In this document: positions 1 to 64,000 of the stretch, in pieces
How positions within the stretch are numbered: the first letter of the stretch is position 1
Layout: each line of letters begins with the position of its first letter
DNA from: Gemmatales bacterium
GTDB taxonomy: Bacteria > Planctomycetota > Planctomycetia > Gemmatales > HRBIN36
NCBI GenBank assembly: GCA_035430005.1
Contig: DAOMFV010000001.1
Coordinates: forward strand, 25,619 to 89,618
Direction of reading: 5' to 3'
DNA: 64,000 bases
The notes under the pieces: generated by a model
Databases searched by the model: none
Told to the model about the DNA's origin: nothing
Seen by the model: the letters and a program-made list of their open reading frames with translations, nothing else
Translations under genes and position numbers: made by a program

Positions 1-2
1 GC

Positions 3-554
3 GATGTATTCGTGGATGATGGCGTGATCGTCTCGGTGAAGCCGCGCAATCTAAACCAGTCGAGCGAACTGAAGACCTCGACCAAAGGGTTCAAGCTACT
101 CGACATCCCGATGGTGGTACTGGTCAATGGCGGTTCCGCCAGCGCCAGTGAAATTGTCTCCGCCTGTATTCAGGATCATGAACGGGGCGTGGTGATGGGC
201 GAACGCAGCTACGGCAAGGGCAGCGTTCAGCAGATTCGCAACCTCGATCTTGGCGGCCACTCAGGCGCGGTCAAGATCACCATGGCTGCGTTCTATGGCC
301 CCTCCGGCAAGAACCTCAATCGCTTCCCCAACTCCAAGGAAGAGGACGACTGGGGCGTCAAGCCGGCTCCGGAGAACACCATCAAGCTCAGCCCGACGGA
401 ACGTGCCGAACTCGACAAGGCGCTCACCGACCATGAACTGATCCCCCGCCGGGATGCCCCCAAGATGGAGACCAAGAAGACCTTTATCGACCGCCAGTTG
501 GATGCGGCCGTGGAACTGCTCAAGAAGCAGACCACCCGTACCGGCCAGCGATAA
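3..554 (+). CDS. S41-family C-terminal processing peptidase, C-terminal part (gene runs off the left edge)
   Basis: The frame is open from the window edge. The block VLVNGGSASASEIVSACIQDHERGVVMGERSYGKGSVQ is the catalytic Ser/Lys region typical of Ctp/Prc tail-specific proteases. Confidence 0.8.
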   Translation, partial: DVFVDDGVIVSVKPRNLNQSSELKTSTKGFKLLDIPMVVLVNGGSASASEIVSACIQDHERGVVMGERSYGKGSVQQIRNLDLGGHSGAVKITMAAFYGPSGKNLNRFPNSKEEDDWGVKPAPENTIKLSPTERAELDKALTDHELIPRRDAPKMETKKTFIDRQLDAAVELLKKQTTRTGQR

Positions 555-581
555 GCATGGCGATGACTATTGAACATCCTT

Positions 582-618
582 CGACCCCGATCTCATGGAC
601 CGGGGTCGTTCTGTTTTC
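582..618 (+). terminator. Rho-independent terminator candidate after the S41 peptidase gene
   Basis: An 8-bp GC stem, cgaccccg (582-589) / cggggtcg (601-608), is followed by ttctgttttc. Confidence 0.6.
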
Positions 619-659
619 AAGGCTGCGACGCAGCAATCGTGACGTAGACTAGTAATGCC

Positions 660-739
660 ATGGTAGCCCGACGCGCGAGCGAGGGAGCTGAGAGCATACG
701 ATTGCACGCCGCACCCTCGCTTGCGCGTCGGGCTACCAT
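660..739. repeat. Long palindromic element, family member 1 (26-nt arms, 28-nt loop)
   Basis: Arm 660-685 (atggtagcccgacgcgcgagcgaggg) pairs with 714-739, with one G-T position. The arms resemble those of the hairpin at 58655-58729. Confidence 0.7.
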
Positions 740-877
740 CCTCGCAACCCACGTTTTCTACTGTGACAAATCACTAGTAGCGTTGTCTTGTCATGTGAGT
801 AGCGGAAGTCACCAGACTTCCGTTCCCGATCGCAACGAAATTCTTGGCGAGTGCCGCTACAGTGATGTCGAGTAAAC

Positions 878-1699
878 ATGAAGAAGTCTTTATTCGAATC
901 TGATCGCCTGATCTTTGCGGGGATGACCTGCCTGGTGGCGTCGATCCTGCTTGGTGTCATACTGGTTGTCAGGGAGAGCTACGCACCGACCCCGACCGCC
1001 GTCAGTGCGCCATCTATCATTCCGGCATCCCATGGCACCACACCTGTATCGACCCGGCCCGTGGTTGTTACTCCACCAATACTTTTTGAAAGCAACATCT
1101 ATCAATTGGAACTCGAACTGGCTGATAACGTTCAGCACAGGCAAGCCAACGCTTTCTGCGTTCAGTGGCCAGGCGGCAGGCGATATCTCGTCTCTCATGC
1201 CGGGCTGTTGACTCAAAGCGATTGGCAACAGGTAACCCGTGTCAGCCTTAGAGTGCATGGCGACAAGCAGTTAGTTCCAGTGGTGCTGAAGCCTCTCTAC
1301 CTGGGGCCGTTCACCGAAGACCATCAACCGAACCTGTTGACGCATCCTGATCTGGGTCTGGATCTCGTGGTTTGGTCAATGCCGGAACAGATCAAAGGCA
1401 AAGGGTATCCCCTGGCGACATCCTGTGCCGTTCCAGGCGAGGATGTCTGGGTCGTGGCTCTTCCCGTAAGAAATACGAACGCTCAGTCGCATTTTCATTG
1501 TCGGGTGCTGGAGTACTCTGACCATGCCCTTTCCATTCAACCTCTCGACCGACTTTCCCTCGACCAGGTCATCGGTTTGCCGGTCGTCAACCAGCGAGGG
1601 GAGGTTCTCGGTAACGTGTTGGGCGGCAATGACTTAACGCTCATTGGGGCCAGCTTCCAGGGCTTAGAGCGTCAACTGAAAACGATCGAATCCAAGTGA
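878..1699 (+). CDS. Membrane-anchored hypothetical protein with a degenerate trypsin/HtrA-like core
   Basis: There is an N-terminal TM helix (LIFAGMTCLVASILLGVILVV). His and Asp contexts (YLVSHAGLL, DLGLDLVVW) are present. The C-terminal block VIGLPVVNQRGEVLGNVLGG aligns to GxSGGPxxNxxGxxxG but lacks the Ser. Confidence 0.45.
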   Translation: MKKSLFESDRLIFAGMTCLVASILLGVILVVRESYAPTPTAVSAPSIIPASHGTTPVSTRPVVVTPPILFESNIYQLELELADNVQHRQANAFCVQWPGGRRYLVSHAGLLTQSDWQQVTRVSLRVHGDKQLVPVVLKPLYLGPFTEDHQPNLLTHPDLGLDLVVWSMPEQIKGKGYPLATSCAVPGEDVWVVALPVRNTNAQSHFHCRVLEYSDHALSIQPLDRLSLDQVIGLPVVNQRGEVLGNVLGGNDLTLIGASFQGLERQLKTIESK

Positions 1700-1852
1700 C
1701 CTTGGCGTTCTTCATTACCCAACAAGAACAAGACACGGCTAGACACCAATTGCTCAAGAATTGCAAGAATTTGCTGTGAACCCTGCAAGTTACTCTCTGC
1801 AAAAAACGAATACGTCGAGTACACTAGCTTTGATCTATTTTCCTTAGTCCTA

Positions 1853-3859
1853 ATGGGAACAGCCATGAGAATGATGAGCGTGTTTCTGCTGTTGGCGGCG
1901 ATCGTCCTGCCGACTGCTGCACTCTATCCCTACTCATCCGATTCTAAAGACAAAGACAAACCTGACCTGCCCGCACCGTTAGGCACGCGCATCACGGAAA
2001 TTGGCTCCATCGATGCCACGACCGGCAAGCCTTGGTCACTGGCTGAGCATGCCCGTGAAGCCAAGGCTGTCGTCGTGCTCTTCATGGGCACCGAATGCCC
2101 CGTGAACAATGCCTACGCCCCGCGCCTGGCTGACCTCAACAGGAAATATGGCAATAAGGGTGTAGTCTTTGTTGGGATCAACAGCAACGAACAGGACGAC
2201 GTCGAAGCTATTGCCAAACACGCCAAGGCTTTCCAGATTCCCTTCCCCGTGCTGAAGGATGAGAACTTCAAGCTTGCTGAGAAGTTCTCCGTGGTGCGCA
2301 TCCCTGAAGTCTTCGTTCTCGATGGCCAGCGTTTCGTTCGTTATCGTGGCCGCATTGATGACCAGTTCACCCCGATCGCCAAGCGCGAGAAGGCAACCAG
2401 TCGTGACTTACTCGATGCTCTCGATGCCGTCCTGGCCGGCCAGGAAGTCAAAGTTGCAGCCACCATTCCCGCAGGGTGCCTGCTGGGCCGTACCAAAACG
2501 CCGGTCGAGCCTAAAGCCGGCGAAGCGATCACTTACACCAAACACATTGCTCCGATTATTCAGAATCACTGCCAGGCTTGCCATCGTCCCTGTGAAGTTG
2601 GGCCATTCAAATTAATGGGCTACAAGGACGCCGCCGCCTGGGCTGACAACATCAAGGAAGTTGTGCTGGATGGCCGGATGCCTCCTTGGCATGCCGACCC
2701 AAAGGTAGGCCATTTTTCCAATGATCGTCGATTGACCGACGCCGAAAAAACGACGCTTCTAGCCTGGATCGACCAGGGCTGTACCAAGGGCGATCCTAAG
2801 GATGAACCCGCCCCGAAGGAGTATGTCACAGGTTGGGCTATCGGCAAGCCCGACATGATCTTGACGATGAACAAAACGATCAAGATTCCAGCCTATGCCG
2901 GCCCGTTGGGTATGCCTTATCAGTTTGTGCGGGTGGGTGAAGTCTTTAAGGAGGACACTTGGGTTCAGGCTGGTGAAGCTCGGCCTGGCAACCCTGCCCT
3001 GGTACACCACATCATTGCCTTCGTGATTCCACCTAAGGACTACGTTGATCCCGATGTCACCACGTTTACACCCGAGAAGATCAGGGAAATGCAGAAGGAG
3101 ATGCTGAAGAATCAGGCTGCCGCAGGCAAGAAAGATGGAGCCGGTGCAGCCGGCGGTAATCGTTCCAATCGCAACGGCCCTCCCGGCGGCTTGATCAACC
3201 TGACCCGGGCCTTCCTTCCCAATGCCGGTGGAGAGCTTCAGAAACGGCCGCCCACCCTGGATGGTATCGGCCAGGGAATGCTCGTTGCCTACGCCCCAGG
3301 CGACCAGCCCATGATTCTGGCGCCAGGCCAGGCCAAGAAGATTCCCAAGGGCAGCCAGATCATGCTGCAGATGCACTACACGCCCAATGGTAAGGCAGGT
3401 ACCGATTGCTCTTCTATCGGCTTGGTTTTTGCCAAGGAACCGGCCAAGAACGAAGTGCGCACTCGGAGCGTAATGAATCCCCGCTTCGAGATCCCTCCCG
3501 ACGATGCCAACTACCAGGTGAAGGCGGTGCGAGCTTTCGAGAAGGACGCCGTCATCGTCTCCTTCCTACCTCACATGCACTATCGCGGTAAGTCGTTCCT
3601 CTACGAAATTGTCTACCCCGATGGCAAGCGCGAACCCATCCTGAATGTGCCCAAGTACGATTTCAACTGGCAGACGACCTATGAACTGGCCAAGCCGATT
3701 CATGTTCCCGCCGGCACGAAGATCGAATGCACCGCCTATTTCGACAACTCCAAGAACAACCCGTTCAATCCTAATCCCAAGGGCACCGTCTACTGGGGCG
3801 AGCAAACCTGGGAAGAGATGATGATCGGGTTCCTGGATTACTACTTCGTCAAGCAGTAG
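1853..3859 (+). CDS. Secreted tri-domain redox protein: redoxin/thioredoxin fold, a CxxCH haem site, and a copper type II (PHM/DBH-like) monooxygenase-like C-terminal half
   Basis: The N-terminus is signal-like (MRMMSVFLLLAAIVLPTAAL). A redoxin block is present (VVVLFMGTECPVNNAYAPRL...GINSNEQD). CQACH is followed by GRMPPWHADP. The His/Met ligand pattern is HHIIAF, MHYTPNG, PHMHYRG, EEMMIGF. Confidence 0.7.
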   Translation: MGTAMRMMSVFLLLAAIVLPTAALYPYSSDSKDKDKPDLPAPLGTRITEIGSIDATTGKPWSLAEHAREAKAVVVLFMGTECPVNNAYAPRLADLNRKYGNKGVVFVGINSNEQDDVEAIAKHAKAFQIPFPVLKDENFKLAEKFSVVRIPEVFVLDGQRFVRYRGRIDDQFTPIAKREKATSRDLLDALDAVLAGQEVKVAATIPAGCLLGRTKTPVEPKAGEAITYTKHIAPIIQNHCQACHRPCEVGPFKLMGYKDAAAWADNIKEVVLDGRMPPWHADPKVGHFSNDRRLTDAEKTTLLAWIDQGCTKGDPKDEPAPKEYVTGWAIGKPDMILTMNKTIKIPAYAGPLGMPYQFVRVGEVFKEDTWVQAGEARPGNPALVHHIIAFVIPPKDYVDPDVTTFTPEKIREMQKEMLKNQAAAGKKDGAGAAGGNRSNRNGPPGGLINLTRAFLPNAGGELQKRPPTLDGIGQGMLVAYAPGDQPMILAPGQAKKIPKGSQIMLQMHYTPNGKAGTDCSSIGLVFAKEPAKNEVRTRSVMNPRFEIPPDDANYQVKAVRAFEKDAVIVSFLPHMHYRGKSFLYEIVYPDGKREPILNVPKYDFNWQTTYELAKPIHVPAGTKIECTAYFDNSKNNPFNPNPKGTVYWGEQTWEEMMIGFLDYYFVKQ

Positions 3860-3897
3860 CCCCGGCGAGCCGAAGGCGTAAACTGATCTCACGCAAA

Positions 3898-3927
3898 CCG
3901 CCGGCTTAACGCCGGCGGCTCTTTTTT
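3898..3927 (+). terminator. Rho-independent terminator
   Basis: The stem ccgccggc (3898-3905) / gccggcgg (3911-3918) has a ttaac loop and is followed by ctcttttttg. Confidence 0.75.
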
Positions 3928-3950
3928 GTCCTGTCCGCAGGGAGCATAAC

Positions 3951-5060
3951 GTGCCACAGCGGCCCATCGAGAGTGGCTCGGCTCTCAGCGAGCGAACCAG
4001 CCGTACCGATGATCTGCACATCAAAGGGGTGGTGCCTCTGCCGCCGCCGGAGCATCTGATCCGGTTCTTTCCGATTGCCGGCACAAGCGTCGAAAAACTC
4101 ATCGGAAGCACCCGAACCACGGTAAGGCACATCCTTCAGGGCAAAGACGACCGGTTGCTGGTGGTGATTGGCCCCTGCTCGATCCACGACACCAAAGCCG
4201 CTCTCGAATATGCCGTTCGTTTGAAAGAGCATCGCAGGCACTTTGCCGATACGCTCGAAGTGGTAATGCGCGTCTATTTCGAGAAGCCCCGCACCACCGT
4301 GGGCTGGAAGGGGCTTATCAACGACCCCTATCTCGATGAAAGTTATCGCATTCACGAGGGGTTGCGCATCGCCCGGCAACTGCTGCTGGAGATCAATCAA
4401 CTGGGAGTGCCGGCGGCGAGCGAGTTCCTCGATACCATCAGCGCCCAGTACATTGGCGATTTGATCAGTTGGGGCGCCATCGGAGCCCGCACCACCGAAA
4501 GCCAGGTCCATCGAGAATTGGCTTCGGGCCTATCCGCGCCCGTCGGGTTCAAGAACGGCACTGATGGAAGTATTCGCATCGCCATCGATGCTATCCTTGC
4601 CGCCCAGCGTCCTCACCATTTTCTCAGTGTGCATAAGAACGGTCAAGTGGCCATCGTCGAGACCAAGGGCAACCGTGACTGTCACCTGATTTTGCGTGGC
4701 GGGCAGAAGCCCAACTACGATGCGGTCAGCGTCGCGGCGGCTTGCCGGGAAATCGAAGCGGCCAAGCTGGACAGCCGGCTGATGATCGATTGCAGCCATG
4801 CCAATTCAGGCAAGCAGCATCAGAAACAGCTCGAAGTGGCCAGCGACCTGGCGACCCAGATCGCTGATGGCAACCGCAACATCGTCGGGGTGATGGTGGA
4901 GAGTCATCTTCTCGCTGGGTCGCAGAAGTTCGCTGCCGGCAAGGATGACCCGACGAAGCTGGAGTATGGCAAGAGCATCACCGATGCCTGCCTGGGATGG
5001 GATGATACGGTTCAGTTGCTGAAAACGCTCAGTGCAGCGGTCAAACAGCGACGACGTTGA
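3951..5060 (+). CDS. aroG: 3-deoxy-7-phosphoheptulonate (DAHP) synthase, class I
   Basis: GTG start with GGAG upstream. The motifs LLVVIGPCSIHD, YFEKPRTTVGWKGLINDP and IDCSHANS are diagnostic of AroF/G/H-type DAHP synthases. Confidence 0.92.
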   Translation: MPQRPIESGSALSERTSRTDDLHIKGVVPLPPPEHLIRFFPIAGTSVEKLIGSTRTTVRHILQGKDDRLLVVIGPCSIHDTKAALEYAVRLKEHRRHFADTLEVVMRVYFEKPRTTVGWKGLINDPYLDESYRIHEGLRIARQLLLEINQLGVPAASEFLDTISAQYIGDLISWGAIGARTTESQVHRELASGLSAPVGFKNGTDGSIRIAIDAILAAQRPHHFLSVHKNGQVAIVETKGNRDCHLILRGGQKPNYDAVSVAAACREIEAAKLDSRLMIDCSHANSGKQHQKQLEVASDLATQIADGNRNIVGVMVESHLLAGSQKFAAGKDDPTKLEYGKSITDACLGWDDTVQLLKTLSAAVKQRRR

Positions 5061-5063
5061 GCA

Positions 5064-6143
5064 CTACACTAACCCCTTCTCGCCAAGCCAACGCTCAGCA
5101 TCGAGAGCAGCCATGCAACCGGTACCCGCTGCGGTCACGGCCTGGCGATAATAGTTATCTGCCACATCGCCGGCGGCAAAAACGCCTTCGACACTCGTCC
5201 ACGCCCGCTGAGGTTTCGTCCATTCAATGTAGCCACTCTCGTTTAGCTTCAGTTGGCCGCCAAGGAAATCGGTGTTGGGCGTGTGGCCGATGGCGATGAA
5301 CAGGCCACGGGCATCAAGTTTCTCATCTGCCCCCCCGACGGAACTTTTGAGGATAACGCCGCTAACGCCTTCCTCGTCGGTACCCATCACCTGATCGACG
5401 GCGGTGTTCCACTTCACAGCGATCTTGGGGTTAGAGAACAAGCGTTCCTGCATGATCTTGCTGGCACGCAGCTTGTCCCGGCGATGAACGAGGTAGACCT
5501 TGCTGCCAAACTTGGCGAGGTGATGGGCTTCTTCGCAGGCGGTATCGCCCCCGCCGACGACGACGATGGGCTTGTTGCGGAAGCGGGGCAACGCTCCATC
5601 GCAGGTGGCACAGGCCGAGACGCCGTTGTTGAGGAACTTCTGCTCGCTGGGCAGGCCGAGATAGTTGGCCCGAGCCCCGGTGGCCACAATGACCGTGAGA
5701 GAATCCACGACTTTGCCTTCCAGTGTGTGGAGCCGGAAAGGATGCCGGTTGAACTCCACTTTGACAATGTCATCGGTCACGATGCGAGTCTCGAAGTTCA
5801 CCGCCTGTTGCCGCATGAACTCCATCAGTTCCGGACCGACGGCTGATCGCTTGCTATGAGCCGCTTTACCGCTGAACAGATGTTCGACGTTGGCGAAGCG
5901 TTCCGGTGGGAGAGCGCTCTGGGCGAAAGCGAGCAGAGCCGCTGGGTCAGCATGAGGCCAACTGGGGAAGTTCTCCACCTCGGTGGTCAGGTTCAGTTGT
6001 CCCAGGGGAAGCGTCGAGTTGACCCGGTTTTGCTCGGTGATGGCCCCTTCATAGACCAATGGCTGTAAATTGGCACGGGCCGCATAGATGGCCGCCGTCC
6101 AAGCGGCGGGGCCGGAACCGATGATGACGACTTTTTCAGGCAT
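5064..6143 (-). CDS. trxB: Thioredoxin-disulfide reductase (long form with insertions)
   Basis: Contains [22 protein letters not shown], the redox-active [16 protein letters not shown], and the C-terminal GVFAAGDV...[22 protein letters not shown]. Confidence 0.92.
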
Positions 6144-6250
6144 GATCCATCTCTTCGTTGAACAATTGAGCGTCTACCAGATTATATCGGTCTTGATGGC
6201 TGACTCCCAATCTAAGTGGCTCACAAGCAGGAACGGAGTGACTTCTTTCT

Positions 6251-6271
6251 CCTCCCCTTACCAAGGGGAGG
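6251..6271. repeat. Short G/C hairpin (cctcccctt-acc-aaggggagg)
   Basis: A perfect 9-bp stem with a 3-nt loop, inside the trxB/SDR divergent intergenic region. Confidence 0.6.
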
Positions 6272-6312
6272 TCGGGTGGGGTTCTTTCTACTGCATGAGC
6301 AACCCCCTCTAA

Positions 6313-6333
6313 CTCCCCCTTAGCGAGGGGGAG
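6313..6333. repeat. Short G/C hairpin (ctccccct-tagcg-agggggag)
   Basis: A perfect 8-bp stem with a 5-nt loop, 42 nt from the previous hairpin and of similar composition. Confidence 0.6.
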
Positions 6334-6439
6334 AACCAGACCGATCATCCTCAGGAACTACAGATACCACGTTACATTACCTTTGTTTGTGAGTATTCTT
6401 ACAGAATAGCTGTTGGTTTCCTGTTGAAGTCAGGTGTCT

Positions 6440-7192
6440 ATGAGCACTCAACGTGTTGCCCTGGTGACTGGTAGCGGCAAGCGACGTGTCGGATCTGTCG
6501 TGGCTGAAGCGCTGGCCCGGGCCGACTATGCCATCGCCGTGCATTATCGCACTTCCGAAGTGGAGGCGGAGGAAACGGTGGACGCTCTACGCCAACTGGG
6601 CGTGAAGGCTCATGGCTTCCAGGCTGATCTCACCCAGGAAGTGGAAGTACAGAGCATGATGGCTGCCGTGCTCAAAGAGTTCGGCAGGATCGATGTGCTA
6701 GTCAACGCCGCCGCCGCCTGGAAGAGCAAGCCGCTGGAAGAGGTCGCCGCGGAAGACGTACGTCATTATTTCGAGACCAATACACTCAGCACGTTCCTGT
6801 GCAGCCAGCAGGCGGGTCTGGCGATGGTGAAGCAGAGGACGGGCGGATCGATCATTTTGATTGGCGACTGGGCCTGCGAGCGACCCTATCTGAACTATGC
6901 TGCCTACTTCCCATCGAAGGGGGCTATTCCCACGCTAACTCGAACGCTGGCCGTCGAGCTCGGTATCCGTAATCCGGCAGTGCGGGTGAACTGCATTCTG
7001 CCCGGCCCGGTGATGCTACCCCCCGACCTGTCCAAGGCTGAACGCAAGGAAGCGATCGATGCCACGCTGGTTAAGCGAGAGGGCAAGCCGGAGAACATCG
7101 CCCACGCGGTGACGTTCCTGATCGAAAACGATTTTGTAACTGGTGTTTGTCTGCCCGTGGACGGTGGTCGAACGATCTACTCGCCCTGTTGA
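6440..7192 (+). CDS. Short-chain dehydrogenase/reductase (pteridine-reductase-like SDR)
   Basis: Contains VALVTGSGKRRVGSVVA (TGxxxxxG), the NAAA motif, a YxxxK context (YFPSKGA) and PG at ILPGPV. The ATG at 6440 is preceded by AGGTG. The alternative GTG is at 6434. Confidence 0.85.
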   Translation: MSTQRVALVTGSGKRRVGSVVAEALARADYAIAVHYRTSEVEAEETVDALRQLGVKAHGFQADLTQEVEVQSMMAAVLKEFGRIDVLVNAAAAWKSKPLEEVAAEDVRHYFETNTLSTFLCSQQAGLAMVKQRTGGSIILIGDWACERPYLNYAAYFPSKGAIPTLTRTLAVELGIRNPAVRVNCILPGPVMLPPDLSKAERKEAIDATLVKREGKPENIAHAVTFLIENDFVTGVCLPVDGGRTIYSPC

Positions 7193-7253
7193 CGTTCGAT
7201 CAACGGAGAGGTTACGGTTCAAGGACTTGACTACGAGCCGACAGGAGATTCAA

Positions 7254-8810
7254 ATGCCACTTTCCGGAGCAACGTTGGAGCGGCCCGCCGAGCTCGTTTC
7301 GATCCTGGACATTGGCTTGAAAAACAAACCGAACGAGACTGCCCTGGTCTCTCTCGAACGAGAATGGTCATGGTGGGAACTGGAGCAGGCCTCCACCCGG
7401 CTTGCTGGAGAGTATTTGGCGTTAGGTCTCGTTCCGGGGGATCGTGTCGCATCCCTGATGCCCAACCGTGGAGCGCTATTGGTTCATTACCTTGCCTGCT
7501 TCAAGGCTGGGCTTGCTGCTACGCCGCTCAACTATCGGTATCAGGCGCCAGAGATTGATCACGCACTGGAAGTCAGCGGAGCGTCGCTTCTGATCGCTCA
7601 CTCAGAACGGGACGAGGTTCTGGCTGCAAGCAATCGGGTGGCCGGCCTCCCTTTCGGGCGCATCAGTTACGGTGCCAGGAAAGGTGCTTATCGTCAGTTG
7701 GAAGAGCTAATGATCAGAGACGGTTCGACGCCCGATTTGCCCAAACCGCACTCCGATACTCCTGCATTTATCTTCTTCACCTCAGGCAGCACGGGTAAGC
7801 CCAAAGGTGTGACACACACGCACAACACGTTCGGCTGGGTTGTCGCCAGTGCCGTTGCCGGGCTGGGATTAACGCCGGCAGATGTGTTCCTGCCGGCGAC
7901 CTCAGCCTCACACATTGCCGCGTCATCGTTTTCCTGTGCCGGACTGGCTGCCGGCGCCTGTGTGGCCATTGCGCGATCATTCGACGGCGAGGAAGTGCTG
8001 CCGCTGCTTCGCGCCACTCGCCCGTCGCTAGTGTGCATGCTGCCTGCTCCACTTCTTAACCTGGTGCGTGACCACGGAGCGACCAGGGAAGATTTCCAGT
8101 CCATTCGGCAATGTGTCTCCGGAGGCGATAAGATCTCGGTGGAGCTGGAGCGTGAGTTCATGAACCTGACAGGATTTGCCATCGAGGAATTGTACGGCAT
8201 GACTGAAACGGGAACCGCTGCTATGAATCCAACCGCCAGAAACAGGATTGGTTCGATTGGCCAATTGGCTCCAGGTTATCATGCCTCCATTCGTGGCGAC
8301 GATGGCGTTGAAGTTCCCACGGGAGCGCCTGGGAGGCTGTGGATCAGGTTCCCGGGTAACATGATTGGCTATTGGAGCAGGCCCGATGCAACCTCAGAAA
8401 CCATTGTCGATGCCTGGCTTGATACCGGAGATCTGGTCTCGGCCGATGAGCAGGGCTATCTTTGGTTTCGCGGCCGGAAGAAGCAGATTATCATTCACGA
8501 TGGATCAAACATCTGTCCACAAGAAGTCGAGGATTCTCTTCTGGAAAACACGTCCGTGGCTGGCGCGGGAGTCATCGGAATCCAAGATTTGATTCATGGC
8601 GAGACAGTGCGGGCTTACATTGCTTTCAGGCCAAATGTCAAACGACCGACGACCAAAGAGCTGATAGAGTTCTCACGAGCCCGTGTGGGCTACAAAGCCC
8701 CCGACGAAATCATTGTGCTCGATGAAATGCCAACCAATTCGGTCGGCAAGGTCGACCGTAAGGCCTTGAGGCAGATGGCCGACAAAGCTGCTAATCGACA
8801 TCTTGAGTAA
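7254..8810 (+). CDS. AMP-dependent acyl-CoA synthetase/ligase
   Basis: Contains the AMP-binding signature FFTSGSTGKPKGV, plus YGMTETG, DTGDL and GKVDRKAL. The ATG at 7254 follows AGGAGA. The upstream part of the ORF (7143-7253) overlaps the SDR gene and is probably not translated. Confidence 0.9.
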   Translation: MPLSGATLERPAELVSILDIGLKNKPNETALVSLEREWSWWELEQASTRLAGEYLALGLVPGDRVASLMPNRGALLVHYLACFKAGLAATPLNYRYQAPEIDHALEVSGASLLIAHSERDEVLAASNRVAGLPFGRISYGARKGAYRQLEELMIRDGSTPDLPKPHSDTPAFIFFTSGSTGKPKGVTHTHNTFGWVVASAVAGLGLTPADVFLPATSASHIAASSFSCAGLAAGACVAIARSFDGEEVLPLLRATRPSLVCMLPAPLLNLVRDHGATREDFQSIRQCVSGGDKISVELEREFMNLTGFAIEELYGMTETGTAAMNPTARNRIGSIGQLAPGYHASIRGDDGVEVPTGAPGRLWIRFPGNMIGYWSRPDATSETIVDAWLDTGDLVSADEQGYLWFRGRKKQIIIHDGSNICPQEVEDSLLENTSVAGAGVIGIQDLIHGETVRAYIAFRPNVKRPTTKELIEFSRARVGYKAPDEIIVLDEMPTNSVGKVDRKALRQMADKAANRHLE

Positions 8811-8842
8811 CAAAGAGCAGTCGTCCGGTATTTGGCACTTCC

Positions 8843-8887
8843 GAGTGGAGGCGATGGGGGTCGAACCCCTAACCCCTAGCTTGCAAA
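8843..8887 (-). repeat. Remnant copy of the 3' half of tRNA-Ala(UGC) (att-like direct repeat)
   Basis: 44/45 identical to 37374-37418 in the same orientation. It covers the anticodon loop through the discriminator plus 3 nt. The single mismatch breaks a T-stem pair. Confidence 0.85.
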
Positions 8888-8976
8888 TCTAACAAGGGCC
8901 TGTTTGGAAACGCCTTATTTCCAGGCCAATTTGAGTATAACTGCCGATTCGGCTAGAATTTGTGGCTGCTATGCAT

Positions 8977-9016
8977 GTTGCATCGTGTTGCATTCATATT
9001 GCATTATGTTGTGCAA
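8977..9016 (+). promoter_or_regulatory. Helically phased direct repeats GTTGCAT / GTTGCAT / ATTGCAT / GTTGtGCAA
   Basis: Units start at 8977, 8987, 8998 and 9008 (periods of 10, 11 and 10 bp). They lie about 90 nt from the tRNA remnant and about 300 nt upstream of mgtA. Confidence 0.4.
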
Positions 9017-9309
9017 CATGCGTCCCTATTGCGCCCCCGGATTAGAGAACTGTCGCTCTCCACTCGGAACGATTTCTGGCACCGCATGCGCTATCACGTT
9101 TGCCAATTGAGTGGAACAATTCACTGCAGCCCGCCATGCCTGGTTCTGAAACATCAACAATCCTGCGCTGATTCGTGATCGATGCATTAGATTAGCTTAG
9201 GAAGTGGTAGCGTATGAGATGTTAGTAGATACAAGAGAAACTGCAGTCTTTTAGAAAACAAGAAGCGGATTCATTTTACCTGACGAAGGCATACACCAAC
9301 GGATTGTTC

Positions 9310-11937
9310 ATGAAACACCCGCCTACATTACCGAAGAGATTGCCGCCTCGAGACAGAGGCTTGTCTTCGGGCATCCTCGCTTCCTTGCTCATCGAAGTCG
9401 GAAAGGAAGAGCTTCAGGCAACTTTCTCTCGGCTGAATACCTCGCAACAAGGGTTATCTCAGAATGAGGTCAGGCAACGGCAGACTAAATATGGACCCAA
9501 TGTTGTGGCTCAGGGGGACCGGCATCCTATCATTCGGTTGCTTCGCAACAGCCTGCTCAATCCGCTCGTGATTCTGCTGATCATTCTGGCAGGTGCTTCT
9601 TTGCTGACTGGCGACGTCAAGGCCGCAGTAGTGATGCTAGCGATGGTGGTTCTTGGCGTAGCATTGCGGCTCGCACAGGAAGTACGGGCAGACGCTGCTG
9701 CTGCCAGGTTGCGAGCCATGATCAGCGTCCGTGCCATGGTGATGCGTGAGGGACAATCGCAGGAAGTGCCTATCAGTCAACTGGTGCCGGGTGATATTGT
9801 TCAGTTGGCTGCAGGCGACATGATCCCTGCTGATGTCAGACTTATCAGTTGTAAAGATCTCTTCTTGATGCAGGCCAGCTTAACGGGAGAGACATTCCCG
9901 GTGGAGAAGCATGCCAGCGTCATCCAGTCGAAAGGGTTGTCTGTCCTGGAGTTGAGCAACATCTGTTATCTGGGTACGAGTGTTGAAAGCGGCTCAGCCA
10001 CCGCCTTGGTGCTGACCACGGGGTTAGACACGTATCTGGGGAGCATGTCCACCGCCATCGCCGAGCAACCCGCGCCGACCAGTTTTGATCGTGGCGTTTC
10101 CTCATTTACCTGGCTGATGATCCGGATGATGCTGGTGATGGTCCCCCTGGTATTTGTCATCAATGGACTGACCAAAGGGGATTGGAAAGAGGCGTTTCTT
10201 TTCTCGCTGGCGGTAGCAGTCGGATTGACGCCGGAGATGCTGCCGATGATCATCGCCGTTTGCCTCTCGAAAGGGGCGATGGCGATGTCCAGAAAGAAAG
10301 TCATCGTTAAACGATTGAATTCAATCCAAAACCTCGGCGCGATGGACATTCTCTGCACCGATAAGACCGGCACACTGACAATGGATCAGATCATTTTGGA
10401 GAAGCACTGTGATGTTGTGCTTCGTGAAGATCAGGAAGTACTGATCCTGGCTTATTTGAACAGTCACTTCCAAACAGGCTTGAAGAATGTGATGGATCGA
10501 GCCATCCTGCAGCATTCAGAACTGAAAGAGCATCTGAACCTGCCGGGCTATTCCAAGGTAGACGAGATACCTTTCGATTTTGTCCGTCGGGTCATGTCGG
10601 TCGTGGTCGAGACGCCTGAGCATTTGCATCGGCTCATCTGCAAAGGGGCGCCTGAGGAAATCTATCATCGGTGCAGCGGCTTCCTGGTGGATGGAGAGAC
10701 GTTGCCAATGGATCACATGATCATGACCGATCTCAAGGAAGAGTTCGAGCAGTTGTGCTCTAACGGTTTTCGGGTCCTCGCCCTGGCCTATCGTGATTTT
10801 TCCCCTAAGCAGGCTTACGACAAGAATGACGAACATGATTTGATTCTTCGTGGCTATGTCGCCTTTCTGGACCCGCCCAAGGACAGCGCCAGGACCGCGC
10901 TGGAAGCTTTTCAAATGAACAGCATCGCCATCAAAGTGCTGACCGGCGACAACGAACTGGTGGGCAAGAAAATCTGTAAAGAAGTGGGACTAAACACTGA
11001 GAACACTTTGCTCGGTAGCCAGGTAGAATCGATGTCCGATACAGAGTTGCAGCGACGGGCGAATGAAACCACGCTGTTTGCTCGTGTCTCGCCTGCCCAT
11101 AAGAGGCGCATCATCCAATTGCTTCAGCAACAGGGACACGTGGTAGGGTTCCTGGGCGATGGCATTAATGATGCCCCCGCTCTGCGTGCCGCCGACGTTG
11201 GTATCTCCGTGGATACCGCTGTTGATATCGCCAAGGAATCAGCGGACGCCATCCTCCTTGAAAAAGACCTGAATGTCGTGAACGAAGGCGTTCTTGAAGG
11301 CCGCAAGGTGTTCGCTAATATCCTGAAGTACGTGCGCATGGGCGCCAGTTCCAACTTCGGCAACATGTTGAGCGTGCTTGGAGCCAGCGTGTTCCTTCCC
11401 TTCGTGCCCATGTTGCCCCTGCAAATACTACTCAACAATCTGCTCTATGATTTCTCGCAGGTTCCCATTCCTACTGACCAGGTGGACGCTGAGTTGGTCA
11501 CCAAGCCTCGCCCGTGGTCGATGAACGCCATTTTCAAGTACATCGTCATTCTCGGACCGATCAGCTCCATCTTCGATTACCTTACCTATTTCATGCTGCT
11601 CTACTTCTTCGGTTGCTGGGACCCCGCCCGGGCGTCGCTCTTCCAGACGGGATGGTTCCTCGAATCGCTCTTAACACAAACGCTGATTATTCATGTCATC
11701 CGAACCAATCGTATCCCGTTCCTGCAAAGCATGGCTAGCTGGCCACTCTTGTTCATGACCATAGTCATCCTCAGCATCGGTATTTCCCTGCCCTACTCTC
11801 CACTGGCCAGTGCGCTGGGTTTTTTTCCCATGCCGTGGAGTTACTGGGGTATGGTGATCCCCCTGGTGCTGGGTTATCTCGCTCTGACCCAGATCATTAA
11901 GACATGGATGCTCCGCCGTGGCTGGATTTCAACATAA
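9310..11937 (+). CDS. mgtA: Magnesium-translocating P-type ATPase
   Basis: Contains TGETFPVEK, CTDKTGTLT, VLTGDN and GDGINDAPALRAADVGISV, plus the MgtA-typical C-terminal block LLNNLLYDFSQVPIPTDQVD...GPISSIFDYLTY. The ATG is at 9310, with an in-frame TTG at 9304. Confidence 0.9.
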   Translation: MKHPPTLPKRLPPRDRGLSSGILASLLIEVGKEELQATFSRLNTSQQGLSQNEVRQRQTKYGPNVVAQGDRHPIIRLLRNSLLNPLVILLIILAGASLLTGDVKAAVVMLAMVVLGVALRLAQEVRADAAAARLRAMISVRAMVMREGQSQEVPISQLVPGDIVQLAAGDMIPADVRLISCKDLFLMQASLTGETFPVEKHASVIQSKGLSVLELSNICYLGTSVESGSATALVLTTGLDTYLGSMSTAIAEQPAPTSFDRGVSSFTWLMIRMMLVMVPLVFVINGLTKGDWKEAFLFSLAVAVGLTPEMLPMIIAVCLSKGAMAMSRKKVIVKRLNSIQNLGAMDILCTDKTGTLTMDQIILEKHCDVVLREDQEVLILAYLNSHFQTGLKNVMDRAILQHSELKEHLNLPGYSKVDEIPFDFVRRVMSVVVETPEHLHRLICKGAPEEIYHRCSGFLVDGETLPMDHMIMTDLKEEFEQLCSNGFRVLALAYRDFSPKQAYDKNDEHDLILRGYVAFLDPPKDSARTALEAFQMNSIAIKVLTGDNELVGKKICKEVGLNTENTLLGSQVESMSDTELQRRANETTLFARVSPAHKRRIIQLLQQQGHVVGFLGDGINDAPALRAADVGISVDTAVDIAKESADAILLEKDLNVVNEGVLEGRKVFANILKYVRMGASSNFGNMLSVLGASVFLPFVPMLPLQILLNNLLYDFSQVPIPTDQVDAELVTKPRPWSMNAIFKYIVILGPISSIFDYLTYFMLLYFFGCWDPARASLFQTGWFLESLLTQTLIIHVIRTNRIPFLQSMASWPLLFMTIVILSIGISLPYSPLASALGFFPMPWSYWGMVIPLVLGYLALTQIIKTWMLRRGWIST

Positions 11938-12019
11938 CACCGATGCTGCTTGCATCATGTGAGGAAATTCACCACAATGGGCAGGCAGGTTCTTCACCAT
12001 CACCGTTTTATTACATCAC

Positions 12020-12487
12020 ATGGATATCCTTGCCATACTACGATCCGCGACACTGCTGCAAGGCATTTCGGAGAGCCACCTTCAGAAGCTGGCGGCGTCC
12101 GCAGTTGCGCAGCATTATCCAGCAGGCACTACCCTGTTTCACGAAAATGCAGCTCATCATACCTTCTACCTTCTAGTGGAAGGCAGCGTAGCGCTGGATA
12201 TCCACATCCCACGACGAGCCCCCAGGCGTGTGTTGAGCGTAGGCCGAGGAGAGATTCTGGCATGGTCCGCCATCCTTGGTAATGGCGTGATGACCACCTC
12301 TGCCATCACGACTGCTCCCACAAGTGTAATCGCCTGGCCCGCACAAAAATTGCTCGCACTCTGCCAGGCCGATCATGAGATAGGCTTCTTGGTGATGCAG
12401 CGCATTGCTCAAGCCCTTTCCCGCCGACTGACTGCTACTCGCCTGCAACTGCTCGATATGTTTGCAGAGAATGAACCTGCCCGGTGA
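12020..12487 (+). CDS. Stand-alone cyclic-nucleotide-binding-domain protein
   Basis: The product shows a cNMP-binding beta-barrel pattern (LLQGISESHLQKLA...FHENAAHHTFYLLVEGSVAL...GRGEILAWSAIL) and has no DNA-binding domain. It lies immediately upstream of the hydrogenase genes. Confidence 0.7.
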   Translation: MDILAILRSATLLQGISESHLQKLAASAVAQHYPAGTTLFHENAAHHTFYLLVEGSVALDIHIPRRAPRRVLSVGRGEILAWSAILGNGVMTTSAITTAPTSVIAWPAQKLLALCQADHEIGFLVMQRIAQALSRRLTATRLQLLDMFAENEPAR

Positions 12488-12497
12488 CAACACTGCG

Positions 12498-13631
12498 ATG
12501 AAACCGCTGTTCCTTGCTAAAGATGAACTTGCGTCGCTGATCGATGTGCTGATCACACAGGGTTACACGGTTGTTGGTCCCACGATCAGCCAGGGCGCAA
12601 TCGTTTACGATGAGATTCATCGACTTGAACAGTTACCTCGGGGTTGGACTGATGAGCAGCATCCGGGCAAGTATCGGCTTAATAAGGGGGACGATAACGC
12701 GTACTTTGGATACGTCGTCGGGCCGCACTCGTGGAAGAAGTATCTCTTTCCGCCCCAAACAAAGATAGGTTCAGCCACAAGGGTCGAATTGGGTTGGAAG
12801 CTGGAGACTTCCAGGCCGGCACCGAAGAAGTTGGCGCTGTTGGGCACGCGTGCCTGCGAGCTGGCAGCACTGGCAGTGCAGGATCGGGTCTTTCTCGGTG
12901 GCCCTTACATTGATCCCTACTACCAGGCCCAACGGCAGAATCTGTTACTCATTGCTGTCAATTGTACCCAGGCTGCCTCCACCTGTTTCTGCACATCGAT
13001 GAACACCGGCCCACGTTGCACCACCGGTTATGATTTGGCACTGACCGAGTTGAGTGATGGCTTCATTGTCGAAGCTGGTACTCCGTCTGGGGAATCCATT
13101 GTTGGAAAACTTGTTATAAGTGAAGCGACCCCGAAGCAATTACAGCAAGGCGACGAGGCCAGGGCACAGGCTGAGAAGCAGATCACGAGACACATGGACA
13201 CCGAAGGAGTCCGTGATCTGCTGCTGAACAACCCAAATCATCCGCGATGGCAAGAAGTCGCCCAGCGGTGTCTTTCCTGTGCCAACTGCACGATGGTATG
13301 CCCTACCTGTTTCTGTTCCACTGTCAGTGAAGTGTCAGATCTGCAGGGCGATCATGTCGATCGTGTTCGTCACTGGGATTCCTGCTTTAACGTGGAGTTC
13401 AGCTATACCAATGGCGGAACGGTGCGTAAGACCATCCACGACCGATATCGTCAGTGGATGACTCATAAGTTGGCCAGCTGGCATGATCAGTTTGGCTCTT
13501 CCGGCTGTGTGGGCTGTGGACGTTGCATCACCTGGTGTCCCGTGGGAATCGATATTACGGAAGAGGTTGCCGCTATCCGCCAGTCGATTCCACTGCCGAT
13601 GGTGAGTACTAAGGGAGGCCCATCTCCATGA
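12498..13631 (+). CDS. hyhB: Group 3b [NiFe]-hydrogenase beta subunit (AsrA-like 4Fe-4S protein)
   Basis: Two ferredoxin-type clusters are present ([16 protein letters not shown] and [15 protein letters not shown]). The ATGA overlap with the next gene indicates translational coupling. The start at 12498 avoids overlap with the upstream gene. Confidence 0.8.
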
Positions 13632-14458
13632 CGCTTCCCACTGAACCCTGGCTGCCCCTCTCAGCCCAACTCATCAATATCACGCCCGAGATCGTCGGTG
13701 TTGCAACCTATGACTTTGTATTGGAAGGGGCGACTCAGCCGTTTCAATATGCAGTTGGCCAGTTCAATATGCTCTACATCCCCGGCGTCGGGGAGGTTGC
13801 CATCTCGCTGAGTGGCGTAACAGGCCAGGTACTGCACCACACCATCCGGGAAGCGGGCAATGTCACTCATGCCATCGCTCAATTGAAGCTAGGCATGTCG
13901 ATTGGCCTGCGAGGGCCTTTCGGAACAGCATGGCCCTTGGATCAGTGCGTTGGCAAGGATATTGTGCTGGCTGCAGGGGGCATTGGACTCGCTCCAGTTC
14001 GACCCATCATCCATGCAGTGCTGTGCGATCCAAAACGTTTCGGGAAGCTGACGGTGCTGCATGGCGCCAGGAGCCCCAGCGGTCTGCTCTATACCGGAGA
14101 ATATGACCTCTGGCGGAATCAAGGCCTTCAAGTCGAAGTGATCGTTGATCGTGCTGATACCAATTGGCATGAACAAGTTGGCGTTATTACGCAGTTGTTG
14201 GATCGACTTCCACTTACTCGTCCGACAGAAACCATCTTGATGACCTGTGGCCCGGAGGTCATGATGCACTTCGTCGCCCGGTCAGCAATATCACGAGGTA
14301 TTGCTGAGCAGCAGATATGGCTTTCACTGGAACGTCATATGAATTGTGCTATCGGCCATTGTGGTCACTGCCAACTGGGGTCGGCGTTCGTCTGCAAGGA
14401 TGGTCCTGTGTTCCGCTATGATCGCATCAGACAATTCCTTGCTGTGGAGGGACTCTGA
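13628..14458 (+). CDS. hyhG: Group 3b [NiFe]-hydrogenase gamma subunit (FAD/NAD(P)-binding, 2Fe-2S; AsrB/PyrK-like)
   Basis: Shows a ferredoxin-reductase-type fold ([15 protein letters not shown]) and a C-terminal cluster motif [23 protein letters not shown]. Both its start and stop overlap the neighbouring genes. Confidence 0.8.
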
Positions 14459-15270
14459 TGAGCAGCCTTTCGAATGGCAAGCTTACGCTCGCTGTCTTCA
14501 AGTTTGCTTCCTGCGATGGTTGCCAGTTGTCTCTACTGGATTGTGAAGATGAACTGCTGACCGTTGCAGGCCTTGTGGAAATCGCTTACTTCCTCGAAGC
14601 CAGCAGCACCACTGTGGAAGGGCCATACGATGTCACTCTGGTGGAAGGCTCCATCACCACCCCCCACGATCAGCAGCGCATTCAAGAGATCCGCAGACAG
14701 TCGAAGGTCCTCATCACCATCGGCGCTTGTGCTACCTCAGGAGGCATCCAGGCATTGCGTAACTGGGGCGACCACCAGGAGTTTCTGCGTGCCGTCTATG
14801 CCCGCCCTGATTACATCTCCAGCCTGGCTACATCCACTGCCATCAGTGACCACGTCAAAGTCGAGTATGAACTGCGTGGCTGCCCGATCAATCGTCATCA
14901 ACTCATAGAGGTGATTCGCACGTTGGTGACAGGCAGTAAGCCACGGTTGCCGTCACACAGTGTCTGTATGGAGTGCAAGCTGCGTGGCACAGTTTGCGTT
15001 GCTGTGGTCCAAGGCGTTCCCTGCCTTGGGCCCATCACTCAGGTTGGCTGTGGCGCGATCTGCCCTGCTTATGATCGTGGCTGTTACACGTGTTTCGGTC
15101 CCGCACATCAGGCGAATGCTCAAAGCCTGACCACCTATTACCAATCGCAAGGTAACAGTGGTGATGACCTGCTCCCCCTGCTCCGCAATTACAATGCATT
15201 TGCTCCTGCATTTCGTGAAGCGAGCAGCAAGATCGATGGCAAGATTCCTCTTCACCTGGCAGGTACATGA
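14458..15270 (+). CDS. hyhS: [NiFe]-hydrogenase small (delta) subunit
   Basis: It resembles the NuoB/20-kDa family: [33 protein letters not shown], plus distal Cys clusters ([26 protein letters not shown]). Confidence 0.88.
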
Positions 15271-16562
15271 GTCAATTTCGAACCATTCAGGTAAACGCTC
15301 TCACCCGTGTTGAAGGGGAAGGAGGATTGCACGTCCGCCTCAAGGGCGATGTGATTGAAGAGGTGCAATTGGCCATCTACGAACCACCTAGGTTCTTCGA
15401 AGCGTTCCTCCGAGGCAGGCCGTTAACCGAAGTGCCTGACATCGTGGCCCGCATCTGTGGCATCTGCCCGGTGGCTTACCAGATGACCGCAGTACATGCC
15501 CTGGAAAACGCCCTTGGCATCACCGTTTCGCCTGAAATCAGGCAGCTTCGCCGGCTGCTCTACTGTGGCGAATGGATCGAAAGCCATGCCCTCCATGTTC
15601 ACCTGCTCCACGCTCCCGATTACTTCGGCTGCGACAGTGGCATCAAGCTGGCTGAGCGCTTCCCCCAGGAGATCGCCCGTGGTCTGCGTCTCAAAAAGCA
15701 TGGCAACGAATTGCTCGAAGCTCTTGGTGGCAGGGCCATTCATCCGATCAATGTCGCAGTCGGTGGATTCTACCGCTCGCCAAGACGGGAAGAACTGGCT
15801 AAGCTGATCCCTGACTTCCAGTGGGGCCTCGATGCTGCCATCGCTGCTACGCGCTGGGTCGCATCGTTCCCCATTCCGGAGATGAACCGCCATTACGACA
15901 TGGTTGCCCTCGTTCATCCGAATGAGTACCCGATGAACGAAGGCAATGTCTGCTCCAGCACCGGGCTGAACCTGCCCGTAAGCGACTATGAAAATGAATT
16001 CGAAGAAGAGCATGTGCCGCATAGTACAGCCCTTCACTCGGTGCGAAAACACCTGCGAAGTTGTTACCACGTCGGCCCACTGGCACGGGTGAACCTTAAC
16101 TTCAATAAGCTCTCGCCCATGGCCAGACAGGTCGCAGCCGAGGTGAGCTTCACTGTTCCTTGTAACAATCCGTTCCGATCGGTCATTGCCCGCTGTCTGG
16201 AAGTGGTGCATGCCTACGAAGAAGCTCTACAGATTCTTCAGACTTACCGTCCATTCACCCCGCCGCGCTTGCCGCTGACCTATCGCCAGGCCGAGGGCTG
16301 TGCTGCTACCGAAGCGCCCCGTGGCTTGATCTATCATCGTTACCAGGTGGACGACCAGGGGAAGGTCACCTTCGCCAAGATCGTTCCGCCCACATCACAG
16401 AATCAGAGACAGATGGAAGCCGACCTGCGCGATTACCTCCCCAGCGTGTTGCATCATCCTGACAGCCAGGCTGCTTACGAGTGTGAACGGCTGATCCGCT
16501 GTTACGATCCATGCATCAGTTGTTCGACCCACTTCCTCAAGCTCAAGGTGGAACGTGGCTGA
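15267..16562 (+). CDS. hyhL: [NiFe]-hydrogenase large (alpha) subunit, group 3
   Basis: The N-terminal Ni-binding motif RICGICP and the C-terminal DPCISCSTH are followed by a 9-aa tail that the maturation protease would remove. The length (431 aa) fits cytosolic group 3 enzymes. Confidence 0.92.
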
Positions 16563-17034
16563 TCACAAACCATCACGGCTACTCGTTGGCCTGGGCAGCC
16601 ATCATGGCGACGACCAGGTGGGATGGAGGCTGGTTGAAGAGCTGGGAAATCTGACCGAAGTTCCTATTCGACAGGCTGCGGTCCCTGCCGATCTGCTGCA
16701 CTGGCTTACTGGCATTGATGAACTCTATGTCTGTGACGCCTGCCAGGGTTCAGGACAACCCGGCAAACTGCACCGGTGGGAGTATCAGTCAAGCCAACAA
16801 GCCCTCGATGACATCCTGCCTGGCGTCGAGACCTTACGTTCCGTGAACACGCACCAACTCGGCCTGGCTGCGACGCTGTCGCTGGCGCGTGGTCTGCACA
16901 TACTTCCCCGCCAAATTGTAGTTTGGGGCATTGAGGGCAAGAGATTTGAAGCAGGTCTGCCCATCTCGGCTGAACTAGCCGAATTGCTTCCAGGCATCAT
17001 CCGCCAACTGGCAAACGAACTCGATCATGCATGA
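16555..17034 (+). CDS. Hydrogenase maturation endopeptidase (HoxW/HycI family)
   Basis: GTG start overlapping hyhL. Contains the LLVGLGSHHGDDQVGW motif (GxGNxxxxDDxxG-like). The position is directly after the large subunit. Confidence 0.8.
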   Translation: MADHKPSRLLVGLGSHHGDDQVGWRLVEELGNLTEVPIRQAAVPADLLHWLTGIDELYVCDACQGSGQPGKLHRWEYQSSQQALDDILPGVETLRSVNTHQLGLAATLSLARGLHILPRQIVVWGIEGKRFEAGLPISAELAELLPGIIRQLANELDHA

Positions 17035-17368
17035 ACGATCCTTACTGATGGCATTGCTTCACCAGGTGCACTGCATCCAGGCGCAGAATGGAGATGCTGA
17101 CGTCGAAGAGATTGCGGTCGAAGCCGGTCCTCTCAGCGGGGTGGAACCCGATTTGCTCAGCACTGCTTTTACGGAGTTCACTCCACAACATCCTTACGCC
17201 AGGTTGACGATACGAGTCGTTCCGATGACATTTCTCTGTAAATCCTGTTGTCAAACGTGGACTATGGAGCGATTCGCCAGCGAGTGCCCAGCTTGCCTTT
17301 CTACCAATGTGCAAATCACCGGAGGCGATGCATTCCGGCTGCTTCATGTTACACTCAAGGATAGCTAG
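17027..17368 (+). CDS. hypA: Hydrogenase nickel-insertion protein HypA
   Basis: Has the MHERS N-terminus (the MHE nickel site) and a zinc motif CKSC...CPAC. Confidence 0.9.
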   Translation: MHERSLLMALLHQVHCIQAQNGDADVEEIAVEAGPLSGVEPDLLSTAFTEFTPQHPYARLTIRVVPMTFLCKSCCQTWTMERFASECPACLSTNVQITGGDAFRLLHVTLKDS

Positions 17369-17381
17369 TGGATCATTGCCG

Positions 17382-18062
17382 ATGAAGATCGTGGTCAACA
17401 AACCCGTGTTGAGCGAGCAGCAGGCCCAGGCTGAGCAGCTTCGCCAGGACTGGACGAAGCAAGGCACACTGGTTGTCCATCTCGTTTCATCACCGGGTAC
17501 CGGCAAAACCAGTCTGCTCGAAGCGACCGCCCGTCACTGGCATGGTCGATACCGCATCGCAGTCCTCGTCGGCGATCTGGCCACCGAGCGAGATGCTGAG
17601 CGCTTGTCTCCGCTGGCCCCCACTCAGCAACTCACGACAGGGGGAGCTTGTCACCTCGACATCGCCCTTATCCAGCAAGGCTGGTCGAAGCTGCCAGCAC
17701 ATACCTACGATTTCCTCTTCATCGAAAACGTCGGTAACCTTGTTTGCCCGGCTTCCTTTGATCTGGGCGAACATCTCCGGGTTGTGCTGCTCAGCGTCAC
17801 CGAAGGCGACGACAAGCCCGGTAAATACCCGAAGATGTTCCGTACCTGCCAGGCGCTTGTCATCAACAAGATCGATCTCTTGCCCCATGTTCCTTTCTTC
17901 GTGGAAGCTGCTACCCGGGACGCCCTGCGTATCCAGCCGGAATTGACCGTCTTGACGCTGTCCGCCTGGAAAAACATTGGCATTGAGGCCTGGTGCAGCT
18001 TTCTCGAATCCCAACGATTCCAGCGTGTGATCCCACTTGCCTCATCTAGCAGCATTTCCTGA
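17382..18062 (+). CDS. hypB: Hydrogenase nickel-incorporation GTPase HypB
   Basis: Contains the P-loop SSPGTGKTSLL, plus ENVGNLVCPA and NKIDLL. The ATG at 17382 gives the conserved N-terminus. Confidence 0.9.
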   Translation: MKIVVNKPVLSEQQAQAEQLRQDWTKQGTLVVHLVSSPGTGKTSLLEATARHWHGRYRIAVLVGDLATERDAERLSPLAPTQQLTTGGACHLDIALIQQGWSKLPAHTYDFLFIENVGNLVCPASFDLGEHLRVVLLSVTEGDDKPGKYPKMFRTCQALVINKIDLLPHVPFFVEAATRDALRIQPELTVLTLSAWKNIGIEAWCSFLESQRFQRVIPLASSSSIS

Positions 18063-20310
18063 TCGAACGGCGAAACGACTGCATTTGCAGGGGCAGGTGC
18101 AGGGCATCGGTCTGCGCCCTGTAGTTCTGCGTTGGGCAACGAGATGTAGCATTTTTGGCTGGGTGGCCAACGATGCATCAGGCGTGCTCATACACGCCGA
18201 AGGAGCCGGCTACCATTTGAATCGCTTTCTGGCTGGCTTGTACGATCACTTACCCAGGGAAGCAGTGATCTCCAACCAGGTTATCATGGATGCCGAGTCA
18301 CAGGGGTATGATGAGTTCGTTGTTCAATCACGAGTCGTCTCATCTCCACTCTCGACGCCAATTCCCCAGGATAGTGTGACTTGCGAACAATGCCTGGCAG
18401 AAGTACTGACCAGAAACGAAGACCGTCGCACTGCCTACCTCTTCAACAGTTGTGCTCTATGTGGCCCACGCTTTTCGATTGTGCAATCGATGCCCTTTGA
18501 GCGTGAGCAAACCACCATGGCCAGGTTCCGCCTCTGTTCGGTCTGTGCTAATGAATTCGCTGATCCTGTCGATCGCCGTTTCCATGCTCAAACAATTTCA
18601 TGTCGTGCATGTGGCCCAGCCATCTTCTTGACCGATCCCCGCGGTCAGATGCAATCTTGGTCAAATGGGGTAGCAGTTGTTAGTGCATCGCTGATCCTGA
18701 AAGGCAAAGTATCTGCATTCAAAGGCGTTGGTGGCTATCAGTTGATCTGTGATGCTTCAAGCGACGATGCTGTAAGCAACCTGCGTCAAATAAAAGGCAG
18801 ACGCAGCAAACCGCTGGCTGTGATGGTCAAGGACTTGGCAACTGCATCAACTCTGGCCGATATTGCCGGCTGTGAGTCATCTCTTCTCAGCCGGGCAGGG
18901 CCTATCGTTCTGTGTCCCGCTCGGCCAGGCAACGGATTATCGAACCATGTACATCCCGGCCTGCGAGAAGTCGGCATCATGTTGCCCACGACTGCCTATC
19001 ACCGTTTGCTTTGTGAAGACGTAAACAGGCCCCTCGTCGTCACCAGTGGCAACCGGGAAGGTGAGCCTATGGCATACACTCACCATGCTGCGGTCAAGCA
19101 ACTCCGTGGACTATGTGATCTGATCCTGCACCATGATCGTGACATCGTTCGGCCTATCGACGACAGCGTGGTGAGGGTTTTTTCCGGGCGAGTCGTCACG
19201 CACCGCCTGTCCCGGGGCCTCGCTCCTCACACTTTACCCGTCAAGATCACAGAGCCCCTCGTCGCTCTCGGTGGGCAACAGAAAGTTGCCTTGGCCTTGT
19301 CCAATGGCCATCAAGCTATTCTCGGTCCCCACCTTGGCGATTTGGATACAGTTGCCTACCAAGAGCGATTCGTCGAGCAGTATCACAACCTCTGCCAACT
19401 CTATGGCACAGTACCCAATACCATCATTCACGATCAGCATCCCGACTATTTCACTACCCATTGGGCGCTTCAGCAGTCGACAGGGAGACTCTCAATTCAG
19501 CATCACCACGCCCATGTTGCCGCTGCGATGCTTGAACACGGCTGGCTGGGTGAAACCGTCCTCGGCATTGCCTTCGATGGCACCGGCTACGGCATAGACG
19601 GCACCATCTGGGGGGGGGAGGTGTTGCTGGCCAACGTTTCTGAGGCGAAGCGTCTGGCTCATGTTCGCCCTTTCCTGCTTCTCGGCGGCGAACAGGCTAT
19701 TCGTCAGCCACACCGTGTGGCACTAGCACTGCTCGATCAGCTATACAATCGCCAAGGCCTGATGGAGTTGCTGAAACGGCTCAATGTTTTAGAACACTAT
19801 CAGTCCTTGTTGACTTTGCTCGATGCCCCTCATTTGCACGTAAAGACTACCAGTGCGGGCCGGCTGTTCGATGGTGTCGCTTCGCTCCTTCTTTCACTCC
19901 TGGCGGCCCACTACGAAGGCGAGCCGGCCATGCTGCTAGAAGCCTGTTGCGATCGAGGAGTATCGGGATGCTATCCCTTCCCGTTCATCAATAACGAACT
20001 CGATTGGCGACCGTTGCTGCTCGCTATCCTCAAAGATATCGAGCAAGAAGAGGAGCGAAACACTATCGCTATGCGGTTTCATCGGGGTGTAGCACAGGCT
20101 ATCGTCTCGATCATTCGGTGCTACCCGCAGTACCACGCCGTTCTCACCGGTGGCTGTTTTCAGAACAAGATTCTGGTTGAACTTGTTCGAGAACTGCTTG
20201 ATGATGATAATCGGCTCGGCCTTCCGGGAATAATCCCCTGCAACGATGGCGGCCTGGCTGCCGGACAACTCGTTGTTGCTGCGGCCCGGTTGAACTGTCT
20301 TATACGTTGA
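18037..20310 (+). CDS. hypF: Carbamoyltransferase HypF
   Basis: Has an acylphosphatase-like start (LQGQVQGIGLRP), two CxxC-x18-CxxC zinc fingers (CEQC...CALCGPRFS and CSVC...CRACGP), and YrdC-like and Kae1-like halves. The only in-frame start that keeps the domain is the TTG at 18037. Confidence 0.88.
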   Translation: MPHLAAFPDRTAKRLHLQGQVQGIGLRPVVLRWATRCSIFGWVANDASGVLIHAEGAGYHLNRFLAGLYDHLPREAVISNQVIMDAESQGYDEFVVQSRVVSSPLSTPIPQDSVTCEQCLAEVLTRNEDRRTAYLFNSCALCGPRFSIVQSMPFEREQTTMARFRLCSVCANEFADPVDRRFHAQTISCRACGPAIFLTDPRGQMQSWSNGVAVVSASLILKGKVSAFKGVGGYQLICDASSDDAVSNLRQIKGRRSKPLAVMVKDLATASTLADIAGCESSLLSRAGPIVLCPARPGNGLSNHVHPGLREVGIMLPTTAYHRLLCEDVNRPLVVTSGNREGEPMAYTHHAAVKQLRGLCDLILHHDRDIVRPIDDSVVRVFSGRVVTHRLSRGLAPHTLPVKITEPLVALGGQQKVALALSNGHQAILGPHLGDLDTVAYQERFVEQYHNLCQLYGTVPNTIIHDQHPDYFTTHWALQQSTGRLSIQHHHAHVAAAMLEHGWLGETVLGIAFDGTGYGIDGTIWGGEVLLANVSEAKRLAHVRPFLLLGGEQAIRQPHRVALALLDQLYNRQGLMELLKRLNVLEHYQSLLTLLDAPHLHVKTTSAGRLFDGVASLLLSLLAAHYEGEPAMLLEACCDRGVSGCYPFPFINNELDWRPLLLAILKDIEQEEERNTIAMRFHRGVAQAIVSIIRCYPQYHAVLTGGCFQNKILVELVRELLDDDNRLGLPGIIPCNDGGLAAGQLVVAAARLNCLIR

Positions 20311-20320
20311 GGACCAACTG

Positions 20321-20593
20321 ATGTGCCTGGGTATCCCTGGCGAAGTGACACGCTGGATCGATCGCGATCCTCTCCTGGCCCGGGCCGAGGTGCGCTTTGG
20401 TGAATTGCATCGCGTCTGTCATCTCGCTTGTGTTCCCGAAGCCGAGGTCGGCGACTATGTTATAGTCCATGCCGGCATTGCCATCAGCAAAGTCAACCCC
20501 CAGGAGGCCCGCCGATTGTTTGACGAGATTGACAAGTTCGAATTGCAACACGAACTGGCATCTGATATCCCTCCTCCGTGCAACAGCTCATGA
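20321..20593 (+). CDS. hypC: Hydrogenase assembly chaperone HypC
   Basis: Has the characteristic MCLGIPGEV N-terminus and is 90 aa long. Confidence 0.92.
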   Translation: MCLGIPGEVTRWIDRDPLLARAEVRFGELHRVCHLACVPEAEVGDYVIVHAGIAISKVNPQEARRLFDEIDKFELQHELASDIPPPCNSS

Positions 20594-21687
20594 AATACCT
20601 CGACGAATATCGTGATGGTCTGAGAGCCGAGCAGTTGATGGCCCGCATTCGTTCCGTGGTCACTCGCCGCTGGGTGCTCATGGAGGTATGTGGTGGGCAG
20701 ACTCACAGCCTTCTCAAGCACGGCATCGAAGCTGGTCTTCAAGACGTGATTGAACTGGTGCATGGCCCTGGCTGTCCGGTTTGCGTAACTCCAGTCGAAG
20801 TCATCGATCATGCACAGGAATTAGCCAGTCAACCGGGCGTGACACTGTGCAGCTTTGGAGACATGCTGCGCGTGCCAGGTTCAGAATCATCGTTGCTTCA
20901 GGTACGTGCCCAAGGAGGTTCGGTTAAGCTTGTCTACTCTCCCCTCGAAGCGGTAACCTTTGCTCAACAACACCCCGACAAACAAGTGGTCTTCTTCGCT
21001 GTTGGCTTTGAAACAACAGCCCCCGCTACGGCACTGGCAGTGCTCCAAACCCATCAACGTGCTTTAAAGAATTTTTCCCTGTTGGTACATCATGTGCGTG
21101 TTCAGCCTGCAATGGAGGCGATCATGCAGATGCCGGAGGTACGAGTGCAGGCATTCCTGGCTGCGGGCCACGTTTGTACTGTGATGGGCTACGATACGTA
21201 CGCTTCGTTCGTTGAGCGTTACCGGGTACCCGTCGTCGTTACCGGTTTCGAACCGCTCGATCTGCTGTCAGGGATTCTTGAGTGCGTCAAACAACTCGAG
21301 GCAGGCACAGCGCTCGTGGTCAATGAGTACGCCCGAATCGTTCGTCCGGAAGGAAATCTGACAGCCCGGCAAATCGTTGACCAGGTCTATGAATTGACCG
21401 ACCAAACCTGGCGAGGCCTAGGGGTTATTTCCCAGAGCGGCTATCGTCTGAAACCTGCCTGGCACCAATATGATGCTGCCAGACGGTTTCCCTTCCGCCA
21501 ACCAAGTTGTGATGAGACTCAAAGTGTATGCCACGCCGGCGAAGTGCTTTCAGGCCGAATGCGTCCTACCAACTGCCCTTCCTTTGGCACCCGGTGTACT
21601 CCCGAATCCCCCTGGGGCGCACCAATGGTTTCCTCCGAAGGCGCTTGTGCAGCTTACTACCGCTACCGCCTGCCGATCATCAACTGA
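20590..21687 (+). CDS. hypD: Hydrogenase maturation factor HypD
   Basis: MKYLDEYRD start in an ATGA overlap with hypC. Contains CGGQTH, GPGCPVCVTP and FFAVGFETTAP. Confidence 0.92.
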   Translation: MKYLDEYRDGLRAEQLMARIRSVVTRRWVLMEVCGGQTHSLLKHGIEAGLQDVIELVHGPGCPVCVTPVEVIDHAQELASQPGVTLCSFGDMLRVPGSESSLLQVRAQGGSVKLVYSPLEAVTFAQQHPDKQVVFFAVGFETTAPATALAVLQTHQRALKNFSLLVHHVRVQPAMEAIMQMPEVRVQAFLAAGHVCTVMGYDTYASFVERYRVPVVVTGFEPLDLLSGILECVKQLEAGTALVVNEYARIVRPEGNLTARQIVDQVYELTDQTWRGLGVISQSGYRLKPAWHQYDAARRFPFRQPSCDETQSVCHAGEVLSGRMRPTNCPSFGTRCTPESPWGAPMVSSEGACAAYYRYRLPIIN

Positions 21688-21701
21688 CCGGAGTGCCTTT
21701 C

Positions 21702-22754
21702 ATGGCCGGCCCAGTTTGGCAATTCAACTGCCCCGTGAGCGTATCTGCACAGTCCGACTGTGTCACGCTCGCTCACGGCGAGGGTGGCAGACTGATGCGG
21801 CGATTGCTTGATCACGTCATCCACCCCAGCCTGCGGATTAAGCCTCGATTTGCTGACGCTGCTTTTCTGAGACCAACGGGCAACAGACTTGCCTTCAGCA
21901 CCGACAGCTACGTTGTCTCTCCATTGTTTTTTCCCGGTGGCGATATCGGCACACTTGGCGTCTATGGCACCTGCAATGACCTGGCTGTCACTGGAGCCAT
22001 CCCTCGCTGGCTCAGTCTCTCGTTGATCATCGAAGAGGGCTTGCCATTGCCAGTGCTCGAGAAGGTGCTCCAGAGTGTAGCGCAGACAACAGCCGAGTGC
22101 CAAATCCAGATCGTTACTGGCGATACCAAGGTCGTTCCTCACGGCGAAATTGATGGGCTCTTTCTCAACACGACGGGCATCGGTGAGCTAATCGATCCGA
22201 TACCACCCGGTCCAGAGGGATTGCAGGTCAATGATGTTCTAATCGTTTCCGGTCCTATCGGTCGTCATGGCATTGCGATCCTTGCTGCACGAGAGCAGCT
22301 CGATTTCCAGCCTGCACCGGCCAGTGACTGTGCTCCGCTTTTTCCGGCGATCCAGGCGTTACGAAGCGCTATCGGCTCGGAAGTGCGTGCCCTCCGCGAT
22401 GCCACCCGTGGCGGTGTTACTGCTGTGCTTCACGAATGGGCCATCGCCAGTGGAAAGACGCTGTTCCTTGACGAAAGCCGTATTCCCGTTGATTCAGTCA
22501 CTCGCAGCGCCTGTGAACTGCTTGGCTTGGAACCCCTCCATCTGGCCTGTGAGGGGACTATGCTTCTGGCTGTTGCATCGACACACGCCGAACAGGCTGT
22601 CTCGATTCTCCGGACTATTGATGTCTCTCGCCAGGCCGCCATCATCGGGACTGTGCAGCCAAGAACGATCGCCCCTGTCATCATCCGCCGAGTGCTGGGT
22701 CGAGAGCAATCGCTCGATGAACCCACCGGCGCACCGCTTCCCCGCATCTGCTAA
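21702..22754 (+). CDS. hypE: Hydrogenase maturation carbamoyl dehydratase HypE
   Basis: The fold is AIR-synthase-like and the protein ends with the conserved C-terminal PRIC. The ATG at 21702 removes the overlap with hypD. Confidence 0.9.
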   Translation: MAGPVWQFNCPVSVSAQSDCVTLAHGEGGRLMRRLLDHVIHPSLRIKPRFADAAFLRPTGNRLAFSTDSYVVSPLFFPGGDIGTLGVYGTCNDLAVTGAIPRWLSLSLIIEEGLPLPVLEKVLQSVAQTTAECQIQIVTGDTKVVPHGEIDGLFLNTTGIGELIDPIPPGPEGLQVNDVLIVSGPIGRHGIAILAAREQLDFQPAPASDCAPLFPAIQALRSAIGSEVRALRDATRGGVTAVLHEWAIASGKTLFLDESRIPVDSVTRSACELLGLEPLHLACEGTMLLAVASTHAEQAVSILRTIDVSRQAAIIGTVQPRTIAPVIIRRVLGREQSLDEPTGAPLPRIC

Positions 22755-22767
22755 TGAAGGAGCCAAT

Positions 22768-25173
22768 ATGTCCCGCTTCATTCGCTGGTTCTCCGATCTC
22801 TCCATCGCTGACGTTCCCCTCGTTGGTGGCAAGAACGCTTCACTCGGCGAGATGTATCGTGAACTGACGCCGAAGGGGATTGCAATTCCGAACGGTTTCG
22901 CCGTCACTGCCGATGGCTACCGGGCTGTCGTCAAGGAAGGCAAACTGGCTGATGTTCTCAAGCGATATCTGACGGGACTCAACACCAGCAACCTTGCCGA
23001 TCTTGCGGAACGTGGCCGAGCGATTCGGGAAGCCATCCTGAACACTCCGCTTCCTGGTGAGCTTCAAACCAGCATCGTTCAGGCCTATCTGCAACTGGAC
23101 AAGGAGTATGGCCCAGACCCCGATGTTGCTGTTCGCTCCAGCGCCACCGCTGAGGACTTGCCCGGAGCCAGCTTTGCCGGCCAGCAGGAATCGTTTCTCA
23201 ACATCCGTGGCGAACGGGCTTTACTCGATGCCTGCAGGCAGTGCCTGGCATCTCTCTTTACGGATCGTGCCATCTCATACCGGGTGGATAAAGGCTTCGA
23301 TCACTTCGCTGTCGCCCTTTCCATTGGCGTGCAGAAGATGGTTCGTTCGGACCTGGCCTGCTCCGGTGTGCTCTTCACCCTCGATACCGAAAGCGGCTTC
23401 CCCGATGTGGTGCTGATCAACAGTGCTTACGGCCTGGGGGAAACCATTGTCAAAGGCCGCGTTGATCCTGATGAGTTCCTGATCTTCAAACCCATGCTGG
23501 AGCGAACACAGCTTAAACCGATCCTCAAACGCCGTATCGGCTCCAAGCAGGAGAAAATGGTCTACGCCAGTCGTGGTGGAAAAAGCACTCGCATCGTCTC
23601 TGTTCCACTGGAACAGCAGCAATGTCTCAGCGTAAATGACGATGAAGTCCTCTCGCTGGCCCGCTGGGGATGCCTCATCGAGAAACACTATTCCCAGAAA
23701 GCGGGCCATCCCGTACCGATGGACATCGAATGGGCCAAGGATGGCCAGACTGGCAAATTCTTCATTCTGCAAGCCAGGCCGGAAACGGTTCACGCCATGA
23801 AACAGCAGGCTGAGATCGAGGTATTTCAACTGCAGCAGAAGGGAAAGGTCATTCTTCATGGCAAGAGCGTCGGTGCTCGCATGGGTGCCGGCGCAATACG
23901 CATCATTCGAAATGCAGATGAACTGGCACAATTTCAGCAGGGCGAAGTGCTGGTCGCGGACATGACCGATCCCGACTGGGAACCGACGATGAAGATGGCT
24001 GCTGCCATCATCACCAACCGTGGCGGACGAACATGCCATGCCGCCATCGTCAGCCGGGAACTCGGCGTACCATGTGTTGTGGGAACAGAACAGGCTACCG
24101 CCTTGCTGAAACCAGGTCAACCCGTCACGGTCTCATGTGCCGAAGGTGATGTTGGCAAAGTCTACGATGGCAAGCTGTCTTTCCAGCGAACCACCATCGA
24201 CGTCAGCAAGATGCCTCGCCCTAAGACCAAGGTCATGATGAACCTCGGCGATCCGGACAAAGCCTTTGCTCTGTCGACCCTGCCTAATGATGGAGTCGGC
24301 CTGGCACGGGAGGAGTTCATCATCTCCTCGTTCATTCGTGTGCATCCACTGGCACTACTACGTTTCGATGAACTGCCAGCCGGCGAGGAGAAGGACGAAA
24401 TCGCTCGGCTGACACAACATCACCCGAAAAAGGCTGATTACTTTGTTGAGAAACTCGCTGAAGGTGTCGGGCAATTGGCTGCCGCCTTCTACCCCAAGGA
24501 TGTCATCGTCCGCCTCTCCGATTTCAAGACCAACGAATATGCTGGCCTGCTAGGCGGCAAGCCTTTCGAGCCGAGCGAAGAAAATCCCATGATCGGCTTC
24601 CGCGGCGCCAGCCGGTACTATGATTCCCGCTACCAGGATGGCTTTCTGCTGGAATGCAAAGCGATGCGCTATGCACGGGAGGTGATAGGCCTGACGAACA
24701 TCAAGCTGATGATCCCCTTCTGTAGAACTGTTGCCGAAGGCGAGAAGGTACTTGCTGTCATGGAGAAGGCCGGGCTCAAACGTGGCCAAAACGGCTTAGA
24801 AGTCTACGTCATGTGTGAAATCCCCAGCAACGTGATCCTTGCGGAAGATTTTGCCCGTATCTTCGATGGCTTCTCCATCGGCTCCAATGATCTCACGCAA
24901 CTCACGCTGGGGCTGGATCGCGATTCCAATATCGTTGCCCATCTTTTCGATGAACGCAACGCTGCTGTCATGCGACTGATCGAGGATGTTATCAAGCGAG
25001 TCAAGGCTTGTTGCCGGAAGATCGGCATCTGTGGCCAGGCACCGAGTGACTACCCGGAGTTTGCACAGTTCCTGGTTCGTTGTGGGATTGATTCCATCTC
25101 GCTCACACCTGATACGATCCTGAAGACGACGCAGGCTATTCTGGAAATGGAAAATCAAAGCTCCGGTCGATGA
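22768..25173 (+). CDS. ppsA: Phosphoenolpyruvate synthase (pyruvate, water dikinase)
   Basis: Starts MSRFIRWFSDL...VGGKNASLGEM. Contains the phosphohistidine region GGRTCHAAIVSRELGVPCVVG and the PEP-utilising C-terminal domain (GFSIGSNDLTQL). GAAGGAG precedes the ATG at 22768. Confidence 0.93.
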   Translation: MSRFIRWFSDLSIADVPLVGGKNASLGEMYRELTPKGIAIPNGFAVTADGYRAVVKEGKLADVLKRYLTGLNTSNLADLAERGRAIREAILNTPLPGELQTSIVQAYLQLDKEYGPDPDVAVRSSATAEDLPGASFAGQQESFLNIRGERALLDACRQCLASLFTDRAISYRVDKGFDHFAVALSIGVQKMVRSDLACSGVLFTLDTESGFPDVVLINSAYGLGETIVKGRVDPDEFLIFKPMLERTQLKPILKRRIGSKQEKMVYASRGGKSTRIVSVPLEQQQCLSVNDDEVLSLARWGCLIEKHYSQKAGHPVPMDIEWAKDGQTGKFFILQARPETVHAMKQQAEIEVFQLQQKGKVILHGKSVGARMGAGAIRIIRNADELAQFQQGEVLVADMTDPDWEPTMKMAAAIITNRGGRTCHAAIVSRELGVPCVVGTEQATALLKPGQPVTVSCAEGDVGKVYDGKLSFQRTTIDVSKMPRPKTKVMMNLGDPDKAFALSTLPNDGVGLAREEFIISSFIRVHPLALLRFDELPAGEEKDEIARLTQHHPKKADYFVEKLAEGVGQLAAAFYPKDVIVRLSDFKTNEYAGLLGGKPFEPSEENPMIGFRGASRYYDSRYQDGFLLECKAMRYAREVIGLTNIKLMIPFCRTVAEGEKVLAVMEKAGLKRGQNGLEVYVMCEIPSNVILAEDFARIFDGFSIGSNDLTQLTLGLDRDSNIVAHLFDERNAAVMRLIEDVIKRVKACCRKIGICGQAPSDYPEFAQFLVRCGIDSISLTPDTILKTTQAILEMENQSSGR

Positions 25174-26584
25174 CCAGCCCCAGCTTGGCCAGTTTGGCGC
25201 GTAGCGTCGGTCGGCTGATGCCCAGAATCTGCGACGCCTGCGACTGGTTCCCTGCGGTTTTCTGCAACACTTCACGAAACAATTGTCGTTCCACAGATTC
25301 AACGACTTCTTCGTAAAGGTTTTTACTGCCCGTTTGAAGTCGTTCTCGAATCAGATCAACGATGGGTTGCTGCCCGCCAGCAGGCCGTTCATGGTGCGAG
25401 AATGATCCCGTTTTAACACCACGTAACTGATCGGGGAGGTGTTCAGGAAGCAATACGGGGCCGGTCATGCAAAGCAGCGCATGCTTGATGGCACTTTGTA
25501 ACTCTCGGATATTTCCCGGCCATGAGTATGATTCCAGCAGAATCATGGCCTCGGGAGAAAGTGATTGAACTTCCTTCTCCATTTCCTTGCCATACTGGCG
25601 TACAAAATGGGATAGAAGGATCGACATATCTCCAGTCCGCTCGCGTAAAGCGGGTAATCGAATCGTAAACACATTGAGACGATAATAGAGATCAGCGCGA
25701 AACACTCCCTTGGCAACTGCCGACTCCAGATCGCGATTCGTCGCTGCGATCACACGGACGTTGGTCTGAATGGTCTCGGCACCACCTACCCGTTCAAACC
25801 TCTGATCCTGAAGCACACGGAGAATTTTCGTCTGCATGAGAGGCGTCATGTCGCCGATCTCGTCAAGAAACAGCGTGCCGCTGTTGCACTGTTCAAACTT
25901 GCCGATGCGTTTGCGATCTGCTCCTGTGAATGCTCCTTTTTCATGTCCGAAGAGTTCACTTTCAAGTAATGTCTCAGGTATGGCGGCGCAATTGATAGCC
26001 AGGAATGGGCCATTGGAACGTTTGCTATAGTGGTAGATGGCACGCGCCACCATTTCCTTCCCTGTGCCGCTTTCACCAAGAATCAGCACCGTCACATCCT
26101 GTGGTGCCACTCGTCCGATGGCCTTGTACACTTCCTGCATGGCCGAACATTGTCCGATCAACACATCACCTTGAGTCTGTTCTGACTCCGATGAGGGCAC
26201 CAAAGCGGGCACTTGCATCAAGCGACTCGATTGCAAAGCGTGATCCACCAACTCGGTTAATTGATCGGGATCGATCGGCTTAACAACATAATCGAAGACC
26301 CCCTGGCTCATAGCTTCAATCGCTGTCTCGGCAGTGCCATGCCCCGTGGCCAGGATGAAAGGGACCTTGGCTGCCTGTTCGCGCACCCTGCGATGCACAT
26401 CGAGGCCGGTTCCATCTGGTAGACGCAAATCGCAGAGGACGACATTGGGCTGATAGCGTTGAAAAAGAGAAATACCCTCTTCTGCTGTCGTCGCCGTCAG
26501 CAGTTGAATGTCTCGATCTTCAAAGGCGTATCGATAGCACTTCAGTGTTAGTGGGTCATCATCGATGGCTAACAAGGTGGGCAT
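25136..26584 (-). CDS. Sigma-54-dependent response regulator (NtrC family: REC, AAA+, Fis-type HTH)
   Basis: Has a REC domain (LLAIDDD...DLRLPDGTG), Walker A GESGTGKE, the GAFTGA loop (EKGAFTGA), and the C-terminal HTH QASQILGISRPTLRAKL. Confidence 0.92.
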   Translation of the reverse strand: MPTLLAIDDDPLTLKCYRYAFEDRDIQLLTATTAEEGISLFQRYQPNVVLCDLRLPDGTGLDVHRRVREQAAKVPFILATGHGTAETAIEAMSQGVFDYVVKPIDPDQLTELVDHALQSSRLMQVPALVPSSESEQTQGDVLIGQCSAMQEVYKAIGRVAPQDVTVLILGESGTGKEMVARAIYHYSKRSNGPFLAINCAAIPETLLESELFGHEKGAFTGADRKRIGKFEQCNSGTLFLDEIGDMTPLMQTKILRVLQDQRFERVGGAETIQTNVRVIAATNRDLESAVAKGVFRADLYYRLNVFTIRLPALRERTGDMSILLSHFVRQYGKEMEKEVQSLSPEAMILLESYSWPGNIRELQSAIKHALLCMTGPVLLPEHLPDQLRGVKTGSFSHHERPAGGQQPIVDLIRERLQTGSKNLYEEVVESVERQLFREVLQKTAGNQSQASQILGISRPTLRAKLAKLGLVIDRSFDFPFPE

Positions 26585-26599
26585 AGAGGCTCCGATGGT

Positions 26600-28522
26600 T
26601 TATTTCACAAATTGCTGCAAAATCGACAATAGTTGTTCATCTGAATAGGGCTTCTGCAGAAATGCCTTAGCGCCTGCAGCAAAGATCGTTCGCAGCCGTT
26701 CCGCTGAGCGGAGTCCGCTGCACGCAATGATTGGCACTTGGGGATTGATTTCACGCATCTGTTGCATGACCGCGGGGCCGTCCAGCCCCGGCATCATCAT
26801 ATCGACAAGAGCAGCACGAACCTTGGGATGGTGCTCCGAAAAAAGAGCAAGAGCAGACATGCCATGCTCAGCCGTCAGAGTTTGGTAACCGCTATTCTGC
26901 AGGACAGCCTGAACGGTTTGAACAATGAGCGGCTCATCATCAACAATCAAAATGAGTTCACCATGTCCCCGGAGCGAGGAAGTTGCCTCGGTCTTGTCTT
27001 CGACAGCCATGTTGACTCCGGTCGCAGGCAGGTAGACAGTTACTCGAGTACCTTTGCCTATTTCACTGTAGACGTTAAGAAACCCTCCATGACTGCGCAC
27101 AATCCCCAGTGCGGTGGAGAGCCCAAGTCCTGTGCCTTTGCCAATGCCTTTGGTAGTGAAGAACGGGTCAAAAATCTTGTCGAGAACTTCGGGAGGGATC
27201 CCGCTACCCGTATCAGCCGCGTCCAAGAGCACATAAGGGCCTGGCTTGGCATCAGGATGAAACTGGCTGTATTCTCCACCGATCACAACGTTCTCAGCTC
27301 GGATGGTAAGCACACCACCGGCCGGCATTGCATCTCGCGCGTTCACGCAGAGGTTCATCAATACTTGCAAGAGTTGGGTTTTATCCCCTTTTACGGTCCA
27401 CAATTCCCCATCGATATTTGTTTCGATTTGAATCGTCTTGCTGAGAGTATGCTGCAACATCTTCTCGACTTCGCCTATTAAAGGCGAAATGGCGACTTGT
27501 GTTCGCTCACCTTCCATACCTCCAGCGAAAGAGAGCAACTGCTTGACCATGTCGATGCCACGCTCCACGCTGGCCTGGGCAGTGCTAAGAAGGTCTCGGG
27601 GTTTCTCATCGGTTACATACTTCCGCAACAGCTTGACGCTCATCAGAATGGGAGTCATAACATTGTTGAGATCGTGAGCGATCCCCCCTGCCAGTACACC
27701 GATACTCTCCAACCGTTGTGCACGAAGAAACTGTGACTCCAGTTTTTTCCTTTCCGTCATATCGATGTTGATCATCAGCTTGGACTTGGGCTTGTTCTGT
27801 TCGTTATGAATGAGTGTCCAATAGGAGGCTACCGTCAGCCGTCGTCCATCTTTAGTGTCGTGGTGCAACTCTCCCTGCCATTCACCTTCCTGTTCGATGA
27901 GGCGGTGGATCTCATCCATGCTGAGACCTTGAGGATGAGAGCAACACTTCAAAACGTGGCAATCTTGTCCGATCGCTTCCTGTGCCGACCAGCCGTAAAG
28001 ACGCTCGGCGCCGGCATTCCAGTAGTTAATGCGATCCTGTAAGTCAGTGACAAGAATGGCTTCCCTGACATTGTTGAGCAACTGAGCCTGTTCACGCAGC
28101 TTTCGGTCATTTTCTTTGCGAGCAGTGATGTCACGAACAAACCCGGTGAATCGTAACTCGTTTTCCGTGCCACACTCTCCAACAGCTAACTCGATGGGCA
28201 CGAGTGAGCCGTCTTTCCTTTTTCCAATCACCTCTCGACCGATGCCGATGATTCGTGGCTGACGTGTCGTGAGGTACTGCTTCAAGTAGCGGTCATGTTC
28301 TTCACGAAACGGCGAAGGCATTAGTATGGTGATATTCTGCCCAACGATTTCTTTTTCCTCATAGCCAAAGATTCGCTCCGCAGCCCGATTGAATTGCTCA
28401 ACCGTTCCATCACTCTTGATCGTAATAATACCATCGACGGCAGTATCCAGAATGGAACGTAAATACGCAGCTTCCTCATCCGCCTTCTTGACGAATTCAC
28501 CGTTGTGTGCTGATTCAGCCAT
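26600..28522 (-). CDS. Hybrid sensor histidine kinase (two PAS domains, HisKA, HATPase_c, REC)
   Basis: Two PAS-like segments are present. Contains the H-box GGIAHDLNN, the N/G boxes ([23 protein letters not shown]) and a C-terminal receiver (LIVDDE...DMMMPGLDG). It ends 15 nt before the regulator gene. Confidence 0.9.
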
Positions 28523-28737
28523 GATGCGAATAGCGCTTCCTTTTTCGTTACATCAGTCCTCGCCCGTAACATCCAGAATGTGACACCAATTATTGACGTG
28601 TTGTCCTCTGTGCGGCAAGTATTTTTCCAGATTGCGCATGGATTGTACAACCAGAGCAGGAAGCGTAACCCTTGTTCATTTGTCACGTGGAGCACAGAGT
28701 TTAGCAAAACCTGACGAAGGTAAGATCCTTGTGCCTC

Positions 28738-28753
28738 TGGCATTGAATCTGCT
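28738..28753 (+). promoter_or_regulatory. Sigma-54-type promoter (TGGCATtgaatCTGCT)
   Basis: GG-N10-GC spacing is exact. The -12 GC lies 45 nt upstream of the ATG at 28797. Confidence 0.65.
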
Positions 28754-28796
28754 CTGCAAGGTTTGGCATGTAAATGCGTTACAACACGAGTCTATC

Positions 28797-29939
28797 ATGC
28801 ATACCCTCTCACGCGATACGATCAAACAACTTGTTGAGCTATCCCACTCACCTGGCCTGATGCTGTCGTGTTATGTCAACTTGAAAGTGCAAGGAGCGTC
28901 CGAACGTCCTGGGATACTTAAAATCAAACACGCAGCCTCGCTACTGAAGCAGAGCATTCCTGAATCATTATCTGAACGGACAGAGTTCGAACAGAATATG
29001 AACAGGATCATCAAGGCCCTGGATGATCCAAGTCTTCACAACAATCATGCTATTGCAATCTTTACCGCCAAACAGAGGGATCAATTTATGATCGTTCCGT
29101 TGGGGATGCCCATCTTAACAGAACTCGTCAACAGTGATAGACCCTACCTGGTTCCGCTGCTGCAATGCCATTTTGCACAACAACGCGAGTATCTTGGGCT
29201 GACATTTGACAACGATCAGGCACGAATATTCCTGGCAAATGCCGGAACTGTCAAGCTGCTGAAACACTGGCATTCTGATGTTCCCACCAAACAGCACTCC
29301 TCCGGTGATCGCGGAGCCTGGTCCCAATCGAATATAGCTAGCCGTCGAGAAGAGATGCTTGATCGCCACCAAAAAGAGATGATCGATGGCTTCTCCAAGG
29401 CGCTGCAGGAACATCCACAAGCCGGTATTCTTCTGCTTGGGCACGAAGTGGAAGTGACTCAGTTGAAGAATAAGCTGCCTCCTCACTTGAGCGGTCGGCT
29501 AGTTCACACGGGGGTGTGTAACAACATGGATTCCGAGAAGTCGCAATCTAAGACCATCCTTGAGATCGTTCGGAAGCAGAATGTGCTTCATGCGCAGTCT
29601 CTGCTCAAAGAACTGAAACGACGCCAATCACTGAAGACGAGTTGTGCCGTCGGGCCAGCTGATGTACTGGCTGCGCTTGACACAGGAAGGTTAACACAAA
29701 AGGGCAGCTTACTTCTGGGGCCCGATCCAAAGGAGGACGCTTTCCTCTGCACGTCGTGCCGTCACCTGGCCTTGGACGAGGTCAAACAATGCCCGCGTTG
29801 TGGCAGTGGGTGCAAGTCCTGCAATTTGTGGGAAGAAATTCTCTTGAGAGCATTTCGCCATCAATGGAATGTAGTACCCGTCGATGGCTCAGAGGGCCTG
29901 ACGAAATCAGGCTTTATTGCAATGCTCCTTGAAGTCTAG
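28797..29939 (+). CDS. Bacterial eRF1/Pelota-like (baeRF-type) protein with C-terminal zinc ribbon, lacking GGQ
   Basis: The N-terminus LSRDTIKQLVELSHSPGLMLSCYVNL, the central ...GDRGAWSQSNIASRREE..., and the C-terminal GPADVLAALDTGRL...SLLL follow the three-domain eRF1 layout. A zinc ribbon CTSC...CPRCGSGCKSC follows. No GGQ tripeptide occurs anywhere. The start at 28797 was chosen from the conserved N-terminus and the promoter position. Confidence 0.6.
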   Translation: MHTLSRDTIKQLVELSHSPGLMLSCYVNLKVQGASERPGILKIKHAASLLKQSIPESLSERTEFEQNMNRIIKALDDPSLHNNHAIAIFTAKQRDQFMIVPLGMPILTELVNSDRPYLVPLLQCHFAQQREYLGLTFDNDQARIFLANAGTVKLLKHWHSDVPTKQHSSGDRGAWSQSNIASRREEMLDRHQKEMIDGFSKALQEHPQAGILLLGHEVEVTQLKNKLPPHLSGRLVHTGVCNNMDSEKSQSKTILEIVRKQNVLHAQSLLKELKRRQSLKTSCAVGPADVLAALDTGRLTQKGSLLLGPDPKEDAFLCTSCRHLALDEVKQCPRCGSGCKSCNLWEEILLRAFRHQWNVVPVDGSEGLTKSGFIAMLLEV

Positions 29940-30092
29940 CAGCCATTGACGGCACATTAGCAGTTACCAGCTTGGAAAGATTCTTTCCGAATCGCCTACG
30001 ATCCGAACCGATCACGCAGTCTGGCTCTTGCTTTTACATGTGATTTAATGCTGTATCGATGGTCATTTGATTCATTTCGACCATGCGGTAAT

Positions 30093-30108
30093 TGGCATGA
30101 CAACTGCT
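30093..30108 (+). promoter_or_regulatory. Sigma-54-type promoter (TGGCATgacaaCTGCT)
   Basis: GG-N10-GC spacing is exact. The -12 GC lies 42 nt upstream of the ATG at 30149. Both elements are identical to those of the 28738 site. Confidence 0.65.
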
Positions 30109-30148
30109 TTTCCTGTGTTGGATTCAAACCAGATCAAAGGACTCGTCC

Positions 30149-30478
30149 ATGACCAAAGCTACTCGTGAAAAGTATCGTCAACAGTTGCTCACACTGGCTA
30201 AAGAAGTCGGCAGAGAATCAGTACACCTCAAGGATGAGGCGGTTCATCCACTGGCCGAGTTGTCCGGACAATTTTCCGAAAAGCACAATGAGCAAGCTGA
30301 GTTGGGAGTAACCATTTCGCTTCTGAACAACGAAGAATCGCTCTCGTCGGAGATCAAAAGTGCCCTCCAACGAATTGACGACGGCACATTCGGAATATGC
30401 ATGAAGTGTCAAAAGTCCATCACCCAAGAGCGTCTTAATGCCATTCCCTATACACCTTACTGCATCCAATGTGCATAG
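30149..30478 (+). CDS. DksA/TraR-family C4 zinc-finger protein
   Basis: The C-terminus is LQRIDDGTFGICMKCQKSITQERLNAIPYTPYCIQCA (CxxC-x17-CxxC), preceded by a predicted helical region. AAAGGA lies upstream of the ATG. Confidence 0.8.
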   Translation: MTKATREKYRQQLLTLAKEVGRESVHLKDEAVHPLAELSGQFSEKHNEQAELGVTISLLNNEESLSSEIKSALQRIDDGTFGICMKCQKSITQERLNAIPYTPYCIQCA

Positions 30479-30511
30479 CTGAACCCGTAATTACCCAGGA
30501 CAGGTGCAGAC

Positions 30512-30736
30512 ATGTTAAAGCAATCGACTCCTCTTCTGATTCAGCTTTCATACCTCCAACAGAACATGAGGGAGCAATTGCGATTCCAGATTCAGAATCT
30601 CCGACTGGAGTTGCGTAACAACGAGATCGTCCTGCTCGGCCGTGCCAGGTCGTACTATCACAAGCAGCTTGCCCAGGAGCTGGTGATCAAGAGAAACTAT
30701 GCCGAGAAATTGGCAAATGAGATTCTGGTAACGTAA
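30512..30736 (+). CDS. Small BON-like domain protein
   Basis: LRLELRNNEIVLLGRARSYYHKQLAQELV...LANEILV fits the BON pattern (x-V-x-V-x-G-x-V-x-L-x-G-x-V...N-x-I-x-V). The gene is 33 nt downstream of the DksA-like gene. Confidence 0.45.
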   Translation: MLKQSTPLLIQLSYLQQNMREQLRFQIQNLRLELRNNEIVLLGRARSYYHKQLAQELVIKRNYAEKLANEILVT

Positions 30737-30744
30737 TCAACTGA

Positions 30745-31059
30745 TCAATAACGAGTTACATCTTGTCTAATCCCCGGCTGAATCGCAACAGGTTTACTGA
30801 TCTTGCTGGGAGGCTGATCATGGTTGCTATGATTATTTCGCTTGTCTAGGAGCATTCGGGCATTGACTTCATCCCAGGCACTCACCATTCCTCGGATTTC
30901 GAGGATACCCGTGAAACCGGCCTGATGCTCTCCTTCAAGCAGGCACTGAATCCCTTCAGATTCCGGCATGTTCTTGAGGATTTCTGCCTCGGCAAATTGG
31001 TTCGTGGAAAAGGCGATGACCGGTTCGTTCTTCACTGCGAGTCTCCTTAGCGGATTCAT
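30745..31059 (-). CDS. DUF2007-like small signal-transduction-fold protein
   Basis: VIAFSTNQFAEAEILKNMPESEGIQCLLEGEH...LEIRGMVSAWDEVNARMLL resembles the DUF2007 pattern. It is the last gene of the minus-strand stress operon. Confidence 0.4.
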   Translation of the reverse strand: MNPLRRLAVKNEPVIAFSTNQFAEAEILKNMPESEGIQCLLEGEHQAGFTGILEIRGMVSAWDEVNARMLLDKRNNHSNHDQPPSKISKPVAIQPGIRQDVTRY

Positions 31060-31610
31060 GTTTTGGATAAGGCCTTAAGCAGTTCTTCAGTCTTCGCTCT
31101 TCCGCCATGGCCCTTGCTTACGAGCGAGAAGGTGACAACGCCCTTGGTATTCACGCCAAAGGTTGCAGGGAAGACCGTTTCATTAGGAGCGGCCCAGCGT
31201 AAGCCATACTTAGCCGCAAAGCCGTAATCCGGGTCGGTGACAAGCCGAAAGTTGTTGGGCAGCATTTTGTCAGCAAGAAATTCACGTGCATGCTCGTCCA
31301 ATTTGCCCGCGGCACCAGGATAGATCAGGAGCACAGTTGCTCCGGCATCCATAAAACTGCTCGATTTACTAATCAAGTCAGCGACCTGTTTTTGGCATAT
31401 TTCACTTTGTGCTCCAGGGTAGCCTCGCAGAACAATGATGGCGACAGGACCTTTTTCATACAGAAGTGACAACTTAACCGAAGAGCCATCCAGCGTCTTG
31501 AGCTCAAAATCCTGAGCAGTTTCCCCGGTCAAGGGCGATTTGTCCCATTCAGGAAGAGTAGCTTGCAGGAAAAGCAGCCCGAGAACAAGCGATATGTGTG
31601 ACAAAGTCAT
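31056..31610 (-). CDS. Secreted redoxin/peroxiredoxin-like (AhpC/TSA family) protein
   Basis: The N-terminus is signal-like (MTLSHISLVLGLLFLQA). The thioredoxin-fold block is FELKTLDG...GPVAIIVLRGYPGAQSEICQKQV. The alternative start at 31637 would overlap the upstream gene by 11 nt and has no RBS. Confidence 0.6.
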   Translation of the reverse strand: MTLSHISLVLGLLFLQATLPEWDKSPLTGETAQDFELKTLDGSSVKLSLLYEKGPVAIIVLRGYPGAQSEICQKQVADLISKSSSFMDAGATVLLIYPGAAGKLDEHAREFLADKMLPNNFRLVTDPDYGFAAKYGLRWAAPNETVFPATFGVNTKGVVTFSLVSKGHGGRAKTEELLKALSKT

Positions 31611-31626
31611 GTACAAGATGCACCTC

Positions 31627-32739
31627 TCATGATCCATTTTTCTTGCGCATTGCCATGGCAGTGCGCACTCGTTCCGTTGCTAGGTCAACCGCAGCCTGGC
31701 GGGGTGAGATTCGTTCATCCCGTGAACGTGTAAAGACAGATCGGGTATTATCTCGGATTCGCTGCGCAATCATGTCGAATGCCAAAGACTGGGTGCCACC
31801 ATGAAATTCGACGGAAGCACAAATGACACCGCCTGCGTTAGCGATAAAATCGGGTACGACAAATACGCCTCGTTCCCGTAGAGTCGTTTCAGCAGCATGG
31901 GTAGCCGGGATATTGGCTCCTTGAAGAATCAGTTTCGCCTTGATCGACGCAACATTCCTTTCATTTATGCAGTCAGGCTTGGCTGCGGGGATCAAAATGT
32001 CGCAAGCTACGCCAAAGAGGTCCTTTGCCTCCATCTTCTTGCCGCCTGCGTAACTGGTAACCGTTCCAGTACGGTCCTTGGTCTGTATCAGTTTCTCGAT
32101 ATCGATGCCCTGGGCATCGTACACGGCACCCTTGCTATCGCTTGCTGCTACCAACCTCACCCCTAGCTCAGCAAGAAACTGCGCAGCGGGCCGTCCAACG
32201 TTGCCGAAACCTTCGATGCCGAGTGTTGCCCCTTTGAGCTTGAGCCCGGCAAATTCAGAAGCGACTTCCGCGCAACGTGCCAGTCCATAACCAGTCGCTC
32301 CAATCTTATCCAGAGGTATGCCACCCAGTACACTGGGAAGACCGACTGATCGGCCAATCTCATCCCAGATCAACCCCATGCACGTTTCATCGGTGCCCAT
32401 ATCAGGACCGGGAATGTAACTCGTTAACTCACGAATGCTACGAGCAAAGCTACGGACCAAGCTGGCTTTGTTCTTGCCCTTCGGATCGGCGATTAAGCCT
32501 GCCTTCCCTCCTCCGTGGGGCAACCCTGCGGCTGCATTTTTAAGTGTCATGGCCCGTGCCAGCCGATAGACTTCATCCACACTGACATCCACCGCCATCC
32601 GTACGCCCCCGATGGCAGGACCGCATGCGGTGTTGTCGATCACTACAAATCCCCGCATTTCCGTGTGAGGATCAAAAAGATGCACAATCTTCTCAGGACC
32701 AAGCACATCATAATATCTATCTAAGGCGGTCGTTGACAT
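31627..32739 (-). CDS. Glu/Leu/Phe/Val-family amino-acid dehydrogenase
   Basis: Contains the catalytic-Lys block AAAGLPHGGGKAGLIADP and the Rossmann motif GIEGFGNVGRPAA. The ATG at 32739 is preceded by GGAGA. The longer ORF start at 32910 overlaps the upstream gene. Confidence 0.85.
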   Translation of the reverse strand: MSTTALDRYYDVLGPEKIVHLFDPHTEMRGFVVIDNTACGPAIGGVRMAVDVSVDEVYRLARAMTLKNAAAGLPHGGGKAGLIADPKGKNKASLVRSFARSIRELTSYIPGPDMGTDETCMGLIWDEIGRSVGLPSVLGGIPLDKIGATGYGLARCAEVASEFAGLKLKGATLGIEGFGNVGRPAAQFLAELGVRLVAASDSKGAVYDAQGIDIEKLIQTKDRTGTVTSYAGGKKMEAKDLFGVACDILIPAAKPDCINERNVASIKAKLILQGANIPATHAAETTLRERGVFVVPDFIANAGGVICASVEFHGGTQSLAFDMIAQRIRDNTRSVFTRSRDERISPRQAAVDLATERVRTAMAMRKKNGS

Positions 32740-32780
32740 ATTGTCTCCAGAACACTTCACCGTGGCTCCCGGTCGAATGA

Positions 32781-33635
32781 TCAATGATAAAGGAACAGAG
32801 GCACTGGACTTTCCTTCAGCAGAGTGCGAGTAACCGATCCAAACAAGAAATCCCTGAGCTTGCCGTGACCGAAAACTCCCATCACGAGGATGGAAGGATC
32901 GCAAAGCCATGTCTGCTTGATAATGGCTTGAGCCGGATGATCCTTGCAGACCACGGCATGCACCATGAAGGGGCGATCATGCCAGGTGAGGAAATCGGCG
33001 GCTTGTTGAGCATGTTTTTCAGCCTCGCTATGGCTGGTTGCGATACTGACGATATGCACCTTCTTATCCTTGTCGATCCCTGAAGCTTCGAATGCTTGCA
33101 GCGCTCGCGCCGCTTCTGGGCTGCCATCGTAAGCCACCATAACACACTTGCTCTCTCGAATGCTGTTGGGAACAGTCACAACTGGCCTGGAGCAAAATCG
33201 TGCTACTTCTTTAAGCGTGGCATCCAGTTCTTCCGAGGAACCTCGATGGAAAAAGGTACGTCGCCCGAGCATCACCAGGTCGAAGCGCTGGGCCTGTGTC
33301 GTCAGTCGCTCAGCTGGTACGCCCAGGTCTTCCAGTAGCTTGCATGGCACCTGTCGCTCTGCACATTGAAGTGTGAACTGCTGAAGATATCGTTCCACAC
33401 GCCGCTGATCTTCGTGAAACAAACGTTGGTCCAGGCCGGACGCCTCAGCCAGTGGATCAAAGGGGGGCAGTCCTGGAACCATTTGGCTGGGCAAACGAGT
33501 TACCACTGCGGGCTCATCGACAATACCGATGCCCACCAGCATCGCATCAAGTTGTTTGGCCCAAAGCAAGCCAAGTTCCACGGCAGCATGGCTGAATGGA
33601 GAACCGTCCAGTCCTATGAGTATGCTCTTGACCAT
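32781..33635 (-). CDS. Tandem universal stress protein (two UspA domains)
   Basis: There are two USP units. The first is SILIGLDGS...LVMLGRR. The second is CVMVAYDGSPEA...ILVMGVFGHGKLRDFLFGSVTRTLLKESPVPLFLYH, carrying the ATP-binding G-x2-G-x9-G(S/T) motif. The start is ambiguous (33635 or 33710). Confidence 0.85.
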   Translation of the reverse strand: MVKSILIGLDGSPFSHAAVELGLLWAKQLDAMLVGIGIVDEPAVVTRLPSQMVPGLPPFDPLAEASGLDQRLFHEDQRRVERYLQQFTLQCAERQVPCKLLEDLGVPAERLTTQAQRFDLVMLGRRTFFHRGSSEELDATLKEVARFCSRPVVTVPNSIRESKCVMVAYDGSPEAARALQAFEASGIDKDKKVHIVSIATSHSEAEKHAQQAADFLTWHDRPFMVHAVVCKDHPAQAIIKQTWLCDPSILVMGVFGHGKLRDFLFGSVTRTLLKESPVPLFLYH

Positions 33636-33731
33636 TTCAGCCTCATCAAAGATCCGAAGAAAAGAATCCTCGGCAGCCTGACAGGTGCGATGAGCCATTT
33701 CGCCTGCCAAGGATTCAAAGTCGCCACCGTC

Positions 33732-34205
33732 TCACTTGGTTGACTGGATGGCAATGGGCTTGCCCCGAGCCGTCTCCACCTTGGGGATAGCCACCGTTAG
33801 CAAGCCGTTTTGGAACTTGGCCTCTGCCTTGTCCATGATGCATCCCTCAGGCAACGTGATCGAACGAAAGAGCGAAGAACGGCGTTCTTCCGAGCATTCC
33901 TTATCCTTCACTTCTGATTTGTGCTCTGCCTTCAGCACCAACTCGTTGCCTACCTGCTTCAAATCGATCTCTTTGGCATCGAACCCGGGTGCCTCGAATC
34001 GGGCAATCACCGAGTTGTCCTTCTCTTCCAAGTCCACGCCCCAGGAGGGCTTTTCGTTGTCGAAGAACGACACATCGCCGAAGAACCGCTGGAAGACTCG
34101 ATCCATCTCCTGACGAAACTGATTGAAGACAGGGAACCCGCTCCACTTCGCCAGTGAACCATTGCCGTTCAACTGTTGGGTCTTGCTGGGAATCATGCTA
34201 CTCAT
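33732..34205 (-). CDS. Hsp20/alpha-crystallin small heat-shock protein
   Basis: The alpha-crystallin core is VIARFEAPGFDAKEIDLKQVGNELVLKAEHK...FRSITLPEG...AKFQNGLLTVAIPK. Confidence 0.92.
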   Translation of the reverse strand: MSSMIPSKTQQLNGNGSLAKWSGFPVFNQFRQEMDRVFQRFFGDVSFFDNEKPSWGVDLEEKDNSVIARFEAPGFDAKEIDLKQVGNELVLKAEHKSEVKDKECSEERRSSLFRSITLPEGCIMDKAEAKFQNGLLTVAIPKVETARGKPIAIQSTK

Positions 34206-34266
34206 GGTCTTAGCTCCTTGTGATCAGGGTTTAGGTAAAGTGAAACTGTTGATATGGCGTGCGACA

Positions 34267-34719
34267 TCATCCCTTTACGTTTGACTCTGGGGACAATGGC
34301 ACAATAAGGACAGGGCAAGGAGCCCGCCGCAATACGTGGTCGGCTACGCTGCCAAGAAATAATCGCTTGAATCCAGTACGGCCATAAGTGCCCATCACGA
34401 TTAGATCAGCATGACAGGACTGTGCCTTGCTCACAATCGTTTCAACGGGTGTGCCCTCGATGAACATATCCTCGATCTTAAGACCAGACTTGCTTTCCAG
34501 TATTTGCCGAAGTTTCCGCCGTACATCCTCTTCTGAGACCATCTCATGAGGAATAACAGGAAGATCGCCTGTGCTGAGAGCTTCTATCATGTAGGCATGC
34601 AAGACCACGATCGTGGCGTTAGCTGACTCAGCGATTTGACAAGCCAGTTTCAACGCTTGCTCTGCATTAGGCGAGAAATCGGTCGGGTGCAAAATGATCT
34701 TTGGCGGCCAGGTTGTCAT
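34267..34719 (-). CDS. Universal stress protein (single UspA domain)
   Basis: Contains ILHPTDFS...LIVMGTYGRTGFKRLFLGSVADHVLRRAPCPVLIV. Confidence 0.9.
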   Translation of the reverse strand: MTTWPPKIILHPTDFSPNAEQALKLACQIAESANATIVVLHAYMIEALSTGDLPVIPHEMVSEEDVRRKLRQILESKSGLKIEDMFIEGTPVETIVSKAQSCHADLIVMGTYGRTGFKRLFLGSVADHVLRRAPCPVLIVPLSPESNVKG

Positions 34720-34754
34720 GGTTTAACTCGCAGCAGGTTAACGTGATGACTCAT

Positions 34755-34770
34755 TGCAGACCGAGTGCCA
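34755..34770 (-). promoter_or_regulatory. Sigma-54-type promoter (minus strand TGGCACtcggtCTGCA)
   Basis: GG-N10-GC spacing is exact. The -12 GC lies 37 nt upstream of the usp start codon at 34719. Confidence 0.65.
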
Positions 34771-34952
34771 AAGCTTAAAAATACGTCGGGAGTAGCCACC
34801 GTGCTGAATGGCAATTCAGATGTGTGAGAAGTCGAAATGCCTGCCGTCGAGAAAACTATTTGCTGGAAGTTAATTGCTTTCCATCATGGATAGAAACTTA
34901 CCGGCACAAGTCGGCTTCTCCGATAAAAACACTAGTAGATGGTATTCATGCA

Positions 34953-34968
34953 CGGCACGGAAACTGCC
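34953..34968 (+). promoter_or_regulatory. Sigma-54-type promoter (cGGCACggaaaCTGCC)
   Basis: GGCACG-N4-CTGC with exact spacing. The -12 GC lies 43 nt upstream of the ATG at 35010. Confidence 0.55.
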
Positions 34969-35009
34969 TTCTGGTAAGTAGGGAGGAACACCGAACTGGA
35001 GCACACATC

Positions 35010-35525
35010 ATGCCTGCCACATTACTTGGACAACCACTAGTTCTCTCTTCCGGCACTGTCGATATGGCCATGTCAGACAACCCTGTCTCCGTCTCTGATA
35101 TTGAGACAGCACAAGGCGTGGCTCAAGTGCTCATCGAGCATCGCATCAGCGCTGTCCCGATCATTAATGAAGCTGGGCATCCCGTAGGAGTTATCAGCCG
35201 TACAGACCTGGTCAATCACCTGGTGCAACTTCAGAGTCACGTTCGCACCCTGGAAGAGGACTGGTTTGAATGTGGGAATATCGTTGATGAAGAAATCATA
35301 AGGAGTCAACCCTGTCGGGCGGGTTCCTGGAGCAAGATCACCGCCAAAGCAATCATGAATACAAGATTGTTCACAGTTACACCTGAAGATTCTCTTGAGA
35401 TAGCTGTCGAACTCATATTGAAACACCACGTTCATCGGCTCTTCGTCGTTGATCATGACGGTGTTCTTGTTGGCATTATCAGTACCTTCGATATCCTAAA
35501 CCGACTTGAACGACGTTTCGAGTAG
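35010..35525 (+). CDS. CBS-domain pair protein
   Basis: There are two CBS units (VAQVLIEHRISAVPIINEAGHPVGVISRTDL and AVELILKHHVHRLFVVDHDGVLVGIISTFDIL). The ATG at 35010 has GGAG 9 nt upstream. The ORF part upstream of it has no domain content. Confidence 0.8.
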   Translation: MPATLLGQPLVLSSGTVDMAMSDNPVSVSDIETAQGVAQVLIEHRISAVPIINEAGHPVGVISRTDLVNHLVQLQSHVRTLEEDWFECGNIVDEEIIRSQPCRAGSWSKITAKAIMNTRLFTVTPEDSLEIAVELILKHHVHRLFVVDHDGVLVGIISTFDILNRLERRFE

Positions 35526-35712
35526 GGCTTTAAGCCATGAGCAGCATTGGATCGGCCAAGAAGTCCTGCGTTCTGGGGTAACCATGACACCAACGACTCC
35601 TTTGACTCACCCTGTGCTCATTGCAGTGGCCTGGTATCGCTCATGTGGGTATTAATGCTGGATTCTACATGATGTCCAAGTTGGGCATGTCCCTATCAAT
35701 GCCTAGAGCCTG

Positions 35713-36069
35713 TTATTGACTTCGGAAGGCAGCTTGTTTGATAATGATGGTGAGGAAGGCAAGCCAGTGCCACCCTTCGAGAACTTTGGCCAGTCGTTCG
35801 TAGTCGCGGGCCAAGTGTCTAAAACGGGCGAGCCAGCCAAAGGTACGTTCCACCACCCAGCGTCGTGGTAACAGCACAAAACCCTTCTTGGCTTCCGTGT
35901 GTTTAACGACTTCCAGACGGATGCCATGCTGACTGGCTTGTTGAGTTGCATCTTCACCGGTGTATCCTTGATCCACATAGGCCAGCGTCACTGTACCACC
36001 AGTGGCCTCTTGCACCTGGGACGCCAATTCAGCCACTTGGGCTCGCTCTTGTTCGTTAGCTGCTGTCAC
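35713..36069 (-). pseudogene. IS5-family DDE transposase, C-terminal fragment only
   Basis: Contains YVDQGYTG (second Asp region) and LLPRRWVVERTFGWLARFRHLARDYE (Glu region). The N-terminal half with the first catalytic Asp is absent and no terminal inverted repeats were identified. Confidence 0.75.
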
Positions 36070-36159
36070 CTTTAAAGCCAGCAGATTTGCCGAGAAGCTA
36101 TTTCACTCCCTGCTGATTTCTGGACATCAGCTACAAGCGGCACTACGCTCCCGTCATGC

Positions 36160-37218
36160 TCATTCATCTTCTACGACAGTTTTCTTAGGCACATAGTCAA
36201 TTGTTGTTCGATCCATGCAAAACCAATCGTTGATGGCCTCCTCTTCGTAGTTAAACACGATTGTTTTCCTCTTGGCATTTTGAGCAAATAAATGGAACTT
36301 GAGATTAAACCCATATCTGAGATTTGGCCGCACTCCACTACGTCCATCAATGCTTTGAAATTGAAGCCCTTGTGTTTCGAGTCTCTTATTCTTTACCGAA
36401 AACTCGATCTCGGCTTCTGGATGCAAAGGGCGACTCAAGTAAGCATGCGCTTTTCCTTGTAGCATTGCAAGTTGAGCATGAACAACAGCATCTAGCCTAA
36501 ATCCTGACTCTGAATGGGAATTCACGAGATTGACAGGGGCATTGGATTCCAAAACAACAAGTATCTCGTGTGCCGTTGCCGTCCCCTTGTTCTGAAGAAC
36601 TAAGATCATCGAAAACTCTACCGAGGCATCGCTTTTCACTCGCATGACTGTGTTCTGTATCAAGTCAAGATCAACCTTGGTAAACGGATAGAACATTTGT
36701 TTCAGCATCGAATGCGGAATTACCTTGCATGACTCGCCAGCACGCATGACATAGGTTTTGGCCGATCCAGGAAATTCTCTGCGGTGTGGCCGATGTGGAC
36801 TGAGAGGAACATAGCAAACCAACACACCCTTATCTGGGCCAGCGGTTTCAATCGGTAAGTATCGGACACCTTGAACGGGTGGATCGTTGGCAACGTGAAT
36901 CTGCTTAGTCAGAATGGCTTGCAGTTCGGACAGTGATTGAACTGGTACAACTTCGCCAGGGGTGTCTCTGGAAGTTGTACGAATACCGACAATGAGCAGT
37001 CCGCCTTCGGTGTTGGCAAAAGCTGATAAGTATTCTGACCATGCTTCCTGAATCTTGTCTCTGTCGAACTCCGTTGCGTTTTTCATCCAGCATTGTTTGT
37101 AATCAATCCATTCGTGTTCCGATGGCTTGTGTTCCAAGACGTAGGCAATTTGCTCCGCACCTGTATTGAGTTGGTTAAGTTGGCTGAAAAACGATTCAAC
37201 ACGGGATGGAAGGGCCAT
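36160..37218 (-). CDS. Schlafen/AlbA_2-like putative DNA/RNA-binding domain protein with uncharacterised C-terminal half
   Basis: The N-terminal EHEWIDYKQ...LSAFANTEGGLLIVGI...GVLVCYVPLSPHRP...TYVMRAGESCKVIPHSMLKQMF follows the AlbA_2 (PF04326-type) pattern. The gene is visibly AT-rich compared with its neighbours. Confidence 0.55.
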   Translation of the reverse strand: MALPSRVESFFSQLNQLNTGAEQIAYVLEHKPSEHEWIDYKQCWMKNATEFDRDKIQEAWSEYLSAFANTEGGLLIVGIRTTSRDTPGEVVPVQSLSELQAILTKQIHVANDPPVQGVRYLPIETAGPDKGVLVCYVPLSPHRPHRREFPGSAKTYVMRAGESCKVIPHSMLKQMFYPFTKVDLDLIQNTVMRVKSDASVEFSMILVLQNKGTATAHEILVVLESNAPVNLVNSHSESGFRLDAVVHAQLAMLQGKAHAYLSRPLHPEAEIEFSVKNKRLETQGLQFQSIDGRSGVRPNLRYGFNLKFHLFAQNAKRKTIVFNYEEEAINDWFCMDRTTIDYVPKKTVVEDE

Positions 37219-37376
37219 AAATCGGTATTCCTATCGACGATCAAAAGGCAGCTACAAACCCCTCAATTCTTGGAACTGCCATCCATTTTGTCCTAAATTT
37301 TCTTAGGGCAAAACCCTACGCAATTGTCCTAATATCAGAAAGTACAGAATACCCTAGAAATGCAGTCGTATTTGAG

Positions 37377-37449
37377 TGGAGGCGAGGGGGGTCGAACCCC
37401 TAACCCCTAGCTTGCAAAGCTAGTGCTCTCCCAGTTGAGCTACGCCCCC
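37377..37449 (-). tRNA. tRNA-Ala (anticodon UGC)
   Basis: A hand-folded cloverleaf: acceptor GGGGGCG/CGCCTCC with the G3:U70 alanine identity pair, anticodon loop TTTGCAA, T-loop GGTTCGACC, discriminator A. CCA is not encoded. Confidence 0.93.
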
Positions 37450-37493
37450 CGAGTGAAAACCTACGGGATAAACCCGTAGGCTCTTCCAGCCAA

Positions 37494-37567
37494 TGCGCGT
37501 ACTTGGATTCGAACCAAGGACCTCAGCTTTATCAGAGCTGCGCTCTAGCCAACTGAGCTATACGCGC
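37494..37567 (-). tRNA. tRNA-Ile (anticodon GAU)
   Basis: A hand-folded cloverleaf: acceptor GCGCGTA/TACGCGC, D-arm GCTCAGTTGGCTAGAGC, anticodon loop CTGATAA, T-arm CTTGGTTCGAATCCAAG. CCA is not encoded. Confidence 0.93.
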
Positions 37568-37713
37568 GCGGATTGCTAGAATACGAATCCAATTCTAAAT
37601 GCCAAGCCGGTCTTGTCAATCGGCTCTTGTTTCGCTCCGTGTGGTTATCAAGAGTGTCAGCTGGTACATGCGGAATTACTGGAGTGGACACTGTGAAGAG
37701 TATCCTGGTTCGG

Positions 37714-38112
37714 TCAAGGAGCTATACGATATGCTTCCTTCTCAAAAGGATTGTCATAATAGGCGTTCTTTCCCCGTAACCAAAGCCACAGGCTGCATCC
37801 CAGGTAGGCGGGGGCCATGAATATTCCCCAGCGGGCGAACTGGTTGACATGCACATGTTCATGTTCCCGGGCAAAATCAAGGTCGTCACGGGTCTGGCCG
37901 AAGACGACATGCCCCAACGTCATGGCAGCGGCATTCTTAGCCAGCAGATGATGTTTCAAGAACCATTTCATCATCCCACCCCAAAACTCGACCACGCCTT
38001 GCACAATCTGCACCCGGCCGCCAGTTACGAGCGTGAGCAAACCCAGGAACAGCCCCAATACCGTGACAGGGGCTGCCCAGAGGTATCCAAGAAGGGTCAG
38101 AAGACTATTCAT
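37714..38112 (-). CDS. Small polytopic membrane protein with an HExxH motif (putative mini-metalloprotease)
   Basis: Has TM segments (LLTLLGYLWAAPVTVLGLFLGLLTLV and WGIFMAPAYLGCSLWLW) and the motif REHEHVHVNQ followed by NPFEKEAY. Its start overlaps the stop of the MacB-like permease gene. Confidence 0.5.
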   Translation of the reverse strand: MNSLLTLLGYLWAAPVTVLGLFLGLLTLVTGGRVQIVQGVVEFWGGMMKWFLKHHLLAKNAAAMTLGHVVFGQTRDDLDFAREHEHVHVNQFARWGIFMAPAYLGCSLWLWLRGKNAYYDNPFEKEAYRIAP

Positions 38113-39520
38113 GTCGAAGTGCTTCGATGGGATCAAGCCGGGCAGCACGACGTGAGGGATACCAGCCGAAGAGAACGCCCACCACTACCGCAGCGAAGAA
38201 GGCCATGAAGACGCTAGGCTGATGCACTTTGGTCGGCAGGTGATTGCTAAAGTAGTGGCCAATGGGGGGGGCGAGCCAGATGATCAAAAAGCCAAAACCG
38301 ACGCCTATCAAACCGCCCAGCGTCGTCTGCACCAATGCCTCCACCAGAAACTGGAAGGTGACATCGCTACGCTTGGCTCCCAGAGCACGGCGGATGCCTA
38401 TCTCCCGGGTGCGTTCGGTTACCGTCGCCAGCATGATGTTCATAATGCCGATGCCGCCCACGAGAAGCGAGATGCCGGCGATCATAGCCATCTGACGGCG
38501 GTAACGGTCTCGGGTGCGTTCAGCATCTTCCAATTTGTCCAAAGGGACTTTCACGTTCCAGTCTTTCTTCGCTGCGTCATGAAACAAATCAAGCTGCATG
38601 CCGGCAATCTCAGCCGTGGGCCGGACTTGTTCCATCGTTTCCACGGTCATGATGATCTGGCTGAGTTGTACTTGTTCCGCCCCACGTTGGCCGCTGCTGC
38701 GGAGAAAAGTTGTGTCGCCCAGCAATGCCCGGCTGGAGACCAGTGGAATGTATATGTCGGTATCATATTTCTCGATATCGGGGCCGCTGGTCGAGGGGGA
38801 ACGATCCTTGAGAACGCCGACAATGGTGAATGCCGGGTTCTTGCCTTCAAAACGGATCACTTTGTTGATGGGATCTTCACCGGGATAGAGAGTTCGCGCC
38901 ACCTCTGAGCCAAGCACGCAAATGTTGCGTGGGACGGGTGATTCATCAGCTTCGACGATGAATCGCCCCGCTGCGATCATGTCACCAAGCTTGTAGATGG
39001 TGGCATAATGAGGCGTGGTGGCCACGACTCGGGAGCGAAGAACCTTGCTCTCTGTTACCGGGCGCACCACGGCGTCAAAAGATCGAACCGGCAGAGGAGC
39101 GCTAACCAGATTCGGAATCGTCGTTCGAAAGCGTTCATAGTCCTGGTAGGTCAGCCCATACTTGGCGACGAAAGATCGATTAGACGTTGCTCCATCGGCT
39201 GGCTTCACGCTCACCACAATGATATTGGTGGCTCCCTGACGCATAATATCGTCAAGCGCATCCTGCATCGAACCTTCACCGAATGCCATCAGGGCGATGA
39301 CCGAGGCTGTCCCGATGATGATGCCCAACACGGAAAGGAACGAGCGGAGCTTGTGCAGCCAGAGGTTCCGAACGGCCGTTACAAAGCTGCGACGTAGTTT
39401 AGGGCCGCCTATGGGGGTTAAGGCAAGAATGGCAGGTACGACGAACAGGCCAACCCCTAGAAGGTAGGGCCAGTAATCAAGAAGAAACGATATCAGATAA
39501 TCGATGGAATCGTTGAGCAT
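38105..39520 (-). CDS. ABC transporter permease, MacB/FtsX type
   Basis: An N-terminal TM helix is followed by a large periplasmic domain and a C-terminal FtsX block (GGIGIMNIMLATVTERTREIGIRRALGAKRSDV). Confidence 0.88.
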   Translation of the reverse strand: MLNDSIDYLISFLLDYWPYLLGVGLFVVPAILALTPIGGPKLRRSFVTAVRNLWLHKLRSFLSVLGIIIGTASVIALMAFGEGSMQDALDDIMRQGATNIIVVSVKPADGATSNRSFVAKYGLTYQDYERFRTTIPNLVSAPLPVRSFDAVVRPVTESKVLRSRVVATTPHYATIYKLGDMIAAGRFIVEADESPVPRNICVLGSEVARTLYPGEDPINKVIRFEGKNPAFTIVGVLKDRSPSTSGPDIEKYDTDIYIPLVSSRALLGDTTFLRSSGQRGAEQVQLSQIIMTVETMEQVRPTAEIAGMQLDLFHDAAKKDWNVKVPLDKLEDAERTRDRYRRQMAMIAGISLLVGGIGIMNIMLATVTERTREIGIRRALGAKRSDVTFQFLVEALVQTTLGGLIGVGFGFLIIWLAPPIGHYFSNHLPTKVHQPSVFMAFFAAVVVGVLFGWYPSRRAARLDPIEALRHE

Positions 39521-39521
39521 G

Positions 39522-40244
39522 CTAGGCTACCGCTCCTTTGACGTGGCGGGGAGGGATAGACTTATTGCGAACGTCACTCTCAATATGCCCGTCTCGCAAT
39601 CGAATCACCCTGCGTGCCCACTCGGCAATATCGTTTTCGTGCGTAACCATGATAATGGTTTTGCCCATTTCATTAAGACCCAGCAGCATGGTCATGATCT
39701 CTTCGGAGGTCTTGGTATCCAGATTTCCAGTCGCCTCATCTGCCAGGATGATGTGTGGATCATTGATCAACGAACGAGCAATGGCGACACGCTGCTGTTG
39801 GCCGCCCGAGAGCTGCGGAGGCCGGTGATCCAATCTTTTTCCCAAACCCACCATCTCGGCCAGTCGGACGCAGCGTGCTCTGGTCTGAGCATTGACCTTG
39901 CCCTGATAGAGCAACGGCACTTCAATATTTTCGATGACTGTGTATTGGGCGATCAGATTGTATGCCTGGAAGATGAACCCCAGATACTTGCTGCGAACAT
40001 CGGAAAGTTGATCGTCGTCCATCCGTGAAACGTCCTGGTTGGCCAGGTAGTAATGGCCGGAGGAGGGACGATCCAGGCAGCCGAGCAGGTTTAGAAGAGT
40101 GGATTTGCCGGAACCGGAGGGCCCCATCAGGGCGACAAAGTCTCCCTCTTCAAAGTCGATACTGACTCCACGCAGCGCATGCACAAGTTCCGAACCCATC
40201 TGATAGGTTTTTTGCAGATTCACAACTCGAGCGATGGCGGACAT
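39522..40244 (-). CDS. ABC transporter ATP-binding protein (MacB/LolD type)
   Basis: Contains Walker A GPSGSGKSTLLN, the signature LSGGQQQRVAIARSL, and Walker B IILADEATGNLD. Confidence 0.93.
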   Translation of the reverse strand: MSAIARVVNLQKTYQMGSELVHALRGVSIDFEEGDFVALMGPSGSGKSTLLNLLGCLDRPSSGHYYLANQDVSRMDDDQLSDVRSKYLGFIFQAYNLIAQYTVIENIEVPLLYQGKVNAQTRARCVRLAEMVGLGKRLDHRPPQLSGGQQQRVAIARSLINDPHIILADEATGNLDTKTSEEIMTMLLGLNEMGKTIIMVTHENDIAEWARRVIRLRDGHIESDVRNKSIPPRHVKGAVA

Positions 40245-42253
40245 CAGTTGCCGGCACCCTTGGCGCTTCGCTCCTTGGGAGAGTTCTTGCCCGCAGGTTC
40301 TGTCGAGTCAGTCTGCTGAGCCGTCTTCTCTGGAGCTGTGCTGGTGACCTTTTCAGGCCCCTTCGCCACCTTGCCAGGCAACTTTCCAGGGCCCTTGCGG
40401 TTGCCTCGGTCACGAATATTGCTTGAAGGATCGATTTTCACGTTACCCTTGAGATCATTGACCTTCTCTGCATAAGACCGCGCATTGAGCACAATATGGT
40501 CATGTTCCTTGACTTTGGACTCAGGAAGGATTTCGACGAACTTGTAGTTGTTCAGTCCGGTTTTCACCATCCGCTTTTCGATACTGTTGTCAGTCTTCAC
40601 ATAGCAGAACTTCTCGCCCCCTGATTCCAACACAGCCTGAATCGGAAGCTGTAGAACACCTTTGCGATCATCGATTTTCACTGTAACCTCAGCGCTCATG
40701 TTCGGTTTCAGAATTTCAGGAGTTTCATCGATAGATACCACAGTCTGATAGACTTTCACGTCGGCAGACATCCAATCGGTGGAGGAGGCTACTGAGGAGA
40801 CCATCTTCACGCGCCCGGGGAGAGGTTTTTCCAGCGAGGCGATCTTGATGCTGGCCCCCATTCCATATTCGGTGACTTCTTCGTCGAGATGCCCCAGATC
40901 GCTTTTGATTTCACGCTGAATGATCAGTCCAGGCATAAAACTGGGCAGTGCGGTATGCAATCCGGGAACGGCATGAGCATGGATGAGGTGTCCCCAGTGC
41001 ATGACGACTTGGCCAACATCGTAGAACGTGCCGAAGCCGGTAGGCGCCGTCGTGTCGCCTCGGAGCTTGGTGACGATGGATTCATGAACTTTGACACGGG
41101 CAATCATCCGGTTCAAGTTGGGGATGCGCATCATCTTCTGACCTTCTTTAACCGGCGAGCCGACTTCAATGGGCGTAGTCTGCGATGAGCCGCCGAATCT
41201 GGCCGACTCCGGGATAAAGTAGATGACCATGCCGTCGTGTGGGGCGAAGATCTTGCAGTTGCGAACATCCTGCTCGAAGTCGTCACGCTTTTGCGATTCC
41301 TGCTTGAGGATCAGTTCAGCGGAGGTCAACTTAGCCTGGGCCTGTGCACGTTTTGATTCCGAGTTCTCTTTGGCAATCTCTACCTGAAGCTTGGCCTGAT
41401 CGAGCTTGGTCTTCAGATCGAGTTCCTGCCGGCGGTTATCGAACTGAAGCGTATCGTATTCCTTCTGTAACTTATCGAGATTGACGTTGGCCTGATCGAG
41501 ACGCGTTTCATCATTGAGCTTCTGATTGGCGCTCAGGTACCCACGCACAAACATGCGGTTCGACCAGCCAAGCTTATCACGCCATTGAATGAGATCAGCG
41601 GTGGCAAGTTTGATGCGCGAATCGATATCGAACTGTTTCTGCTGCTTCTCGGCCTTGCGGAACTTCTCAAGATCAATCTCCGCGATCTTGAAGTTGCTGA
41701 GGGCGGTCAGTTCCGCGGAGCGGTTTTCGTTCTCCACAATCTTCAGGTTGGCCTTGGCCTGCTCATAAAGGTCGTTCTTTTCTTCCACAACGATATGTTG
41801 ATTGTTGAGCTGTTCTCGAAGACTGGCGTCTTCCAGCAACATGAGTAGGTCGCCCTTTTTCACTTTGCTGCCATCGTCGATGACCCATTTGATGGAGGTC
41901 GCGGCAGTGCTGCCACGACCGCTCGCGCGCACCTGGCAGACGATTTCCGTGTTGCGGGCAGCTTCCAACTCGCCTTTTTCGACAAAGGTCAACACCATGT
42001 CACCCTTGGTGAGTGCCTGGGTTTCCAGGTTCTTGGGGGGGCCTTCAGGGGCGTTGTAATGTTGCCAGCCCCAATAACTGCATGCTCCCACGATGCCGAG
42101 TACCAGAATGCCGAGGATAACCGGTGTCCAACTCCGCTTGATGCGTGGCGGGACGACAGCCGGGTCATCCAGGGTGGCAAGACGCTCTTTCAGTTCGTCG
42201 GGAACTTGATGGTCGGTGTGTTCAACGGACGGTTGGGCTGCTATGGTCATCAA
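40244..42253 (-). CDS. HlyD/MacA-type periplasmic adaptor, unusually long (669 aa)
   Basis: Has an N-terminal TM helix, a barrel-sandwich lipoyl motif (KVKKGDLLMLLED), a very long coiled-coil section, a beta-barrel domain, and a Lys/Pro/Gly-rich tail. Confidence 0.8.
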   Translation of the reverse strand: MMTIAAQPSVEHTDHQVPDELKERLATLDDPAVVPPRIKRSWTPVILGILVLGIVGACSYWGWQHYNAPEGPPKNLETQALTKGDMVLTFVEKGELEAARNTEIVCQVRASGRGSTAATSIKWVIDDGSKVKKGDLLMLLEDASLREQLNNQHIVVEEKNDLYEQAKANLKIVENENRSAELTALSNFKIAEIDLEKFRKAEKQQKQFDIDSRIKLATADLIQWRDKLGWSNRMFVRGYLSANQKLNDETRLDQANVNLDKLQKEYDTLQFDNRRQELDLKTKLDQAKLQVEIAKENSESKRAQAQAKLTSAELILKQESQKRDDFEQDVRNCKIFAPHDGMVIYFIPESARFGGSSQTTPIEVGSPVKEGQKMMRIPNLNRMIARVKVHESIVTKLRGDTTAPTGFGTFYDVGQVVMHWGHLIHAHAVPGLHTALPSFMPGLIIQREIKSDLGHLDEEVTEYGMGASIKIASLEKPLPGRVKMVSSVASSTDWMSADVKVYQTVVSIDETPEILKPNMSAEVTVKIDDRKGVLQLPIQAVLESGGEKFCYVKTDNSIEKRMVKTGLNNYKFVEILPESKVKEHDHIVLNARSYAEKVNDLKGNVKIDPSSNIRDRGNRKGPGKLPGKVAKGPEKVTSTAPEKTAQQTDSTEPAGKNSPKERSAKGAGN

Positions 42254-44891
42254 TCCAGACTCCTCGGCTGTCGATCTGCATCAGTTCCAAATCGCGGTAA
42301 AGTTCCATGCGGGTAACAAGGTAATTAATCCAGGTCGTGTAGAGACTAGTCTGGGCCTGCGGCACGCCTCGCTGCGCCTGTAACAACTGGAGAGTCGCCG
42401 TGCCCGCCGATGCGGCAGTGTCTCGTGTTACGCCCGGATCGGGGGGGGCCTGCAACTGCTCTCGTGCTTGATTAACCTGCGAGTAGAGAAGCAACAAGGC
42501 CCGTTGCTGAATCTTGTAAGTCTCCTCCAACTGTTGAAGTCGTCGAACTCGCGATCGCACCTGCAGCATGATCGTATCCTGGACCGCCTGCAGGTTGCGA
42601 CGCTGTCGCTGGTATACGATCAGGGAGGCCCGATAGTTATTTCGTTCAATACGGCGAACTAGAGGGAGTTCAGTATTGAAGATAATTTGATGGCGGGTGT
42701 TGTTGCCATCGAAATTGAAGCCTTGACCGATTGCCATCGAAGGCGGGGCAAGCATAGTGGCATTATAGCGTACATCGAAGGTACCCATCAACGAATTTGC
42801 GAACACGGCAATAATTCGCCATGAATCGGCGAGAAGAGCTTGCTGATTCATTAAATCGAGCCGATTTTCCAGGGCCACTTGGCCTACGAAGTCCTGAGCC
42901 TCATCAAGATTTAATCGCAGCAGATCACGCCCGCAAAGCTTCGAGGCCGGCAACTGCGGCCAGAGTTTATCGTAAGCCTGTTGCCGTTCTTCACGAGCCT
43001 CGTCAAGAATCAGAGATAAATGAGCTTCGATTTGTCGGAAGATCACGTCTTGAGCAGCCTTCCGTTCACGTTCGGTTTTCTCCACCAGCCAGGGCCTGTG
43101 CTGGAAGATAGTGAGTAGTTCATCAAGGGCGCCCAATTCATAGCCTCGTCGCGCCCGCTTGATTTTCACATCCAGTTCAGGAGGTACAGGTTTTTCCTGA
43201 TCGACCAGATCATCTCGCGAATCGATCAGACTGTTCCGCAGCATCTGCTGCGACAGTAGCGGGGGTGTCATGGCCTGGGCTATGGTGGCAAACGCTGCAG
43301 CTCCATTGAGGCCGGGCAATTGTCCCAGGACGGCCATTGTTCCACTGATGGCCGAGCTCTTTTCAACTACCGTGGTATTAAGGATACGCCAGCGAGCGAG
43401 ACGCTCAGCAAAGTTCCCGGCAAAAGCAGTCTCTTTCGTGAGTGGAGCAGTCTGAATCAATGAGTGAAGTTCCCGGCGCAGGACGCCGGTACCGTCTTCG
43501 CGAGATTCCAGTTTGGTAAATGCCTCGCCGATTCGACGGGCATTCTCTTCGAGTTTCTGGAAGCGAAACATCTGCTCGCGCAGATCTTCCAGAGCGGAAG
43601 CATTCAGTTCAAGGGGCAGATCGGTGGGTAACCCCAGCTGCAGTTTGAATTGTTCGATGGAATCCAGGTAAGCCACTTCCTGGGTCAACACTTGTGTGCG
43701 GGCATCGAGGAGTTGTTGTTCAACCTGATCGACCTGCAAGGGCGACAAGCCGCCTCCTTTGGCAAACTCGCGGTAGAACTTGAGGAGTTCGACCAGGTCG
43801 TCAATATTGCGATATTGCAGTTCAATATTCAGCTTTCGCAGGACAGTGGGCAGATAGCCGACCACGGTGGCGGTAGCACGGATAGTACCGGTATTTCCTG
43901 AGGAGAGAAACGTGCTTTGTACCAGGCTGGCAGCCAGTCCCGGTGCGCCGACGCCAGGACCGCCGGCAATTTGCACGAAGAACTCCTTGTTGAATCGGGC
44001 GAAGCGCCGCACTTCATAGAGCAAATCCCGTTCAGACTGAGTGAGCGGCTCGAGGGCTACTGCCAGTCCGCCGCCACGCAGAAATGGTTGCCCGATATCA
44101 AACACCAGGTTCGAGGTACTGATCGTCGGTCCTTTGTTGCTTGATACATCGATGATCGTCTGGTTGGCCAGTTTCAAAAGCAACGACGCGCCTGTTACAA
44201 AGTTCATCCCCACGCCTGCAGCCGAGTTCAGCTCCCACTGATTCGTCGGGCCATAGTCAGATTCCTGTGCCGTCCACTGCCTGATGGCCTGTTGAGTGGC
44301 CATGAACTGTGGCAGAAAATTGAACTGCTCCGTCGTGACGGGGAGTGCAGCCAGGTAGAGGTTTTCACGTTGTGTCTGAAACTCACGACTGTTGATCACA
44401 GCCAGTTGCAAAGCCTGATCGAGATCAATGCGATACGGTTGCCGAGTAGGCGCCATAGCTGCGGGCTGTACAGGTTTTGTCTCGTTGTTCTGTTTATCCT
44501 TCTCGGCATCGACAGCCCGGTTGATGGCGTCAAACTGAGCTAACAGATCGAGGTAGCCGGTGCCTTCGGTGTAACCAACCTTGCTCGGCTTCTGCGGGCG
44601 GGGCGCAGTGAACCACGCAGCTGGATCATCAGGCGGCATTGAGGGTGTATCGGGTGGATCGAAGTCAGCAAAACGAGCTAGAGGATGGGGATAAATCCAG
44701 TAGTTGATCAGGGGCCAGCGATCATCGTCTGACTTTTGAGAAAGCAATCGATCCACATCGGTATCGGCCCGGTCACGGAAGAATTCGCGTGTGCACCCCG
44801 TACCCAGTAGGGTTCCCAGGAAGAGAATAACTAACCAGCACAACCCGGGACAGGCACGGTGTTGCGAACGGCTTGTAATTCGAGCCTGCAT
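42222..44891 (-). CDS. TolC-like outer-membrane efflux protein, unusually long (889 aa), lipoprotein-type signal
   Basis: Has a lipobox-like LLGTGC and repeated OEP-type helical segments. It is the first gene of the efflux operon and overlaps the adaptor gene by 32 nt. Confidence 0.7.
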   Translation of the reverse strand: MQARITSRSQHRACPGLCWLVILFLGTLLGTGCTREFFRDRADTDVDRLLSQKSDDDRWPLINYWIYPHPLARFADFDPPDTPSMPPDDPAAWFTAPRPQKPSKVGYTEGTGYLDLLAQFDAINRAVDAEKDKQNNETKPVQPAAMAPTRQPYRIDLDQALQLAVINSREFQTQRENLYLAALPVTTEQFNFLPQFMATQQAIRQWTAQESDYGPTNQWELNSAAGVGMNFVTGASLLLKLANQTIIDVSSNKGPTISTSNLVFDIGQPFLRGGGLAVALEPLTQSERDLLYEVRRFARFNKEFFVQIAGGPGVGAPGLAASLVQSTFLSSGNTGTIRATATVVGYLPTVLRKLNIELQYRNIDDLVELLKFYREFAKGGGLSPLQVDQVEQQLLDARTQVLTQEVAYLDSIEQFKLQLGLPTDLPLELNASALEDLREQMFRFQKLEENARRIGEAFTKLESREDGTGVLRRELHSLIQTAPLTKETAFAGNFAERLARWRILNTTVVEKSSAISGTMAVLGQLPGLNGAAAFATIAQAMTPPLLSQQMLRNSLIDSRDDLVDQEKPVPPELDVKIKRARRGYELGALDELLTIFQHRPWLVEKTERERKAAQDVIFRQIEAHLSLILDEAREERQQAYDKLWPQLPASKLCGRDLLRLNLDEAQDFVGQVALENRLDLMNQQALLADSWRIIAVFANSLMGTFDVRYNATMLAPPSMAIGQGFNFDGNNTRHQIIFNTELPLVRRIERNNYRASLIVYQRQRRNLQAVQDTIMLQVRSRVRRLQQLEETYKIQQRALLLLYSQVNQAREQLQAPPDPGVTRDTAASAGTATLQLLQAQRGVPQAQTSLYTTWINYLVTRMELYRDLELMQIDSRGVWIDDHSSPTVR

Positions 44892-45026
44892 GCCCCATCC
44901 TTGAAAAAAGTAAGCCCGATGTCTTACCCAATCGGAATAACCCGCATTGCAGGTATCGTCCGCAAACCTTACGCTGCTTAAGAAGGCACGAGTTAATGAA
45001 AGAGAAACAATGAGGGTACTGAGAAA

Positions 45027-46316
45027 ATGCGTAATATAGGTTGCCTTGGTTTGATGTTCTTGCTGGCTATTCCGCTATATGCTCAACACTCTGCGGAATA
45101 CCGGATGAGGCAGGCAGGCACTCGGCTACAGACGCTTCATAACAAATTTGATGAAGCCGATTTGCAATGGTTCACCCCCGACTTTTTCCAAGTGGTCCCC
45201 CGTGAGAAACTCATCGAAGGGCTCAAGTACAACGGCAAACAACTCGGGGAGATTCAGCGCGTTCGTATCTGCAGGATCACCGATCCTTGGTCGGGGGAGT
45301 TGGAGTTGATCGGTGAGGGTGACAAGCGGATGCGAGTCATCGTGAGGCTGGAAACAGGACCGCAGTCTCGTATTAATTACGTCCTGTTCAACCCCATTGA
45401 TATGGCGGACGACACCTGGGCCAAACTTGAGAGCGACCTGGCCAAGCTGCCTGGAAAGAATGGTGTCAGCGTCTGGAAGCTGACAACAAAGATCGAGAAG
45501 CTCTTCTCGCGCAATGCCACAGAATCGCTGGCGGTGGGGTCATCGCTCAAGCTGCTGATACTTAGTCTTTTGTGCGACGACATTGCAGCAGGGAAACGTA
45601 AATGGAGTGACCTGGTCACGCTGCGTGAAGAGGCACGATCACTTCCTTCCGGCCAGTTGCAGGATTGGCCGGTTGGTAGCCCGGTGACCTTGCATACCCT
45701 GGCCACGCTGATGCTTTCACGGAGCGACAACACTGCCGCAGATCATCTCATGCTAACTTTGGGTCGTGAAGCCCTCGAAGAACATCAAAAGAAAGTGAAC
45801 ATACTCCACCCGGAGCGCAATCAACCCTTCCTACGCACCAATGAGTTGTTCAAGTTGAAACTCGTCCTGACACCGCAAGAGGCTCAATCGTTCCTGGAAC
45901 GCACACCCGGAAACAAGCGAGACTATCTGTCTGAACTGGCCAAGGTTCCCCTCCGGACGCCGCGCGTACCCGATGTCCCCCAGAACATCGATCAAATTGA
46001 ATGGTTCTTTTGCACCGAAGACCTGGCAAGACTGATGGATCGATTACGGCAATCACCGGTGCATGGTGAAGTCTTACCTTTGCTCGCCATCACCAGGCCC
46101 TTTGACATCGATGACTTTGCCTGGAAGTACCTGGGCTTCAAAGGAGGCGCTGAAGTAGGCGTGCTGAATCTCTCGCTGCTGGGGCAGTTACGTTCTAATT
46201 CTGATTGGTATGCTTTTTCGTTCACCTGGAATGATTCTCAAAAACCCTTGAACGAACCTCTCTGGATTCGGTTCGTCGAACGCTCGCTACGTTTGGTGGA
46301 ACGCGGAAGAAAATGA
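45027..46316 (+). CDS. Class A beta-lactamase-related serine hydrolase with extra N-terminal domain
   Basis: The N-terminus is signal-like. Contains SxxK (GSSLK), SDN (SRSDNTAADHL) and a KTG-like FKGGAEVG. Confidence 0.65.
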   Translation: MRNIGCLGLMFLLAIPLYAQHSAEYRMRQAGTRLQTLHNKFDEADLQWFTPDFFQVVPREKLIEGLKYNGKQLGEIQRVRICRITDPWSGELELIGEGDKRMRVIVRLETGPQSRINYVLFNPIDMADDTWAKLESDLAKLPGKNGVSVWKLTTKIEKLFSRNATESLAVGSSLKLLILSLLCDDIAAGKRKWSDLVTLREEARSLPSGQLQDWPVGSPVTLHTLATLMLSRSDNTAADHLMLTLGREALEEHQKKVNILHPERNQPFLRTNELFKLKLVLTPQEAQSFLERTPGNKRDYLSELAKVPLRTPRVPDVPQNIDQIEWFFCTEDLARLMDRLRQSPVHGEVLPLLAITRPFDIDDFAWKYLGFKGGAEVGVLNLSLLGQLRSNSDWYAFSFTWNDSQKPLNEPLWIRFVERSLRLVERGRK

Positions 46317-46486
46317 AGAGTACGAGTTTGAGTATAAAAGCGGGGTTTTATGCTTTGACAATGATACTTCATGCCGTAACATCACAGTGACGTAAACCGC
46401 AAACAGGATGCCCGTAACCAAAAGAACCGACGGCATGGCCGTAAGGTGACTGCGAGGCATCCCCTATTTTCCCTGAGCACGCTGGC

Positions 46487-49400
46487 ATGATCACGAACGA
46501 CGCGCCCCTGAATGAGACCGAGGCTGCGCCCCCGATTCCTCCCGACAGCAACTCTGCCACGCCGTCGGAGCCTGTCCTTGCCGCGCCCTCTGTCGATACG
46601 CCAGGAGCTGCTCAGGAGTCACCAACTGAGACGGTAACTGCTCCCAGCCCAGCAGTCCTGCCTGCTGTTCCCGAAGTTACTGTTCATTTTGATCTGGGTC
46701 GCATCGCTCAGGACCTGCAGATACGCAAAGTGCAGGTCGACGCGGTGGTGCATCTACTCGATGAAGGCAATACCATTCCCTTCATCACCCGCTACCGTAA
46801 GGAACGTACCGGCGGCCTGAATGAAGATGTGCTTCGTCAAATTCAAAAGCGCGTACAGCAACAACGCACCCTGGCTGAACGGAAGCAGACCATCCTCCGC
46901 AATATCACCACCCAGGGCAAGCTTACTGATGAACTGCGGGAAGCCATCCTGCACTGCGATCATCCCAAGCGGCTCGAAGATTTGTATCTGCCCTACAAGC
47001 CCAAGAAGAAGTCGCTCGCCGCCGCTGCCCGAGAAAAAGGTTTGGGTGAACTGGCTGCGTCTATTTGGAACCGTGATCCGGTCGTTAGCAACCTGACGGA
47101 ACTCCTTCCGACGTTACTCAATCCTGAAAAGGGCCTCAACACCGCTGAAGACATTCTGACCGGCGTGGGTCACATTCTAGCTGAGCAGATCGCTGAGCTC
47201 CCTGAAGTACGTGATCTCGGTCGCCGCTTCCTTTGGGATACAGCCAGGCTTGTCGTCACTAAGAACGACAATGTGGCCGAGGGACAAGGCATCGAGTTCA
47301 AGGACTATTTCACTTACAATGAACTAGCCCGGCAAATTCCTCCTCACCGTATCCTTGCCATCAATCGAGGCGAACGGGAAAACGTCCTCAAGGCGAAGTT
47401 CGACGCGGATCTGGTTCGGCTGCATGGCTATGCGCTGGATCGGCTACCCTTGCACGAACATCCTCATGCCGGGCTGATCTCCGGGTTCGCTCAGGATGCG
47501 GTCAATCGACTCCTGGCTCCCAGCATCGAACGGGAAATCCGCCGCGACCTGACCGAGCGTGCCGAAGACCACGCCATCGTAGTCTTCGCCCGCAATCTAC
47601 GTCGTCTGCTGCTCCAGCCGCCGGTTCATGGCAAGCGTATCTTAGGCATTGATCCTGCCTACCGTACCGGTTGCAAGCTGGCTGCGCTGGATGAAACAGG
47701 CAACCTGCTCGATACCACCACGATCTATCCCTTCGGCGGATCGAACCAGCCCAAGTGGGAAAAGAAAAAGAAGAAGGACAAGAAGGGCAAAGAAGAGAAG
47801 GCAGAAGTAGCAACCGCACCGGCAACTCAACCTGTTGCAGACGCCGCTGCGCCTGCCGTCGAAGCTGCTGCACCCGAAACACCGGCATCTGTGGAAAGTG
47901 AACCCCCCGTCGCTGAAGCGCCTGCCGCCGAGGCGGCACCGGTTGCTGTCGATGTCCCTGCGGCTGAACCAGCATCTGCCTCCATCGATGCCACCGCCGA
48001 AGTCGCAGCTACTCGCAAAGCGGAGGCTCGGGCCAAACTGATCGAGTTCGCCAGGCAGCATCAGTGCAACGTCATCGCTATTGGCAATGGTACGGCCAGC
48101 CGGGAGACGGAAGAACTGGTCGCCGCCGCTATTGCCGAGGCACTTCCTGGCGTGGCTTACATCATCGTCAATGAGGCGGGAGCCAGTCACTACTCCACCA
48201 GCCCGATTGCCCGTGAAGAGTTTCCCAGTCACGATGCGACAGCACGTGGCACCATCTCCATCGGTCGCCGACTGGTCGACCCGCTCAGTGAGCTGGTTAA
48301 GATCGATCCGCAGAACCTGGGCGTTGGCCTCTACCAGCACGACATTGCCGAGAAGCGCCTGAAGGAATCGCTGGAAGGTGTTGTTGAATCGTGCGTGAAC
48401 TACGTCGGCGTCGATCTGAACACCGCCAGCGCTCCCCTGCTCCGTTATGTCGCGGGTCTCAATCAATTGCGGGCGCACGCCATCGTCGATTACCGCAAGG
48501 AAAAGGGACCGTTCAAGTCTCGTGAAGAACTGCGTGCCGTACCCGGCATTGGCGAGATTACCTACACCCAGGCAGCAGGATTTCTCCGAATCCCCAATGC
48601 TGAGAACCCGTTTGATAACTCGGCGATCCATCCCGAAAGTTACGGTGCTGCTGCCAGGTTGCTGGAAAAAGTCAGCCTGACCCCTGCTGTGCTTTCCGAT
48701 GGTGCCGCTCTCCTTGAACTCAAGAGCAAGCTCGCTGCTCTGCCCGCCGAGACGATAGCCACCGAACTGGGCATCGGCCTGCCGACACTGCACGACCTCA
48801 TCGATGCTATCGTTAAGCCCGGTCGCGATCCTCGTTCTGAGTTGCCGGAGCCGATCTTCAAGAAGGGCATCCTTCAGATTGAAGACCTGAAGCCAGGGTC
48901 AGAACTCAAGGGCACCGTACAGAACGTGGTCGATTTCGGCGCTTTTGTCGATGTTGGTCTCAAGGATTCAGGCCTCGTTCACATCAGTCAGCTTGCCAAC
49001 AAGTTCATTAAGAGCCCATACGACATTGTTTCCGTTGGCGACATTGTCAGTGTCTGGGTGATGGCTGTCGATATGGAACGACGCCGCGTCTCGCTGACCA
49101 TGATTGCTCCGGGTACCGAACGCAAGCAACATGAACGTCACCCTTACGCTCAGGGTCAGGAACAGGGTGGCCAGCCGTTCCGTCGTGAACAGCGTCAAGA
49201 TCGTCCACCGCGCGGGCCTCGGCCGGATGGCCCCAGACCAACTGGTAATGAACCGCAACAAGGTCAACACAGAGAGGGGCAACGCCGATTTGACCAGCGC
49301 GGTCAGGATCAACGTGGCCAGGGCAGACACCAGGGCGGTGGCGGACGCTTTGGCGGTGGACGCCGTATGCCGCCTCGTCATGGCTCGAACGAAGGATCGG

Positions 49401-49651
49401 TTCCACAACACCCGCCCGAACCGCCTCATCCTCCAGTCAAGCGTAAGGAAAAGCCCAAGCCCAAACTTACCGAGGCGGCATTGGCCGGAAAAGCGCCCCT
49501 TCGTACCTTTGGTGAACTGAAGGCACTCTTTGAGACGAAAAAATCCGACGACGAGCCGACCGGAACGCCTCTTCCGGTCACTGAGCATGTCGCTCCGCCA
49601 GCCAGCCCGATCGAATCGAAGCCGGCAGATTCTCAGACAGCAGCCGAATAG
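46487..49651 (+). CDS. tex: Tex-like transcription accessory protein (S1 domain) with low-complexity insertions
   Basis: Contains NTIPFITRYRKERTGGL, a YqgF/RuvC-like region (GIDPAYRTGCKLA...AIGNGTASRE), HhH motifs and an S1 domain (GTVQNVVDFGAFVDVGLKDSGLVHISQL). It is 1054 aa long, against roughly 750-800 aa for typical Tex proteins. Confidence 0.88.
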   Translation: MITNDAPLNETEAAPPIPPDSNSATPSEPVLAAPSVDTPGAAQESPTETVTAPSPAVLPAVPEVTVHFDLGRIAQDLQIRKVQVDAVVHLLDEGNTIPFITRYRKERTGGLNEDVLRQIQKRVQQQRTLAERKQTILRNITTQGKLTDELREAILHCDHPKRLEDLYLPYKPKKKSLAAAAREKGLGELAASIWNRDPVVSNLTELLPTLLNPEKGLNTAEDILTGVGHILAEQIAELPEVRDLGRRFLWDTARLVVTKNDNVAEGQGIEFKDYFTYNELARQIPPHRILAINRGERENVLKAKFDADLVRLHGYALDRLPLHEHPHAGLISGFAQDAVNRLLAPSIEREIRRDLTERAEDHAIVVFARNLRRLLLQPPVHGKRILGIDPAYRTGCKLAALDETGNLLDTTTIYPFGGSNQPKWEKKKKKDKKGKEEKAEVATAPATQPVADAAAPAVEAAAPETPASVESEPPVAEAPAAEAAPVAVDVPAAEPASASIDATAEVAATRKAEARAKLIEFARQHQCNVIAIGNGTASRETEELVAAAIAEALPGVAYIIVNEAGASHYSTSPIAREEFPSHDATARGTISIGRRLVDPLSELVKIDPQNLGVGLYQHDIAEKRLKESLEGVVESCVNYVGVDLNTASAPLLRYVAGLNQLRAHAIVDYRKEKGPFKSREELRAVPGIGEITYTQAAGFLRIPNAENPFDNSAIHPESYGAAARLLEKVSLTPAVLSDGAALLELKSKLAALPAETIATELGIGLPTLHDLIDAIVKPGRDPRSELPEPIFKKGILQIEDLKPGSELKGTVQNVVDFGAFVDVGLKDSGLVHISQLANKFIKSPYDIVSVGDIVSVWVMAVDMERRRVSLTMIAPGTERKQHERHPYAQGQEQGGQPFRREQRQDRPPRGPRPDGPRPTGNEPQQGQHREGQRRFDQRGQDQRGQGRHQGGGGRFGGGRRMPPRHGSNEGSVPQHPPEPPHPPVKRKEKPKPKLTEAALAGKAPLRTFGELKALFETKKSDDEPTGTPLPVTEHVAPPASPIESKPADSQTAAE

Positions 49652-49795
49652 AGCTGTTTCCCGTTCACGATTTACAGCTAACTTTCTCAGCGCTACACAG
49701 TTTGAGCCAAATATTTGCTTGATACTGCCAACGCCGACAGAGTTTGCGAGTTATACTGGTAGTACCCTGCATCTGATTCATTTCAGGATGTTCCC

Positions 49796-50596
49796 ATGGC
49801 AGTCAAGAGTTCACCCAACATTGTTCTTGATACTCCCCCCCCCGCAGAAAAGTGGGAGTCCGAAGATGAATTTGAAGCACGATTGAATCGTATCCAATCG
49901 AAAGTAGACATCAGCGAGAACAAGCCCAAGTCTGAACTTAACATTTGCCTCGATTCCGACGAAGTCGCCAGGCTGAAACACGAGAACGCACAACTCCGGC
50001 AGCTTGGCGAGGAGGCACGACGTCGCATTACTCAACTCGAAGCAGAAGCTGTCAAGGTTCTCAAGCGGGATGCTGACGTCGAAAAGATGCTCGAAGAGAA
50101 GTCGGAACAGATTCGCGAGATGGAAAAGGTCATTGACGAGTTGCAGGCCAAGCAATCGTCCGGAGTCTCTGAAGAAGAACTCATCGCTCTGCACGGCGAG
50201 TTGGAACGAGAACGCGAAACGCTGGAAGAGGATCGGCAGTCGATGGAAGGGCAGTTCCGCCAACTGGAACTGAGTATGGCCCGAGAACGCGCTGAGATAG
50301 CCAGGGAACGCAATGAACTGAAGCGCACCATGGCCGAACTGAAGCTCAAACTGGAGACTATTGAGAAAAGCTCGCAGAATGACATGTCGCCACTCCGTCG
50401 TCTACGGGATGAACTTCGCAGAGATCCGGCAGGCCTCTTGACCCCTGGAGGCACTACGCCGACCTACCAGTCTCCTACCGGCGGCCCTGCTCCACTTCCC
50501 AACTTGCCCGCCATCAATCGCCGTGCCCCGGAGGGCGAAGACACCCCTCGCCGCAGTGGTATCCTCAGCCGATTCCTCGGCAAGAAAGATGAGTAG
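49796..50596 (+). CDS. Coiled-coil hypothetical protein
   Basis: The 266-aa ORF has a central heptad-rich, Glu/Arg/Leu-dominated section and no recognisable catalytic motif. Confidence 0.55.
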   Translation: MAVKSSPNIVLDTPPPAEKWESEDEFEARLNRIQSKVDISENKPKSELNICLDSDEVARLKHENAQLRQLGEEARRRITQLEAEAVKVLKRDADVEKMLEEKSEQIREMEKVIDELQAKQSSGVSEEELIALHGELERERETLEEDRQSMEGQFRQLELSMARERAEIARERNELKRTMAELKLKLETIEKSSQNDMSPLRRLRDELRRDPAGLLTPGGTTPTYQSPTGGPAPLPNLPAINRRAPEGEDTPRRSGILSRFLGKKDE

Positions 50597-50702
50597 TCGC
50601 TGAGCGCGTGCGCCAATTGCTCTAAAATCTCCTCGCCTTCGCCTTGCTCCATCAAGTACACTGGGAGGATATTCCGTATTTCCCTTTTGGAGCATGTAGA
50701 CA

Positions 50703-51125
50703 ATGAAGCGAGCATGGATCTTTTCTTCCCTGATGCTGGCGATAGTCCTAGGCTGGGGCGCTCAAACCCTGTGGGCGAAACATCTTGAAGAAGCCAACCG
50801 CGTCTTTGAGCTGCGTATCTACTCCGTGCTGCCTGGCCGCATGGATGCCATGAATACCCGCTTCAAGGACCATACCAATGGCCTTTTGACCAAGCATGGC
50901 ATGACGTTGATCGGCTTCTGGCAGCCCCAGGGCGAAGACGCCAACAAGAAGCTCTACTACCTGGTGGCTCACAAGAACCGCAAGGCTGCTGAAGCAAGCT
51001 GGAAGGCCTTCGTCGCTGATCCCGCCTGGATCAAGGCTCGGGACGCCTCCGAAGCAGATGGCAAGATCGTCTCAAAGATCGAGACTATCTGGCTCGATCC
51101 CACCGCCTATTCCATGATGAAGTAG
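50703..51125 (+). CDS. NIPSNAP-family protein with signal peptide
   Basis: Contains FELRIYSVLPGRMDAMNTRFKDHTNGLLTKHGMTLIGFW and has a hydrophobic N-terminus. Confidence 0.75.
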   Translation: MKRAWIFSSLMLAIVLGWGAQTLWAKHLEEANRVFELRIYSVLPGRMDAMNTRFKDHTNGLLTKHGMTLIGFWQPQGEDANKKLYYLVAHKNRKAAEASWKAFVADPAWIKARDASEADGKIVSKIETIWLDPTAYSMMK

Positions 51126-51144
51126 TTGAGAGTCATCTTCCTGA

Positions 51145-52401
51145 GTGATGCCCATGCATGCTGTCGTTCTGCTTGCGTTTCTGTTTGCGCCACCCCCGGA
51201 GAATGCGACCCATTCCTGGCCCCGCTTCCGTGGGCCCAACGGTTCCGGCCAGGGTATTGGCCTGAATTGGCCGGTAGACTGGAACGAGAAGGCCATGCTG
51301 TGGAAGGTGCCGTTGCCTGGTGAAGGCCACGGTTCCCCGGTCATTGACAATGGCCGCGTCTATCTTCAGGCTGCCGACAAGAGTGGCCAGGAACGACTGG
51401 TGATGTGCCTGAGCGGCAGCGATGGCAGCCTCTTGTGGAAACAGTCCATCGCAGGTAAGCGTTCTGCGATGCACAAGAAGAACTCGCTGGCTTCCGGTAC
51501 CGCAGCCTGCGACGGGCAGCGGGTCTACTTCTGTCACTGGGATGGCTCGGCTGTCAGTCTGGCTGCATACCAATGCACCGATGGCAAACCTCTCTGGACG
51601 GTGCCTTTGGGCAAACACGAAAGTCAGCATGGAGCAGGCTATTCTCCCATCGTCTCTCAAGACAAGGTGATTGCTGTCAGCGATGGCGACACTCATGCGG
51701 AAGTCTTCTGTGTCGATGCCGGGACCGGCAAAGTGCTGTGGACACAGAAACGACAGCACTTTCGCGCAAGTTACTGCACACCTCTGGTACGATCCAGTCA
51801 TCAAGGTAATGAAGTCATCGTCTCCAGCACTGCGGGGCTGACCGGCTATGATCTGGCGACCGGGCATCCCAACTGGAACTGGTCCTGGCCGTTTGAAACC
51901 AAGCCCCTGCGCAGTGTCAGTTCGCCGGTGCTCAGTACTGGCAATATCCTGCTGGCTTCCGCCGGAGATGGCGGAGGCGATCGAGACACGATTGCGGTCA
52001 AGTTACCTCAAGGCGATACGACCGAAGATCGGATACCGCACCTGCTCTGGCAACTGCGCCGTGATGTTCCCTATGTTACCTGTTTCCTGGAGCAGAACAG
52101 CCAGGTCTACTATGTCGCTGACAAAGGCGTGGCGGGCTGTCTCGAACTCAAGACGGGCAAAGCAAGCTGGACACAGCGGCTGGCAGGTAACTTCACCTCC
52201 TCGCCGTTGCTCGTTGATGGCAAAGTGATCGGCATCAACGAGGAGGGGGAACTCTTTGTGTTTACCGCCAGTCCAAAGAAGTATGAGAATATCGGACGGC
52301 TCAAGCTCGGCGAAGGCGTCCTCGCCTCGCCGGCGCTGGCGGATGGCAGGCTCTATGTTCGTGGACAGGAACATCTCTTTTGCATCGGAGCTGCGAAGTG
52401 A
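51145..52401 (+). CDS. PQQ-like beta-propeller repeat protein (BamB-like fold), secreted
   Basis: Starts WPRFRGPNGSG, then carries repeated GSPVIDNGRVY / LWK..G blades, and ends GRLYVRGQEHLFCIG. Confidence 0.8.
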   Translation: MMPMHAVVLLAFLFAPPPENATHSWPRFRGPNGSGQGIGLNWPVDWNEKAMLWKVPLPGEGHGSPVIDNGRVYLQAADKSGQERLVMCLSGSDGSLLWKQSIAGKRSAMHKKNSLASGTAACDGQRVYFCHWDGSAVSLAAYQCTDGKPLWTVPLGKHESQHGAGYSPIVSQDKVIAVSDGDTHAEVFCVDAGTGKVLWTQKRQHFRASYCTPLVRSSHQGNEVIVSSTAGLTGYDLATGHPNWNWSWPFETKPLRSVSSPVLSTGNILLASAGDGGGDRDTIAVKLPQGDTTEDRIPHLLWQLRRDVPYVTCFLEQNSQVYYVADKGVAGCLELKTGKASWTQRLAGNFTSSPLLVDGKVIGINEEGELFVFTASPKKYENIGRLKLGEGVLASPALADGRLYVRGQEHLFCIGAAK

Positions 52402-52402
52402 G

Positions 52403-53824
52403 ATGAAGAGGCACATGCATATCTCCGCAAGGTACTCCCTCGCTTGCGCTTTAGGCTGCCGTGGTGTTGGTGTGTTGCTTTCATTGGTTCTTTTCTGCCT
52501 GTTGATCGCCTCGTCCATTGCCCAGGAAAGCCCGACCCCCAGGCTCGAGTTTGATCAACTCACCCTCCACAATGGCAGCCGGGTGGAAGGTGTGGTGGTG
52601 GAAGAAGCCACGCAGTACATTCGTTTTCGGTTTCTCGCCAGTAAGCCAGGTGTTCGCACCTTGGTATTTGAGGTGATCTACGATCGCACAGAAATTGCCG
52701 GCATCAGCAAAGCAAAGGAGCCTGGTCGCACGCTGGCCAGGGAACATTTCAACAAGATTGAAACCAGCAAGAAGCGGGAAGCAACAAAGGTTCAGCAGCT
52801 TCCCCTGCTCCCAGCCCCCTGGATCGAAGGCGGCGGCAACGCTCTGTTATATCAGGGCCTTTACTTCGAACTGCTTTCCAATGCTCAGGAAAGCCTTGTC
52901 AGGCTGGTTGCCGTCAGGCTCGATGAAATCTTCGGGGCCTACGTCAACACCCTCGGCCAGCGTCACCAGCCCAAGAAGCCTGTCCGTATTATCCTCTTCC
53001 ATACGCTTGCCGAGTATCGTGCCTGGCAGGAGAAGAAAGGCATCTCGATACTGAACCCGGCAGTGTACGACGCCAAAGCCGATGAGATTCTCGTTGGTTC
53101 TGATCTGGAGAACCAGGTACGACAATTGGAAGAACTGAAACTCAAGCACCAGCAACAGCTCAAGGAGCTCACTGACCAAAAGAAGAAGCTGGAGAAGCAC
53201 TACAGCGGCCAGCCCCCTGCTCTGCTTACGAAACAAATTCAGCAACTCACTTATCAACTGCAGACCCTGCATACCGAGAATGAAGCCGCCTTTGCCAGGA
53301 TCGAAGCGGCGTTCTACTCGATTCTTTATCATGAAGCTTTTCATGCTTATCTCGACCAATGGGTTTTTCCTTCGACAACCTACTATGTACCGCGCTGGCT
53401 CAACGAAGGCCTGGCCCAGATCTACGAGAGCGCATTCGTCGAAGTCGATCAACTCAAGATTGGCCGCATTGATGAAAAACGTCTGCTCGAGATTCAAGAC
53501 GAAGTGCGTCGTGGCCGCTTCATGACCATCAGGGAGATACTCCAGGCTCCTCCACAGCAGTTCTTCGTAAGGCATACACTGGAGAGTTTCGATGCGGACA
53601 GGCACTACAACGCCAGTTGGGCGCTGACGCACTTCCTGATGTTTGATTTGAAACTGCTCGGCAGCCCGGCCCTGGTGGAGTTCGTCAGCGCACCGGCCAG
53701 CGGCGATGAAGTGAAACGCTTTGAAAAACTGGTGGGCATGCCCATCGAACAATGTGAACAGCAATGGAAAGCTTATCTACTGCGACTGCGGACCGACGGA
53801 AGCCTCCGTCCCACTGGCAGCTAA
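52403..53824 (+). CDS. DUF1570-type protein with HExxH motif
   Basis: Contains LYHEAFHAYLDQ...WLNEGLAQIYE (HExxH plus a downstream Glu). A central coiled coil and an N-terminal TM/signal segment are present. The start at 52403 avoids overlap with the upstream gene. Confidence 0.7.
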   Translation: MKRHMHISARYSLACALGCRGVGVLLSLVLFCLLIASSIAQESPTPRLEFDQLTLHNGSRVEGVVVEEATQYIRFRFLASKPGVRTLVFEVIYDRTEIAGISKAKEPGRTLAREHFNKIETSKKREATKVQQLPLLPAPWIEGGGNALLYQGLYFELLSNAQESLVRLVAVRLDEIFGAYVNTLGQRHQPKKPVRIILFHTLAEYRAWQEKKGISILNPAVYDAKADEILVGSDLENQVRQLEELKLKHQQQLKELTDQKKKLEKHYSGQPPALLTKQIQQLTYQLQTLHTENEAAFARIEAAFYSILYHEAFHAYLDQWVFPSTTYYVPRWLNEGLAQIYESAFVEVDQLKIGRIDEKRLLEIQDEVRRGRFMTIREILQAPPQQFFVRHTLESFDADRHYNASWALTHFLMFDLKLLGSPALVEFVSAPASGDEVKRFEKLVGMPIEQCEQQWKAYLLRLRTDGSLRPTGS

Positions 53825-54523
53825 CGGTGGAATAGCCATCAACCCGGGTACCGGCCCTGTTTCAGTGTTGTGGGCCTGTGCCTCTTCCATTTTGACATGT
53901 TCAATCGCTTCTTCAGCCTCTTCTTCTTTCTCCCGGGCACGCATCCAGCGCAGGTAGAGAACTACTGCCACTACCAGGAATCCCACAAATGCAATGAGCA
54001 GGAGAACGTTCTGGGCCCGATGGATGTTGGCAATGATCTCCATAATCGTATCAGCTGCGAAATACCCGCCGAAGAAGAAGAATGTCACCAGCGGCACCGC
54101 TGAGATGGCATCGGCGACGCAGAACCTGCCTATCGGATATTGAATGACGCCGGCAGTAATGAACACGGCGGAACGCCAGCCAGGAATGAGCCGTGCTGTC
54201 AACATGAACCAGATACCGCGCTGCTGGAACTTGTGGGCGAACAACTGCACGCGTTCGGGCTTGAGGAACTTCTGTACGAACGGCCGGTTCATGAGACGGG
54301 GTCCGCCAATGCGACCGACGGCATAGAGGAACAGATCGGTGCCCAGCACCGCGGCGACGCAAATCAGCCAGGCAACGATCAAGATGGCATCGGGATACTT
54401 GTGCGTCAAGACGCCGAGAGTGACGACAGCAAATTCTTCGGGAACAAACGGCACAATACCAACGCCGGTCACGAAGATCCAGCTGACAATGCCCGCATAC
54501 ACATAGAGAGCGGCGAGATTCAA
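53777..54523 (-). CDS. DedA/VTT-family membrane protein
   Basis: Contains PFVPEEFAVVTLGVL and FMLTARLIPGWRSAVFITAGV, with multiple TM helices and an acidic C-terminal tail. Confidence 0.8.
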   Translation of the reverse strand: MNLAALYVYAGIVSWIFVTGVGIVPFVPEEFAVVTLGVLTHKYPDAILIVAWLICVAAVLGTDLFLYAVGRIGGPRLMNRPFVQKFLKPERVQLFAHKFQQRGIWFMLTARLIPGWRSAVFITAGVIQYPIGRFCVADAISAVPLVTFFFFGGYFAADTIMEIIANIHRAQNVLLLIAFVGFLVVAVVLYLRWMRAREKEEEAEEAIEHVKMEEAQAHNTETGPVPGLMAIPPLAASGTEASVGPQSQ

Positions 54524-54628
54524 TACAAAACCCTGAAGTTCGTGATTGCCTTACTCTTCCTTTGTTCTATGGTTCATTCGAGTGGTCATGAAGAGCATTT
54601 ACGTGCAAGGTGAAGGCAGCACAGGAAA

Positions 54629-55120
54629 TCAGTCAGCTTCCAGATCGCCCTCGGAAAGCACCGTGAAACCTTCGCGCTCCAATGTCTGGCTGCCGGTATC
54701 CTGATCGTCCACGTGGATGGCCAGCACCGGGCGATGGCTGGCGCTGCCGATCATGAGCGGGTAAGCGTAATGGATGTTGATCTCTGCAGCCAGCAGAGCC
54801 TTGCACACCTTGCCGAGTGGGGAATTGCCGGGAGGCAACTGCACCAGCAACAGGTTGGACTCAAGGAAAGCAAGCTTGGCCAGCTTGAGCGTCTCGGTGC
54901 CGCGCTCCGGATCGCTGAGGATCAAACGGATGACGGCGCAGTCAGCGGAATCGACCACCGTCATGGCGACGATGCGATTCCCGGAGGCTTCAATGCGGCG
55001 AACCAGGTCGAGCAGCGCCCCTACACGATTTTCGAGGAAGATGCTGAACTGCCTCACACCGGGATAGTCTCTCCCGCGGAGGGTGCTCAGTTCAGTGCCT
55101 CCCTGATCACCAAAGGTCAT
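54629..55120 (-). CDS. ACT-domain pair protein
   Basis: There are two ACT-like units (QFSIFLENRVGALLDLVRRIEASGNRIVAMTV and LLLVQLPPGNSPLGKVCKALLAAEINIHYAY). Confidence 0.7.
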   Translation of the reverse strand: MTFGDQGGTELSTLRGRDYPGVRQFSIFLENRVGALLDLVRRIEASGNRIVAMTVVDSADCAVIRLILSDPERGTETLKLAKLAFLESNLLLVQLPPGNSPLGKVCKALLAAEINIHYAYPLMIGSASHRPVLAIHVDDQDTGSQTLEREGFTVLSEGDLEAD

Positions 55121-55227
55121 TCACTGTTCTCCCCACCTGACGCTTTATCTGATCCTAACAAGTACCCTTCGCCGGTGCAATGAGTGACATCGTGCTGACA
55201 TGCAGATCACTACATCAAAGTTCGAGC

Positions 55228-56334
55228 CTATCGCCCTGGTATCTGCATCGGCAAAGGCAACTTTAGCAGCAGGCTGAAGGGTCCGCTTTGTTGACTTTCA
55301 GCAAAGTCTTTCAGAATCATCCAGGCTTGTTCCATTTTGGGATCGTACCGGCTGTCGAAGGCGCCAACGGTCACCAGGCTGTATTGCCGGGTATGAAATA
55401 CGTAGGCATCGTAACCTTTGCCGCCATCACGTAAGAGGTCAGCCACTTGTCGGGCAGTCTCGGCGGCGGCTTCGAGACCCTTGCCCAGGTTCTGGGCAGG
55501 TGACACCGCTCCGGTCTGCACGACACTGTTATTCATGCTCGATTGTACATCAGTAGGAGGTGCAAACTTGGCGACCACCAGTGTCCATGGTTTGGCACAC
55601 GTGAAGATTGAGTATTTCTCTTTCTCATTGAGCCCTGGCCACGACGAGTCCATCGCCACTGGTGCCTGCTGTTGGACGACCGTAGGAACCTTTGACTTGG
55701 CTTGTAACGGATTGCGCACGACGAACGCCTGCCGAAAAGGATTGCCCTGTGTTTCGGCAAGCCTTTTGCCTTCTTCGGTCTTGACGGTTGATCGCATTCG
55801 GAAGAGCCCGCCCACTTCACTACTTTGCGGATCAGAGGTAGCTTTGGCAGTTGGCTCCTTATAAAGGTGTACACCGTAAGAGGGGATGCTGGCTGGCGGT
55901 GGAAACGCCTTGATGACCTCAGCCTGCTCACGGGCCTTGTCCATATCAGGATAGTTGCCGACGAAGACCGAATATTCCTTCACGATGCGCACGGTTTTGA
56001 ACTTCTGTCGTTCGTTACTCTCGTACACCTTGTCGGAGCCGACGAACTGCATCTGATACTGCTTGAGTTGTTCGCGATCGCGCTTGGCGTCTTCCTCGTT
56101 CATCGAATAAATAAAGGTGAGCAGACGATGCTTGGTACGGACTTCCTCAGCCAGCCGATGAGCGAACTCCAGGGACTGATCGCCCCGGAAGCTGGCAACG
56201 TGGATGAGCCAGGGACCTTCCCGAGGGGTGAGCGGGTATTTCACCGCCGGTTCCTCAGCCGTGGGCGTTTGCGCCAACAGAATTACGGAAGCGATCGGTA
56301 CCCAGATGATTGCCAGGATAATTCGCAGTGACAT
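55228..56334 (-). CDS. Secreted protein with two SPOR-like segments (tentative)
   Basis: Has a signal peptide (MSLRIILAIIWVPIASVILLAQ). WLIHVASF...YSVFVGNYPDMDKAREQA and WTLVVAKF...YSLVTVGAFDSRYDPKMEQA resemble the SPOR pattern. Confidence 0.4.
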   Translation of the reverse strand: MSLRIILAIIWVPIASVILLAQTPTAEEPAVKYPLTPREGPWLIHVASFRGDQSLEFAHRLAEEVRTKHRLLTFIYSMNEEDAKRDREQLKQYQMQFVGSDKVYESNERQKFKTVRIVKEYSVFVGNYPDMDKAREQAEVIKAFPPPASIPSYGVHLYKEPTAKATSDPQSSEVGGLFRMRSTVKTEEGKRLAETQGNPFRQAFVVRNPLQAKSKVPTVVQQQAPVAMDSSWPGLNEKEKYSIFTCAKPWTLVVAKFAPPTDVQSSMNNSVVQTGAVSPAQNLGKGLEAAAETARQVADLLRDGGKGYDAYVFHTRQYSLVTVGAFDSRYDPKMEQAWMILKDFAESQQSGPFSLLLKLPLPMQIPGR

Positions 56335-56555
56335 CGAGCCTTCCTCCCTGAAGGACGTGTGCAGTTCGTCCTTGAACCGCACTCATGCTTTCAGCGCAGA
56401 GTATCCTCTACCCGTTTCCCACAGGTTTCCTCTATACCTCATTGGCAGAATACGTCTAGCCCGACTGGGCTGCACTTGGGACGGCGAGGCTTCTGCCGAG
56501 CTTCAATCAATCGCAAAAAACAGATCGGCAAGAACCTCGCCCTCTCGATGGACTG

Positions 56556-58184
56556 CTATTCGCTTCGATACACCAGTTCACACAGTTTACCCAGATCTCG
56601 CCCGGCCTGAGAGGTTCCGTCCTCACCCACCGGCACATTATTGACAAAGAAGGCGAAGGTGACCTGCCTGCCCGAAGCCGTCTCCCCATACCCCGAAAGA
56701 GCCTTGCTGGTCATGAGGTCGTTGCTTGTTAGGCCATTGTTCCAGGTTAACGTGCCGGTCTTGGCTTGGAACTTTCCTTTGGCGGGGCTGTCCGCATTGA
56801 CCGCCCCGGCTGGGGTGCCATCCACACCAACGATAGGGAGAGCATGCCGATAGGCAGCACCATCGGGCCGCTTCGCCATTGCCTGCAGCAGTGCGACCGT
56901 TGCTTTGGGGCTGGCATAGTCTGAACGAGAACCCCCTGCTCCACCTCCAAAGGAAACCCCCTCCATCGGCACGCCGAGCTTCTTGAGCGATGCACCCTGG
57001 TGCTTGAGCCCCTGCACCAGCGACTTCTGATGATGGTGGGCAGCAACGATCAACGGCAACGTGCTGGCATGCAGATTATGGCTGACCTTGAGAATCAGCC
57101 TGGCATGCTCAGAGAGCGGCGCGGAAACGAGTTCCGTCACCATCGGTAACTGACCGACTGCTTCGGAAGTCGGCAACGACTCCATCGACTGCGAACCGAG
57201 CGTGGAGGCCTTCACCTTCACCCCGGCCCGCTCCAGCGCATCGATCAGCAGGCTGCGAGCATGGCTGGCAGCATCATCAACTTCTCGCACCCGCACCAGT
57301 GGCGTATGGTTGGCCGGCATCTCGCCACGCACCACATACCGCCCTGGACTTGGGCTGCTGATCGTGATGCTGGGTTTGTTCTTTCTCCACGGTGTGCCCT
57401 CGTTTCTTCCCATCACCAGCTGGTTTTCGCTGATGGTCTCTACCTGGGCATCCACCTGGATGGCGCTCCCCTGGGGACGATGCACCACTTTGGCCAGCTT
57501 GCCCTTCTCAGCATGGGGAGTAATTACAAAGTCAATGACATTATCATTGATGATGATCGGCGTCAGTTTCCCCGGTCCACTGCCGCTCCCCTCTGCTTTC
57601 TCGAAGAGTCGATCATCAATGAGCACATCACCTTCGATGGATTTGACCTTTTCCGCAATCTGTTTGGCAATTTGGTTGAGGCCAGTCAGTGGATCAACAT
57701 CAGTGAGTTGCCCTTTGATGCCACCGTTGGCGTAGGTGTGATCGTTGTCTTTGAACGCAATGGTGCCATCGGGCAGGGTGCGTCCACCCATGGTGAGATC
57801 GCCACTGGCTAACAGGATGAGATTGCCTTTGAGTACCTTCGTCTCCTCATCCAGTTTTCCCGTGTGCAGCAGCCTGGTATGGAACCGGTAGTCAGCCCCC
57901 AGTTGATCAAACGCAGCAGCGACGCTGAAGAGCTTGGTGCAGGATGCCGGCGCGAAGAGCTTTTCACTCTGATGATCGAGCAGCACATCGCCCGATCTGG
58001 CATCGACGACGTAGAGCCCCCAGTGCGCGGTCTTATACTTCGGTTGATCGATCACCCCTTTGATCGTTTCAGAGAGCTTGGGTTTGCCCGTATCCTGTCC
58101 GCTTGCCGAAAGAACCAGGCAAAGACTAAGGGCGATAGCTGCTGCGCGAAATAGACTGAGCATGGTTATTCCCGGTATCAACAC
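56556..58184 (-). CDS. dacB: D-alanyl-D-alanine carboxypeptidase/endopeptidase (PBP4, S13 family)
   Basis: Contains SxxK (PASCTKLF), SGD/SxN-type context, KTG (AKTGTL) and a signal peptide. Confidence 0.85.
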   Translation of the reverse strand: MLIPGITMLSLFRAAAIALSLCLVLSASGQDTGKPKLSETIKGVIDQPKYKTAHWGLYVVDARSGDVLLDHQSEKLFAPASCTKLFSVAAAFDQLGADYRFHTRLLHTGKLDEETKVLKGNLILLASGDLTMGGRTLPDGTIAFKDNDHTYANGGIKGQLTDVDPLTGLNQIAKQIAEKVKSIEGDVLIDDRLFEKAEGSGSGPGKLTPIIINDNVIDFVITPHAEKGKLAKVVHRPQGSAIQVDAQVETISENQLVMGRNEGTPWRKNKPSITISSPSPGRYVVRGEMPANHTPLVRVREVDDAASHARSLLIDALERAGVKVKASTLGSQSMESLPTSEAVGQLPMVTELVSAPLSEHARLILKVSHNLHASTLPLIVAAHHHQKSLVQGLKHQGASLKKLGVPMEGVSFGGGAGGSRSDYASPKATVALLQAMAKRPDGAAYRHALPIVGVDGTPAGAVNADSPAKGKFQAKTGTLTWNNGLTSNDLMTSKALSGYGETASGRQVTFAFFVNNVPVGEDGTSQAGRDLGKLCELVYRSE

Positions 58185-58195
58185 TTGAAGGCATC

Positions 58196-58648
58196 ATGCT
58201 AAACGAACTCCACGTCGCTATCCAACAACTTTCTGGAAATAGCGATCTGCCTTTGCCTCAATATCAAACCGAACATGCGGCAGCGATGGACCTGCCCGCC
58301 GCTGTGAGGGAACCGATGATCATTCAGCCGGGACAGATCGTGCTGGTTCCCTGTGGTTTCAGCATGGCCATTCCGGTGGGATACGAAGCCCAGGTTCGCC
58401 CACGTTCAGGGCTTGCTATCAAGGCGGGCCTGACTGTCGTGAACGCTCCCGGAACAATTGATGCTGACTATCGGGGTGAAGTGAAAGTCGGTCTGATCAA
58501 TCTGGGTAAGGAAGCGGTCACCATTGAACGAGGCATGCGTATCGCTCAACTTCTCGTCGCCCCGGTCTCGCATGTCACCTGGCAGACCGTCGAAACGCTC
58601 CCCAAAACCTCTCGTGGTGCCGGCGGCTTCGGCCACACCGGTAAGTGA
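58196..58648 (+). CDS. dut: dUTP diphosphatase
   Basis: Contains AAAMDL, RPRSGLA, GTIDADYRGE and the C-terminal RGAGGFGHTG. Confidence 0.95.
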   Translation: MLNELHVAIQQLSGNSDLPLPQYQTEHAAAMDLPAAVREPMIIQPGQIVLVPCGFSMAIPVGYEAQVRPRSGLAIKAGLTVVNAPGTIDADYRGEVKVGLINLGKEAVTIERGMRIAQLLVAPVSHVTWQTVETLPKTSRGAGGFGHTGK

Positions 58649-58654
58649 TTTCCT

Positions 58655-58729
58655 ATACCAGCCCGCAGCGCTAGCAAGGGAGACACTGCAATCGCCTGGC
58701 ATTCCCTTGCTAGCGCTGCGGGCTGGTAT
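58655..58729. repeat. Long palindromic element, family member 2 (perfect 27-bp stem, 21-nt loop); likely bidirectional terminator
   Basis: ataccagcccgcagcgctagcaaggga (58655-58681) is the exact reverse complement of 58703-58729. It fills the gap between the convergent dut and marC-like genes. Confidence 0.75.
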
Positions 58730-59379
58730 CAACCTTTGGCCAGCATCGCCTTCACATAAGGCGAGAGCCCGCTGAAGAACAACTCGACGGCAATGGCCAT
58801 CACGATCAGCCCCATCAGCCGCAGCAATACCTTGTTCCCCGATTCGCCCAGGAACTTCAGAATGCTCTTGGCCCCGATAAGCATGATGAAGGTAATGGCC
58901 AGTGTCAAGACAATCACCAACGTGAGCAATCCCTGCTTCATCGTCGAATCGGCATCGGTCATGCGGATGATCACCGTGGTGATCGCTCCTGGGCCGCAGA
59001 TCATCGGAATGCCCAGCGGCGTGATTGCGATATCGTTGGCGTAGGTGACATCGCTCGGCCCATTATCATGCAGCGAACGGGTCAGTCTGGCTTGCAACAT
59101 CTCGTACCCGGTCACGAAGAAGATGACACCGCCGACGATCTGCAAACTGTTCGAGGAGATGTGAAACAGGCTGAAGATCGCCTGCCCGGCGAACTGAAAC
59201 AACAGCAGAATCAGTGTGGCAGTCAGCGTCGCTCGCCAAGCCACCCGTCGTACTTCGCGCGGACCGAGGCCTTCCGTGAGAGCGATAAAGACCGGGATAT
59301 TGCCTAGTGGATCGATCATTGTGAAGATCGAAACGAACGTCACCACCACAAACGACCAGTATTCAGACAAGTGCTGCAC
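58729..59379 (-). CDS. MarC/UPF0056-family membrane protein
   Basis: Contains FTMIDPLGNIPVFIALTEG and six predicted TM segments. Confidence 0.85.
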   Translation of the reverse strand: MQHLSEYWSFVVVTFVSIFTMIDPLGNIPVFIALTEGLGPREVRRVAWRATLTATLILLLFQFAGQAIFSLFHISSNSLQIVGGVIFFVTGYEMLQARLTRSLHDNGPSDVTYANDIAITPLGIPMICGPGAITTVIIRMTDADSTMKQGLLTLVIVLTLAITFIMLIGAKSILKFLGESGNKVLLRLMGLIVMAIAVELFFSGLSPYVKAMLAKG

Positions 59380-59519
59380 TCCTATCGCCGTTAAGGTCGT
59401 TATAGTTGCTCTGGCTTATGGTTGAAGTTACCGTTGGCCTGATTGTTTTTACTTTCCTTCGCCAAGGCTGGTGTAGATTTCATACGAAGGATGATTGTTT
59501 TCCACCTCGTTTCGTCAGG

Positions 59520-59930
59520 ATGACCATGATGTTGCGATCTCCAAGTCTACTCAGCGTCGCCTTCCTGCTGGCACTGCCCCTGGCCGGCTATGCCCAGGGC
59601 ATCGGCAGTGATGAAATCACACGTCAGGCCAATCGAGGCAATGTTGGCCCGTATGAAGGGGCCAGCTACTACGAACGGTATCACTACGGCAACATTCAGC
59701 CGCTCTATCTTACTTGGAACTCCCGCCAGTTCTACGAGATGGAATATCTCGACCGCCTCGACCGCCAGGAGAAGTTCGGCAGCCGCTGGCCTTCGGCCAA
59801 GTATGGCAGCGATTTTCAGATTGATCGAATCAATCGAGAGTTCAATCAACGGATGGAGAAGATTGATAACCCCACGAACGTAAGCGTCAGCGTTGGTGGT
59901 GGTGGCTTCTTCAGCCGATTCCGTCGATGA
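59520..59930 (+). CDS. Small secreted hypothetical protein
   Basis: Has a signal peptide (MTMMLRSPSLLSVAFLLALPLAGYAQG). No recognisable domain is present. Confidence 0.5.
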   Translation: MTMMLRSPSLLSVAFLLALPLAGYAQGIGSDEITRQANRGNVGPYEGASYYERYHYGNIQPLYLTWNSRQFYEMEYLDRLDRQEKFGSRWPSAKYGSDFQIDRINREFNQRMEKIDNPTNVSVSVGGGGFFSRFRR

Positions 59931-60047
59931 ACCTGAACCAGGCGGGCTTTCGGAGGTTTGCTCCTCCTCAACTTGACTTTACAACCCACTCCGGAAGCTC
60001 GCCGAACGTCAATCCACAGCCTGAATCGCTTGAGATGTTATCCATCT

Positions 60048-60995
60048 TCAGCGATTCAGGCTGATATGATTTTCGGAGCGCAGTTCTACGGCGTACTGTG
60101 CCAGCCGCATTTGCTCATAGGCATTGAGCCGGGTGATATGTGAGAGGAGCATTGCCTGAGCCAGTTCATGCTCGGCGTTGGCTTGCTGCTGCATCATCTG
60201 CCAGACAGACACGAGATAGAGCGAAGGCCGGGCATCGCAGGTCGAAAGCTTCTTGGCTTTGATTAACGCCAGTCGGGCTTTGCCCAGAAGCTCTTGAGCA
60301 CTGACAGTCTGGGAAGTCCTCGTTTCCTGGAACCGCATCTCAGCCAACAGAGCCAGGCCGATGCCACGATGGAGTTCTTCGCTGAAGCGATCCTTGTTCA
60401 TCGACGCGATATCAACAAGACGACTGTGGCCATGCAGGCGGCAATGCATGGGCAGTTGCGGATCGATTACTTCAGCGAGAGCAGCCTGGAATTGTTGCCG
60501 GGCTTCTTCAAACTGAGAGAGCTTGAAATAGAGTTCGCCCAGTTGCATGCGAACGAGCACCGCGTCGGGGAAGGCTTGCAGGTACCGTTGCAGAATAGTC
60601 GCTGCGCCGGTCAGATCATTCGCTTCGAGACAGGCAGTAGCTTTGAGCAGCAGCACGCGGGCCTGGGCCATCGTACGAGGTTCTGCTGATCCCGGCGCAG
60701 CCGACGTTGCTTTCGCTTCAGGTGAAGGGCTCACTGTCGGCTGCGCCATGCGGGTCGGAGTCGATGCCACTTTGCCTGGCCCGACGGGGGAAGGCACCGA
60801 CTCCGTGCTGGAACCATCTGGCTGCATCGCAACCAGGGCGGGAGGTTCCAGCATCACAAACGATGAAGCGGCCAAGCTCTGGCAACCGGCCAGCGCTATC
60901 CACGTCAATGGCGTGAAATAGAGGGCCTGCGTTGTCCAGGTGTAATGACGACGCTTCACACCTTTGCTATCGCCTAGGAAGGCTGGCGAAAACAA
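60048..60995 (-). CDS. TPR-repeat protein, probably lipoprotein/secreted
   Basis: TPR-like helical pairs are present (LEANDLTGAATILQRYLQAFPD, LGELYFKLSQFEEARQQFQAAL) with LAGC near the N-terminus. The start codon is uncertain. Confidence 0.6.
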   Translation of the reverse strand: MFSPAFLGDSKGVKRRHYTWTTQALYFTPLTWIALAGCQSLAASSFVMLEPPALVAMQPDGSSTESVPSPVGPGKVASTPTRMAQPTVSPSPEAKATSAAPGSAEPRTMAQARVLLLKATACLEANDLTGAATILQRYLQAFPDAVLVRMQLGELYFKLSQFEEARQQFQAALAEVIDPQLPMHCRLHGHSRLVDIASMNKDRFSEELHRGIGLALLAEMRFQETRTSQTVSAQELLGKARLALIKAKKLSTCDARPSLYLVSVWQMMQQQANAEHELAQAMLLSHITRLNAYEQMRLAQYAVELRSENHISLNR

Positions 60996-61070
60996 GAAGA
61001 AAGAAGATGACTAAAGAGAGTGGGCAAAAGTGATAATGACCATCAGCGAAATGACAATTTCCCAGATTCG

Positions 61071-62012
61071 CTATCTTCCCGATTGTGTTAAGACTTGGAG
61101 ATGAGCGGTAACGCACTCGGCCAGTCGATCGAAGTGATAGCCACCTTCCAGACAACTCACGAGCCGTCCGTTACTGTAGGTTTGCGCCGCGTGAAGAAGG
61201 GTTTCTGTCAAGGTGGTGTAGTCTTCCACCTCTAACCCTAATGAGCCAATAGGGTCTTGAGCATGGGCATCGAAGCCGGCGCTGAGAAGGATGATATCTG
61301 GTTTGGATTGCTCGACTGCCTTCTCAAGTGATGATGAAAAGGCGGCGAGATAGTCTTGGCGGCTGATACCGAAGCGGAGCGGGACGTTGAGCGTGCTGCC
61401 TAGTCCGGCACCGGTGCCGGTTTCATTCGCCAGCCCTGTGCCCGGATAGAACGGCGAGCGATGTAGACTCAAAAAGAACACCTGCTCGTCGTCGTAAAAG
61501 GCATCCTGGGTGCCATTGCCATGATGTACATCCCAATCGACGATCAGCACTCGGCTGGCTCCACAGGCAAACGCATGTCGGGCAGCCAGGGCGATGTTGT
61601 TGAACAGGCAGAACCCCATGCTCTGGGAGGGCGTGGCATGATGGCCTGGAGGTCGCACCAGGCAGAACGCTTTCTGAGTGTCACCCTTCATGACCGATTG
61701 AACGGCGCTGCAACAGGCGCCCGCAGCGAGCAGGCCGACTTCATATGAGGCGGGACTGACGACTGTATCAGCTTCGATGCTGCCACCACCTACCTCGCTG
61801 GCATGCCTGACGATAGCTGCGACTTCAGCATCGTGTACTCTTGCCAGTTGTTCCATCGTCAGCGGTTCAAAGGCCGGCGTTTGACATTGAGCAGCAAGCT
61901 GTTGAAACGGCAGATGGTTAGTGACAGCGAGATAACGCTCAGGCCGTTCGGGATGCCCGTTGCCGGTGCGGTGTTCAATGAATCGAGGAGATTGGTAGAG
62001 CAGGGGCATCAT
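61071..62012 (-). CDS. Histone-deacetylase-family (arginase/deacetylase superfamily) protein
   Basis: Contains LVRPPGHHA, DWDVHHGNGTQ and AGFDAH, followed by EGGY. Confidence 0.9.
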   Translation of the reverse strand: MMPLLYQSPRFIEHRTGNGHPERPERYLAVTNHLPFQQLAAQCQTPAFEPLTMEQLARVHDAEVAAIVRHASEVGGGSIEADTVVSPASYEVGLLAAGACCSAVQSVMKGDTQKAFCLVRPPGHHATPSQSMGFCLFNNIALAARHAFACGASRVLIVDWDVHHGNGTQDAFYDDEQVFFLSLHRSPFYPGTGLANETGTGAGLGSTLNVPLRFGISRQDYLAAFSSSLEKAVEQSKPDIILLSAGFDAHAQDPIGSLGLEVEDYTTLTETLLHAAQTYSNGRLVSCLEGGYHFDRLAECVTAHLQVLTQSGR

Positions 62013-62137
62013 CTCATCTTAGGAGACTGTTGAACAAACAGTAAGCCGTGGCAGGGGTCAGATGTACTCATCTGCCCCTGGTGCATGTGCAAAATCCAAG
62101 TAGTTTCGCATGGGTCACGATGAGTACATCGTGACCC

Positions 62138-63145
62138 ATGCCACGCATGTCCAACAGCCTGTTAAGTTGTGTACCACCCAAGCCTCGCCTTCCTATGCTA
62201 ATAGCCATGTGGCATGCCTGGTTATATCTGGTCAAACTCTCCTTCTGGCGGCAAGGACGTTCGCTACAGACGCTGACCGCGCTGGTACTCATCTTTCTGC
62301 TGGCAGGTATCGTGATGGTGGTCTCGACATTCAATGCCAGCATCGGGCGCCCGGGCTGGAATGTCGGGAACTTTTCCCGTGAGCTGATCGTCGGAAATGA
62401 TAACCTGCCCGGCGTCTACTTCAACTTACTGGTGCCTCTCATCTGCCTCTGCTTCGGCACTCAGGCGCTGGGGGGCGAGTGGGAAGAACGAAACTTGGTC
62501 TGGACGCTGACACGTCCGTTATCCCGCCCCATGATTTACCTTGCCAAGTTCACAGCAGCCATACCCTGGACGCTGAGCTTTACGTTGGGAGGGTTTCTAC
62601 TGGCTGGATTCTCCGTAGGACCTCGTCACATTGACTTCGACTGGAACAGGTCGATCGCTGAGCGTTTGCCCGAAATGGGGCCGGCGGCCGGAACATTGCT
62701 GCTTCCTGAACTGCTCAAGCCCGAAACCACCCATCCACAGGTGATGTGGCCCGGAATCGAAGTTGTCCAGCAGCTTTGGCCCTGTGTTGCGCTCGGTAGT
62801 ATCGCTTATTTGTCTCTGTTCATGCTCTTCGGTGCGCTATTTCGTCGCTCCACCGTCCTGGGAATGGCGTATGCTTTCTTATTGGAAGGATTGATCGGCA
62901 CGATGCCGGGCCTGCTCAAGCGCATCAGTATTGCCTTCTACACCCGCTGTATGGCGTATGATTGGGCATCCTATCGAAGCTGGCAGACAGCCAGCGGTAT
63001 GCTGGGGATCGATCCTTCCCACAAGAGCTTTGTGATGCCTATTCCGGGGGCAGTGGCCATGTTTGTCCTTATCGGACTCACCCTTGTGCTGCTGGCTCTG
63101 GGAGCCTGGCGCTTCAGCCAGAAGGAATACCACGACCTGACGTAA
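62138..63145 (+). CDS. ABC-2-type permease-like polytopic membrane protein
   Basis: QALGGEWEERNLVWTLTRPLSRPMIYLAKF resembles the ABC-2 permease signature region. There are several TM helices and no ATPase gene adjacent. The start is uncertain (62138, 62195 or 62207). Confidence 0.45.
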   Translation: MPRMSNSLLSCVPPKPRLPMLIAMWHAWLYLVKLSFWRQGRSLQTLTALVLIFLLAGIVMVVSTFNASIGRPGWNVGNFSRELIVGNDNLPGVYFNLLVPLICLCFGTQALGGEWEERNLVWTLTRPLSRPMIYLAKFTAAIPWTLSFTLGGFLLAGFSVGPRHIDFDWNRSIAERLPEMGPAAGTLLLPELLKPETTHPQVMWPGIEVVQQLWPCVALGSIAYLSLFMLFGALFRRSTVLGMAYAFLLEGLIGTMPGLLKRISIAFYTRCMAYDWASYRSWQTASGMLGIDPSHKSFVMPIPGAVAMFVLIGLTLVLLALGAWRFSQKEYHDLT

Positions 63146-63162
63146 AGGCACAGAACCGACTC

Positions 63163-63885
63163 ATGCTCTCTCCCATGAATCTGACACAAGAACGAACCGG
63201 CAGCCACGATGCCCCCCGACATGGCGATCAGGGGGAGGCCGCTCGACAGGGCCTGTACCTGCCTTCGGCGATCACTATCGCCATCAGCCGGGAAACCGGC
63301 GCTCGGGGCGGCAGTATCGGCAAACGGGTCTCCAAGAAACTAGGGTGGTTCTACTACGATCAGGAATTGCTCAACTACCTCTCCCAGGGCAACCGTTTGG
63401 AGGATGAGGTTATTACCGGTTTGTCCCCCGAAGCTCGGGAATGGGTCGGCGAACATCTGGCTCAATTGAAACAGGAAAACAGAGTCTCCAAAGATGCTCA
63501 TGAACAGAGGGTCGCTCAACTCATCCTGGCCATCGCAGCCAAGGGCAGGGCGGTGGTGGTGGGCCGAGGGGCAGGGGCTTTACTGCCTGCCAACAGCGTG
63601 CTTCACGTCCGAATCCTGGCTCCTCTCGAAGATCGTGCCGCCTGGATCAGGCAAATCCAGCGATTGACCAGGGAGCAGGCCTATGAATATATCACCCGGC
63701 AGGACAAACAGCGAGCCGGCATGCTCGATGCCCATTTCAAAAAGTCAGCCAGAGATACTGATGTCTATGATCTGATGCTGAACTCCTCCCGGCTCGGAGA
63801 ACTGGGTTGCGCCTCGGTCATCGTTGAAGCAGCCAGGCAGAAGCAGAATAACGGCCAGTTCAGCGGCTCGGCGTGGTGGAACTAA
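63163..63885 (+). CDS. Cytidylate-kinase-like family (P-loop-like) protein
   Basis: AITIAISRETGARGGSIGKRVSKKLGWFYYDQELL and GRAVVVGRGAG fit the Cytidylate_kin2-type pattern. The ATG at 63163 avoids overlap with the upstream gene. Confidence 0.65.
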   Translation: MLSPMNLTQERTGSHDAPRHGDQGEAARQGLYLPSAITIAISRETGARGGSIGKRVSKKLGWFYYDQELLNYLSQGNRLEDEVITGLSPEAREWVGEHLAQLKQENRVSKDAHEQRVAQLILAIAAKGRAVVVGRGAGALLPANSVLHVRILAPLEDRAAWIRQIQRLTREQAYEYITRQDKQRAGMLDAHFKKSARDTDVYDLMLNSSRLGELGCASVIVEAARQKQNNGQFSGSAWWN

Positions 63886-63909
63886 GTTCTCATGAAGAAG
63901 TAATTGGGT

Positions 63910-63962
63910 GGTGGGTCAGACATTCTTGTCTGGCCGGCACAGACAAGAATGTCTGACCCACC
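63910..63962. repeat. Perfect 22-bp palindromic hairpin with 9-nt loop (terminator-like)
   Basis: ggtgggtcagacattcttgtct (63910-63931) is the exact reverse complement of 63941-63962. It lies 25 nt after the stop codon and is followed by a T-rich tract (cttttatttgc). Confidence 0.7.
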
Positions 63963-64000
63963 TAATGGCTTTTATTTGCTTATCTTGCAGGAACTCAGGG

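What the first reader, a model, noticed from the sequence alone, without database searches (positions are those of the whole stretch)
8843..37449. A 45-nt direct repeat of the tRNA-Ala 3' half brackets 28.6 kb: candidate tRNA-targeted genomic island carrying a hydrogenase and a stress regulon
Seen: 8843-8887 (gagtggaggcgaTgggggtcgaacccctaacccctagcttgcaaa) matches 37374-37418 at 44/45 positions in the same orientation. The latter is the 3' end of the intact minus-strand tRNA-Ala(UGC), from 3 nt beyond the discriminator up to the anticodon loop. The one difference would break a T-stem base pair, as expected for a decaying remnant.

Established: phage, ICE and island integrases that target the 3' half of tRNA genes leave exactly this pattern, with an intact tRNA at one end and a partial 3' copy at the other.

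The bracketed block holds mgtA, a full group 3b hydrogenase plus hyp set, ppsA, a sigma-54 two-component system, stress genes, an IS5 remnant and a low-GC AlbA_2 gene. Housekeeping genes lie outside it.

Caveats: I recognise no integrase, excisionase or transfer gene. Composition is host-like in the hydrogenase part (hand count 34/60 GC in 15301-15360). It is deviant only near the tRNA end (21/60 and 26/60 GC in 36241-36300 and 36301-36360). The island is therefore probably old, immobilised or mosaic.
Basis: partly seen in the sequence, partly recalled or inferred. Interest (0 to 1): 0.75.

Follow-up and report, generated by a model that had tools for sequence, protein, structure and literature searches.

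The report
Decayed genomic island at tRNA-Ala
About 30 kb of DNA (a hydrogenase with its maturation genes, stress-response genes and a magnesium pump) sits exactly at the end of a tRNA-Ala gene in a Gemmatales planctomycete. It carries the classic scar of an integrating mobile element and is missing from that spot in the closest relative, so it is a textbook-type genomic island that has lost its integrase and is not a new kind of system.

Summary
8843-8887 matches 37374-37418, the 3' half of the intact minus-strand tRNA-Ala(UGC), at 44/45 positions in direct orientation. It is the only such pair in the window.

Two new results support the island reading.
- In the closest relative with a long contig (GCA_047602475.1), the window's two flanks are contiguous. 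tRNA-Ile and tRNA-Ala are followed after 52 nt by the SDR gene. The window therefore has 30,186 extra bases (7189-37374), starting at the tRNA-Ala 3' end.
- The fragment is followed on its inner side by about 160 nt of non-coding DNA. This DNA recurs, joined to the same tRNA fragment at the same nucleotide, in two unrelated metagenome contigs. It looks like the conserved attachment-site arm of an element family.

- The acyl-CoA ligase is also extra DNA, although it lies outside the repeat.
- No integrase exists anywhere in the window.
- 23.7 kb of the interior (hydrogenase, hyp, ppsA, sigma-54 system, stress genes) is collinear with chromosomal clusters at other loci in related Gemmatales.
- The right junction of that block is a PAC2 pseudogene cut off by a truncated IS5.

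The locus is an old, mosaic, non-autonomous island. It is a new member of a known kind and of modest interest.

The parts
37376..37449 (-). Intact tRNA-Ala(UGC). This is the regenerated integration target (attL-like end in tRNA orientation).
   Evidence: ARAGORN and Rfam, 67 bits. Its sequence is identical to the tRNA-Ala of relative L067.
37494..37567 (-). tRNA-Ile(GAU), upstream partner of tRNA-Ala in a stand-alone tRNA pair. It is native flank, not part of the island.
   Evidence: The same pair lies next to the MacB operon in L067.
37374..37418 (.). Repeat copy inside and just beyond tRNA-Ala, from the anticodon loop to the 3' end plus 3 nt.
8843..8887 (.). Displaced 3' fragment of tRNA-Ala (attR-like). 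It matches at 44/45; the one mismatch breaks a T-stem pair.
8888..9045 (.). Conserved non-coding arm on the inner side of the fragment. It starts with TCTAA (an imperfect copy of the anticodon-stem half-site). It contains three RTTGCAT repeats 10-11 nt apart (8977, 8987, 8998), the palindrome ATGTTGTGCAACAT, and GCGTCCCTATTGCGCCCCC.
   Evidence: It aligns with L059 and L060 from the same junction nucleotide onward, while the outer flanks are unrelated. The arm-only alignment scores 36-71, against shuffled means of 6-8 and maxima of 16-20. The motif is unique in the window and absent from 58 other loci. No Rfam family matches and no covariation is seen.
7189..37374 (.). All DNA that is extra relative to the empty site of the closest relative (30,186 nt).
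   Evidence: blastn of window against L067: 1-7188 aligns to 19052-12192, and 37375-49480 aligns to 12139-1. Junction alignment.
7254..8810 (+). Acyl-CoA ligase. It lies outside the repeat but is absent from the empty site. It is either an older acquisition or a gene lost in the relative.
   Evidence: Pfam AMP-binding. Its best relatives (up to 80% aa) are all labelled Pirellulales, Planctomycetia or Lacipirellulaceae, and none shares neighbouring genes. It is absent from L067 between tRNA-Ala and SDR.
9304..11937 (+). mgtA, a magnesium-translocating P-type ATPase. It is specific to this window and is not next to the hydrogenase block in any relative.
   Evidence: TIGR01524 equivalog, 1118 bits against a cut-off of 611. 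It is absent upstream of the block in L061, L064 and L070.
12020..22754 (+). Hydrogenase module: cNMP-binding regulator, hyhBGSL-like four-subunit NiFe hydrogenase, hycI, and hypA, B, F, C (20321-20593), D and E.
   Evidence: Pfam. NCBIfam best hits are the sulfhydrogenase alpha, beta, gamma and delta subunits. The module is collinear with L061, L064 and L070.
22780..25173 (+). ppsA (phosphoenolpyruvate synthase), at the end of the hydrogenase module.
   Evidence: NF005057 and TIGR01418 equivalogs, above 1100 bits. It is syntenic in L061 and L064.
25136..28522 (-). Sigma-54-dependent response regulator (25136-26584) and PAS hybrid histidine kinase (26600-28522).
   Evidence: Pfam. The pair is collinear in L061 (response regulator) and L065 (response regulator and kinase).
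28638..35525 (.). Stress module: baeRF family 10 protein, DksA/TraR-type zinc-finger protein, DUF2007, AhpC/redoxin, Glu/Leu-type dehydrogenase, Usp, Hsp20, Usp and a CBS-pair protein.
   Evidence: Pfam. The same order is found in L065 at 76% nt identity.
35584..35691 (+). Remnant of a PAC2-family gene: the first ~36 codons, frameshifted. It marks the right edge of the block shared with relatives.
   Evidence: Homologous to the start of the intact PAC2 gene in L065, 9761-9870.
35713..36069 (-). Truncated IS5-family transposase gene (C-terminal 118 aa only), abutting the PAC2 remnant.
   Evidence: Pfam DDE_Tnp_1. NCBIfam IS5_3, profile positions 145-257 of 258.
36160..37218 (-). AlbA_2 (Schlafen-like) gene with the lowest GC3 in the window (0.45). 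It occupies the tRNA-proximal position where an integrase normally sits.
   Evidence: Pfam PF04326. GC3. It has no homologue in any relative locus fetched.

Best explanation
This is the scar of site-specific integration into the tRNA-Ala(UGC) gene, and the DNA at that site is a ~30-kb composite genomic island that can no longer move by itself.

Mechanism, inferred from the anatomy. A circular element carried an attP whose core copied the 3' half of tRNA-Ala. It recombined with the chromosomal gene, with the crossover in or next to the 7-nt anticodon loop. The anticodon-stem arms CTAGC and GCTAG, with TCTAR on the element side, would act as the core half-sites. The element's copy now completes the working tRNA at 37376-37449. 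The original 3' half was pushed about 28.5 kb away, to 8843-8887, where it has begun to decay. The 160 nt inside the fragment are the element's attachment-site arm, with helically phased RTTGCAT repeats of the kind integrases bind.

Later changes. The integrase module expected next to the tRNA is gone. The most likely cause is the IS5-associated rearrangement that also truncated a PAC2 gene at 35691. Today the island consists of window-specific end pieces (arm plus mgtA; IS5 remnant plus AlbA_2) around a 23.7-kb hydrogenase, ppsA, sigma-54 and stress block. The ligase just outside the repeat is a further gain, or a gene lost in the relative.

What is shown and what is inferred.
- Shown: the repeat, the empty site in a relative, the conserved arm, the absence of an integrase, and the IS5/PAC2 junction.
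- Inferred: catalysis by a tyrosine integrase, the crossover position, the role of the arm, and the way the integrase was lost.
For: - The repeat is direct and unique, and runs from the anticodon loop to the 3' end plus 3 nt. This is the commonest tDNA-island signature: in Islander, 3760 of 3919 islands have a 3' fragment and 2083 have an anticodon-centred attP (PMC4383910).
- An empty site exists. In L067 the two window flanks are 52 nt apart, and the break falls within 1-2 nt of the tRNA-Ala 3' end.
- The fragment and the inner 160 nt recur in L059 and L060, joined at the identical nucleotide (...GCTTGCAAA|TCTA...). Their outer flanks and inner genes differ, and the tRNA-derived outer part has decayed independently in each.
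- The arm repeats are spaced 10-11 nt apart. L059 lacks exactly 21 nt, which is two repeat units.
- Mobile-DNA debris and the most deviant composition lie at the tRNA-proximal end: an IS5 fragment, and AlbA_2 with GC3 0.45.
- GC3 of the island genes is below that of the flanks: medians 0.575 and 0.526 against 0.641, p = 3e-4 and 4e-5.
- Independent Logan assemblies of two runs reproduce both island ends at 100% identity. They stop inside the repeat, as expected for k = 31.
Against: - There is no integrase, excisionase, conjugation or phage gene in the 64 kb.
- The outer flank of the fragment is the ligase, not the terminator and SDR seen after tRNA-Ala in L067. A single clean event does not explain everything, and no second decayed fragment is detectable between SDR and ligase (P = 0.17).
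- The 23.7-kb interior is collinear with clusters in relatives that lie at other loci without a tRNA, fragment, arm or integrase in view.
- The low GC3 of that block is also seen in the relatives.
- Only one relative shows the empty site. More distant relatives (L068, L069) have neither the tRNAs nor SDR there, so polarity rests on the att signature and not on an outgroup.
- The arm family rests on two short contigs.
- The source is a MAG contig, and the joins across the repeat are not verified by reads.
Confidence: 0.8

Rival explanations
1. Small element plus secondary translocation. Only the end pieces (arm and mgtA on one side; IS5 and AlbA_2 with a lost integrase on the other) came from the integrating element. 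The 23.7-kb hydrogenase and stress block is native Gemmatales DNA. It was moved into the element from elsewhere in the same genome by IS-mediated recombination, for example two inversions or a reciprocal exchange that carried the integrase module away.
For: - The block is collinear at 76-77% nt identity with clusters at other loci in four related genomes, with no att features.
- The right junction is a PAC2 gene cut at 35691 by a truncated IS5. This is a direct trace of a secondary rearrangement.
- Synteny blocks in this group are short, about 8 kb around MacB.
- The block's GC3 offset is intrinsic to it in all genomes.
Against: - The tRNA and the fragment remain in direct orientation. This needs zero or an even number of inversions, or an insertion.
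- The left junction (mgtA stop at 11937, homology starting at 11944) shows no IS trace.
- In the block, the window groups with GCA_046350055.1 (80% aa, against 74% to L070). In four core proteins the three lineages are equidistant at 76-77%. This hints at exchange of the block, but only if L069 and L070 come from one organism.
Confidence: 0.3
2. Tandem accretion. Two or more elements integrated successively at tRNA-Ala. The ligase is what is left of an older island whose own distal fragment has been lost, and the 28.5 kb between the repeats is the younger arrival.
For: - The ligase is absent from the empty site.
- Its relatives are in Pirellulales-labelled genomes, while the flanking genes point to Gemmatales.
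- Its codon usage fits the flanks poorly.
- Tandem arrays at tDNAs are known: 125 in Islander.
Against: - There is no second fragment in the 62 nt between SDR and ligase.
- There is no integrase for either unit.
- Loss of the ligase in the L067 lineage is an equally parsimonious explanation.
Confidence: 0.3
3. No integration took place. The fragment is a relic of a partial tRNA duplication or a truncated second tRNA-Ala gene. The 30 kb is ancestral, and the relative lost it by deletion.
For: Polarity cannot be fixed with an outgroup. No integrase is present.
Against: - In L067 the break sits at the tRNA 3' end and is followed by a terminator hairpin.
- The fragment starts exactly at the anticodon loop.
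- The same fragment-to-arm junction nucleotide recurs in three unrelated contexts. A random truncation would not reproduce that.
Confidence: 0.05
4. Assembly artefact. The MAG contig is mis-joined at the 32-nt exact repeat core. In reality the ligase side abuts a full tRNA-Ala, and the 28.5 kb is a separate or circular molecule.
For: The source is a metagenome-assembled contig. The Logan contigs break inside the repeat and so do not span it.
Against: - The alternative join would put the T-stem mismatch into the only tRNA-Ala seen here.
- Both repeat copies and everything between them lie on one contig in a consistent orientation.
- A 45-nt repeat is shorter than the k-mers of modern metagenome assemblers (my own knowledge).
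- Even under the alternative join the element would still be a tRNA-Ala-targeting element carrying an attP.
Confidence: 0.05

Closest known systems
tDNA-integrated genomic islands as defined by Islander (Hudson, Lau and Williams 2015, PMC4383910), anticodon-centred attP class
   Same: An intact tRNA gene and a displaced 3' fragment in direct orientation mark the ends. The identity block runs from the anticodon loop to the tRNA 3' end. The insertion is absent from a related genome.
   Different: There is no tyrosine integrase in the interval, which Islander requires. The extra DNA extends 1.65 kb beyond the fragment. The cargo is shared with chromosomal clusters of relatives.
Cis-mobilizable elements (CIMEs), as described in ICEberg 2.0 (PMC6323972): elements that lost their integration and transfer genes but kept attL and attR
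   Same: The locus has no recombinase or transfer genes. Both core sites are still recognisable (44/45 identity, 32 nt exact), and one arm is conserved.
   Different: The integrity of the tRNA-proximal arm is unknown: no RTTGCAT repeats occur there. No partner element with a matching integrase is known. Mobilisation is untested. CIMEs were described in Firmicutes (Bacillota), at other target genes.
Metabolic islands at tRNA or tmRNA genes, e.g. the Mesorhizobium symbiosis island at tRNA-Phe (my own knowledge) and the Dehalococcoides vcr islands at ssrA (PMC3146451, seen)
   Same: Large blocks of metabolic or fitness genes, rather than phage genes, are inserted site-specifically at a small RNA gene.
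   Different: Those elements keep an integrase, and the symbiosis island also keeps conjugation genes. Neither is present here.
Group 3b (sulfhydrogenase-type, NAD(P)-coupled) [NiFe]-hydrogenase clusters
   Same: The cluster has the four-subunit alpha, beta, gamma, delta architecture with hycI and a full hyp set. The best NCBIfam matches are to the Hyd and Shy subunits.
   Different: Scores are below the equivalog cut-offs, which are archaeal models. Here the cluster is fused into a conserved Gemmatales supra-cluster with ppsA, and in some genomes with a sigma-54 two-component system and Usp/Hsp20 genes.

Membership tests
tDNA-integrated genomic island (Islander criteria) | Intact tDNA plus a cognate fragment on the same replicon, in the correct (direct) orientation | tested here: met
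   44/45 identity, direct, unique pair, with the 3' fragment downstream of the tRNA in tRNA orientation.
tDNA-integrated genomic island (Islander criteria) | The fragment boundary falls at a canonical sublocation (anticodon loop or T-stem) | tested here: met
   The identity block begins at the first base of the anticodon loop. The same junction nucleotide is seen in L059 and L060.
tDNA-integrated genomic island (Islander criteria) | A tyrosine-recombinase integrase gene inside the interval | tested here: not met
   Pfam scans of all ORFs of at least 100 aa in and around the interval found no Phage_integrase hit. The non-coding gaps are too small to hold one.
Genomic island (general sense) | Absent from the same site in a closely related genome | tested here: met
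   In L067 (GCA_047602475.1) the flanks are contiguous, 52 nt apart.
Genomic island (general sense) | Composition or phylogeny indicating foreign origin | tested here: inconclusive
   GC3 is lower than in the flanks, but the same offset is seen for the block in relatives. The block-versus-core identity pattern is only mildly incongruent. The ligase has relatives labelled Pirellulales.
Cis-mobilizable element (CIME) | Lacks integration and transfer genes | tested here: met
Cis-mobilizable element (CIME) | Retains functional attL and attR | tested here: inconclusive
   The cores are 44/45 identical and the fragment-side arm is conserved. The tRNA-side arm has no counterpart to compare with and has no RTTGCAT repeats.
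Cis-mobilizable element (CIME) | Can be excised or transferred by a related element's recombinase | not testable with these tools
   This needs experiments or population read data.
Prophage / ICE / IME | Phage structural genes, conjugation genes, or relaxase and mobilisation genes | tested here: not met
   None found by Pfam. The core and arm motifs are absent from IMG/VR apart from two chance-level hits.
Group 3b [NiFe]-hydrogenase | Four subunits (large, small, FeS beta, FAD/NAD gamma) with a maturation protease and hyp genes | tested here: met
   Pfam. The NCBIfam best hits are sulfhydrogenase HydA/B/D/G and ShyA/B/C/D, below the equivalog cut-offs.

The most novel reading that the evidence does not exclude
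A so far undescribed family of tRNA-Ala(UGC)-targeting integrative elements exists in Planctomycetota, recognisable by the conserved 160-nt arm with phased RTTGCAT repeats. It shuttles a ~24-kb 'energy-limitation survival' supra-cluster (group 3b hydrogenase with maturation genes, ppsA, a sigma-54 two-component system, and Usp/Hsp20/CBS genes) between Gemmatales genomes. The copy in this window may still be excisable in trans by a relative's integrase.
Probability: 0.15. Interest if true: 0.55.

Novelty: new member of a known kind. Interest (0 to 1): 0.3.

Why it matters
The result shows that classic tRNA-targeted integration operates in Gemmatales (Planctomycetota). A search of the held paper library found no dedicated description of such islands for this phylum.

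It also gives a precise att core and arm that can be used to look for the still unknown integrase and for intact relatives of the element.

The result places an H2-metabolism and stress gene set in a strain-variable locus. This bears on how hydrogenases spread and get reshuffled in this phylum.

Beyond that, it is an ordinary decayed island. The mechanism is textbook, and the cargo's mode of arrival remains unresolved.

Tried and rejected
- Ligase synteny. I scanned 185,579 species genomes with the ligase. 39 planctomycete relatives were found, none with tRNA-Ala nearby and none sharing any neighbour. This said nothing about the empty site, because the ligase itself is not native flank.
- IMG/VR scans. 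Scans with the repeat core, the core-arm junction and the arm motif gave no hits.
- Degenerate arm motif in IMG/VR. It gave 2 hits, about the number I estimate by chance (2-3). In one hit (L072) the motif lies 86 nt from a tRNA-Gly 3'-half attP core beside a tyrosine integrase. However, the motif orientation relative to the core is opposite to that in the window, so I keep it only as a lead. The other hit (L071) lies upstream of terminase genes.
- AlbA_2 protein against IMG/VR: no usable locus.
- Arm as an RNA. There is no Rfam family (only a 9-bit tmRNA-like hit, caused by the tRNA-like part) and no covariation.
- A second, decayed tRNA fragment between SDR and ligase: not significant (P = 0.17; 15% of random windows score as high).
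- Composition as proof of import: weakened by the control in relatives.
- PADLOC on AlbA_2, the baeRF protein and neighbouring genes: only a weak hit to a pAgo model.
- Whether the closest relative's genome holds the hydrogenase block elsewhere: this could not be settled. Look-ups were exhausted, and the cluster look-up gave no accessions for the candidate proteins.
Full report
**Observation**

Direct reading shows that 8843-8887 and 37374-37418 are identical at 44 of 45 positions in the same orientation. A mismatch-tolerant search finds exactly these two copies, with none expected by chance. The repeat finder extends the pair to 47/49. A sensitive blastn finds no third copy in the 64 kb.

ARAGORN and Rfam place tRNA-Ala(UGC) at 37376-37449 and tRNA-Ile(GAU) at 37494-37567, both on the minus strand. 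In tRNA sense, the repeat covers the anticodon loop, the 3' strand of the anticodon stem, the variable loop, the T arm, the acceptor 3' strand and the discriminator, plus three further bases. The single difference (T at 8855) changes the T-stem 3' strand from CCCCT to CCCAT.

**Gene content**

- acyl-CoA ligase, 7254-8810
- Mg-translocating P-type ATPase, 9304-11937 (TIGR01524, 1118 bits)
- a cNMP-binding protein
- a four-subunit sulfhydrogenase-like NiFe hydrogenase
- hycI, hypABFCDE and ppsA
- a sigma-54 response regulator and a PAS kinase
- a baeRF family 10 protein, a DksA-type zinc-finger protein, DUF2007, AhpC, a Glu/Leu-type dehydrogenase, Usp, Hsp20, Usp and a CBS protein
- a 118-aa C-terminal IS5 transposase fragment
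- an AlbA_2 gene next to the tRNA

No integrase, excisionase, phage or conjugation gene occurs anywhere in the window.

**Source organism**

Exact matches to window proteins carry the NCBI names 'MAG TPA... [Gemmatales bacterium]' (HQR05199, HQR05210, HQR05222) and lie on a 104,633-nt contig. Two Logan assemblies (SRR5278466 and SRR5278468) reproduce both island ends at 100% identity. They stop inside the repeat, as expected for a k = 31 assembly at a 32-nt exact repeat.

**The empty site**

A search with the MacB-type permease from the right flank found an 86%-identical protein on a 2.37-Mb contig of another Gemmatales MAG, GCA_047602475.1. Its locus (L067) has this gene order: Tex, beta-lactamase-like gene, two large proteins, ABC ATPase, MacB, a 132-aa protein, tRNA-Ile, tRNA-Ala, then 52 nt with a terminator-like hairpin. 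After that come the SDR, pyridine-nucleotide oxidoreductase, DAHP synthase and AhpC-fusion genes that form the window's left flank.

By blastn:
- window 1-7188 aligns to L067 19052-12192 at about 84% identity;
- window 37375-49480 aligns to L067 12139-1 at 78% identity.

The window therefore contains 30,186 extra bases (7189-37374). One edge is within 1-2 nt of the tRNA-Ala 3' end and the other is at the SDR stop codon. There is one correction: the ligase is part of the extra DNA, although it lies outside the repeat.

More distant relatives keep the MacB operon but have neither the tRNAs nor SDR after it (L068 at 78% and L069 at 79% MacB identity). They cannot serve as outgroups for polarity.

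**A conserved arm**

I scanned the metagenome collection for the tRNA-Ala 3' half followed by any base other than the G that continues the anticodon stem, so that only fragments would match. This returned two short contigs.

In both contigs the tRNA-derived sequence is joined, at the same nucleotide as in the window (...GCTTGCAAA|TCTA...), to about 160 nt that align with window 8888-9045. On the other side of the fragment, and beyond the 160 nt, the three sequences are unrelated. With the tRNA part removed, the arm alignments score 36-71, against shuffled means of 6-8 and maxima of 16-20.

Features of the arm:
- It opens with TCTAA (TCTAG in L059), an imperfect copy of the anticodon-stem half-site.
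- It holds three RTTGCAT repeats 10-11 nt apart; L059 lacks exactly 21 nt there.
- It holds the palindrome ATGTTGTGCAACAT and a GC-rich box.
- It is unique in the window and absent from the other loci fetched.
- It matches no Rfam family and shows no covariation.
- The acceptor and T-stem portion of the fragment has decayed differently in each contig: one mismatch in the window, a 2-nt insertion in L059, and truncation at the T loop in L060.

An identical recombination junction in three unrelated contexts points to a site-specific recombinase. The phased repeats are what arm-type integrase sites look like (established knowledge from lambda-type attP sites). This assignment is an inference.

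**The interior is a mosaic**

Searches with HyhL and the baeRF protein, followed by contig look-ups, gave these results:
- Window 11944-26566 is collinear with GCA_046350055.1 (L061) at 77% nt identity, from the cNMP-binding gene to the sigma-54 regulator.
- L064 and L070 share the segment from the cNMP-binding gene to ppsA or to hypE, respectively.
- Window 25935-35691 is collinear with a Logan contig (L065) at 76% nt identity, from the regulator to the CBS gene.

In those genomes the clusters have different neighbours each time. No tRNA, fragment, arm or integrase is in view. In GCA_046350055.1 the cluster lies 1.6 Mb from the MacB locus.

The parts found only in this window are the ligase, the fragment, the arm and mgtA (7189-11943) and the IS5 remnant with AlbA_2 (35692-37374).

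The right edge of the shared block is a secondary junction. Window 35584-35691 is the frameshifted first ~36 codons of a PAC2-family gene that is intact in L065. It is cut at 35691, where the truncated IS5 begins. This is the region where an integrase would normally sit, so an IS5-associated deletion or exchange is the most economical explanation for its absence. That is an inference.

**Composition and phylogenetic hints**

GC3 values:

| Gene set | Median GC3 | p against flanks |
|---|---|---|
| flanking genes | 0.641 | - |
| hydrogenase module | 0.575 | 3e-4 |
| stress module | 0.526 | 4e-5 |
| AlbA_2 (single gene) | 0.45 | - |

The same block also has lower GC3 than its neighbours in the relatives, so this is not proof of recent import.

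Across 12 block proteins, the window is 80% identical to GCA_046350055.1 but 74% to L070. Across four core proteins, the three lineages are equidistant at 76-77%. This is a mild incongruence, and it assumes that L069 and L070 come from one organism.

The ligase's relatives (up to 80% aa) are all labelled Pirellulales, Planctomycetia or Lacipirellulaceae, and they share no neighbours with the window. This suggests a separate horizontal origin. No decayed second fragment lies between SDR and the ligase.

**Interpretation**

The best-supported reading has three steps (confidence about 0.8).
1. A tRNA-Ala-targeting integrative element recombined with the tRNA gene at the anticodon loop.
2. This regenerated the tRNA and displaced its native 3' half.
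3. The locus has since become a composite ~30-kb island that cannot move on its own.

Whether the hydrogenase and stress block arrived with the element or was moved into it later is open. I put it at roughly even odds, slightly favouring arrival as cargo because the att sites remain in direct orientation.

The ligase is either an older accretion or a gene lost in the relative.

The readings 'partial tRNA duplication' and 'assembly chimera' are each unlikely, at about 0.05.

**Comparison with known systems**

The locus meets the tDNA-plus-fragment, orientation, sublocation and empty-site criteria of tDNA islands (PMC4383910). It fails the integrase criterion. [quoted passage not shown] The integrity of the tRNA-side arm and any mobilisation are untested. 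It is not a prophage, ICE or IME.

A search of the paper library returned no dedicated description of tRNA-integrated islands in Planctomycetes.

**Verdict**

The locus is a real, correctly observed and correctly interpreted feature, but it is of a well-known kind. The new elements are the host phylum, the defined core and arm, and the placement of a conserved Gemmatales hydrogenase and stress supra-cluster in a strain-variable tRNA locus.

Noticed in passing
window 11944-35691; L061, L064, L065, L070: A conserved Gemmatales supra-cluster links four gene sets in one order: a cNMP-binding regulator, a group 3b-type hydrogenase with its full maturation set, and ppsA. In some genomes a sigma-54 response regulator with PAS kinase and a baeRF, DksA-like, DUF2007, AhpC, GDH, Usp, Hsp20, Usp and CBS set follow. 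The content resembles hypoxia and dormancy regulons. The cluster sits at a different locus in each genome.
   Followed up: partly
window 35584-35691: A PAC2-family pseudogene stub (about 36 codons, frameshifted) is cut off by a truncated IS5. The intact gene follows the CBS gene in L065.
   Followed up: yes
window 7254-8810: The closest relatives of the acyl-CoA ligase (up to 80% aa, 78% nt) are in genomes labelled Pirellulales, Lacipirellulaceae or Bythopirellula, with no shared neighbours. The surrounding genes point to Gemmatales. The ligase was probably acquired horizontally on its own.
   Followed up: partly
window 37494-37567 and 37376-37449; L067 11949-12138: tRNA-Ile(GAU) and tRNA-Ala(UGC) form a stand-alone pair, 44 nt apart, next to a MacB-type efflux operon. 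They are not inside a 16S-23S spacer. The arrangement is shared with L067 but not with the more distant L068 and L069.
   Followed up: partly
window 660-739, 58655-58729 and 52437-52460: These are related GC-rich palindromic intergenic elements, e.g. ATACCAGCCCGCAGCGCTAGCAAGGGA paired with its complement (27-nt perfect arms), and GGTAGCCCGACGCGC(G/A)AGCGAGGG. They look like a REP-like repeat family or shared terminators.
   Followed up: no
L072 6100-6280 (IMGVR_UViG_3300021431_000015): This is a phage attP-like region. A tRNA-Gly(UCC) 3'-half core lies next to a tyrosine integrase gene (4961-6079, +). The sequence GCATGTTGCATCGTGTTGCAAC lies 86 nt away, in the arm distal to the integrase gene. 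It resembles the window's arm repeats but in the opposite orientation, and the match is at chance level for the size of the collection.
   Followed up: partly
window 37714-38148: An ORF of 132-144 aa with no Pfam match lies between MacB and tRNA-Ile. It is conserved in L067 (89% aa) and L068 (66% aa), so it is a real gene of unknown function.
   Followed up: no
window 36160-37218: The AlbA_2 (Schlafen-like) protein has only a weak PADLOC match, to the N-terminal region of a pAgo-associated model (E = 1.4e-4). It has the lowest GC3 in the window and no homologue in any related locus. It may be a defence-type gene that arrived with mobile DNA.
   Followed up: partly
L059 (Ga0075017_100305375) and L060 (WBZX01054273.1): In the two other carriers of the fragment and arm, the DNA beyond the arm differs. 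L059 has a hemerythrin-like gene with an internal stop, reading towards the arm. L060 has a DUF2293-like ORF (my reading of the sequence; not run against Pfam) on the outer side of the fragment. The cargo next to the arm is therefore variable.
   Followed up: partly

Follow-up and report, generated by a model that had tools for sequence, protein, structure and literature searches.

FixL-FixJ oxygen-sensing systems are described from rhizobia, Caulobacter, and Burkholderia, and in some rhizobia FixL is a hybrid protein with a receiver at its C terminus. In Myxococcus xanthus, the haem oxygen sensor of the NmpRSTU system ultimately controls an NtrC-like activator and hypoxia-induced sigma-54 promoters (PMC11841059). 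MSMEG_1130 and Rv2629 are hibernation factors that are induced by hypoxia (PMC10901736). Predicted sigma-54 promoters are reported to be enriched at UspA genes in Planctomycetia (PMC12316311).

Here, we analyzed a stretch of 64 kb (referred to as the window) from a Gemmatales bacterium (Planctomycetota). With a probability of roughly 70%, we read the locus as a compact, clade-conserved sigma-54 regulon that would be controlled by an oxygen-responsive two-component system and would serve a low-oxygen/energy-stress dormancy program. Given that four predicted sigma-54 promoters share an activator motif and adjoin a FixL-like haem kinase and an NtrC-type activator, the most likely role of the cluster is to induce genes for ribosome hibernation and stress at low oxygen. 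A preliminary description had overlooked both the FixL-type character of the kinase and the Balon-type gene, and their recognition points to a likely signal and theme for the regulon.

Sensor kinase and response regulator

The kinase gene (26600..28522, minus strand) encodes a soluble hybrid histidine kinase, for which Pfam gave the order PAS-PAS-HisKA-HATPase-REC, in agreement with the PAS-PAS hybrid kinase originally called. Judged by its sequence, the first PAS domain (amino acids 18 to 144) is a FixL-type haem domain; in phmmer searches against the PDB, it matched RmFixL (1d06; E = 1.3e-38), BjFixL (1dp6; 8e-37), and E. coli DosP (about 1e-16). The equivalents of the BjFixL proximal His (H200), Ile215/216, and distal Arg220 were kept in the window protein and in five orthologues, while the equivalent of Arg206 was Gln in the window kinase and Arg or Lys in the orthologues. 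A second PAS domain (approximately amino acids 149 to 259), which may sense something other than O2, is followed by HisKA (H-box IAHDLNN), HATPase, and the C-terminal REC.

The adjacent gene (25136..26584, minus strand) encodes an NtrC-type enhancer-binding response regulator with REC (Asp52), AAA+, and Fis-type HTH domains. The architecture claimed for this activator (REC, AAA+ with GAFTGA, and Fis HTH) was borne out by Pfam (Response_reg, Sigma54_activat [6e-74], AAA_lid_14, and HTH_8) and by the translation, in which GAFTGA lies at residue 217 and the Walker B motif DEIG at residue 241. Because all of the NCBIfam equivalogs scored below cutoff, we rejected orthology with any named system (NtrC, AtoC, ZraR, and others). 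The rpoN gene was not found within the 64-kb window; a supplementary table of PMC12316311 lists the gene for Telmatocola sphagniphila SP2, in which the homologous system occurs, as well as for the Gemmata, Tuwongella, and Frigoriglobus genomes included there.

Genes of the four units

The gene first described as eRF1-like (28797..29939, plus strand; 380 amino acids; Pfam baeRF_family10) encodes a member of the Balon ribosome-hibernation family (bacterial aeRF1-like), a putative hibernation factor. Its matches to the NCBIfam families of the hibernation factor MSMEG_1130 (E = 2.8e-16) and of Rv2629 (9.5e-8) were both below cutoff, and a profile built from alignment A1 matched the PDB entries of Balon MSMEG_1130 (8v9j; E = 2.8e-11) and Rv2629 (8v9k; 1e-3). 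The protein carries an extra CxxC...CxxC and lacks the GGQ and NIKS motifs.

The second unit consists of a gene for a DksA/TraR-type zinc-finger protein (30149..30478, plus strand; Pfam zf-dskA_traR; NCBIfam DksA and yteA matches below cutoff) and one for a 74-amino-acid BON-like protein (30512..30736, plus strand; weak Pfam BON match), which probably form one transcription unit (30149..30736). The third (30745..34719, minus strand) comprises six genes identified by Pfam, i.e., usp, hsp20, tandem usp, a Glu/Leu/Phe/Val-type dehydrogenase, AhpC/Redoxin, and DUF2007. The fourth is a gene for a CBS-pair protein of 171 amino acids (35010..35525, plus strand; Pfam CBS x2). Pfam therefore agreed with the initial calls for these units (eRF1-like, DksA/TraR, usp-hsp20-usp-dehydrogenase-redoxin, and CBS).

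Predicted sigma-54 promoters

Each unit is preceded by a predicted sigma-54 promoter. Promoter 1 (TGGCATTGAATCTGCT; 28738..28753, plus strand) lies before the Balon-like gene, with its GC 45 nt from ATG 28797; promoter 2 (TGGCATGACAACTGCT; 30093..30108, plus strand) lies before dksA and the BON-like gene, 42 nt from ATG 30149; promoter 3 (TGGCACTCGGTCTGCA; 34755..34770, minus strand) lies before the usp-hsp20 unit, 37 nt from the start codon at 34719; and promoter 4 (CGGCACGGAAACTGCC; 34953..34968, plus strand) lies before the CBS-pair gene, 43 nt from ATG 35010. The sites were thus found where the preliminary description had placed them and at the distances that it gave (37 to 45 nt); all are intergenic, correctly oriented, and of the form TGGCAY-N5-CTGC. 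The weakest match is promoter 4, in which C replaces T before GG and the -24 element is weaker.

Exact GGCAY-N5-CTGC occurred seven times on both strands of the window (2.2 expected from shuffles). Four of these matches were properly oriented and fell 20 to 80 nt before a start codon, a zone that makes up 2.6% of the search space (binomial P = 1.6e-5; Poisson P = 4e-7 versus the shuffle expectation). This background check in the 64-kb window therefore showed an enrichment upstream of starts that would arise by chance at a P of about 1e-5. The other three matches were at 19719 (within hypF), 47645 (within a Tex-like gene), and 63200, and no additional sigma-54 match lay within the six-gene usp unit.

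These three matches outside promoter positions would suit the view that the sites are chance GG-N10-GC matches, or are conserved as coding sequence or an RNA element, rather than promoters. The same would apply to the Logan assemblies, in which automatic gene calling starts the baeRF gene at ATG 28638 and thereby puts promoter 1 in the coding sequence. This longer reading frame was excluded by homologue N-termini: in alignment A1, NCBI and 13 homologues (379 to 395 amino acids) share the N terminus that corresponds to ATG 28797, which fixes the start there, the one outlier among the homologues (468 amino acids) having an unaligned N-terminal extension. Against a nonpromoter origin also stand the positional enrichment, the finding that the sites are invariant islands amid diverged intergenic DNA in five genomes (promoter 1 is the second invariant block of the five-genome alignment A2), and the lack of any Rfam family match in the region. 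We consider such an origin extremely improbable.

Candidate upstream activator sites

No convincing common activator site had been seen by eye in the preliminary description, which proposed a motif search upstream of the four promoters. Such a search did reveal a candidate: GGnAAG-N3-YTTnCC, which precedes every unit. The motif was centered in a narrow range, 94 to 139 bp upstream of the -24 GG, except at the cbs promoters (59 to 60 bp).

Three putative sites were identified in the window. Site 1 (GGCAAGTATTTTTCC; 28614..28628, plus strand) is an invariant block of alignment A2 and is located between the Balon-like gene and the divergent kinase operon, with its center 118 bp upstream of the GG of promoter 1. 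A sigma-70-like sequence on the minus strand (TTGCCG-18-AATAAT; 28618 to 28589) overlaps this site. Site 2 is a palindrome (GGAAAGATTCTTTCC; 29974..29988) centered 113 bp upstream of the dksA promoter and conserved in alignment A3. Site 3 (GGTAAGTTTCTATCC; 34888..34902, minus strand), followed by a third half-site (ATGGAAAG), is common to the divergent usp and cbs promoters, at distances of 126 and 59 bp, respectively, and belongs to a conserved block, AATTGCTTTCCAnnATGGATAGAAACTTnCC, in alignment A4. The usp and cbs promoters share one site, so that three sites accompany the four promoters; the cbs spacing of about 59 bp is below the usual range for enhancer-binding proteins.

With a matrix built only from loci outside the window, the three sites accounted for the four best matches in 128 kb, with 0.19 obtained from shuffles at that score. 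Site 1 ranked first (22.4 bits), site 2 second and third (both strands), and site 3 fourth. The exact pattern GGNAAGNNNYTNTCC was confined to these three sites in the window.

Conservation across genomes

The kinase-activator pair and TGGCAY-N5-CTGC promoters co-occurred in six other genomes, including that of cultured Telmatocola sphagniphila, with 56 to 94% identity to the window for the activator (79 to 94% in L005, L007, L008, L019, and L030; 56% in Telmatocola) and 52 to 85% for the kinase. Across the seven genomes, 15 promoters precede orthologous genes, and CTGC at -12 in place of TTGC, reported earlier for the four window sites, was invariable (15/15). The target genes are partly reshuffled among the six genomes. 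In L005, the promoter form is present at all four units, the gene order of the six-gene usp unit is kept (65 to 90% identity), and the CBS-pair orthologue (76% identical) has its promoter 4 counterpart as CGGCACGCAATCTGCT. The promoter lies before the Balon-like gene and an M50-CBS peptidase gene in L007, before usp-Balon in L008 and L019 (also before dksA in L008), and before hsp20-kinase in Telmatocola (L031), and the BON-like gene of L030 has its own upstream site and sigma-54 promoter. In the intergenic alignments (mean column identity, 56 to 79%), the promoter and the upstream motif form the centers of the conserved islands.

Elsewhere, genes for Usp, Hsp20, Balon, CBS, DUF2007, pyruvate:ferredoxin oxidoreductase, and cbb3 oxidase occur around the orthologous pair. 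In a Planctomycetaceae MAG, a 53%-identical pair adjoins CBS-Hsp20-BON and an HPF/RaiA-type hibernation factor. The upstream motif was not found in 11 loci that have distant Balon, Hsp20, and DksA genes and lack the kinase/activator pair. Against our reading, the same DNA motifs were not found with the more distant pairs (L033 and L034).

The proposal that the adjacent kinase and activator control all four units as a single regulon is thus supported in silico by the co-occurrence of the pair with promoters of the same form in six further genomes, and by a common upstream motif before every unit. The sites might instead be genuine sigma-54 promoters driven by another enhancer-binding protein, with the adjacent pair a bystander or a regulator of only some of them. 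Enhancer-binding proteins are numerous in Planctomycetia genomes (PMC12316311), the link from kinase and activator to promoters is one of predicted binding, and the hybrid kinase has no obvious phosphotransfer route to the activator. Nonetheless, the adjacency of activator and promoters is kept in seven genomes despite the reshuffling of targets, the upstream motif was seen only at loci with this activator, and conservation of the activator's recognition helix parallels that of the motif, also in Telmatocola. A different activator is accordingly assigned a small probability.

Proposed mechanism and signal

Under control by the adjacent pair, the haem of the FixL-type PAS domain would lose O2 and, by analogy with FixL, inhibition of autophosphorylation would be lifted. 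The phosphoryl group would then pass to Asp52 of the activator, either directly or modulated by the receiver of the kinase; since the kinase is a hybrid and no HPt domain was found in it, nor an HPt gene nearby, direct transfer is an assumption. The activator would bind GGnAAG-N3-YTTnCC, frequently accompanied by a third half-site 5 bp farther on, and would oligomerize, and its GAFTGA loop would remodel the sigma-54 holoenzyme at TGGCAY-N5-CTGC. The predicted products are a Balon-type hibernation factor; DksA-like and BON-like proteins; Usp, Hsp20, tandem Usp, amino acid dehydrogenase, peroxiredoxin, and DUF2007 proteins; and a CBS-pair protein.

The polarity of this response, with the kinase on without O2, is inferred from FixL alone. 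The regulon might be as described and the signal not oxygen (i.e., NO, CO, redox, or a metabolite, perceived via the haem or the second PAS domain), or the kinase might be active when O2 bound, making the targets aerobic/oxidative-stress genes. FixL-type haems bind CO and NO as well, the targets include a peroxiredoxin, the window kinase has Gln at the position equivalent to Arg206, and no ligand is assigned to the second PAS domain. However, the closest solved relatives, FixL and DosP, are all O2 sensors, and the O2-binding Arg220 equivalent is kept. The targets (Balon, Usp, Hsp20, and CBS) match the mycobacterial and Myxococcus hypoxia regulons, and neighboring genes include those for a fermentative-type NiFe hydrogenase, PEP synthase, pyruvate:ferredoxin oxidoreductase, and cbb3 oxidase. 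We therefore regard another signal or the opposite polarity as unlikely and favor induction at low oxygen.

Relation to described systems

The window kinase resembles FixL in being a soluble PAS-PAS-kinase whose first PAS domain is closely homologous to the haem domain of FixL (E of 1e-38), with the proximal His, Ile-Ile pair, and distal Arg kept. The partner differs, being an NtrC-type AAA+/sigma-54 protein, whereas FixJ is of the NarL/LuxR type and works with sigma-70; the targets are dormancy/hibernation genes in place of fixK/nifA or cbb3 oxidase genes. With NtrB-NtrC and other group I systems (ZraSR, AtoSC, and DctBD), the locus shares REC, AAA+ with GAFTGA, and Fis-type HTH domains, dyad upstream sites about 100 to 140 bp from the -24/-12 promoter, and adjoining activator and kinase genes, but the sensor type, binding motif, targets, and -12 element (CTGC, not TTGC) differ.

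NmpRSTU likewise connects a haem-based sensor to an NtrC-like activator and sigma-54, and its regulon also contains a dual-CBS protein and Usp (PMC11841059). In contrast to the single FixL-type hybrid kinase of the window, Nmp uses a globin-coupled kinase, NmpU, which is active in the presence of O2, followed by a sign-inverting relay via a second kinase, NmpS. Its site is GCGCA-N5-TGCGC (GGAAAG-N3-CTTTCC in the window), and its targets stress oxygen utilization (cbb3 oxidase and HemN), whereas those of the window include a hibernation factor.

In content, the parallel is with DosS/DosT-DosR (DevR) of mycobacteria, whose regulon includes the Balon-type Rv2629, several Usp, the Hsp20 alpha-crystallin HspX, and the CBS-pair protein Hrp1 (membership in part according to PMC10901736); relatives of the window genome also have nitroreductase, phosphoribosyltransferase, and PfkB genes adjoining the system. 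The Dos sensors are GAF-haem rather than PAS-haem proteins, and their regulator is of the LuxR type and acts at sigma-70-type promoters, without sigma-54. Any likeness is convergent, not homologous. If our reading is true, the dormancy content of this regulon parallels that of the mycobacterial DosR regulon and is built from different regulators.

Genes of the proposed regulon and their relatives in other genomes

The window derives from a metagenome-assembled genome of Gemmatales (Planctomycetota), and its kinase and baeRF protein are 100% identical to NCBI proteins assigned to a Gemmatales bacterium. The regulators of the locus are a hybrid kinase (PAS-PAS-HisKA-HATPase-REC; 26600-28522, minus strand) and an activator (REC, Sigma54_activat, and HTH_8; 25136-26584, minus strand). 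According to Pfam annotation, the neighboring genes encode a baeRF_family10 protein (28797-29939, plus strand), a DksA/TraR zinc finger (30149-30478, plus strand), a BON-like protein with a weak BON match (30512-30736, plus strand), a minus-strand set consisting of DUF2007, AhpC/Redoxin, Glu/Leu/Phe/Val dehydrogenase, tandem Usp, Hsp20, and Usp (30745-34719), and a CBS pair (35010-35525, plus strand). Across 25136-35525, this annotation agrees with the gene identities in the preliminary description. An Rfam scan of 24000-37000 detected no RNA family. We placed the start of the baeRF gene at ATG 28797, where the N-termini of all 14 aligned homologs coincide and where the NCBI call also begins; the gene call of the Logan assemblies gives a longer frame (ATG 28638), which would put the first promoter site inside the coding sequence.

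For comparison, we compiled contigs encoding baeRF or kinase homologs. Relatives of the baeRF protein came from an alignment-based scan, while a single-protein search of genome contigs returned none. The kinase/activator pair was present in six other genomes. Five of these (L005, L007, L008, L019, and L030) encode activators 79 to 94% and kinases 75 to 85% identical to the window proteins; the corresponding values for the cultured Telmatocola sphagniphila (L031) are 56% and 52%. The pair always adjoins stress genes, in an arrangement that varies among genomes.

Two features of the locus borders were also recorded. The minus-strand activator gene and the plus-strand PEP synthase gene converge and overlap by 38 nt at their 3' ends (25136-25173), as they do in L030. 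Directly downstream of cbs (35713-37218) are a 118-aa fragment of a DDE transposase and a Schlafen/AlbA_2 gene, and the syntenic L005 has a PAC2-family gene at this position; this interval is a rearrangement boundary at the regulon edge.

Predicted sigma-54 promoters

The four promoter sites proposed in the preliminary description, before the baeRF gene (28738-28753, plus strand), the dksA gene (30093-30108, plus strand), the usp operon (34770-34755, minus strand), and the cbs gene (34953-34968, plus strand), are all present and all intergenic. Each is oriented toward its gene, with 37 to 45 nt between the -12 GC and the start codon. With 11 orthologous sites, they form a set of 15 promoters from seven genomes that share (T/C)GGCA(C/T)-N5-CTGC, in which GG and GC are 10 nt apart. 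The base preceding TGC is C (consensus, T) in 15 of 15, and the use of CTGC instead of TTGC at -12, first remarked on for the window sites, holds for the orthologous sites as well. TGGCAY-N5-CTGC precedes all four units in L005, as in the window. It precedes the baeRF gene and an M50-CBS peptidase gene in L007, usp-baeRF in L008 and L019 (and additionally dksA in L008), and the BON-like gene in L030. In T. sphagniphila SP2 (CP074694.1, about 4,038,000-4,041,000), it precedes an hsp20-kinase unit, with the predicted promoter TGGCACAAAGTCTGCA.

GGCAY-N5-CTGC matched the window seven times, versus 2.2 times expected from shuffles. Four of the seven matches fell in the promoter zone, which makes up 2.6% of the search space (P = 1.6e-5; P = 4e-7 for the same four against the shuffle expectation). 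Matches of equal quality do exist in coding sequence within the 64-kb window, namely, three in the 58 kb that is coding, with density and positional consistency far below those of the promoter zones. A 22-column sigma-54 matrix built from nine external sites, spacer columns included, did not set the usp site apart (11.2 bits versus a mean maximum of 14.8 for shuffles). Because this matrix was overfitted in the spacer, our assessment was based on the core pattern, its positional statistics, and its conservation, which together point to the four sites as sigma-54 promoters.

Neither an RpoN-box search nor Pfam annotation of open reading frames of at least 90 aa detected rpoN in the 64-kb window. 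One sigma-54 gene each is reported for T. sphagniphila SP2 (KIH39_11425), Gemmata massiliana, Tuwongella immobilis, and Frigoriglobus tundricola (PMC12316311 supplement), and predicted sigma-54 promoters are enriched at UspA genes in Planctomycetia (PMC12316311).

A conserved dyad upstream of the promoters

No convincing shared upstream site had been seen in the preliminary description. A motif search comparing all of the upstream regions nevertheless identified one, a 15-bp dyad of the form GGnAAG-N3-YTTnCC, whose exact pattern occurs in the window only at 28614-28628, 29974-29988, and 34888-34902. In an alignment of kinase/baeRF or usp intergenic regions from five genomes (mean column identity, 56%), the invariant columns form two blocks, TGGCA-N6-CTGC and GGCAAGT(A/C)TTTTTCCA. 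In the dksA and usp/cbs intergenic alignments, the promoter and the upstream motif likewise stand out as conserved islands. The site upstream of dksA is a perfect palindrome, GGAAAGATTCTTTCC, and a third half-site is often found 5 bp beyond the dyad (e.g., TATCCAtgaTGGAAAG at the usp/cbs site). A generic search for inverted repeats missed the 6-bp half-sites.

To guard against circularity, the site matrix was derived from eight nonwindow instances alone. Its four best matches in the window (both strands) correspond to exactly the three sites, with 0.19 matches at that score in shuffles. The dyad center lies 94 to 139 bp upstream of the -24 GG at 13 promoters, in keeping with the range of about 80 to 150 bp for NtrC-type systems. 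The distance is 59 to 60 bp at the two cbs promoters because the site there is common to cbs and the divergent usp promoter.

As a negative control, we used distant baeRF homologs (30 to 35% identity; L009-L027). These lie near DksA, Hsp20, and Usp genes, and most have neither the kinase/activator nor the upstream motif nor a convincing promoter directly upstream; they were not counted as further cases of the regulon. Among 11 loci with distant baeRF, DksA, or Hsp20 genes and without the kinase/activator pair, no match equaled any promoter-assigned site, and the two matches found were weak (13.3 and 13.9 bits). The Fis-type recognition helix of the activator is kept across orthologs, Telmatocola included. 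Motif conservation, co-occurrence with the activator, and the kept recognition helix form the signature expected of an enhancer of this activator, and we predict that GGnAAG-N3-YTTnCC is that enhancer.

Several other sequences bear on these motifs. A sigma-70-like pair, TTGCCG-18-AATAAT (28589-28618, minus strand), faces the kinase operon, and its -35 hexamer overlaps the first upstream site; the pair is kept in L005 and partly in L007 and is not clearly present in L008 or L019. On the basis of this overlap, one may speculate that the kinase operon is autoregulated. Elsewhere in the window, a sigma-54-like GG-N10-GC sequence, TGGCACCGCATGCGCT (9077-9092, plus strand), lies in the intergenic region 8811-9303, and a P-type cation ATPase gene (9304-11937) begins about 210 nt downstream of it. 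With no GGnAAG-N3-YTTnCC nearby, it may answer to another activator or be a chance match. In L008, GGAAAGTTTTTTGGC (1009-1023) resembles the upstream site and is accompanied by TGGCACGGCACATGCT at 1165 (plus strand). The two sequences (L008 1009-1180) precede dienelactone hydrolase, phosphoribosyltransferase, nitroreductase, and thioredoxin genes, with PfkB on the other side, and these genes may be further regulon members.

The kinase and its partner

The first PAS domain of the kinase (aa 18 to 144) matches the FixL heme domains of Sinorhizobium (1d06; E = 1.3e-38) and Bradyrhizobium (1dp6; E = 8e-37) and, at about 1e-16, Escherichia coli DosP. Equivalents of Bradyrhizobium FixL H200 (the proximal His) and of I215, I216, and R220 (O2 binding) are kept in the window protein and five orthologs, while the equivalent of Arg206 is Gln in the window kinase and Arg or Lys in the other five. 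No membrane segment was found in the kinase. These residues and profile matches suggest that the kinase is best read as a FixL-type heme oxygen sensor. JGI names and a subcutoff NCBIfam match (328 bits versus a cutoff of 1,000) instead label it CckA-like, a likeness confined to the HisKA-HATPase-REC core, and we did not adopt this name.

The activator has the features of NtrC-type (group I) regulators: a REC domain with Asp52 in VVLCDLRLPDG, an AAA+ domain (Sigma54_activat, 6e-74) with GAFTGA at 217 and Walker B DEIG at 241, and a Fis-type HTH. The regulator adjacent to the kinase has this REC-AAA+-Fis HTH architecture in all seven genomes, and none has the LuxR/NarL-type HTH of a FixJ partner. 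Given this NtrC-type partner, the pair does not qualify as a FixLJ system sensu stricto.

A Balon-like protein and the probable functional theme of the regulon

The 380-aa baeRF protein matches the NCBIfam families MSMEG_1130 (E = 2.8e-16; 59.5 bits versus a cutoff of 480) and Rv2629 (9.5e-8), in both cases below the cutoff, and its family profile matches Balon MSMEG_1130 in the PDB over residues 80 to 363 (E = 2.8e-11). The NIKS and GGQ motifs are absent from the protein, and loss of these release factor motifs is among the criteria for Balon (PMC10901736). We read the protein as a probable distant member of the Balon superfamily rather than an equivalog, with a putative hibernation role. Within the clade, the Balon-like proteins have an invariant CxxC...CxxC in the C-terminal domain (C318, C321, C332, and C335 in the protein alignment), probably a zinc ribbon, whereas the corresponding stretch of the solved mycobacterial Balon MSMEG_1130 is free of cysteines. 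Rv2629 and Msmeg1130 are hypoxia induced, and Balon genes often neighbor genes for Hsp20 and the CBS protein Hrp1 (PMC10901736).

The other predicted targets (three Usp genes, Hsp20, the CBS pair, and the DksA-like, BON-like, peroxiredoxin, and amino acid dehydrogenase genes) form a set typical of low-oxygen or energy stress programs. Upstream of the regulators, 12020-22754 contains a gene for a cNMP-binding protein and then a four-subunit group-3b-like NiFe hydrogenase (Fer4_22, NAD-binding/FeS subunit, small subunit, large subunit, and HycI protease genes), followed by hypB, hypF, hypC, hypD, and hypE and then the PEP synthase gene (22768-25173). The hyp neighbors suggest a HoxJ/HupT-type role in hydrogenase regulation, and hyp and PEP synthase genes adjoin the activator gene in L030 also. 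Among the other genomes, this adjacency is kept only there: it is not found in L007 or L008, and the contigs of L005 and L019 stop within the activator gene or shortly beyond it. In the window, moreover, no regulon promoter/upstream site pair precedes the hydrogenase, hyp, or PEP synthase genes. Hydrogenase regulation is thus unlikely to be the main role.

On the contig of a 68% kinase ortholog, the pair is surrounded by genes for Usp, a TPP enzyme, Hsp20, baeRF, CBS, DUF2007, pyruvate:ferredoxin oxidoreductase, and cbb3 oxidase. Two other metagenome-assembled genomes (L033 and L034) also have a FixL-like hybrid kinase paired with a sigma-54 activator, at about 53% identity; promoter and upstream site motifs of the window type were not detected in these loci. 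The pair in a Planctomycetaceae genome (53%) lies opposite CBS-Hsp20-BON and a hibernation factor of the HPF/RaiA type, and that in a Limnocylindrales genome adjoins cytochrome oxidase genes. These pairs show that the module is wider than Gemmatales. The hydrogenase/PEP synthase, 68% ortholog, and Planctomycetaceae contexts agree with a low-oxygen or energy stress theme.

Proposed mechanism and comparison with known systems

The kinase and activator had been proposed to drive the four units as one regulon. The sequences and their conservation, the joint occurrence of motif and regulators, and the domains and residues of the proteins support this interpretation at the level of comparative genomics, and extend it with a predicted enhancer, a probable signal, and a functional theme. 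At low O2, the deoxy-heme kinase, if it binds heme and responds with the polarity that we infer, would autophosphorylate. The activator would then be phosphorylated at Asp52, by a presumed phosphotransfer route from a kinase that is of the hybrid type and has no HPt in its neighborhood. The phosphorylated activator would assemble on GGAAAG-N3-CTTTCC sites and turn on sigma-54 holoenzyme at the four predicted promoters.

Planctomycetota are largely aerobes, yet they persist in peat, sediments, and biofilms. Our most far-reaching interpretation, to which we assign a probability of about one-half, is that Gemmatales, and possibly Planctomycetota more widely, independently assembled a hypoxia-dormancy regulon that is DosR-like in content. 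This regulon would combine a FixL-type heme kinase, an NtrC-type activator with an undescribed GGAAAG-N3-CTTTCC enhancer, and sigma-54, and would place a zinc ribbon variant of Balon under direct oxygen control. If the proposed mechanism holds, it would provide the first regulator to be defined for low-oxygen survival in Planctomycetota, together with its binding motif and regulon, as well as transcriptional control of a Balon-type ribosome hibernation factor outside actinobacteria, and a convergent assembly of a Usp/Hsp20/CBS/hibernation factor dormancy program under a heme oxygen sensor. The predictions are directly testable because the cultured T. sphagniphila SP2 has the same architecture.

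The component classes (i.e., sigma-54 promoters, NtrC-type activators, and FixL heme sensors) are all textbook; a targeted full-text literature search found no description of their combination. Functionally, the nearest precedent is the NmpRSTU system of Myxococcus xanthus (PMC11841059), in which, under hypoxia, a heme kinase controls an NtrC-like activator and sigma-54 promoters; its regulon likewise includes a dual-CBS protein and Usp. Nmp differs in its globin-coupled sensor fold, its two kinases with sign inversion, its GCGCA-N5-TGCGC site, and its targets. FixLJ has the sensor domain in common with the window system but a different regulator class. The DosR regulon is parallel in target content and shares none of its regulators, with the GAF-heme kinases DosS/DosT and LuxR-type DosR standing against a PAS-heme kinase and an NtrC-type activator here. 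The phosphoribosyltransferase/nitroreductase/thioredoxin/PfkB neighborhood of L008 increases this likeness in content.

Follow-up and report, generated by a model that had tools for sequence, protein, structure and literature searches.

The window, a 64,000-nt stretch of Gemmatales DNA, carries a Balon-family gene and a DksA-like gene on its plus strand, each preceded by a sigma-54 promoter-like element. On the minus strand these genes are flanked by genes for an activator and a sensor kinase on one side and by a stress operon on the other.

25136..26584, minus strand: NtrC-family response regulator/sigma-54 enhancer-binding protein gene (REC, AAA+ Sigma54_activat, HTH_8)
26600..28522, minus strand: hybrid histidine kinase gene (FixL-type haem PAS, second PAS, HisKA/HATPase, C-terminal receiver)
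28614..28628, no strand assigned: UAS-like imperfect palindrome GGCAAGTATTTTTCC, candidate activator site, 109 nt upstream of the Balon sigma-54 element
28738..28753, plus strand: sigma-54 -24/-12 promoter-like element TGGCATTGAATCTGCT, ending 43 nt before the Balon ATG
28797..29939, plus strand: Balon-family (baeRF_family10) gene, predicted aeRF1-fold product of 380 aa (N domain, residues ~1-125; M domain, ~130-245, with loop 162-184, GAW-SQ; C domain, ~280-380, with Cys4 ribbon at 318-335)
29974..29988, no strand assigned: UAS-like perfect palindrome GGAAAGATTCTTTCC, 104 nt upstream of the DksA sigma-54 element
30093..30108, plus strand: sigma-54 -24/-12 promoter-like element TGGCATGACAACTGCT, ending 40 nt before the DksA-like ATG
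30149..30478, plus strand: DksA/TraR-family C4 zinc-finger gene, 109 aa
30512..30736, plus strand: weakly BON-like gene, cytoplasmic product of 74 aa, starting 33 nt past the DksA-like stop
30745..34719, minus strand: six-gene stress operon, USP-Hsp20-USP-GDH-peroxiredoxin-DUF2007 (Pfam)
30745-31059, minus strand: DUF2007 gene of the operon
31056-31637, minus strand: peroxiredoxin gene of the operon
31627-32910, minus strand: Glu/Leu-type dehydrogenase (GDH) gene of the operon
32781-33710, minus strand: tandem USP gene of the operon
33732-34205, minus strand: Hsp20 gene of the operon
34267-34719, minus strand: USP gene of the operon
34755..34770, minus strand: third sigma-54 promoter-like element TGGCACTCGGTCTGCA, ending 35 nt before the USP ATG
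34824..35525, plus strand: CBS-pair protein gene (Pfam CBS 5e-27), divergent from the USP operon
34888..34902, no strand assigned: UAS-like palindrome GGTAAGTTTCTATCC (given for the minus strand), 117 nt upstream of the USP-operon promoter

A longer reading frame for the Balon-family gene, with a TTG start at 28593, was rejected as unsupported because the homologues all begin at positions equivalent to MHTLSRD and the sigma-54 element would lie inside the extension. The order of the stress operon is the same in L007, one of the related loci compared here, and likewise in L015 and L016 minus the peroxiredoxin gene. The CBS-pair gene is a possible member of this island; its orthologue in L007 encodes 170 aa, and its true start probably lies downstream of the called one. 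A hydrogenase is also encoded among the neighbouring genes, as is a Schlafen/AlbA_2 protein about 6 kb from the Balon locus. An earlier, sequence-only reading of this DNA had passed over the FixL-type sensor, the USP/Hsp20 operon under a third sigma-54 promoter, and the recognisable origin of the GGW loop from the GGQ loop of aRF1.

The 380-aa protein belongs to baeRF_family10, a clade nearer to aRF1, and matches that Pfam family above its gathering cut-off (1.1e-11). Its top three NCBIfam matches are the ribosome hibernation factor models (MSMEG_1130-family RHF, 2.8e-16), although it falls far below the equivalog cut-off (59.5 vs 480 bits); the aRF1_eRF1 model TIGR03676 gives 25 bits against a cut-off of 234.7. 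When profile A1 was compared with the PDB, the Balon Msmeg1130 was the top match (2.8e-11), and profile A2, drawn from 115 family sequences, matched Msmeg1130 (3.8e-46), aRF1 (5.1e-39) and Rv2629 (3e-33) over nearly the full length and P. urativorans Balon (8e-15) over profile positions 9-353 of 370. An AF2 model of the protein (pLDDT 84.6) supports a three-domain aeRF1 fold, in agreement with the three-part eRF1-like layout first read from the sequence: its leading PDB matches are Balon, aRF1, eRF1 and Pelota, with ribosome-bound Msmeg1130 at the top (8v9l_z; E 6.7e-20, TM 0.72/0.73) and TM scores of 0.66 for P. urativorans Balon and 0.62 for Rv2629, despite only 12-18% identity to the solved Balons. 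The evidence supports its assignment as a GGQ-less, A-site-type factor of the aeRF1 family. The earlier statement that baeRF proteins are experimentally uncharacterised is outdated, as bacterial aeRF1 homologues are now known as Balon ribosome hibernation factors (Helena-Bueno et al. 2024, PMC10901736). Because these factors have been characterised and are represented by three NCBIfam "ribosome hibernation factor" models, the locus is not the undescribed system for which it had been named the best candidate.

The 109-aa protein matches Pfam zf-dskA_traR above the curated cut-off (3.2e-7) and was rightly read as a TraR/DksA zinc-finger protein without DxxDxA: in alignment to E. coli DksA this tip is absent, and the protein has instead a longer loop in which G40, S43 and E48 are conserved. 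A coiled-coil hairpin (helices 3-32 and 49-78) and a zinc finger (C84/C87/C105/C108) are present, with no C-terminal helix. Matches to the NCBIfam models, including yteA (1e-16) and DksA (1.4e-13), all lie under their cut-offs, and PDB matches include 2kq9 (4.9e-12), reaching residue 109 of 112 of that protein, with both ending in "...CA", and 1tjl (8e-6). The AF2 model (pLDDT 71) has a DksA fold, resembling DksA2 (TM 0.74-0.78) and RNAP-bound DksA (TM 0.70). Binding to RNA polymerase is uncertain, because both the DxxDxA tip and the C-terminal helix are lacking. The gene for the 74-aa protein, whose homologues are found in Gemmatales only, is present as first described and probably co-transcribed with the DksA-like gene; the label "BON-like" is tentative, because the Pfam BON score is under the cut-off (21.0 vs 27 bits; E 4e-4, or 4.2e-4 unrounded).

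The promoter elements shared by the two units, TGGCAT-N5-CTGCT, hold up well. The pattern occurs exactly twice in the 64 kb, once before each unit, against 0.10 matches expected from shuffled sequence, where 1 of 100 shuffles reached two. The pattern TGGCAY-N5-YTGCW has four matches in the window against 0.46 expected by chance, three of them intergenic and ending 35-43 nt before start codons and one intragenic, at 19718. The Balon element is kept upstream of Balon or USP-Balon in L007, L008, L009, L010, L013 and L014, the DksA-like element before its gene in L007, L008 and L009, and the USP-operon element in L007 (8940) and L015 (13638); this conservation in orthologous intergenic regions shows that the elements are more than chance occurrences. 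All three promoters also have a GGAAAG-N3-CTTTCC-like 15-mer palindrome 104-117 nt upstream, which is absent at the intragenic match at 19718 and at sigma-54-like matches in unrelated loci. The Balon-type 15-mer recurs 107-130 nt upstream of the orthologous promoters in the same six loci, the DksA-side palindrome has counterparts in L007/L008 (GGAAAATTTCTTTCC, gap 104) and L009 (gaps 75 and 108), and the extended motif GGYAAGTNTYTWTCCA has two occurrences, with 0.03 expected. The Balon and DksA-like units both have sigma-54-type promoters and, with this common palindrome and the adjoining NtrC-type activator, very probably belong to one stress regulon.

The activator matches Sigma54_activat (6e-74), Response_reg (6.6e-25) and HTH_8 (2.3e-12) in Pfam and the NCBIfam ntrC model under its equivalog cut-off (1.5e-139); a GAFTGA loop is seen in its translation, and its orthologues in L007, L009, L010 and L015 are 79-94% identical. 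Residues 18-144 of the kinase match the FixL haem domains of the PDB (1d06, 4.7e-37; 1dp6, 2.7e-35) and keep the proximal His (H76, "REEHDRYL") and the distal haem-pocket Arg (R96, "IGIGR"), from which the kinase is presumed to sense O2; it reaches 233 bits on NF041777, whose cut-off is 850 bits. Since it is a hybrid kinase, a phosphorelay partner may be needed. Orthologues 72-85% identical occur in L007-L010 and L013-L016, and the kinase gene is divergent from the Balon gene in the window, L007-L010, L013 and L014.

Five other Gemmatales lineages keep the promoter, UAS, kinase and activator, with Balon identity down to 52%. The link between kinase, activator and Balon is conserved; the trio of Balon, DksA-like and BON-like genes is not obligatory. 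The sequence-only reading had proposed a co-regulated pair; shared promoters and UAS with an adjoining activator make the co-regulation very probable, and an obligate module is contradicted by L010 and L015/L016. One could go further and regard the three genes as independent members of a stress island, assembled by local gain and loss, with no dedicated pair shutting down ribosome and RNA polymerase. L010, a close relative, keeps kinase, activator and Balon without a DksA-like or BON-like gene; L013 and L014 have USP-Balon followed by a fatty-acid desaturase gene; L015 and L016, also Gemmatales, keep the whole island and a BON-like orthologue directly behind the UAS and sigma-54 promoter, with neither Balon nor DksA; and in L009 an opposite-strand DUF3788 gene separates Balon from the DksA-like gene. 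Among Balon relatives at 29-35% identity such linkage is absent, except for a nearby DksA-like gene in L001. However, wherever the DksA-like gene is present it has its own sigma-54 promoter and same-type UAS, so that it shares its regulation with Balon whether or not the two are physical partners. A DksA-like gene and Balon are close together in four separate lineages (the window, L007/L008, L009 and L001). We consider full independence rather unlikely.

A second question is whether the 380-aa protein is catalytically active. Its translation contains neither GGQ nor NIKS and has the loop GDRGAWSQS as originally quoted, within V162-P-T-K-Q-H-S-S-G-D-R-G-A-W-S-Q177. The family form of this loop is GGW-SQ; the window protein has GAW-SQ and a 4-residue insertion, and its loop is therefore degraded further. 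Among the 115 family representatives it is the most conserved motif (G170 in 103, W175 in 95, Q177 in 82) after the Cys4 ribbon, which is found in 108-112 of them; the ribbon cysteines, C318, C321, C332 and C335, are as first reported and invariant in 14 close homologues. In the HMM alignment the family Trp falls on the Gln of the aRF1 GGQ. The loop is a degenerate aRF1 loop in which GGQ became GGW (GAW in the window protein). Q177 is placed two residues further on, where one aRF1 has Gln and another has Ala. The "HP motif" decoding-centre loop was not located in the protein, where the candidate residues 29-39 have low AF2 model confidence.

The strength of this conservation raises the prospect of an active, stress-induced release or rescue factor instead of a passive hibernation factor, in which the loop VPxKxH..GGW-SQ.R..RHR and Q177 would hydrolyse peptidyl-tRNA, or cleave tRNA in the manner of Vms1, on stalled ribosomes and the intact zinc ribbon would favour an aRF1-like interaction with a translational GTPase. 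Family 10 has been singled out among baeRFs for a conserved Gln as a potential peptidyl hydrolase (Burroughs and Aravind 2019), the GGWSQ of close relatives fits the acVLRF-1 pattern GGxSQ, and the family profile performs nearly as well on archaeal aRF1 as on Balon. Yet it is Trp that occupies the place of the catalytic Gln, the window loop is the more degraded one, and Rv2629, a verified translation-inhibiting Balon, also reads "AGW" at this position; the protein has no NIKS-type stop-codon motif, and its stress/dormancy gene context is like that of known Balons. We therefore find an active factor improbable. A role of the locus in phage defence or inter-bacterial conflict, with translation shut down in response to attack, is highly improbable: baeRF-1 pathways have been proposed to have arisen in response to ribosome-targeting conflict effectors (Burroughs and Aravind) and the Schlafen/AlbA_2 protein is not far off, but PADLOC has no match for the Balon, DksA-like, BON-like or DUF2007 proteins, the surrounding genes serve housekeeping stress responses and metabolism (USP, Hsp20, GDH, peroxiredoxin, hydrogenase) and not defence, and the region is syntenic within Gemmatales with no mobile-element genes seen among the annotated neighbours.

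The explanation we favour, and hold to be fairly probable, is a low-oxygen, sigma-54-driven dormancy regulon that includes a Balon-family ribosome hibernation factor. The trigger would probably be low oxygen, with the FixL-type haem-PAS hybrid kinase signalling to the adjoining NtrC-type activator. The activator may in turn bind the GGAAAG-N3-CTTTCC-like sites about 105-117 nt upstream of the three sigma-54 promoters, driving Balon, the DksA-like and BON-like genes, and the USP-Hsp20-USP-GDH-peroxiredoxin-DUF2007 operon. By homology with the solved ribosome complexes of Msmeg1130, Rv2629 and P. urativorans Balon, the 380-aa protein would fill the 70S A site but not read mRNA. The N domain would lie at the decoding centre, the GAW-SQ loop would lie beside the peptidyl-transferase centre and not hydrolyse peptidyl-tRNA, and the C domain, with the intact zinc ribbon, would face the GTPase-associated region and EF-Tu. 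Ribosomes would thereby be parked and protected. In the same response the DksA-fold protein would probably reach into the RNA polymerase secondary channel with its coiled coil and reprogramme transcription.

Comparison with known systems places the protein close to Balon. Balons lack NIKS and GGQ and have a C-domain insertion (Supplementary Fig. 5, PMC10901736), and the typical setting of their genes is a stress operon that also encodes Hsp20 and hypoxia factors; hypoxia induces both Rv2629 and Msmeg1130, and one mycobacterial copy has the gene for the hypoxia-response factor Hrp1 as its neighbour (PMC10901736). The window protein has the same motif losses and matches these proteins best in both structure and profile; it also has a C-domain insertion at the corresponding site, the loop Gly-Trp of Rv2629, and a stress/hypoxia-type cluster with Hsp20, USP and CBS genes. 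It differs in its low identity, in its scores under the NCBIfam equivalog cut-offs, and in the Cys4 zinc ribbon of its clade, where Balon has a beta-loop contacting EF-Tu(GDP) and mycobacterial Balons a larger non-zinc insertion. The clade's loop is aRF1-like and strongly conserved (GGW-SQ.R..RHR), sigma-54 and an NtrC-type activator take the place of DosR or sigma-70 in the control of the gene, and no RaiA/HPF gene was seen adjoining the Balon gene. With aRF1/eRF1 the protein shares fold and domain order, and with aRF1 a collinear loop, VPxK(Q/H)H..GG(W)SQ.R (VPGKHKMGGQSQRR in aRF1), a zinc ribbon placed as in some aRF1s and the C-terminal motif GGxxALLR; it differs in the change of the catalytic Gln to Trp, the absence of NIKS and the low TIGR03676 score.

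The DksA-like protein shares the coiled-coil hairpin and C4 zinc finger of DksA, DksA2 and short DksA-like proteins (A. tumefaciens 2KQ9; the Bacillus YteA family), and differs in its tip, its missing C-terminal helix and its scores under the DksA/YteA cut-offs. The haem PAS resembles those of R. meliloti and B. japonicum FixL; unlike FixL-FixJ, this is a hybrid kinase that carries a further PAS and a receiver domain and is paired with an NtrC-type sigma-54 activator, not FixJ. The mycobacterial DosR dormancy regulon is under a haem-based oxygen sensor kinase and contains USPs, Hsp20/alpha-crystallin, a CBS-domain protein and a Balon (Rv2629), and in M. smegmatis also a group-3 [NiFe] hydrogenase. 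The window sensor is of the PAS-haem, FixL type whereas DosS/DosT are GAF-haem sensors, and the regulator is a sigma-54 AAA+ activator whereas DosR is a NarL/LuxR-type response regulator. Because the phylum differs, this likeness is convergent, an analogy and not membership, and the island is probably a planctomycete counterpart of the DosR regulon, wired through sigma-54.

The three same-strand genes that the sequence-only reading had singled out were confirmed from the ORF list and from the sequence, and the Balon locus in which they lie, with a divergent pair of regulatory genes upstream, is a real and coherent feature. Its genes are as follows.

28797-29939, forward strand: Balon-type protein, 380 aa
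30149-30478, forward strand: DksA-like protein, 109 aa
30512-30736, forward strand: BON-like protein, 74 aa
26600-28522, reverse strand: FixL-type hybrid histidine kinase, 640 aa
25136-26584, reverse strand: NtrC-family response regulator (the activator), 482 aa

The first of these products is 100% identical to the NCBI entry 'hypothetical protein PLN21_00210 [Gemmatales bacterium]'; translation from TTG 28593, which would give 448 aa, was discarded. In Pfam the protein matches baeRF_family10 (1.1e-11, 45.6 bits against a cut-off of 27.1 bits) and, more weakly, other baeRF families and eRF1_2. Its top NCBIfam matches are three 'ribosome hibernation factor' models derived from Helena-Bueno et al. 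2024 (PMC10901736), and all three equivalog cut-offs are missed (MSMEG_1130, 59.5 vs 480 bits; Rv2629, 31.6 vs 320; AOC03_06830, 15.1 vs 330). Judged by these scores, it is a subfamily other than the three experimentally anchored ones. Because a single-sequence phmmer search of the PDB was empty even at E<=10, profiles were required for structural matching. The best match of a 14-sequence profile was the Balon protein Msmeg1130 (2.8e-11), and a profile of 115 family representatives aligned over nearly the full length of Msmeg1130 (3.8e-46), aRF1 (5.1e-39) and Rv2629 (3e-33), with P. urativorans Balon (8e-15) covering profile positions 9-353. An AF2 model (pLDDT 84.6, pTM 0.82) finds its best Foldseek match in ribosome-bound Msmeg1130 (TM 0.72, E 6.7e-20), followed by aRF1, P. 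urativorans Balon (TM 0.66), Rv2629 (TM 0.62), eRF1 and Pelota. Model and profiles thus bear out the proposed three-part eRF1-like layout, with the N, M and C domains of the aeRF1 fold. An exhaustive family search returned 735 cluster representatives at E<=1e-3. Taken together, the profile and model evidence points to membership of the already catalogued Balon family, baeRF_family10.

The earlier statement that bacterial eRF1-like proteins remain uncharacterised is out of date: cryo-EM, genetics and biochemistry have established that Balon proteins, bacterial homologues of aeRF1, occupy the ribosomal A site under stress together with EF-Tu-GDP and without need of mRNA (Helena-Bueno et al. 2024, PMC10901736). 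Balon is present in about 20% of bacteria, mostly within stress operons (PMC10901736). The Balon family being known, the locus is not a new kind of system, although the sequence-only reading had ranked it the best candidate in the window for an undescribed one; its novelty lies in the regulatory wiring and in the retained aRF1-like features.

With regard to wiring, the element TGGCAT-N5-CTGCT is present exactly twice in 64 kb, against 0.10 expected from shuffles. The window contains four matches to a relaxed sigma-54 pattern, TGGCAY-N5-YTGCW (0.46 expected). Three are intergenic, end 35-43 nt before gene starts and are kept in orthologous loci; with their correctly spaced -24 GG and -12 GC elements they are putative sigma-54-dependent promoters. 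Each of the three is preceded at 104-117 nt by a palindrome resembling GGAAAG-N3-CTTTCC, a candidate upstream activator site (UAS).

28738-28753: first TGGCAT-N5-CTGCT element, ending 43 nt before the Balon start
30093-30108: second TGGCAT-N5-CTGCT element, ending 40 nt before the DksA-like start
34770-34755, reverse strand: third sigma-54 element, ending 35 nt before the USP gene that heads the stress operon
28614-28628: UAS palindrome
29974-29988: UAS palindrome
34888-34902: UAS palindrome

The operon behind the third element runs USP-Hsp20-tandem USP-Glu/Leu dehydrogenase-peroxiredoxin-DUF2007. The fourth sigma-54-like match, TGGCACTAGCACTGCT at 19718-19733 (+), is probably a chance occurrence because it lies within the hypF coding region with no UAS upstream; the 15-mer is likewise absent from the other control sigma-54-like matches. 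An extended form of the UAS motif, GGYAAGTNTYTWTCCA, occurs twice in the window against 0.03 expected. The alternative palindrome TTTCCA-N3-TGGAAA is not enriched (5 vs 2.7 expected), and the GGAAAG-N3-CTTTCC register fits the three promoters better. Across 28400-31200, signals for sigma-70 promoters and intrinsic terminators did not exceed those expected from shuffles, and a simple scan found no terminator between the Balon and DksA-like genes. No RNA family reached the Rfam gathering threshold between 25000 and 36000; the intergenic regions are thus not accounted for by a riboswitch or sRNA.

The likely source of control lies next door. The first PAS domain of the kinase matches the FixL haem domains of R. 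meliloti (1d06, 4.7e-37) and B. japonicum (1dp6, 2.7e-35), and both H76, which aligns with the FixL proximal histidine, and R96, which aligns with the arginine of IGIGR, are conserved. The kinase differs from FixL as a whole protein, missing the equivalog NF041777 (233 vs 850 bits), and in its partner, which is an NtrC-type activator in place of FixJ. That activator is of the AAA+ type, with GAFTGA and HTH_8 beside its sigma-54 interaction domain. We infer that it binds the UAS sites.

Synteny was informative in close Gemmatales relatives only, and among these we found six loci in which a FixL-type kinase is divergent from Balon or from a USP-Balon pair.

Gemmatales loci from other genomes that carry Balon with the divergent kinase
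L007, L008: Balon identity 76%; kinase, with the activator seen in L007 (the L008 contig ends in the kinase); DksA-like gene (partial in L008); BON-like gene and stress operon also in L007
L010: Balon identity 56%; kinase and activator; Balon alone
L009: Balon identity 52%; kinase and activator; USP-Balon, with a DksA-like gene past a DUF3788 gene
L013, L014: Balon identity 52%; kinase, where the contig ends; USP-Balon, then a fatty-acid desaturase gene

Identity to the window proteins is 72-85% for the kinase fragments in these loci and 79-94% for the activator where the contig reaches it. All six have a sigma-54 -24/-12 element with a UAS-like 15-mer 107-130 nt upstream. The link between kinase, activator, sigma-54 promoter and Balon is thus conserved within this Gemmatales group. 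Neither kinase-activator linkage nor the strict upstream sigma-54 motif was found in L001-L006 (31-35% identity, GTDB), L011 or L012, and distant Balon relatives (29-35% identity) are unlinked to the kinase and have Hsp20, CBS, BON or response-regulator neighbours. In L010, at about 3715-3850 (-), a sigma-54-like TGGCACAATAGCTGCT preceded by a perfect TTTCCATCATGGAAA palindrome stands before a peptidase_M50-CBS gene, which suggests TTTCCA/TGGAAA as the activator half-site and a regulon that extends to further genes.

The co-regulated pair proposed earlier holds in part. Promoters and UAS very probably place all three genes (Balon, DksA-like and BON-like) in one regulon, and L010 and L013-L016 show that they are not an obligate module. 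The DksA-like gene has its own sigma-54 promoter and UAS in L007, L008 and L009 and is missing from L010, L013 and L014; in L001, a Balon of 35% identity has a DksA-like gene nearby. Another Gemmatales genome, GCA_046350055.1 (L015/L016), carries the full island (hyp genes, PPDK, activator, kinase, DUF2007, GDH, USP, Hsp20 and USP) with neither a Balon nor a DksA-like gene, and so amounts to a natural 'deletion variant' useful for reconstructing Balon/DksA gain or loss. At L015 9670-10010 and in L016, a BON-like gene directly follows a UAS GGCAAGCATTTTTCC and a promoter TGGCATAATAACTGCT only 85 nt apart. That Balon and the DksA-like protein are merely co-located, with no partnership between them, would suit the loci that lack the DksA-like gene and sits less easily with the matching promoters and operators; we regard it as unlikely, though it deserves some weight.

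The DksA-like protein may plausibly bind RNA polymerase. The claim of a TraR/DksA C4 zinc finger lacking the DxxDxA tip proved correct: Pfam zf-dskA_traR is matched at 30.7 bits (cut-off 24.9), the fold agrees and the motif is missing in alignment. The protein matches the short DksA-like protein 2KQ9 of A. tumefaciens (4.9e-12) and E. coli DksA (8e-6), and its model (pLDDT 71), a hairpin of helices 3-32 and 49-78 plus a zinc finger, superposes on DksA2 and RNAP-bound DksA with TM 0.70-0.78 (Foldseek). It falls below the NCBIfam cut-offs of the DksA and YteA families (TIGR02420, 51.2 vs 115.5 bits; yteA, 61.5 vs 134.4 bits). In alignment with E. coli DksA, S43 and K45 occupy the positions of D74 and A76, and D71 is matched to an A-E-L stretch that immediately precedes a 5-residue insertion. 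The tip, residues 33-48, forms a longer loop modelled at low confidence. The C-terminal helix of DksA is also missing, since the protein ends at C108-A109. As for the 74-aa protein, its description as BON-like has a domain match behind it (E 4.2e-4), which at 21.0 bits lies below the PF04972 gathering score of 27 bits; precomputed Pfam hits on its homologues were nil, and the detected homologues are confined to Gemmatales. In the NCBI annotation this protein has 52 aa (P0179), a start-codon discrepancy with the 74-aa ORF, which is kept in relatives.

By Pfam, USP, Hsp20, CBS and peroxiredoxin genes are neighbours of Balon in the window, and a USP gene is immediately upstream in L009, L013 and L014. 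Several mechanical ORFs here are longer than the orthologous calls, namely GDH (31627-32910; 427 vs 366-369 aa), tandem USP (32781-33710; 309 vs 283-284), peroxiredoxin (31056-31637; 193 vs 158) and CBS (34824-35525; 233 vs 170); these genes therefore probably begin farther downstream, which makes the apparent overlaps artefacts. Farther off, a cytoplasmic group-3-type [NiFe] hydrogenase cluster at 12462-22754 (+) encodes Fer4_22, NAD-binding/FeS, Oxidored_q6 small and NiFeSe large subunits with the maturation genes hycI, hypB-like, hypF, hypD and hypE. Directly after it come a pyruvate phosphate dikinase (PPDK)/PEP-utilising enzyme gene (22267-25173 (+), a 968-aa ORF with an 801-aa orthologue in L015) and the kinase/activator pair. 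The PPDK 3' end overlaps that of the convergent activator gene by about 38 nt, and the order hyp-PPDK-activator-kinase recurs in L015/L016. This layout fits a low-oxygen, fermentative island. An 877-aa P-type cation-transporting ATPase gene (9304-11937 (+)) lies upstream of the hydrogenase cluster.

The middle-domain loop is a hallmark that sets this clade apart from the solved Balons. The absence of GGQ was upheld, the window loop reading G173-A174-W175-S176-Q177. Across the family, the loop consensus VPG(K/R)H..GGW(S/A)Q.R(Y/F).R(H/R)R is collinear in HMM alignment with VPGK..KGGQS.QRF.R.R of aRF1, and family GGW falls on aRF1 GGQ, so that the catalytic glutamine is replaced by tryptophan. 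The closest relatives have GGWSQ, and the window protein, with S-S-G-D-R-G-A-W-S-Q, has GAW plus a 4-residue insertion; the verified Balon Rv2629 has 'AGW' at the equivalent position. In the 115-row alignment G170 is kept in 103/115 rows, W175 in 95/115 and Q177 in 82/115. By this alignment the loop is no random sequence: its derivation from that of aRF1 is recognisable, and it is conserved. An active release or rescue factor is the reading that Q177 would favour, baeRF family 10 having been flagged as possibly catalytic for its conserved glutamine (Burroughs and Aravind 2019, PMC6514570). In our alignments, however, Q177 lies two residues past the catalytic position, and we therefore consider catalysis improbable. 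The protein also departs from classical aRF1/eRF1 in lacking both GGQ and NIKS and in scoring 25.1 bits with TIGR03676 against a cut-off of 234.7; NIKS was found neither in the 380-aa sequence nor in the family consensus. In the N domain, the variable loop 29-39 is modelled at low confidence (pLDDT about 59). The extended N-domain decoding-centre loop of P. urativorans Balon is the HP motif, published without residue numbers in paper, preprint and supplement. The conserved P116-Y-L-V-P-L, at most a possible counterpart, aligns with PFIHPL of Msmeg1130 and PYVVPL of Rv2629.

The C domain carries a second retained feature. Balon has an insertion there, the beta-loop, that contacts EF-Tu-GDP (PMC10901736), and Burroughs and Aravind 2019 (PMC6514570) regard the insert usual in baeRF proteins, of two strands, as a zinc ribbon that may have degenerated. 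The window protein keeps a complete Cys4 zinc ribbon (residues 318-335) at the same site, unlike Msmeg1130 and Rv2629, which have no cysteine at this insertion. The CxxC...CxxC ribbon is present in 113/125 full-length sequences from two protein searches, and the four columns hold cysteine in 108-112 of the 115 alignment rows. There is a slim chance that this zinc-ribbon, GGW-SQ clade is mechanistically distinct from the characterised Balons as a hypoxia-induced A-site factor, through Q177-dependent peptidyl-tRNA release, Vms1-like tRNA cleavage or aRF1-like engagement of a translational GTPase by the zinc ribbon, perhaps with the tip-divergent DksA paralogue; translation and transcription would then be shut down by one FixL-NtrC-sigma-54 oxygen switch. 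A defence system is scarcely credible, as PADLOC defence models match none of the Balon, DksA-like, BON-like and DUF2007 proteins. Elsewhere, a 352-aa Schlafen/AlbA_2 protein at 36160-37218 (-), in a lower-GC stretch (about 48%), has a very weak PADLOC pAgo-model match (E 1.4e-4) and appears unrelated to the Balon locus.

We favor instead an oxygen-controlled hibernation locus. Low oxygen would cause the deoxy FixL-type kinase to activate the NtrC-type regulator, which, bound at its palindromes, would drive sigma-54 transcription of Balon, of the DksA-like and BON-like pair and of the USP/Hsp20 operon. Balon would then enter the A site and park ribosomes, and the DksA-like factor may modulate RNA polymerase. 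Such a locus would extend the Balon hibernation system to Planctomycetota. The clade is also of use as an evolutionary step between aRF1 and Balon, with the zinc ribbon intact and GGQ turned into GGW, and a ribosome-bound structure would show how a release factor became a hibernation factor and which of zinc ribbon and beta-loop determines the use of EF-Tu.

The window gene shares with known Balon genes a tendency to sit in stress-response gene clusters; Rv2629 and Msmeg1130 are hypoxia-induced, and one mycobacterial Balon copy adjoins the hypoxia-response factor Hrp1 (PMC10901736). The window offers a concrete regulatory circuit that can be tested, running from a putative haem-PAS oxygen sensor through an NtrC-type activator to three sigma-54 promoters with a defined candidate operator. 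The mycobacterial DosR regulon, controlled by a haem sensor kinase, includes USPs and alpha-crystallin, to which that of M. smegmatis adds a group-3 hydrogenase. The parallel between this regulon and the window island is close but convergent, which suggests that bacteria have repeatedly met oxygen starvation by pairing Balon with USP, Hsp20, CBS and hydrogenase genes.
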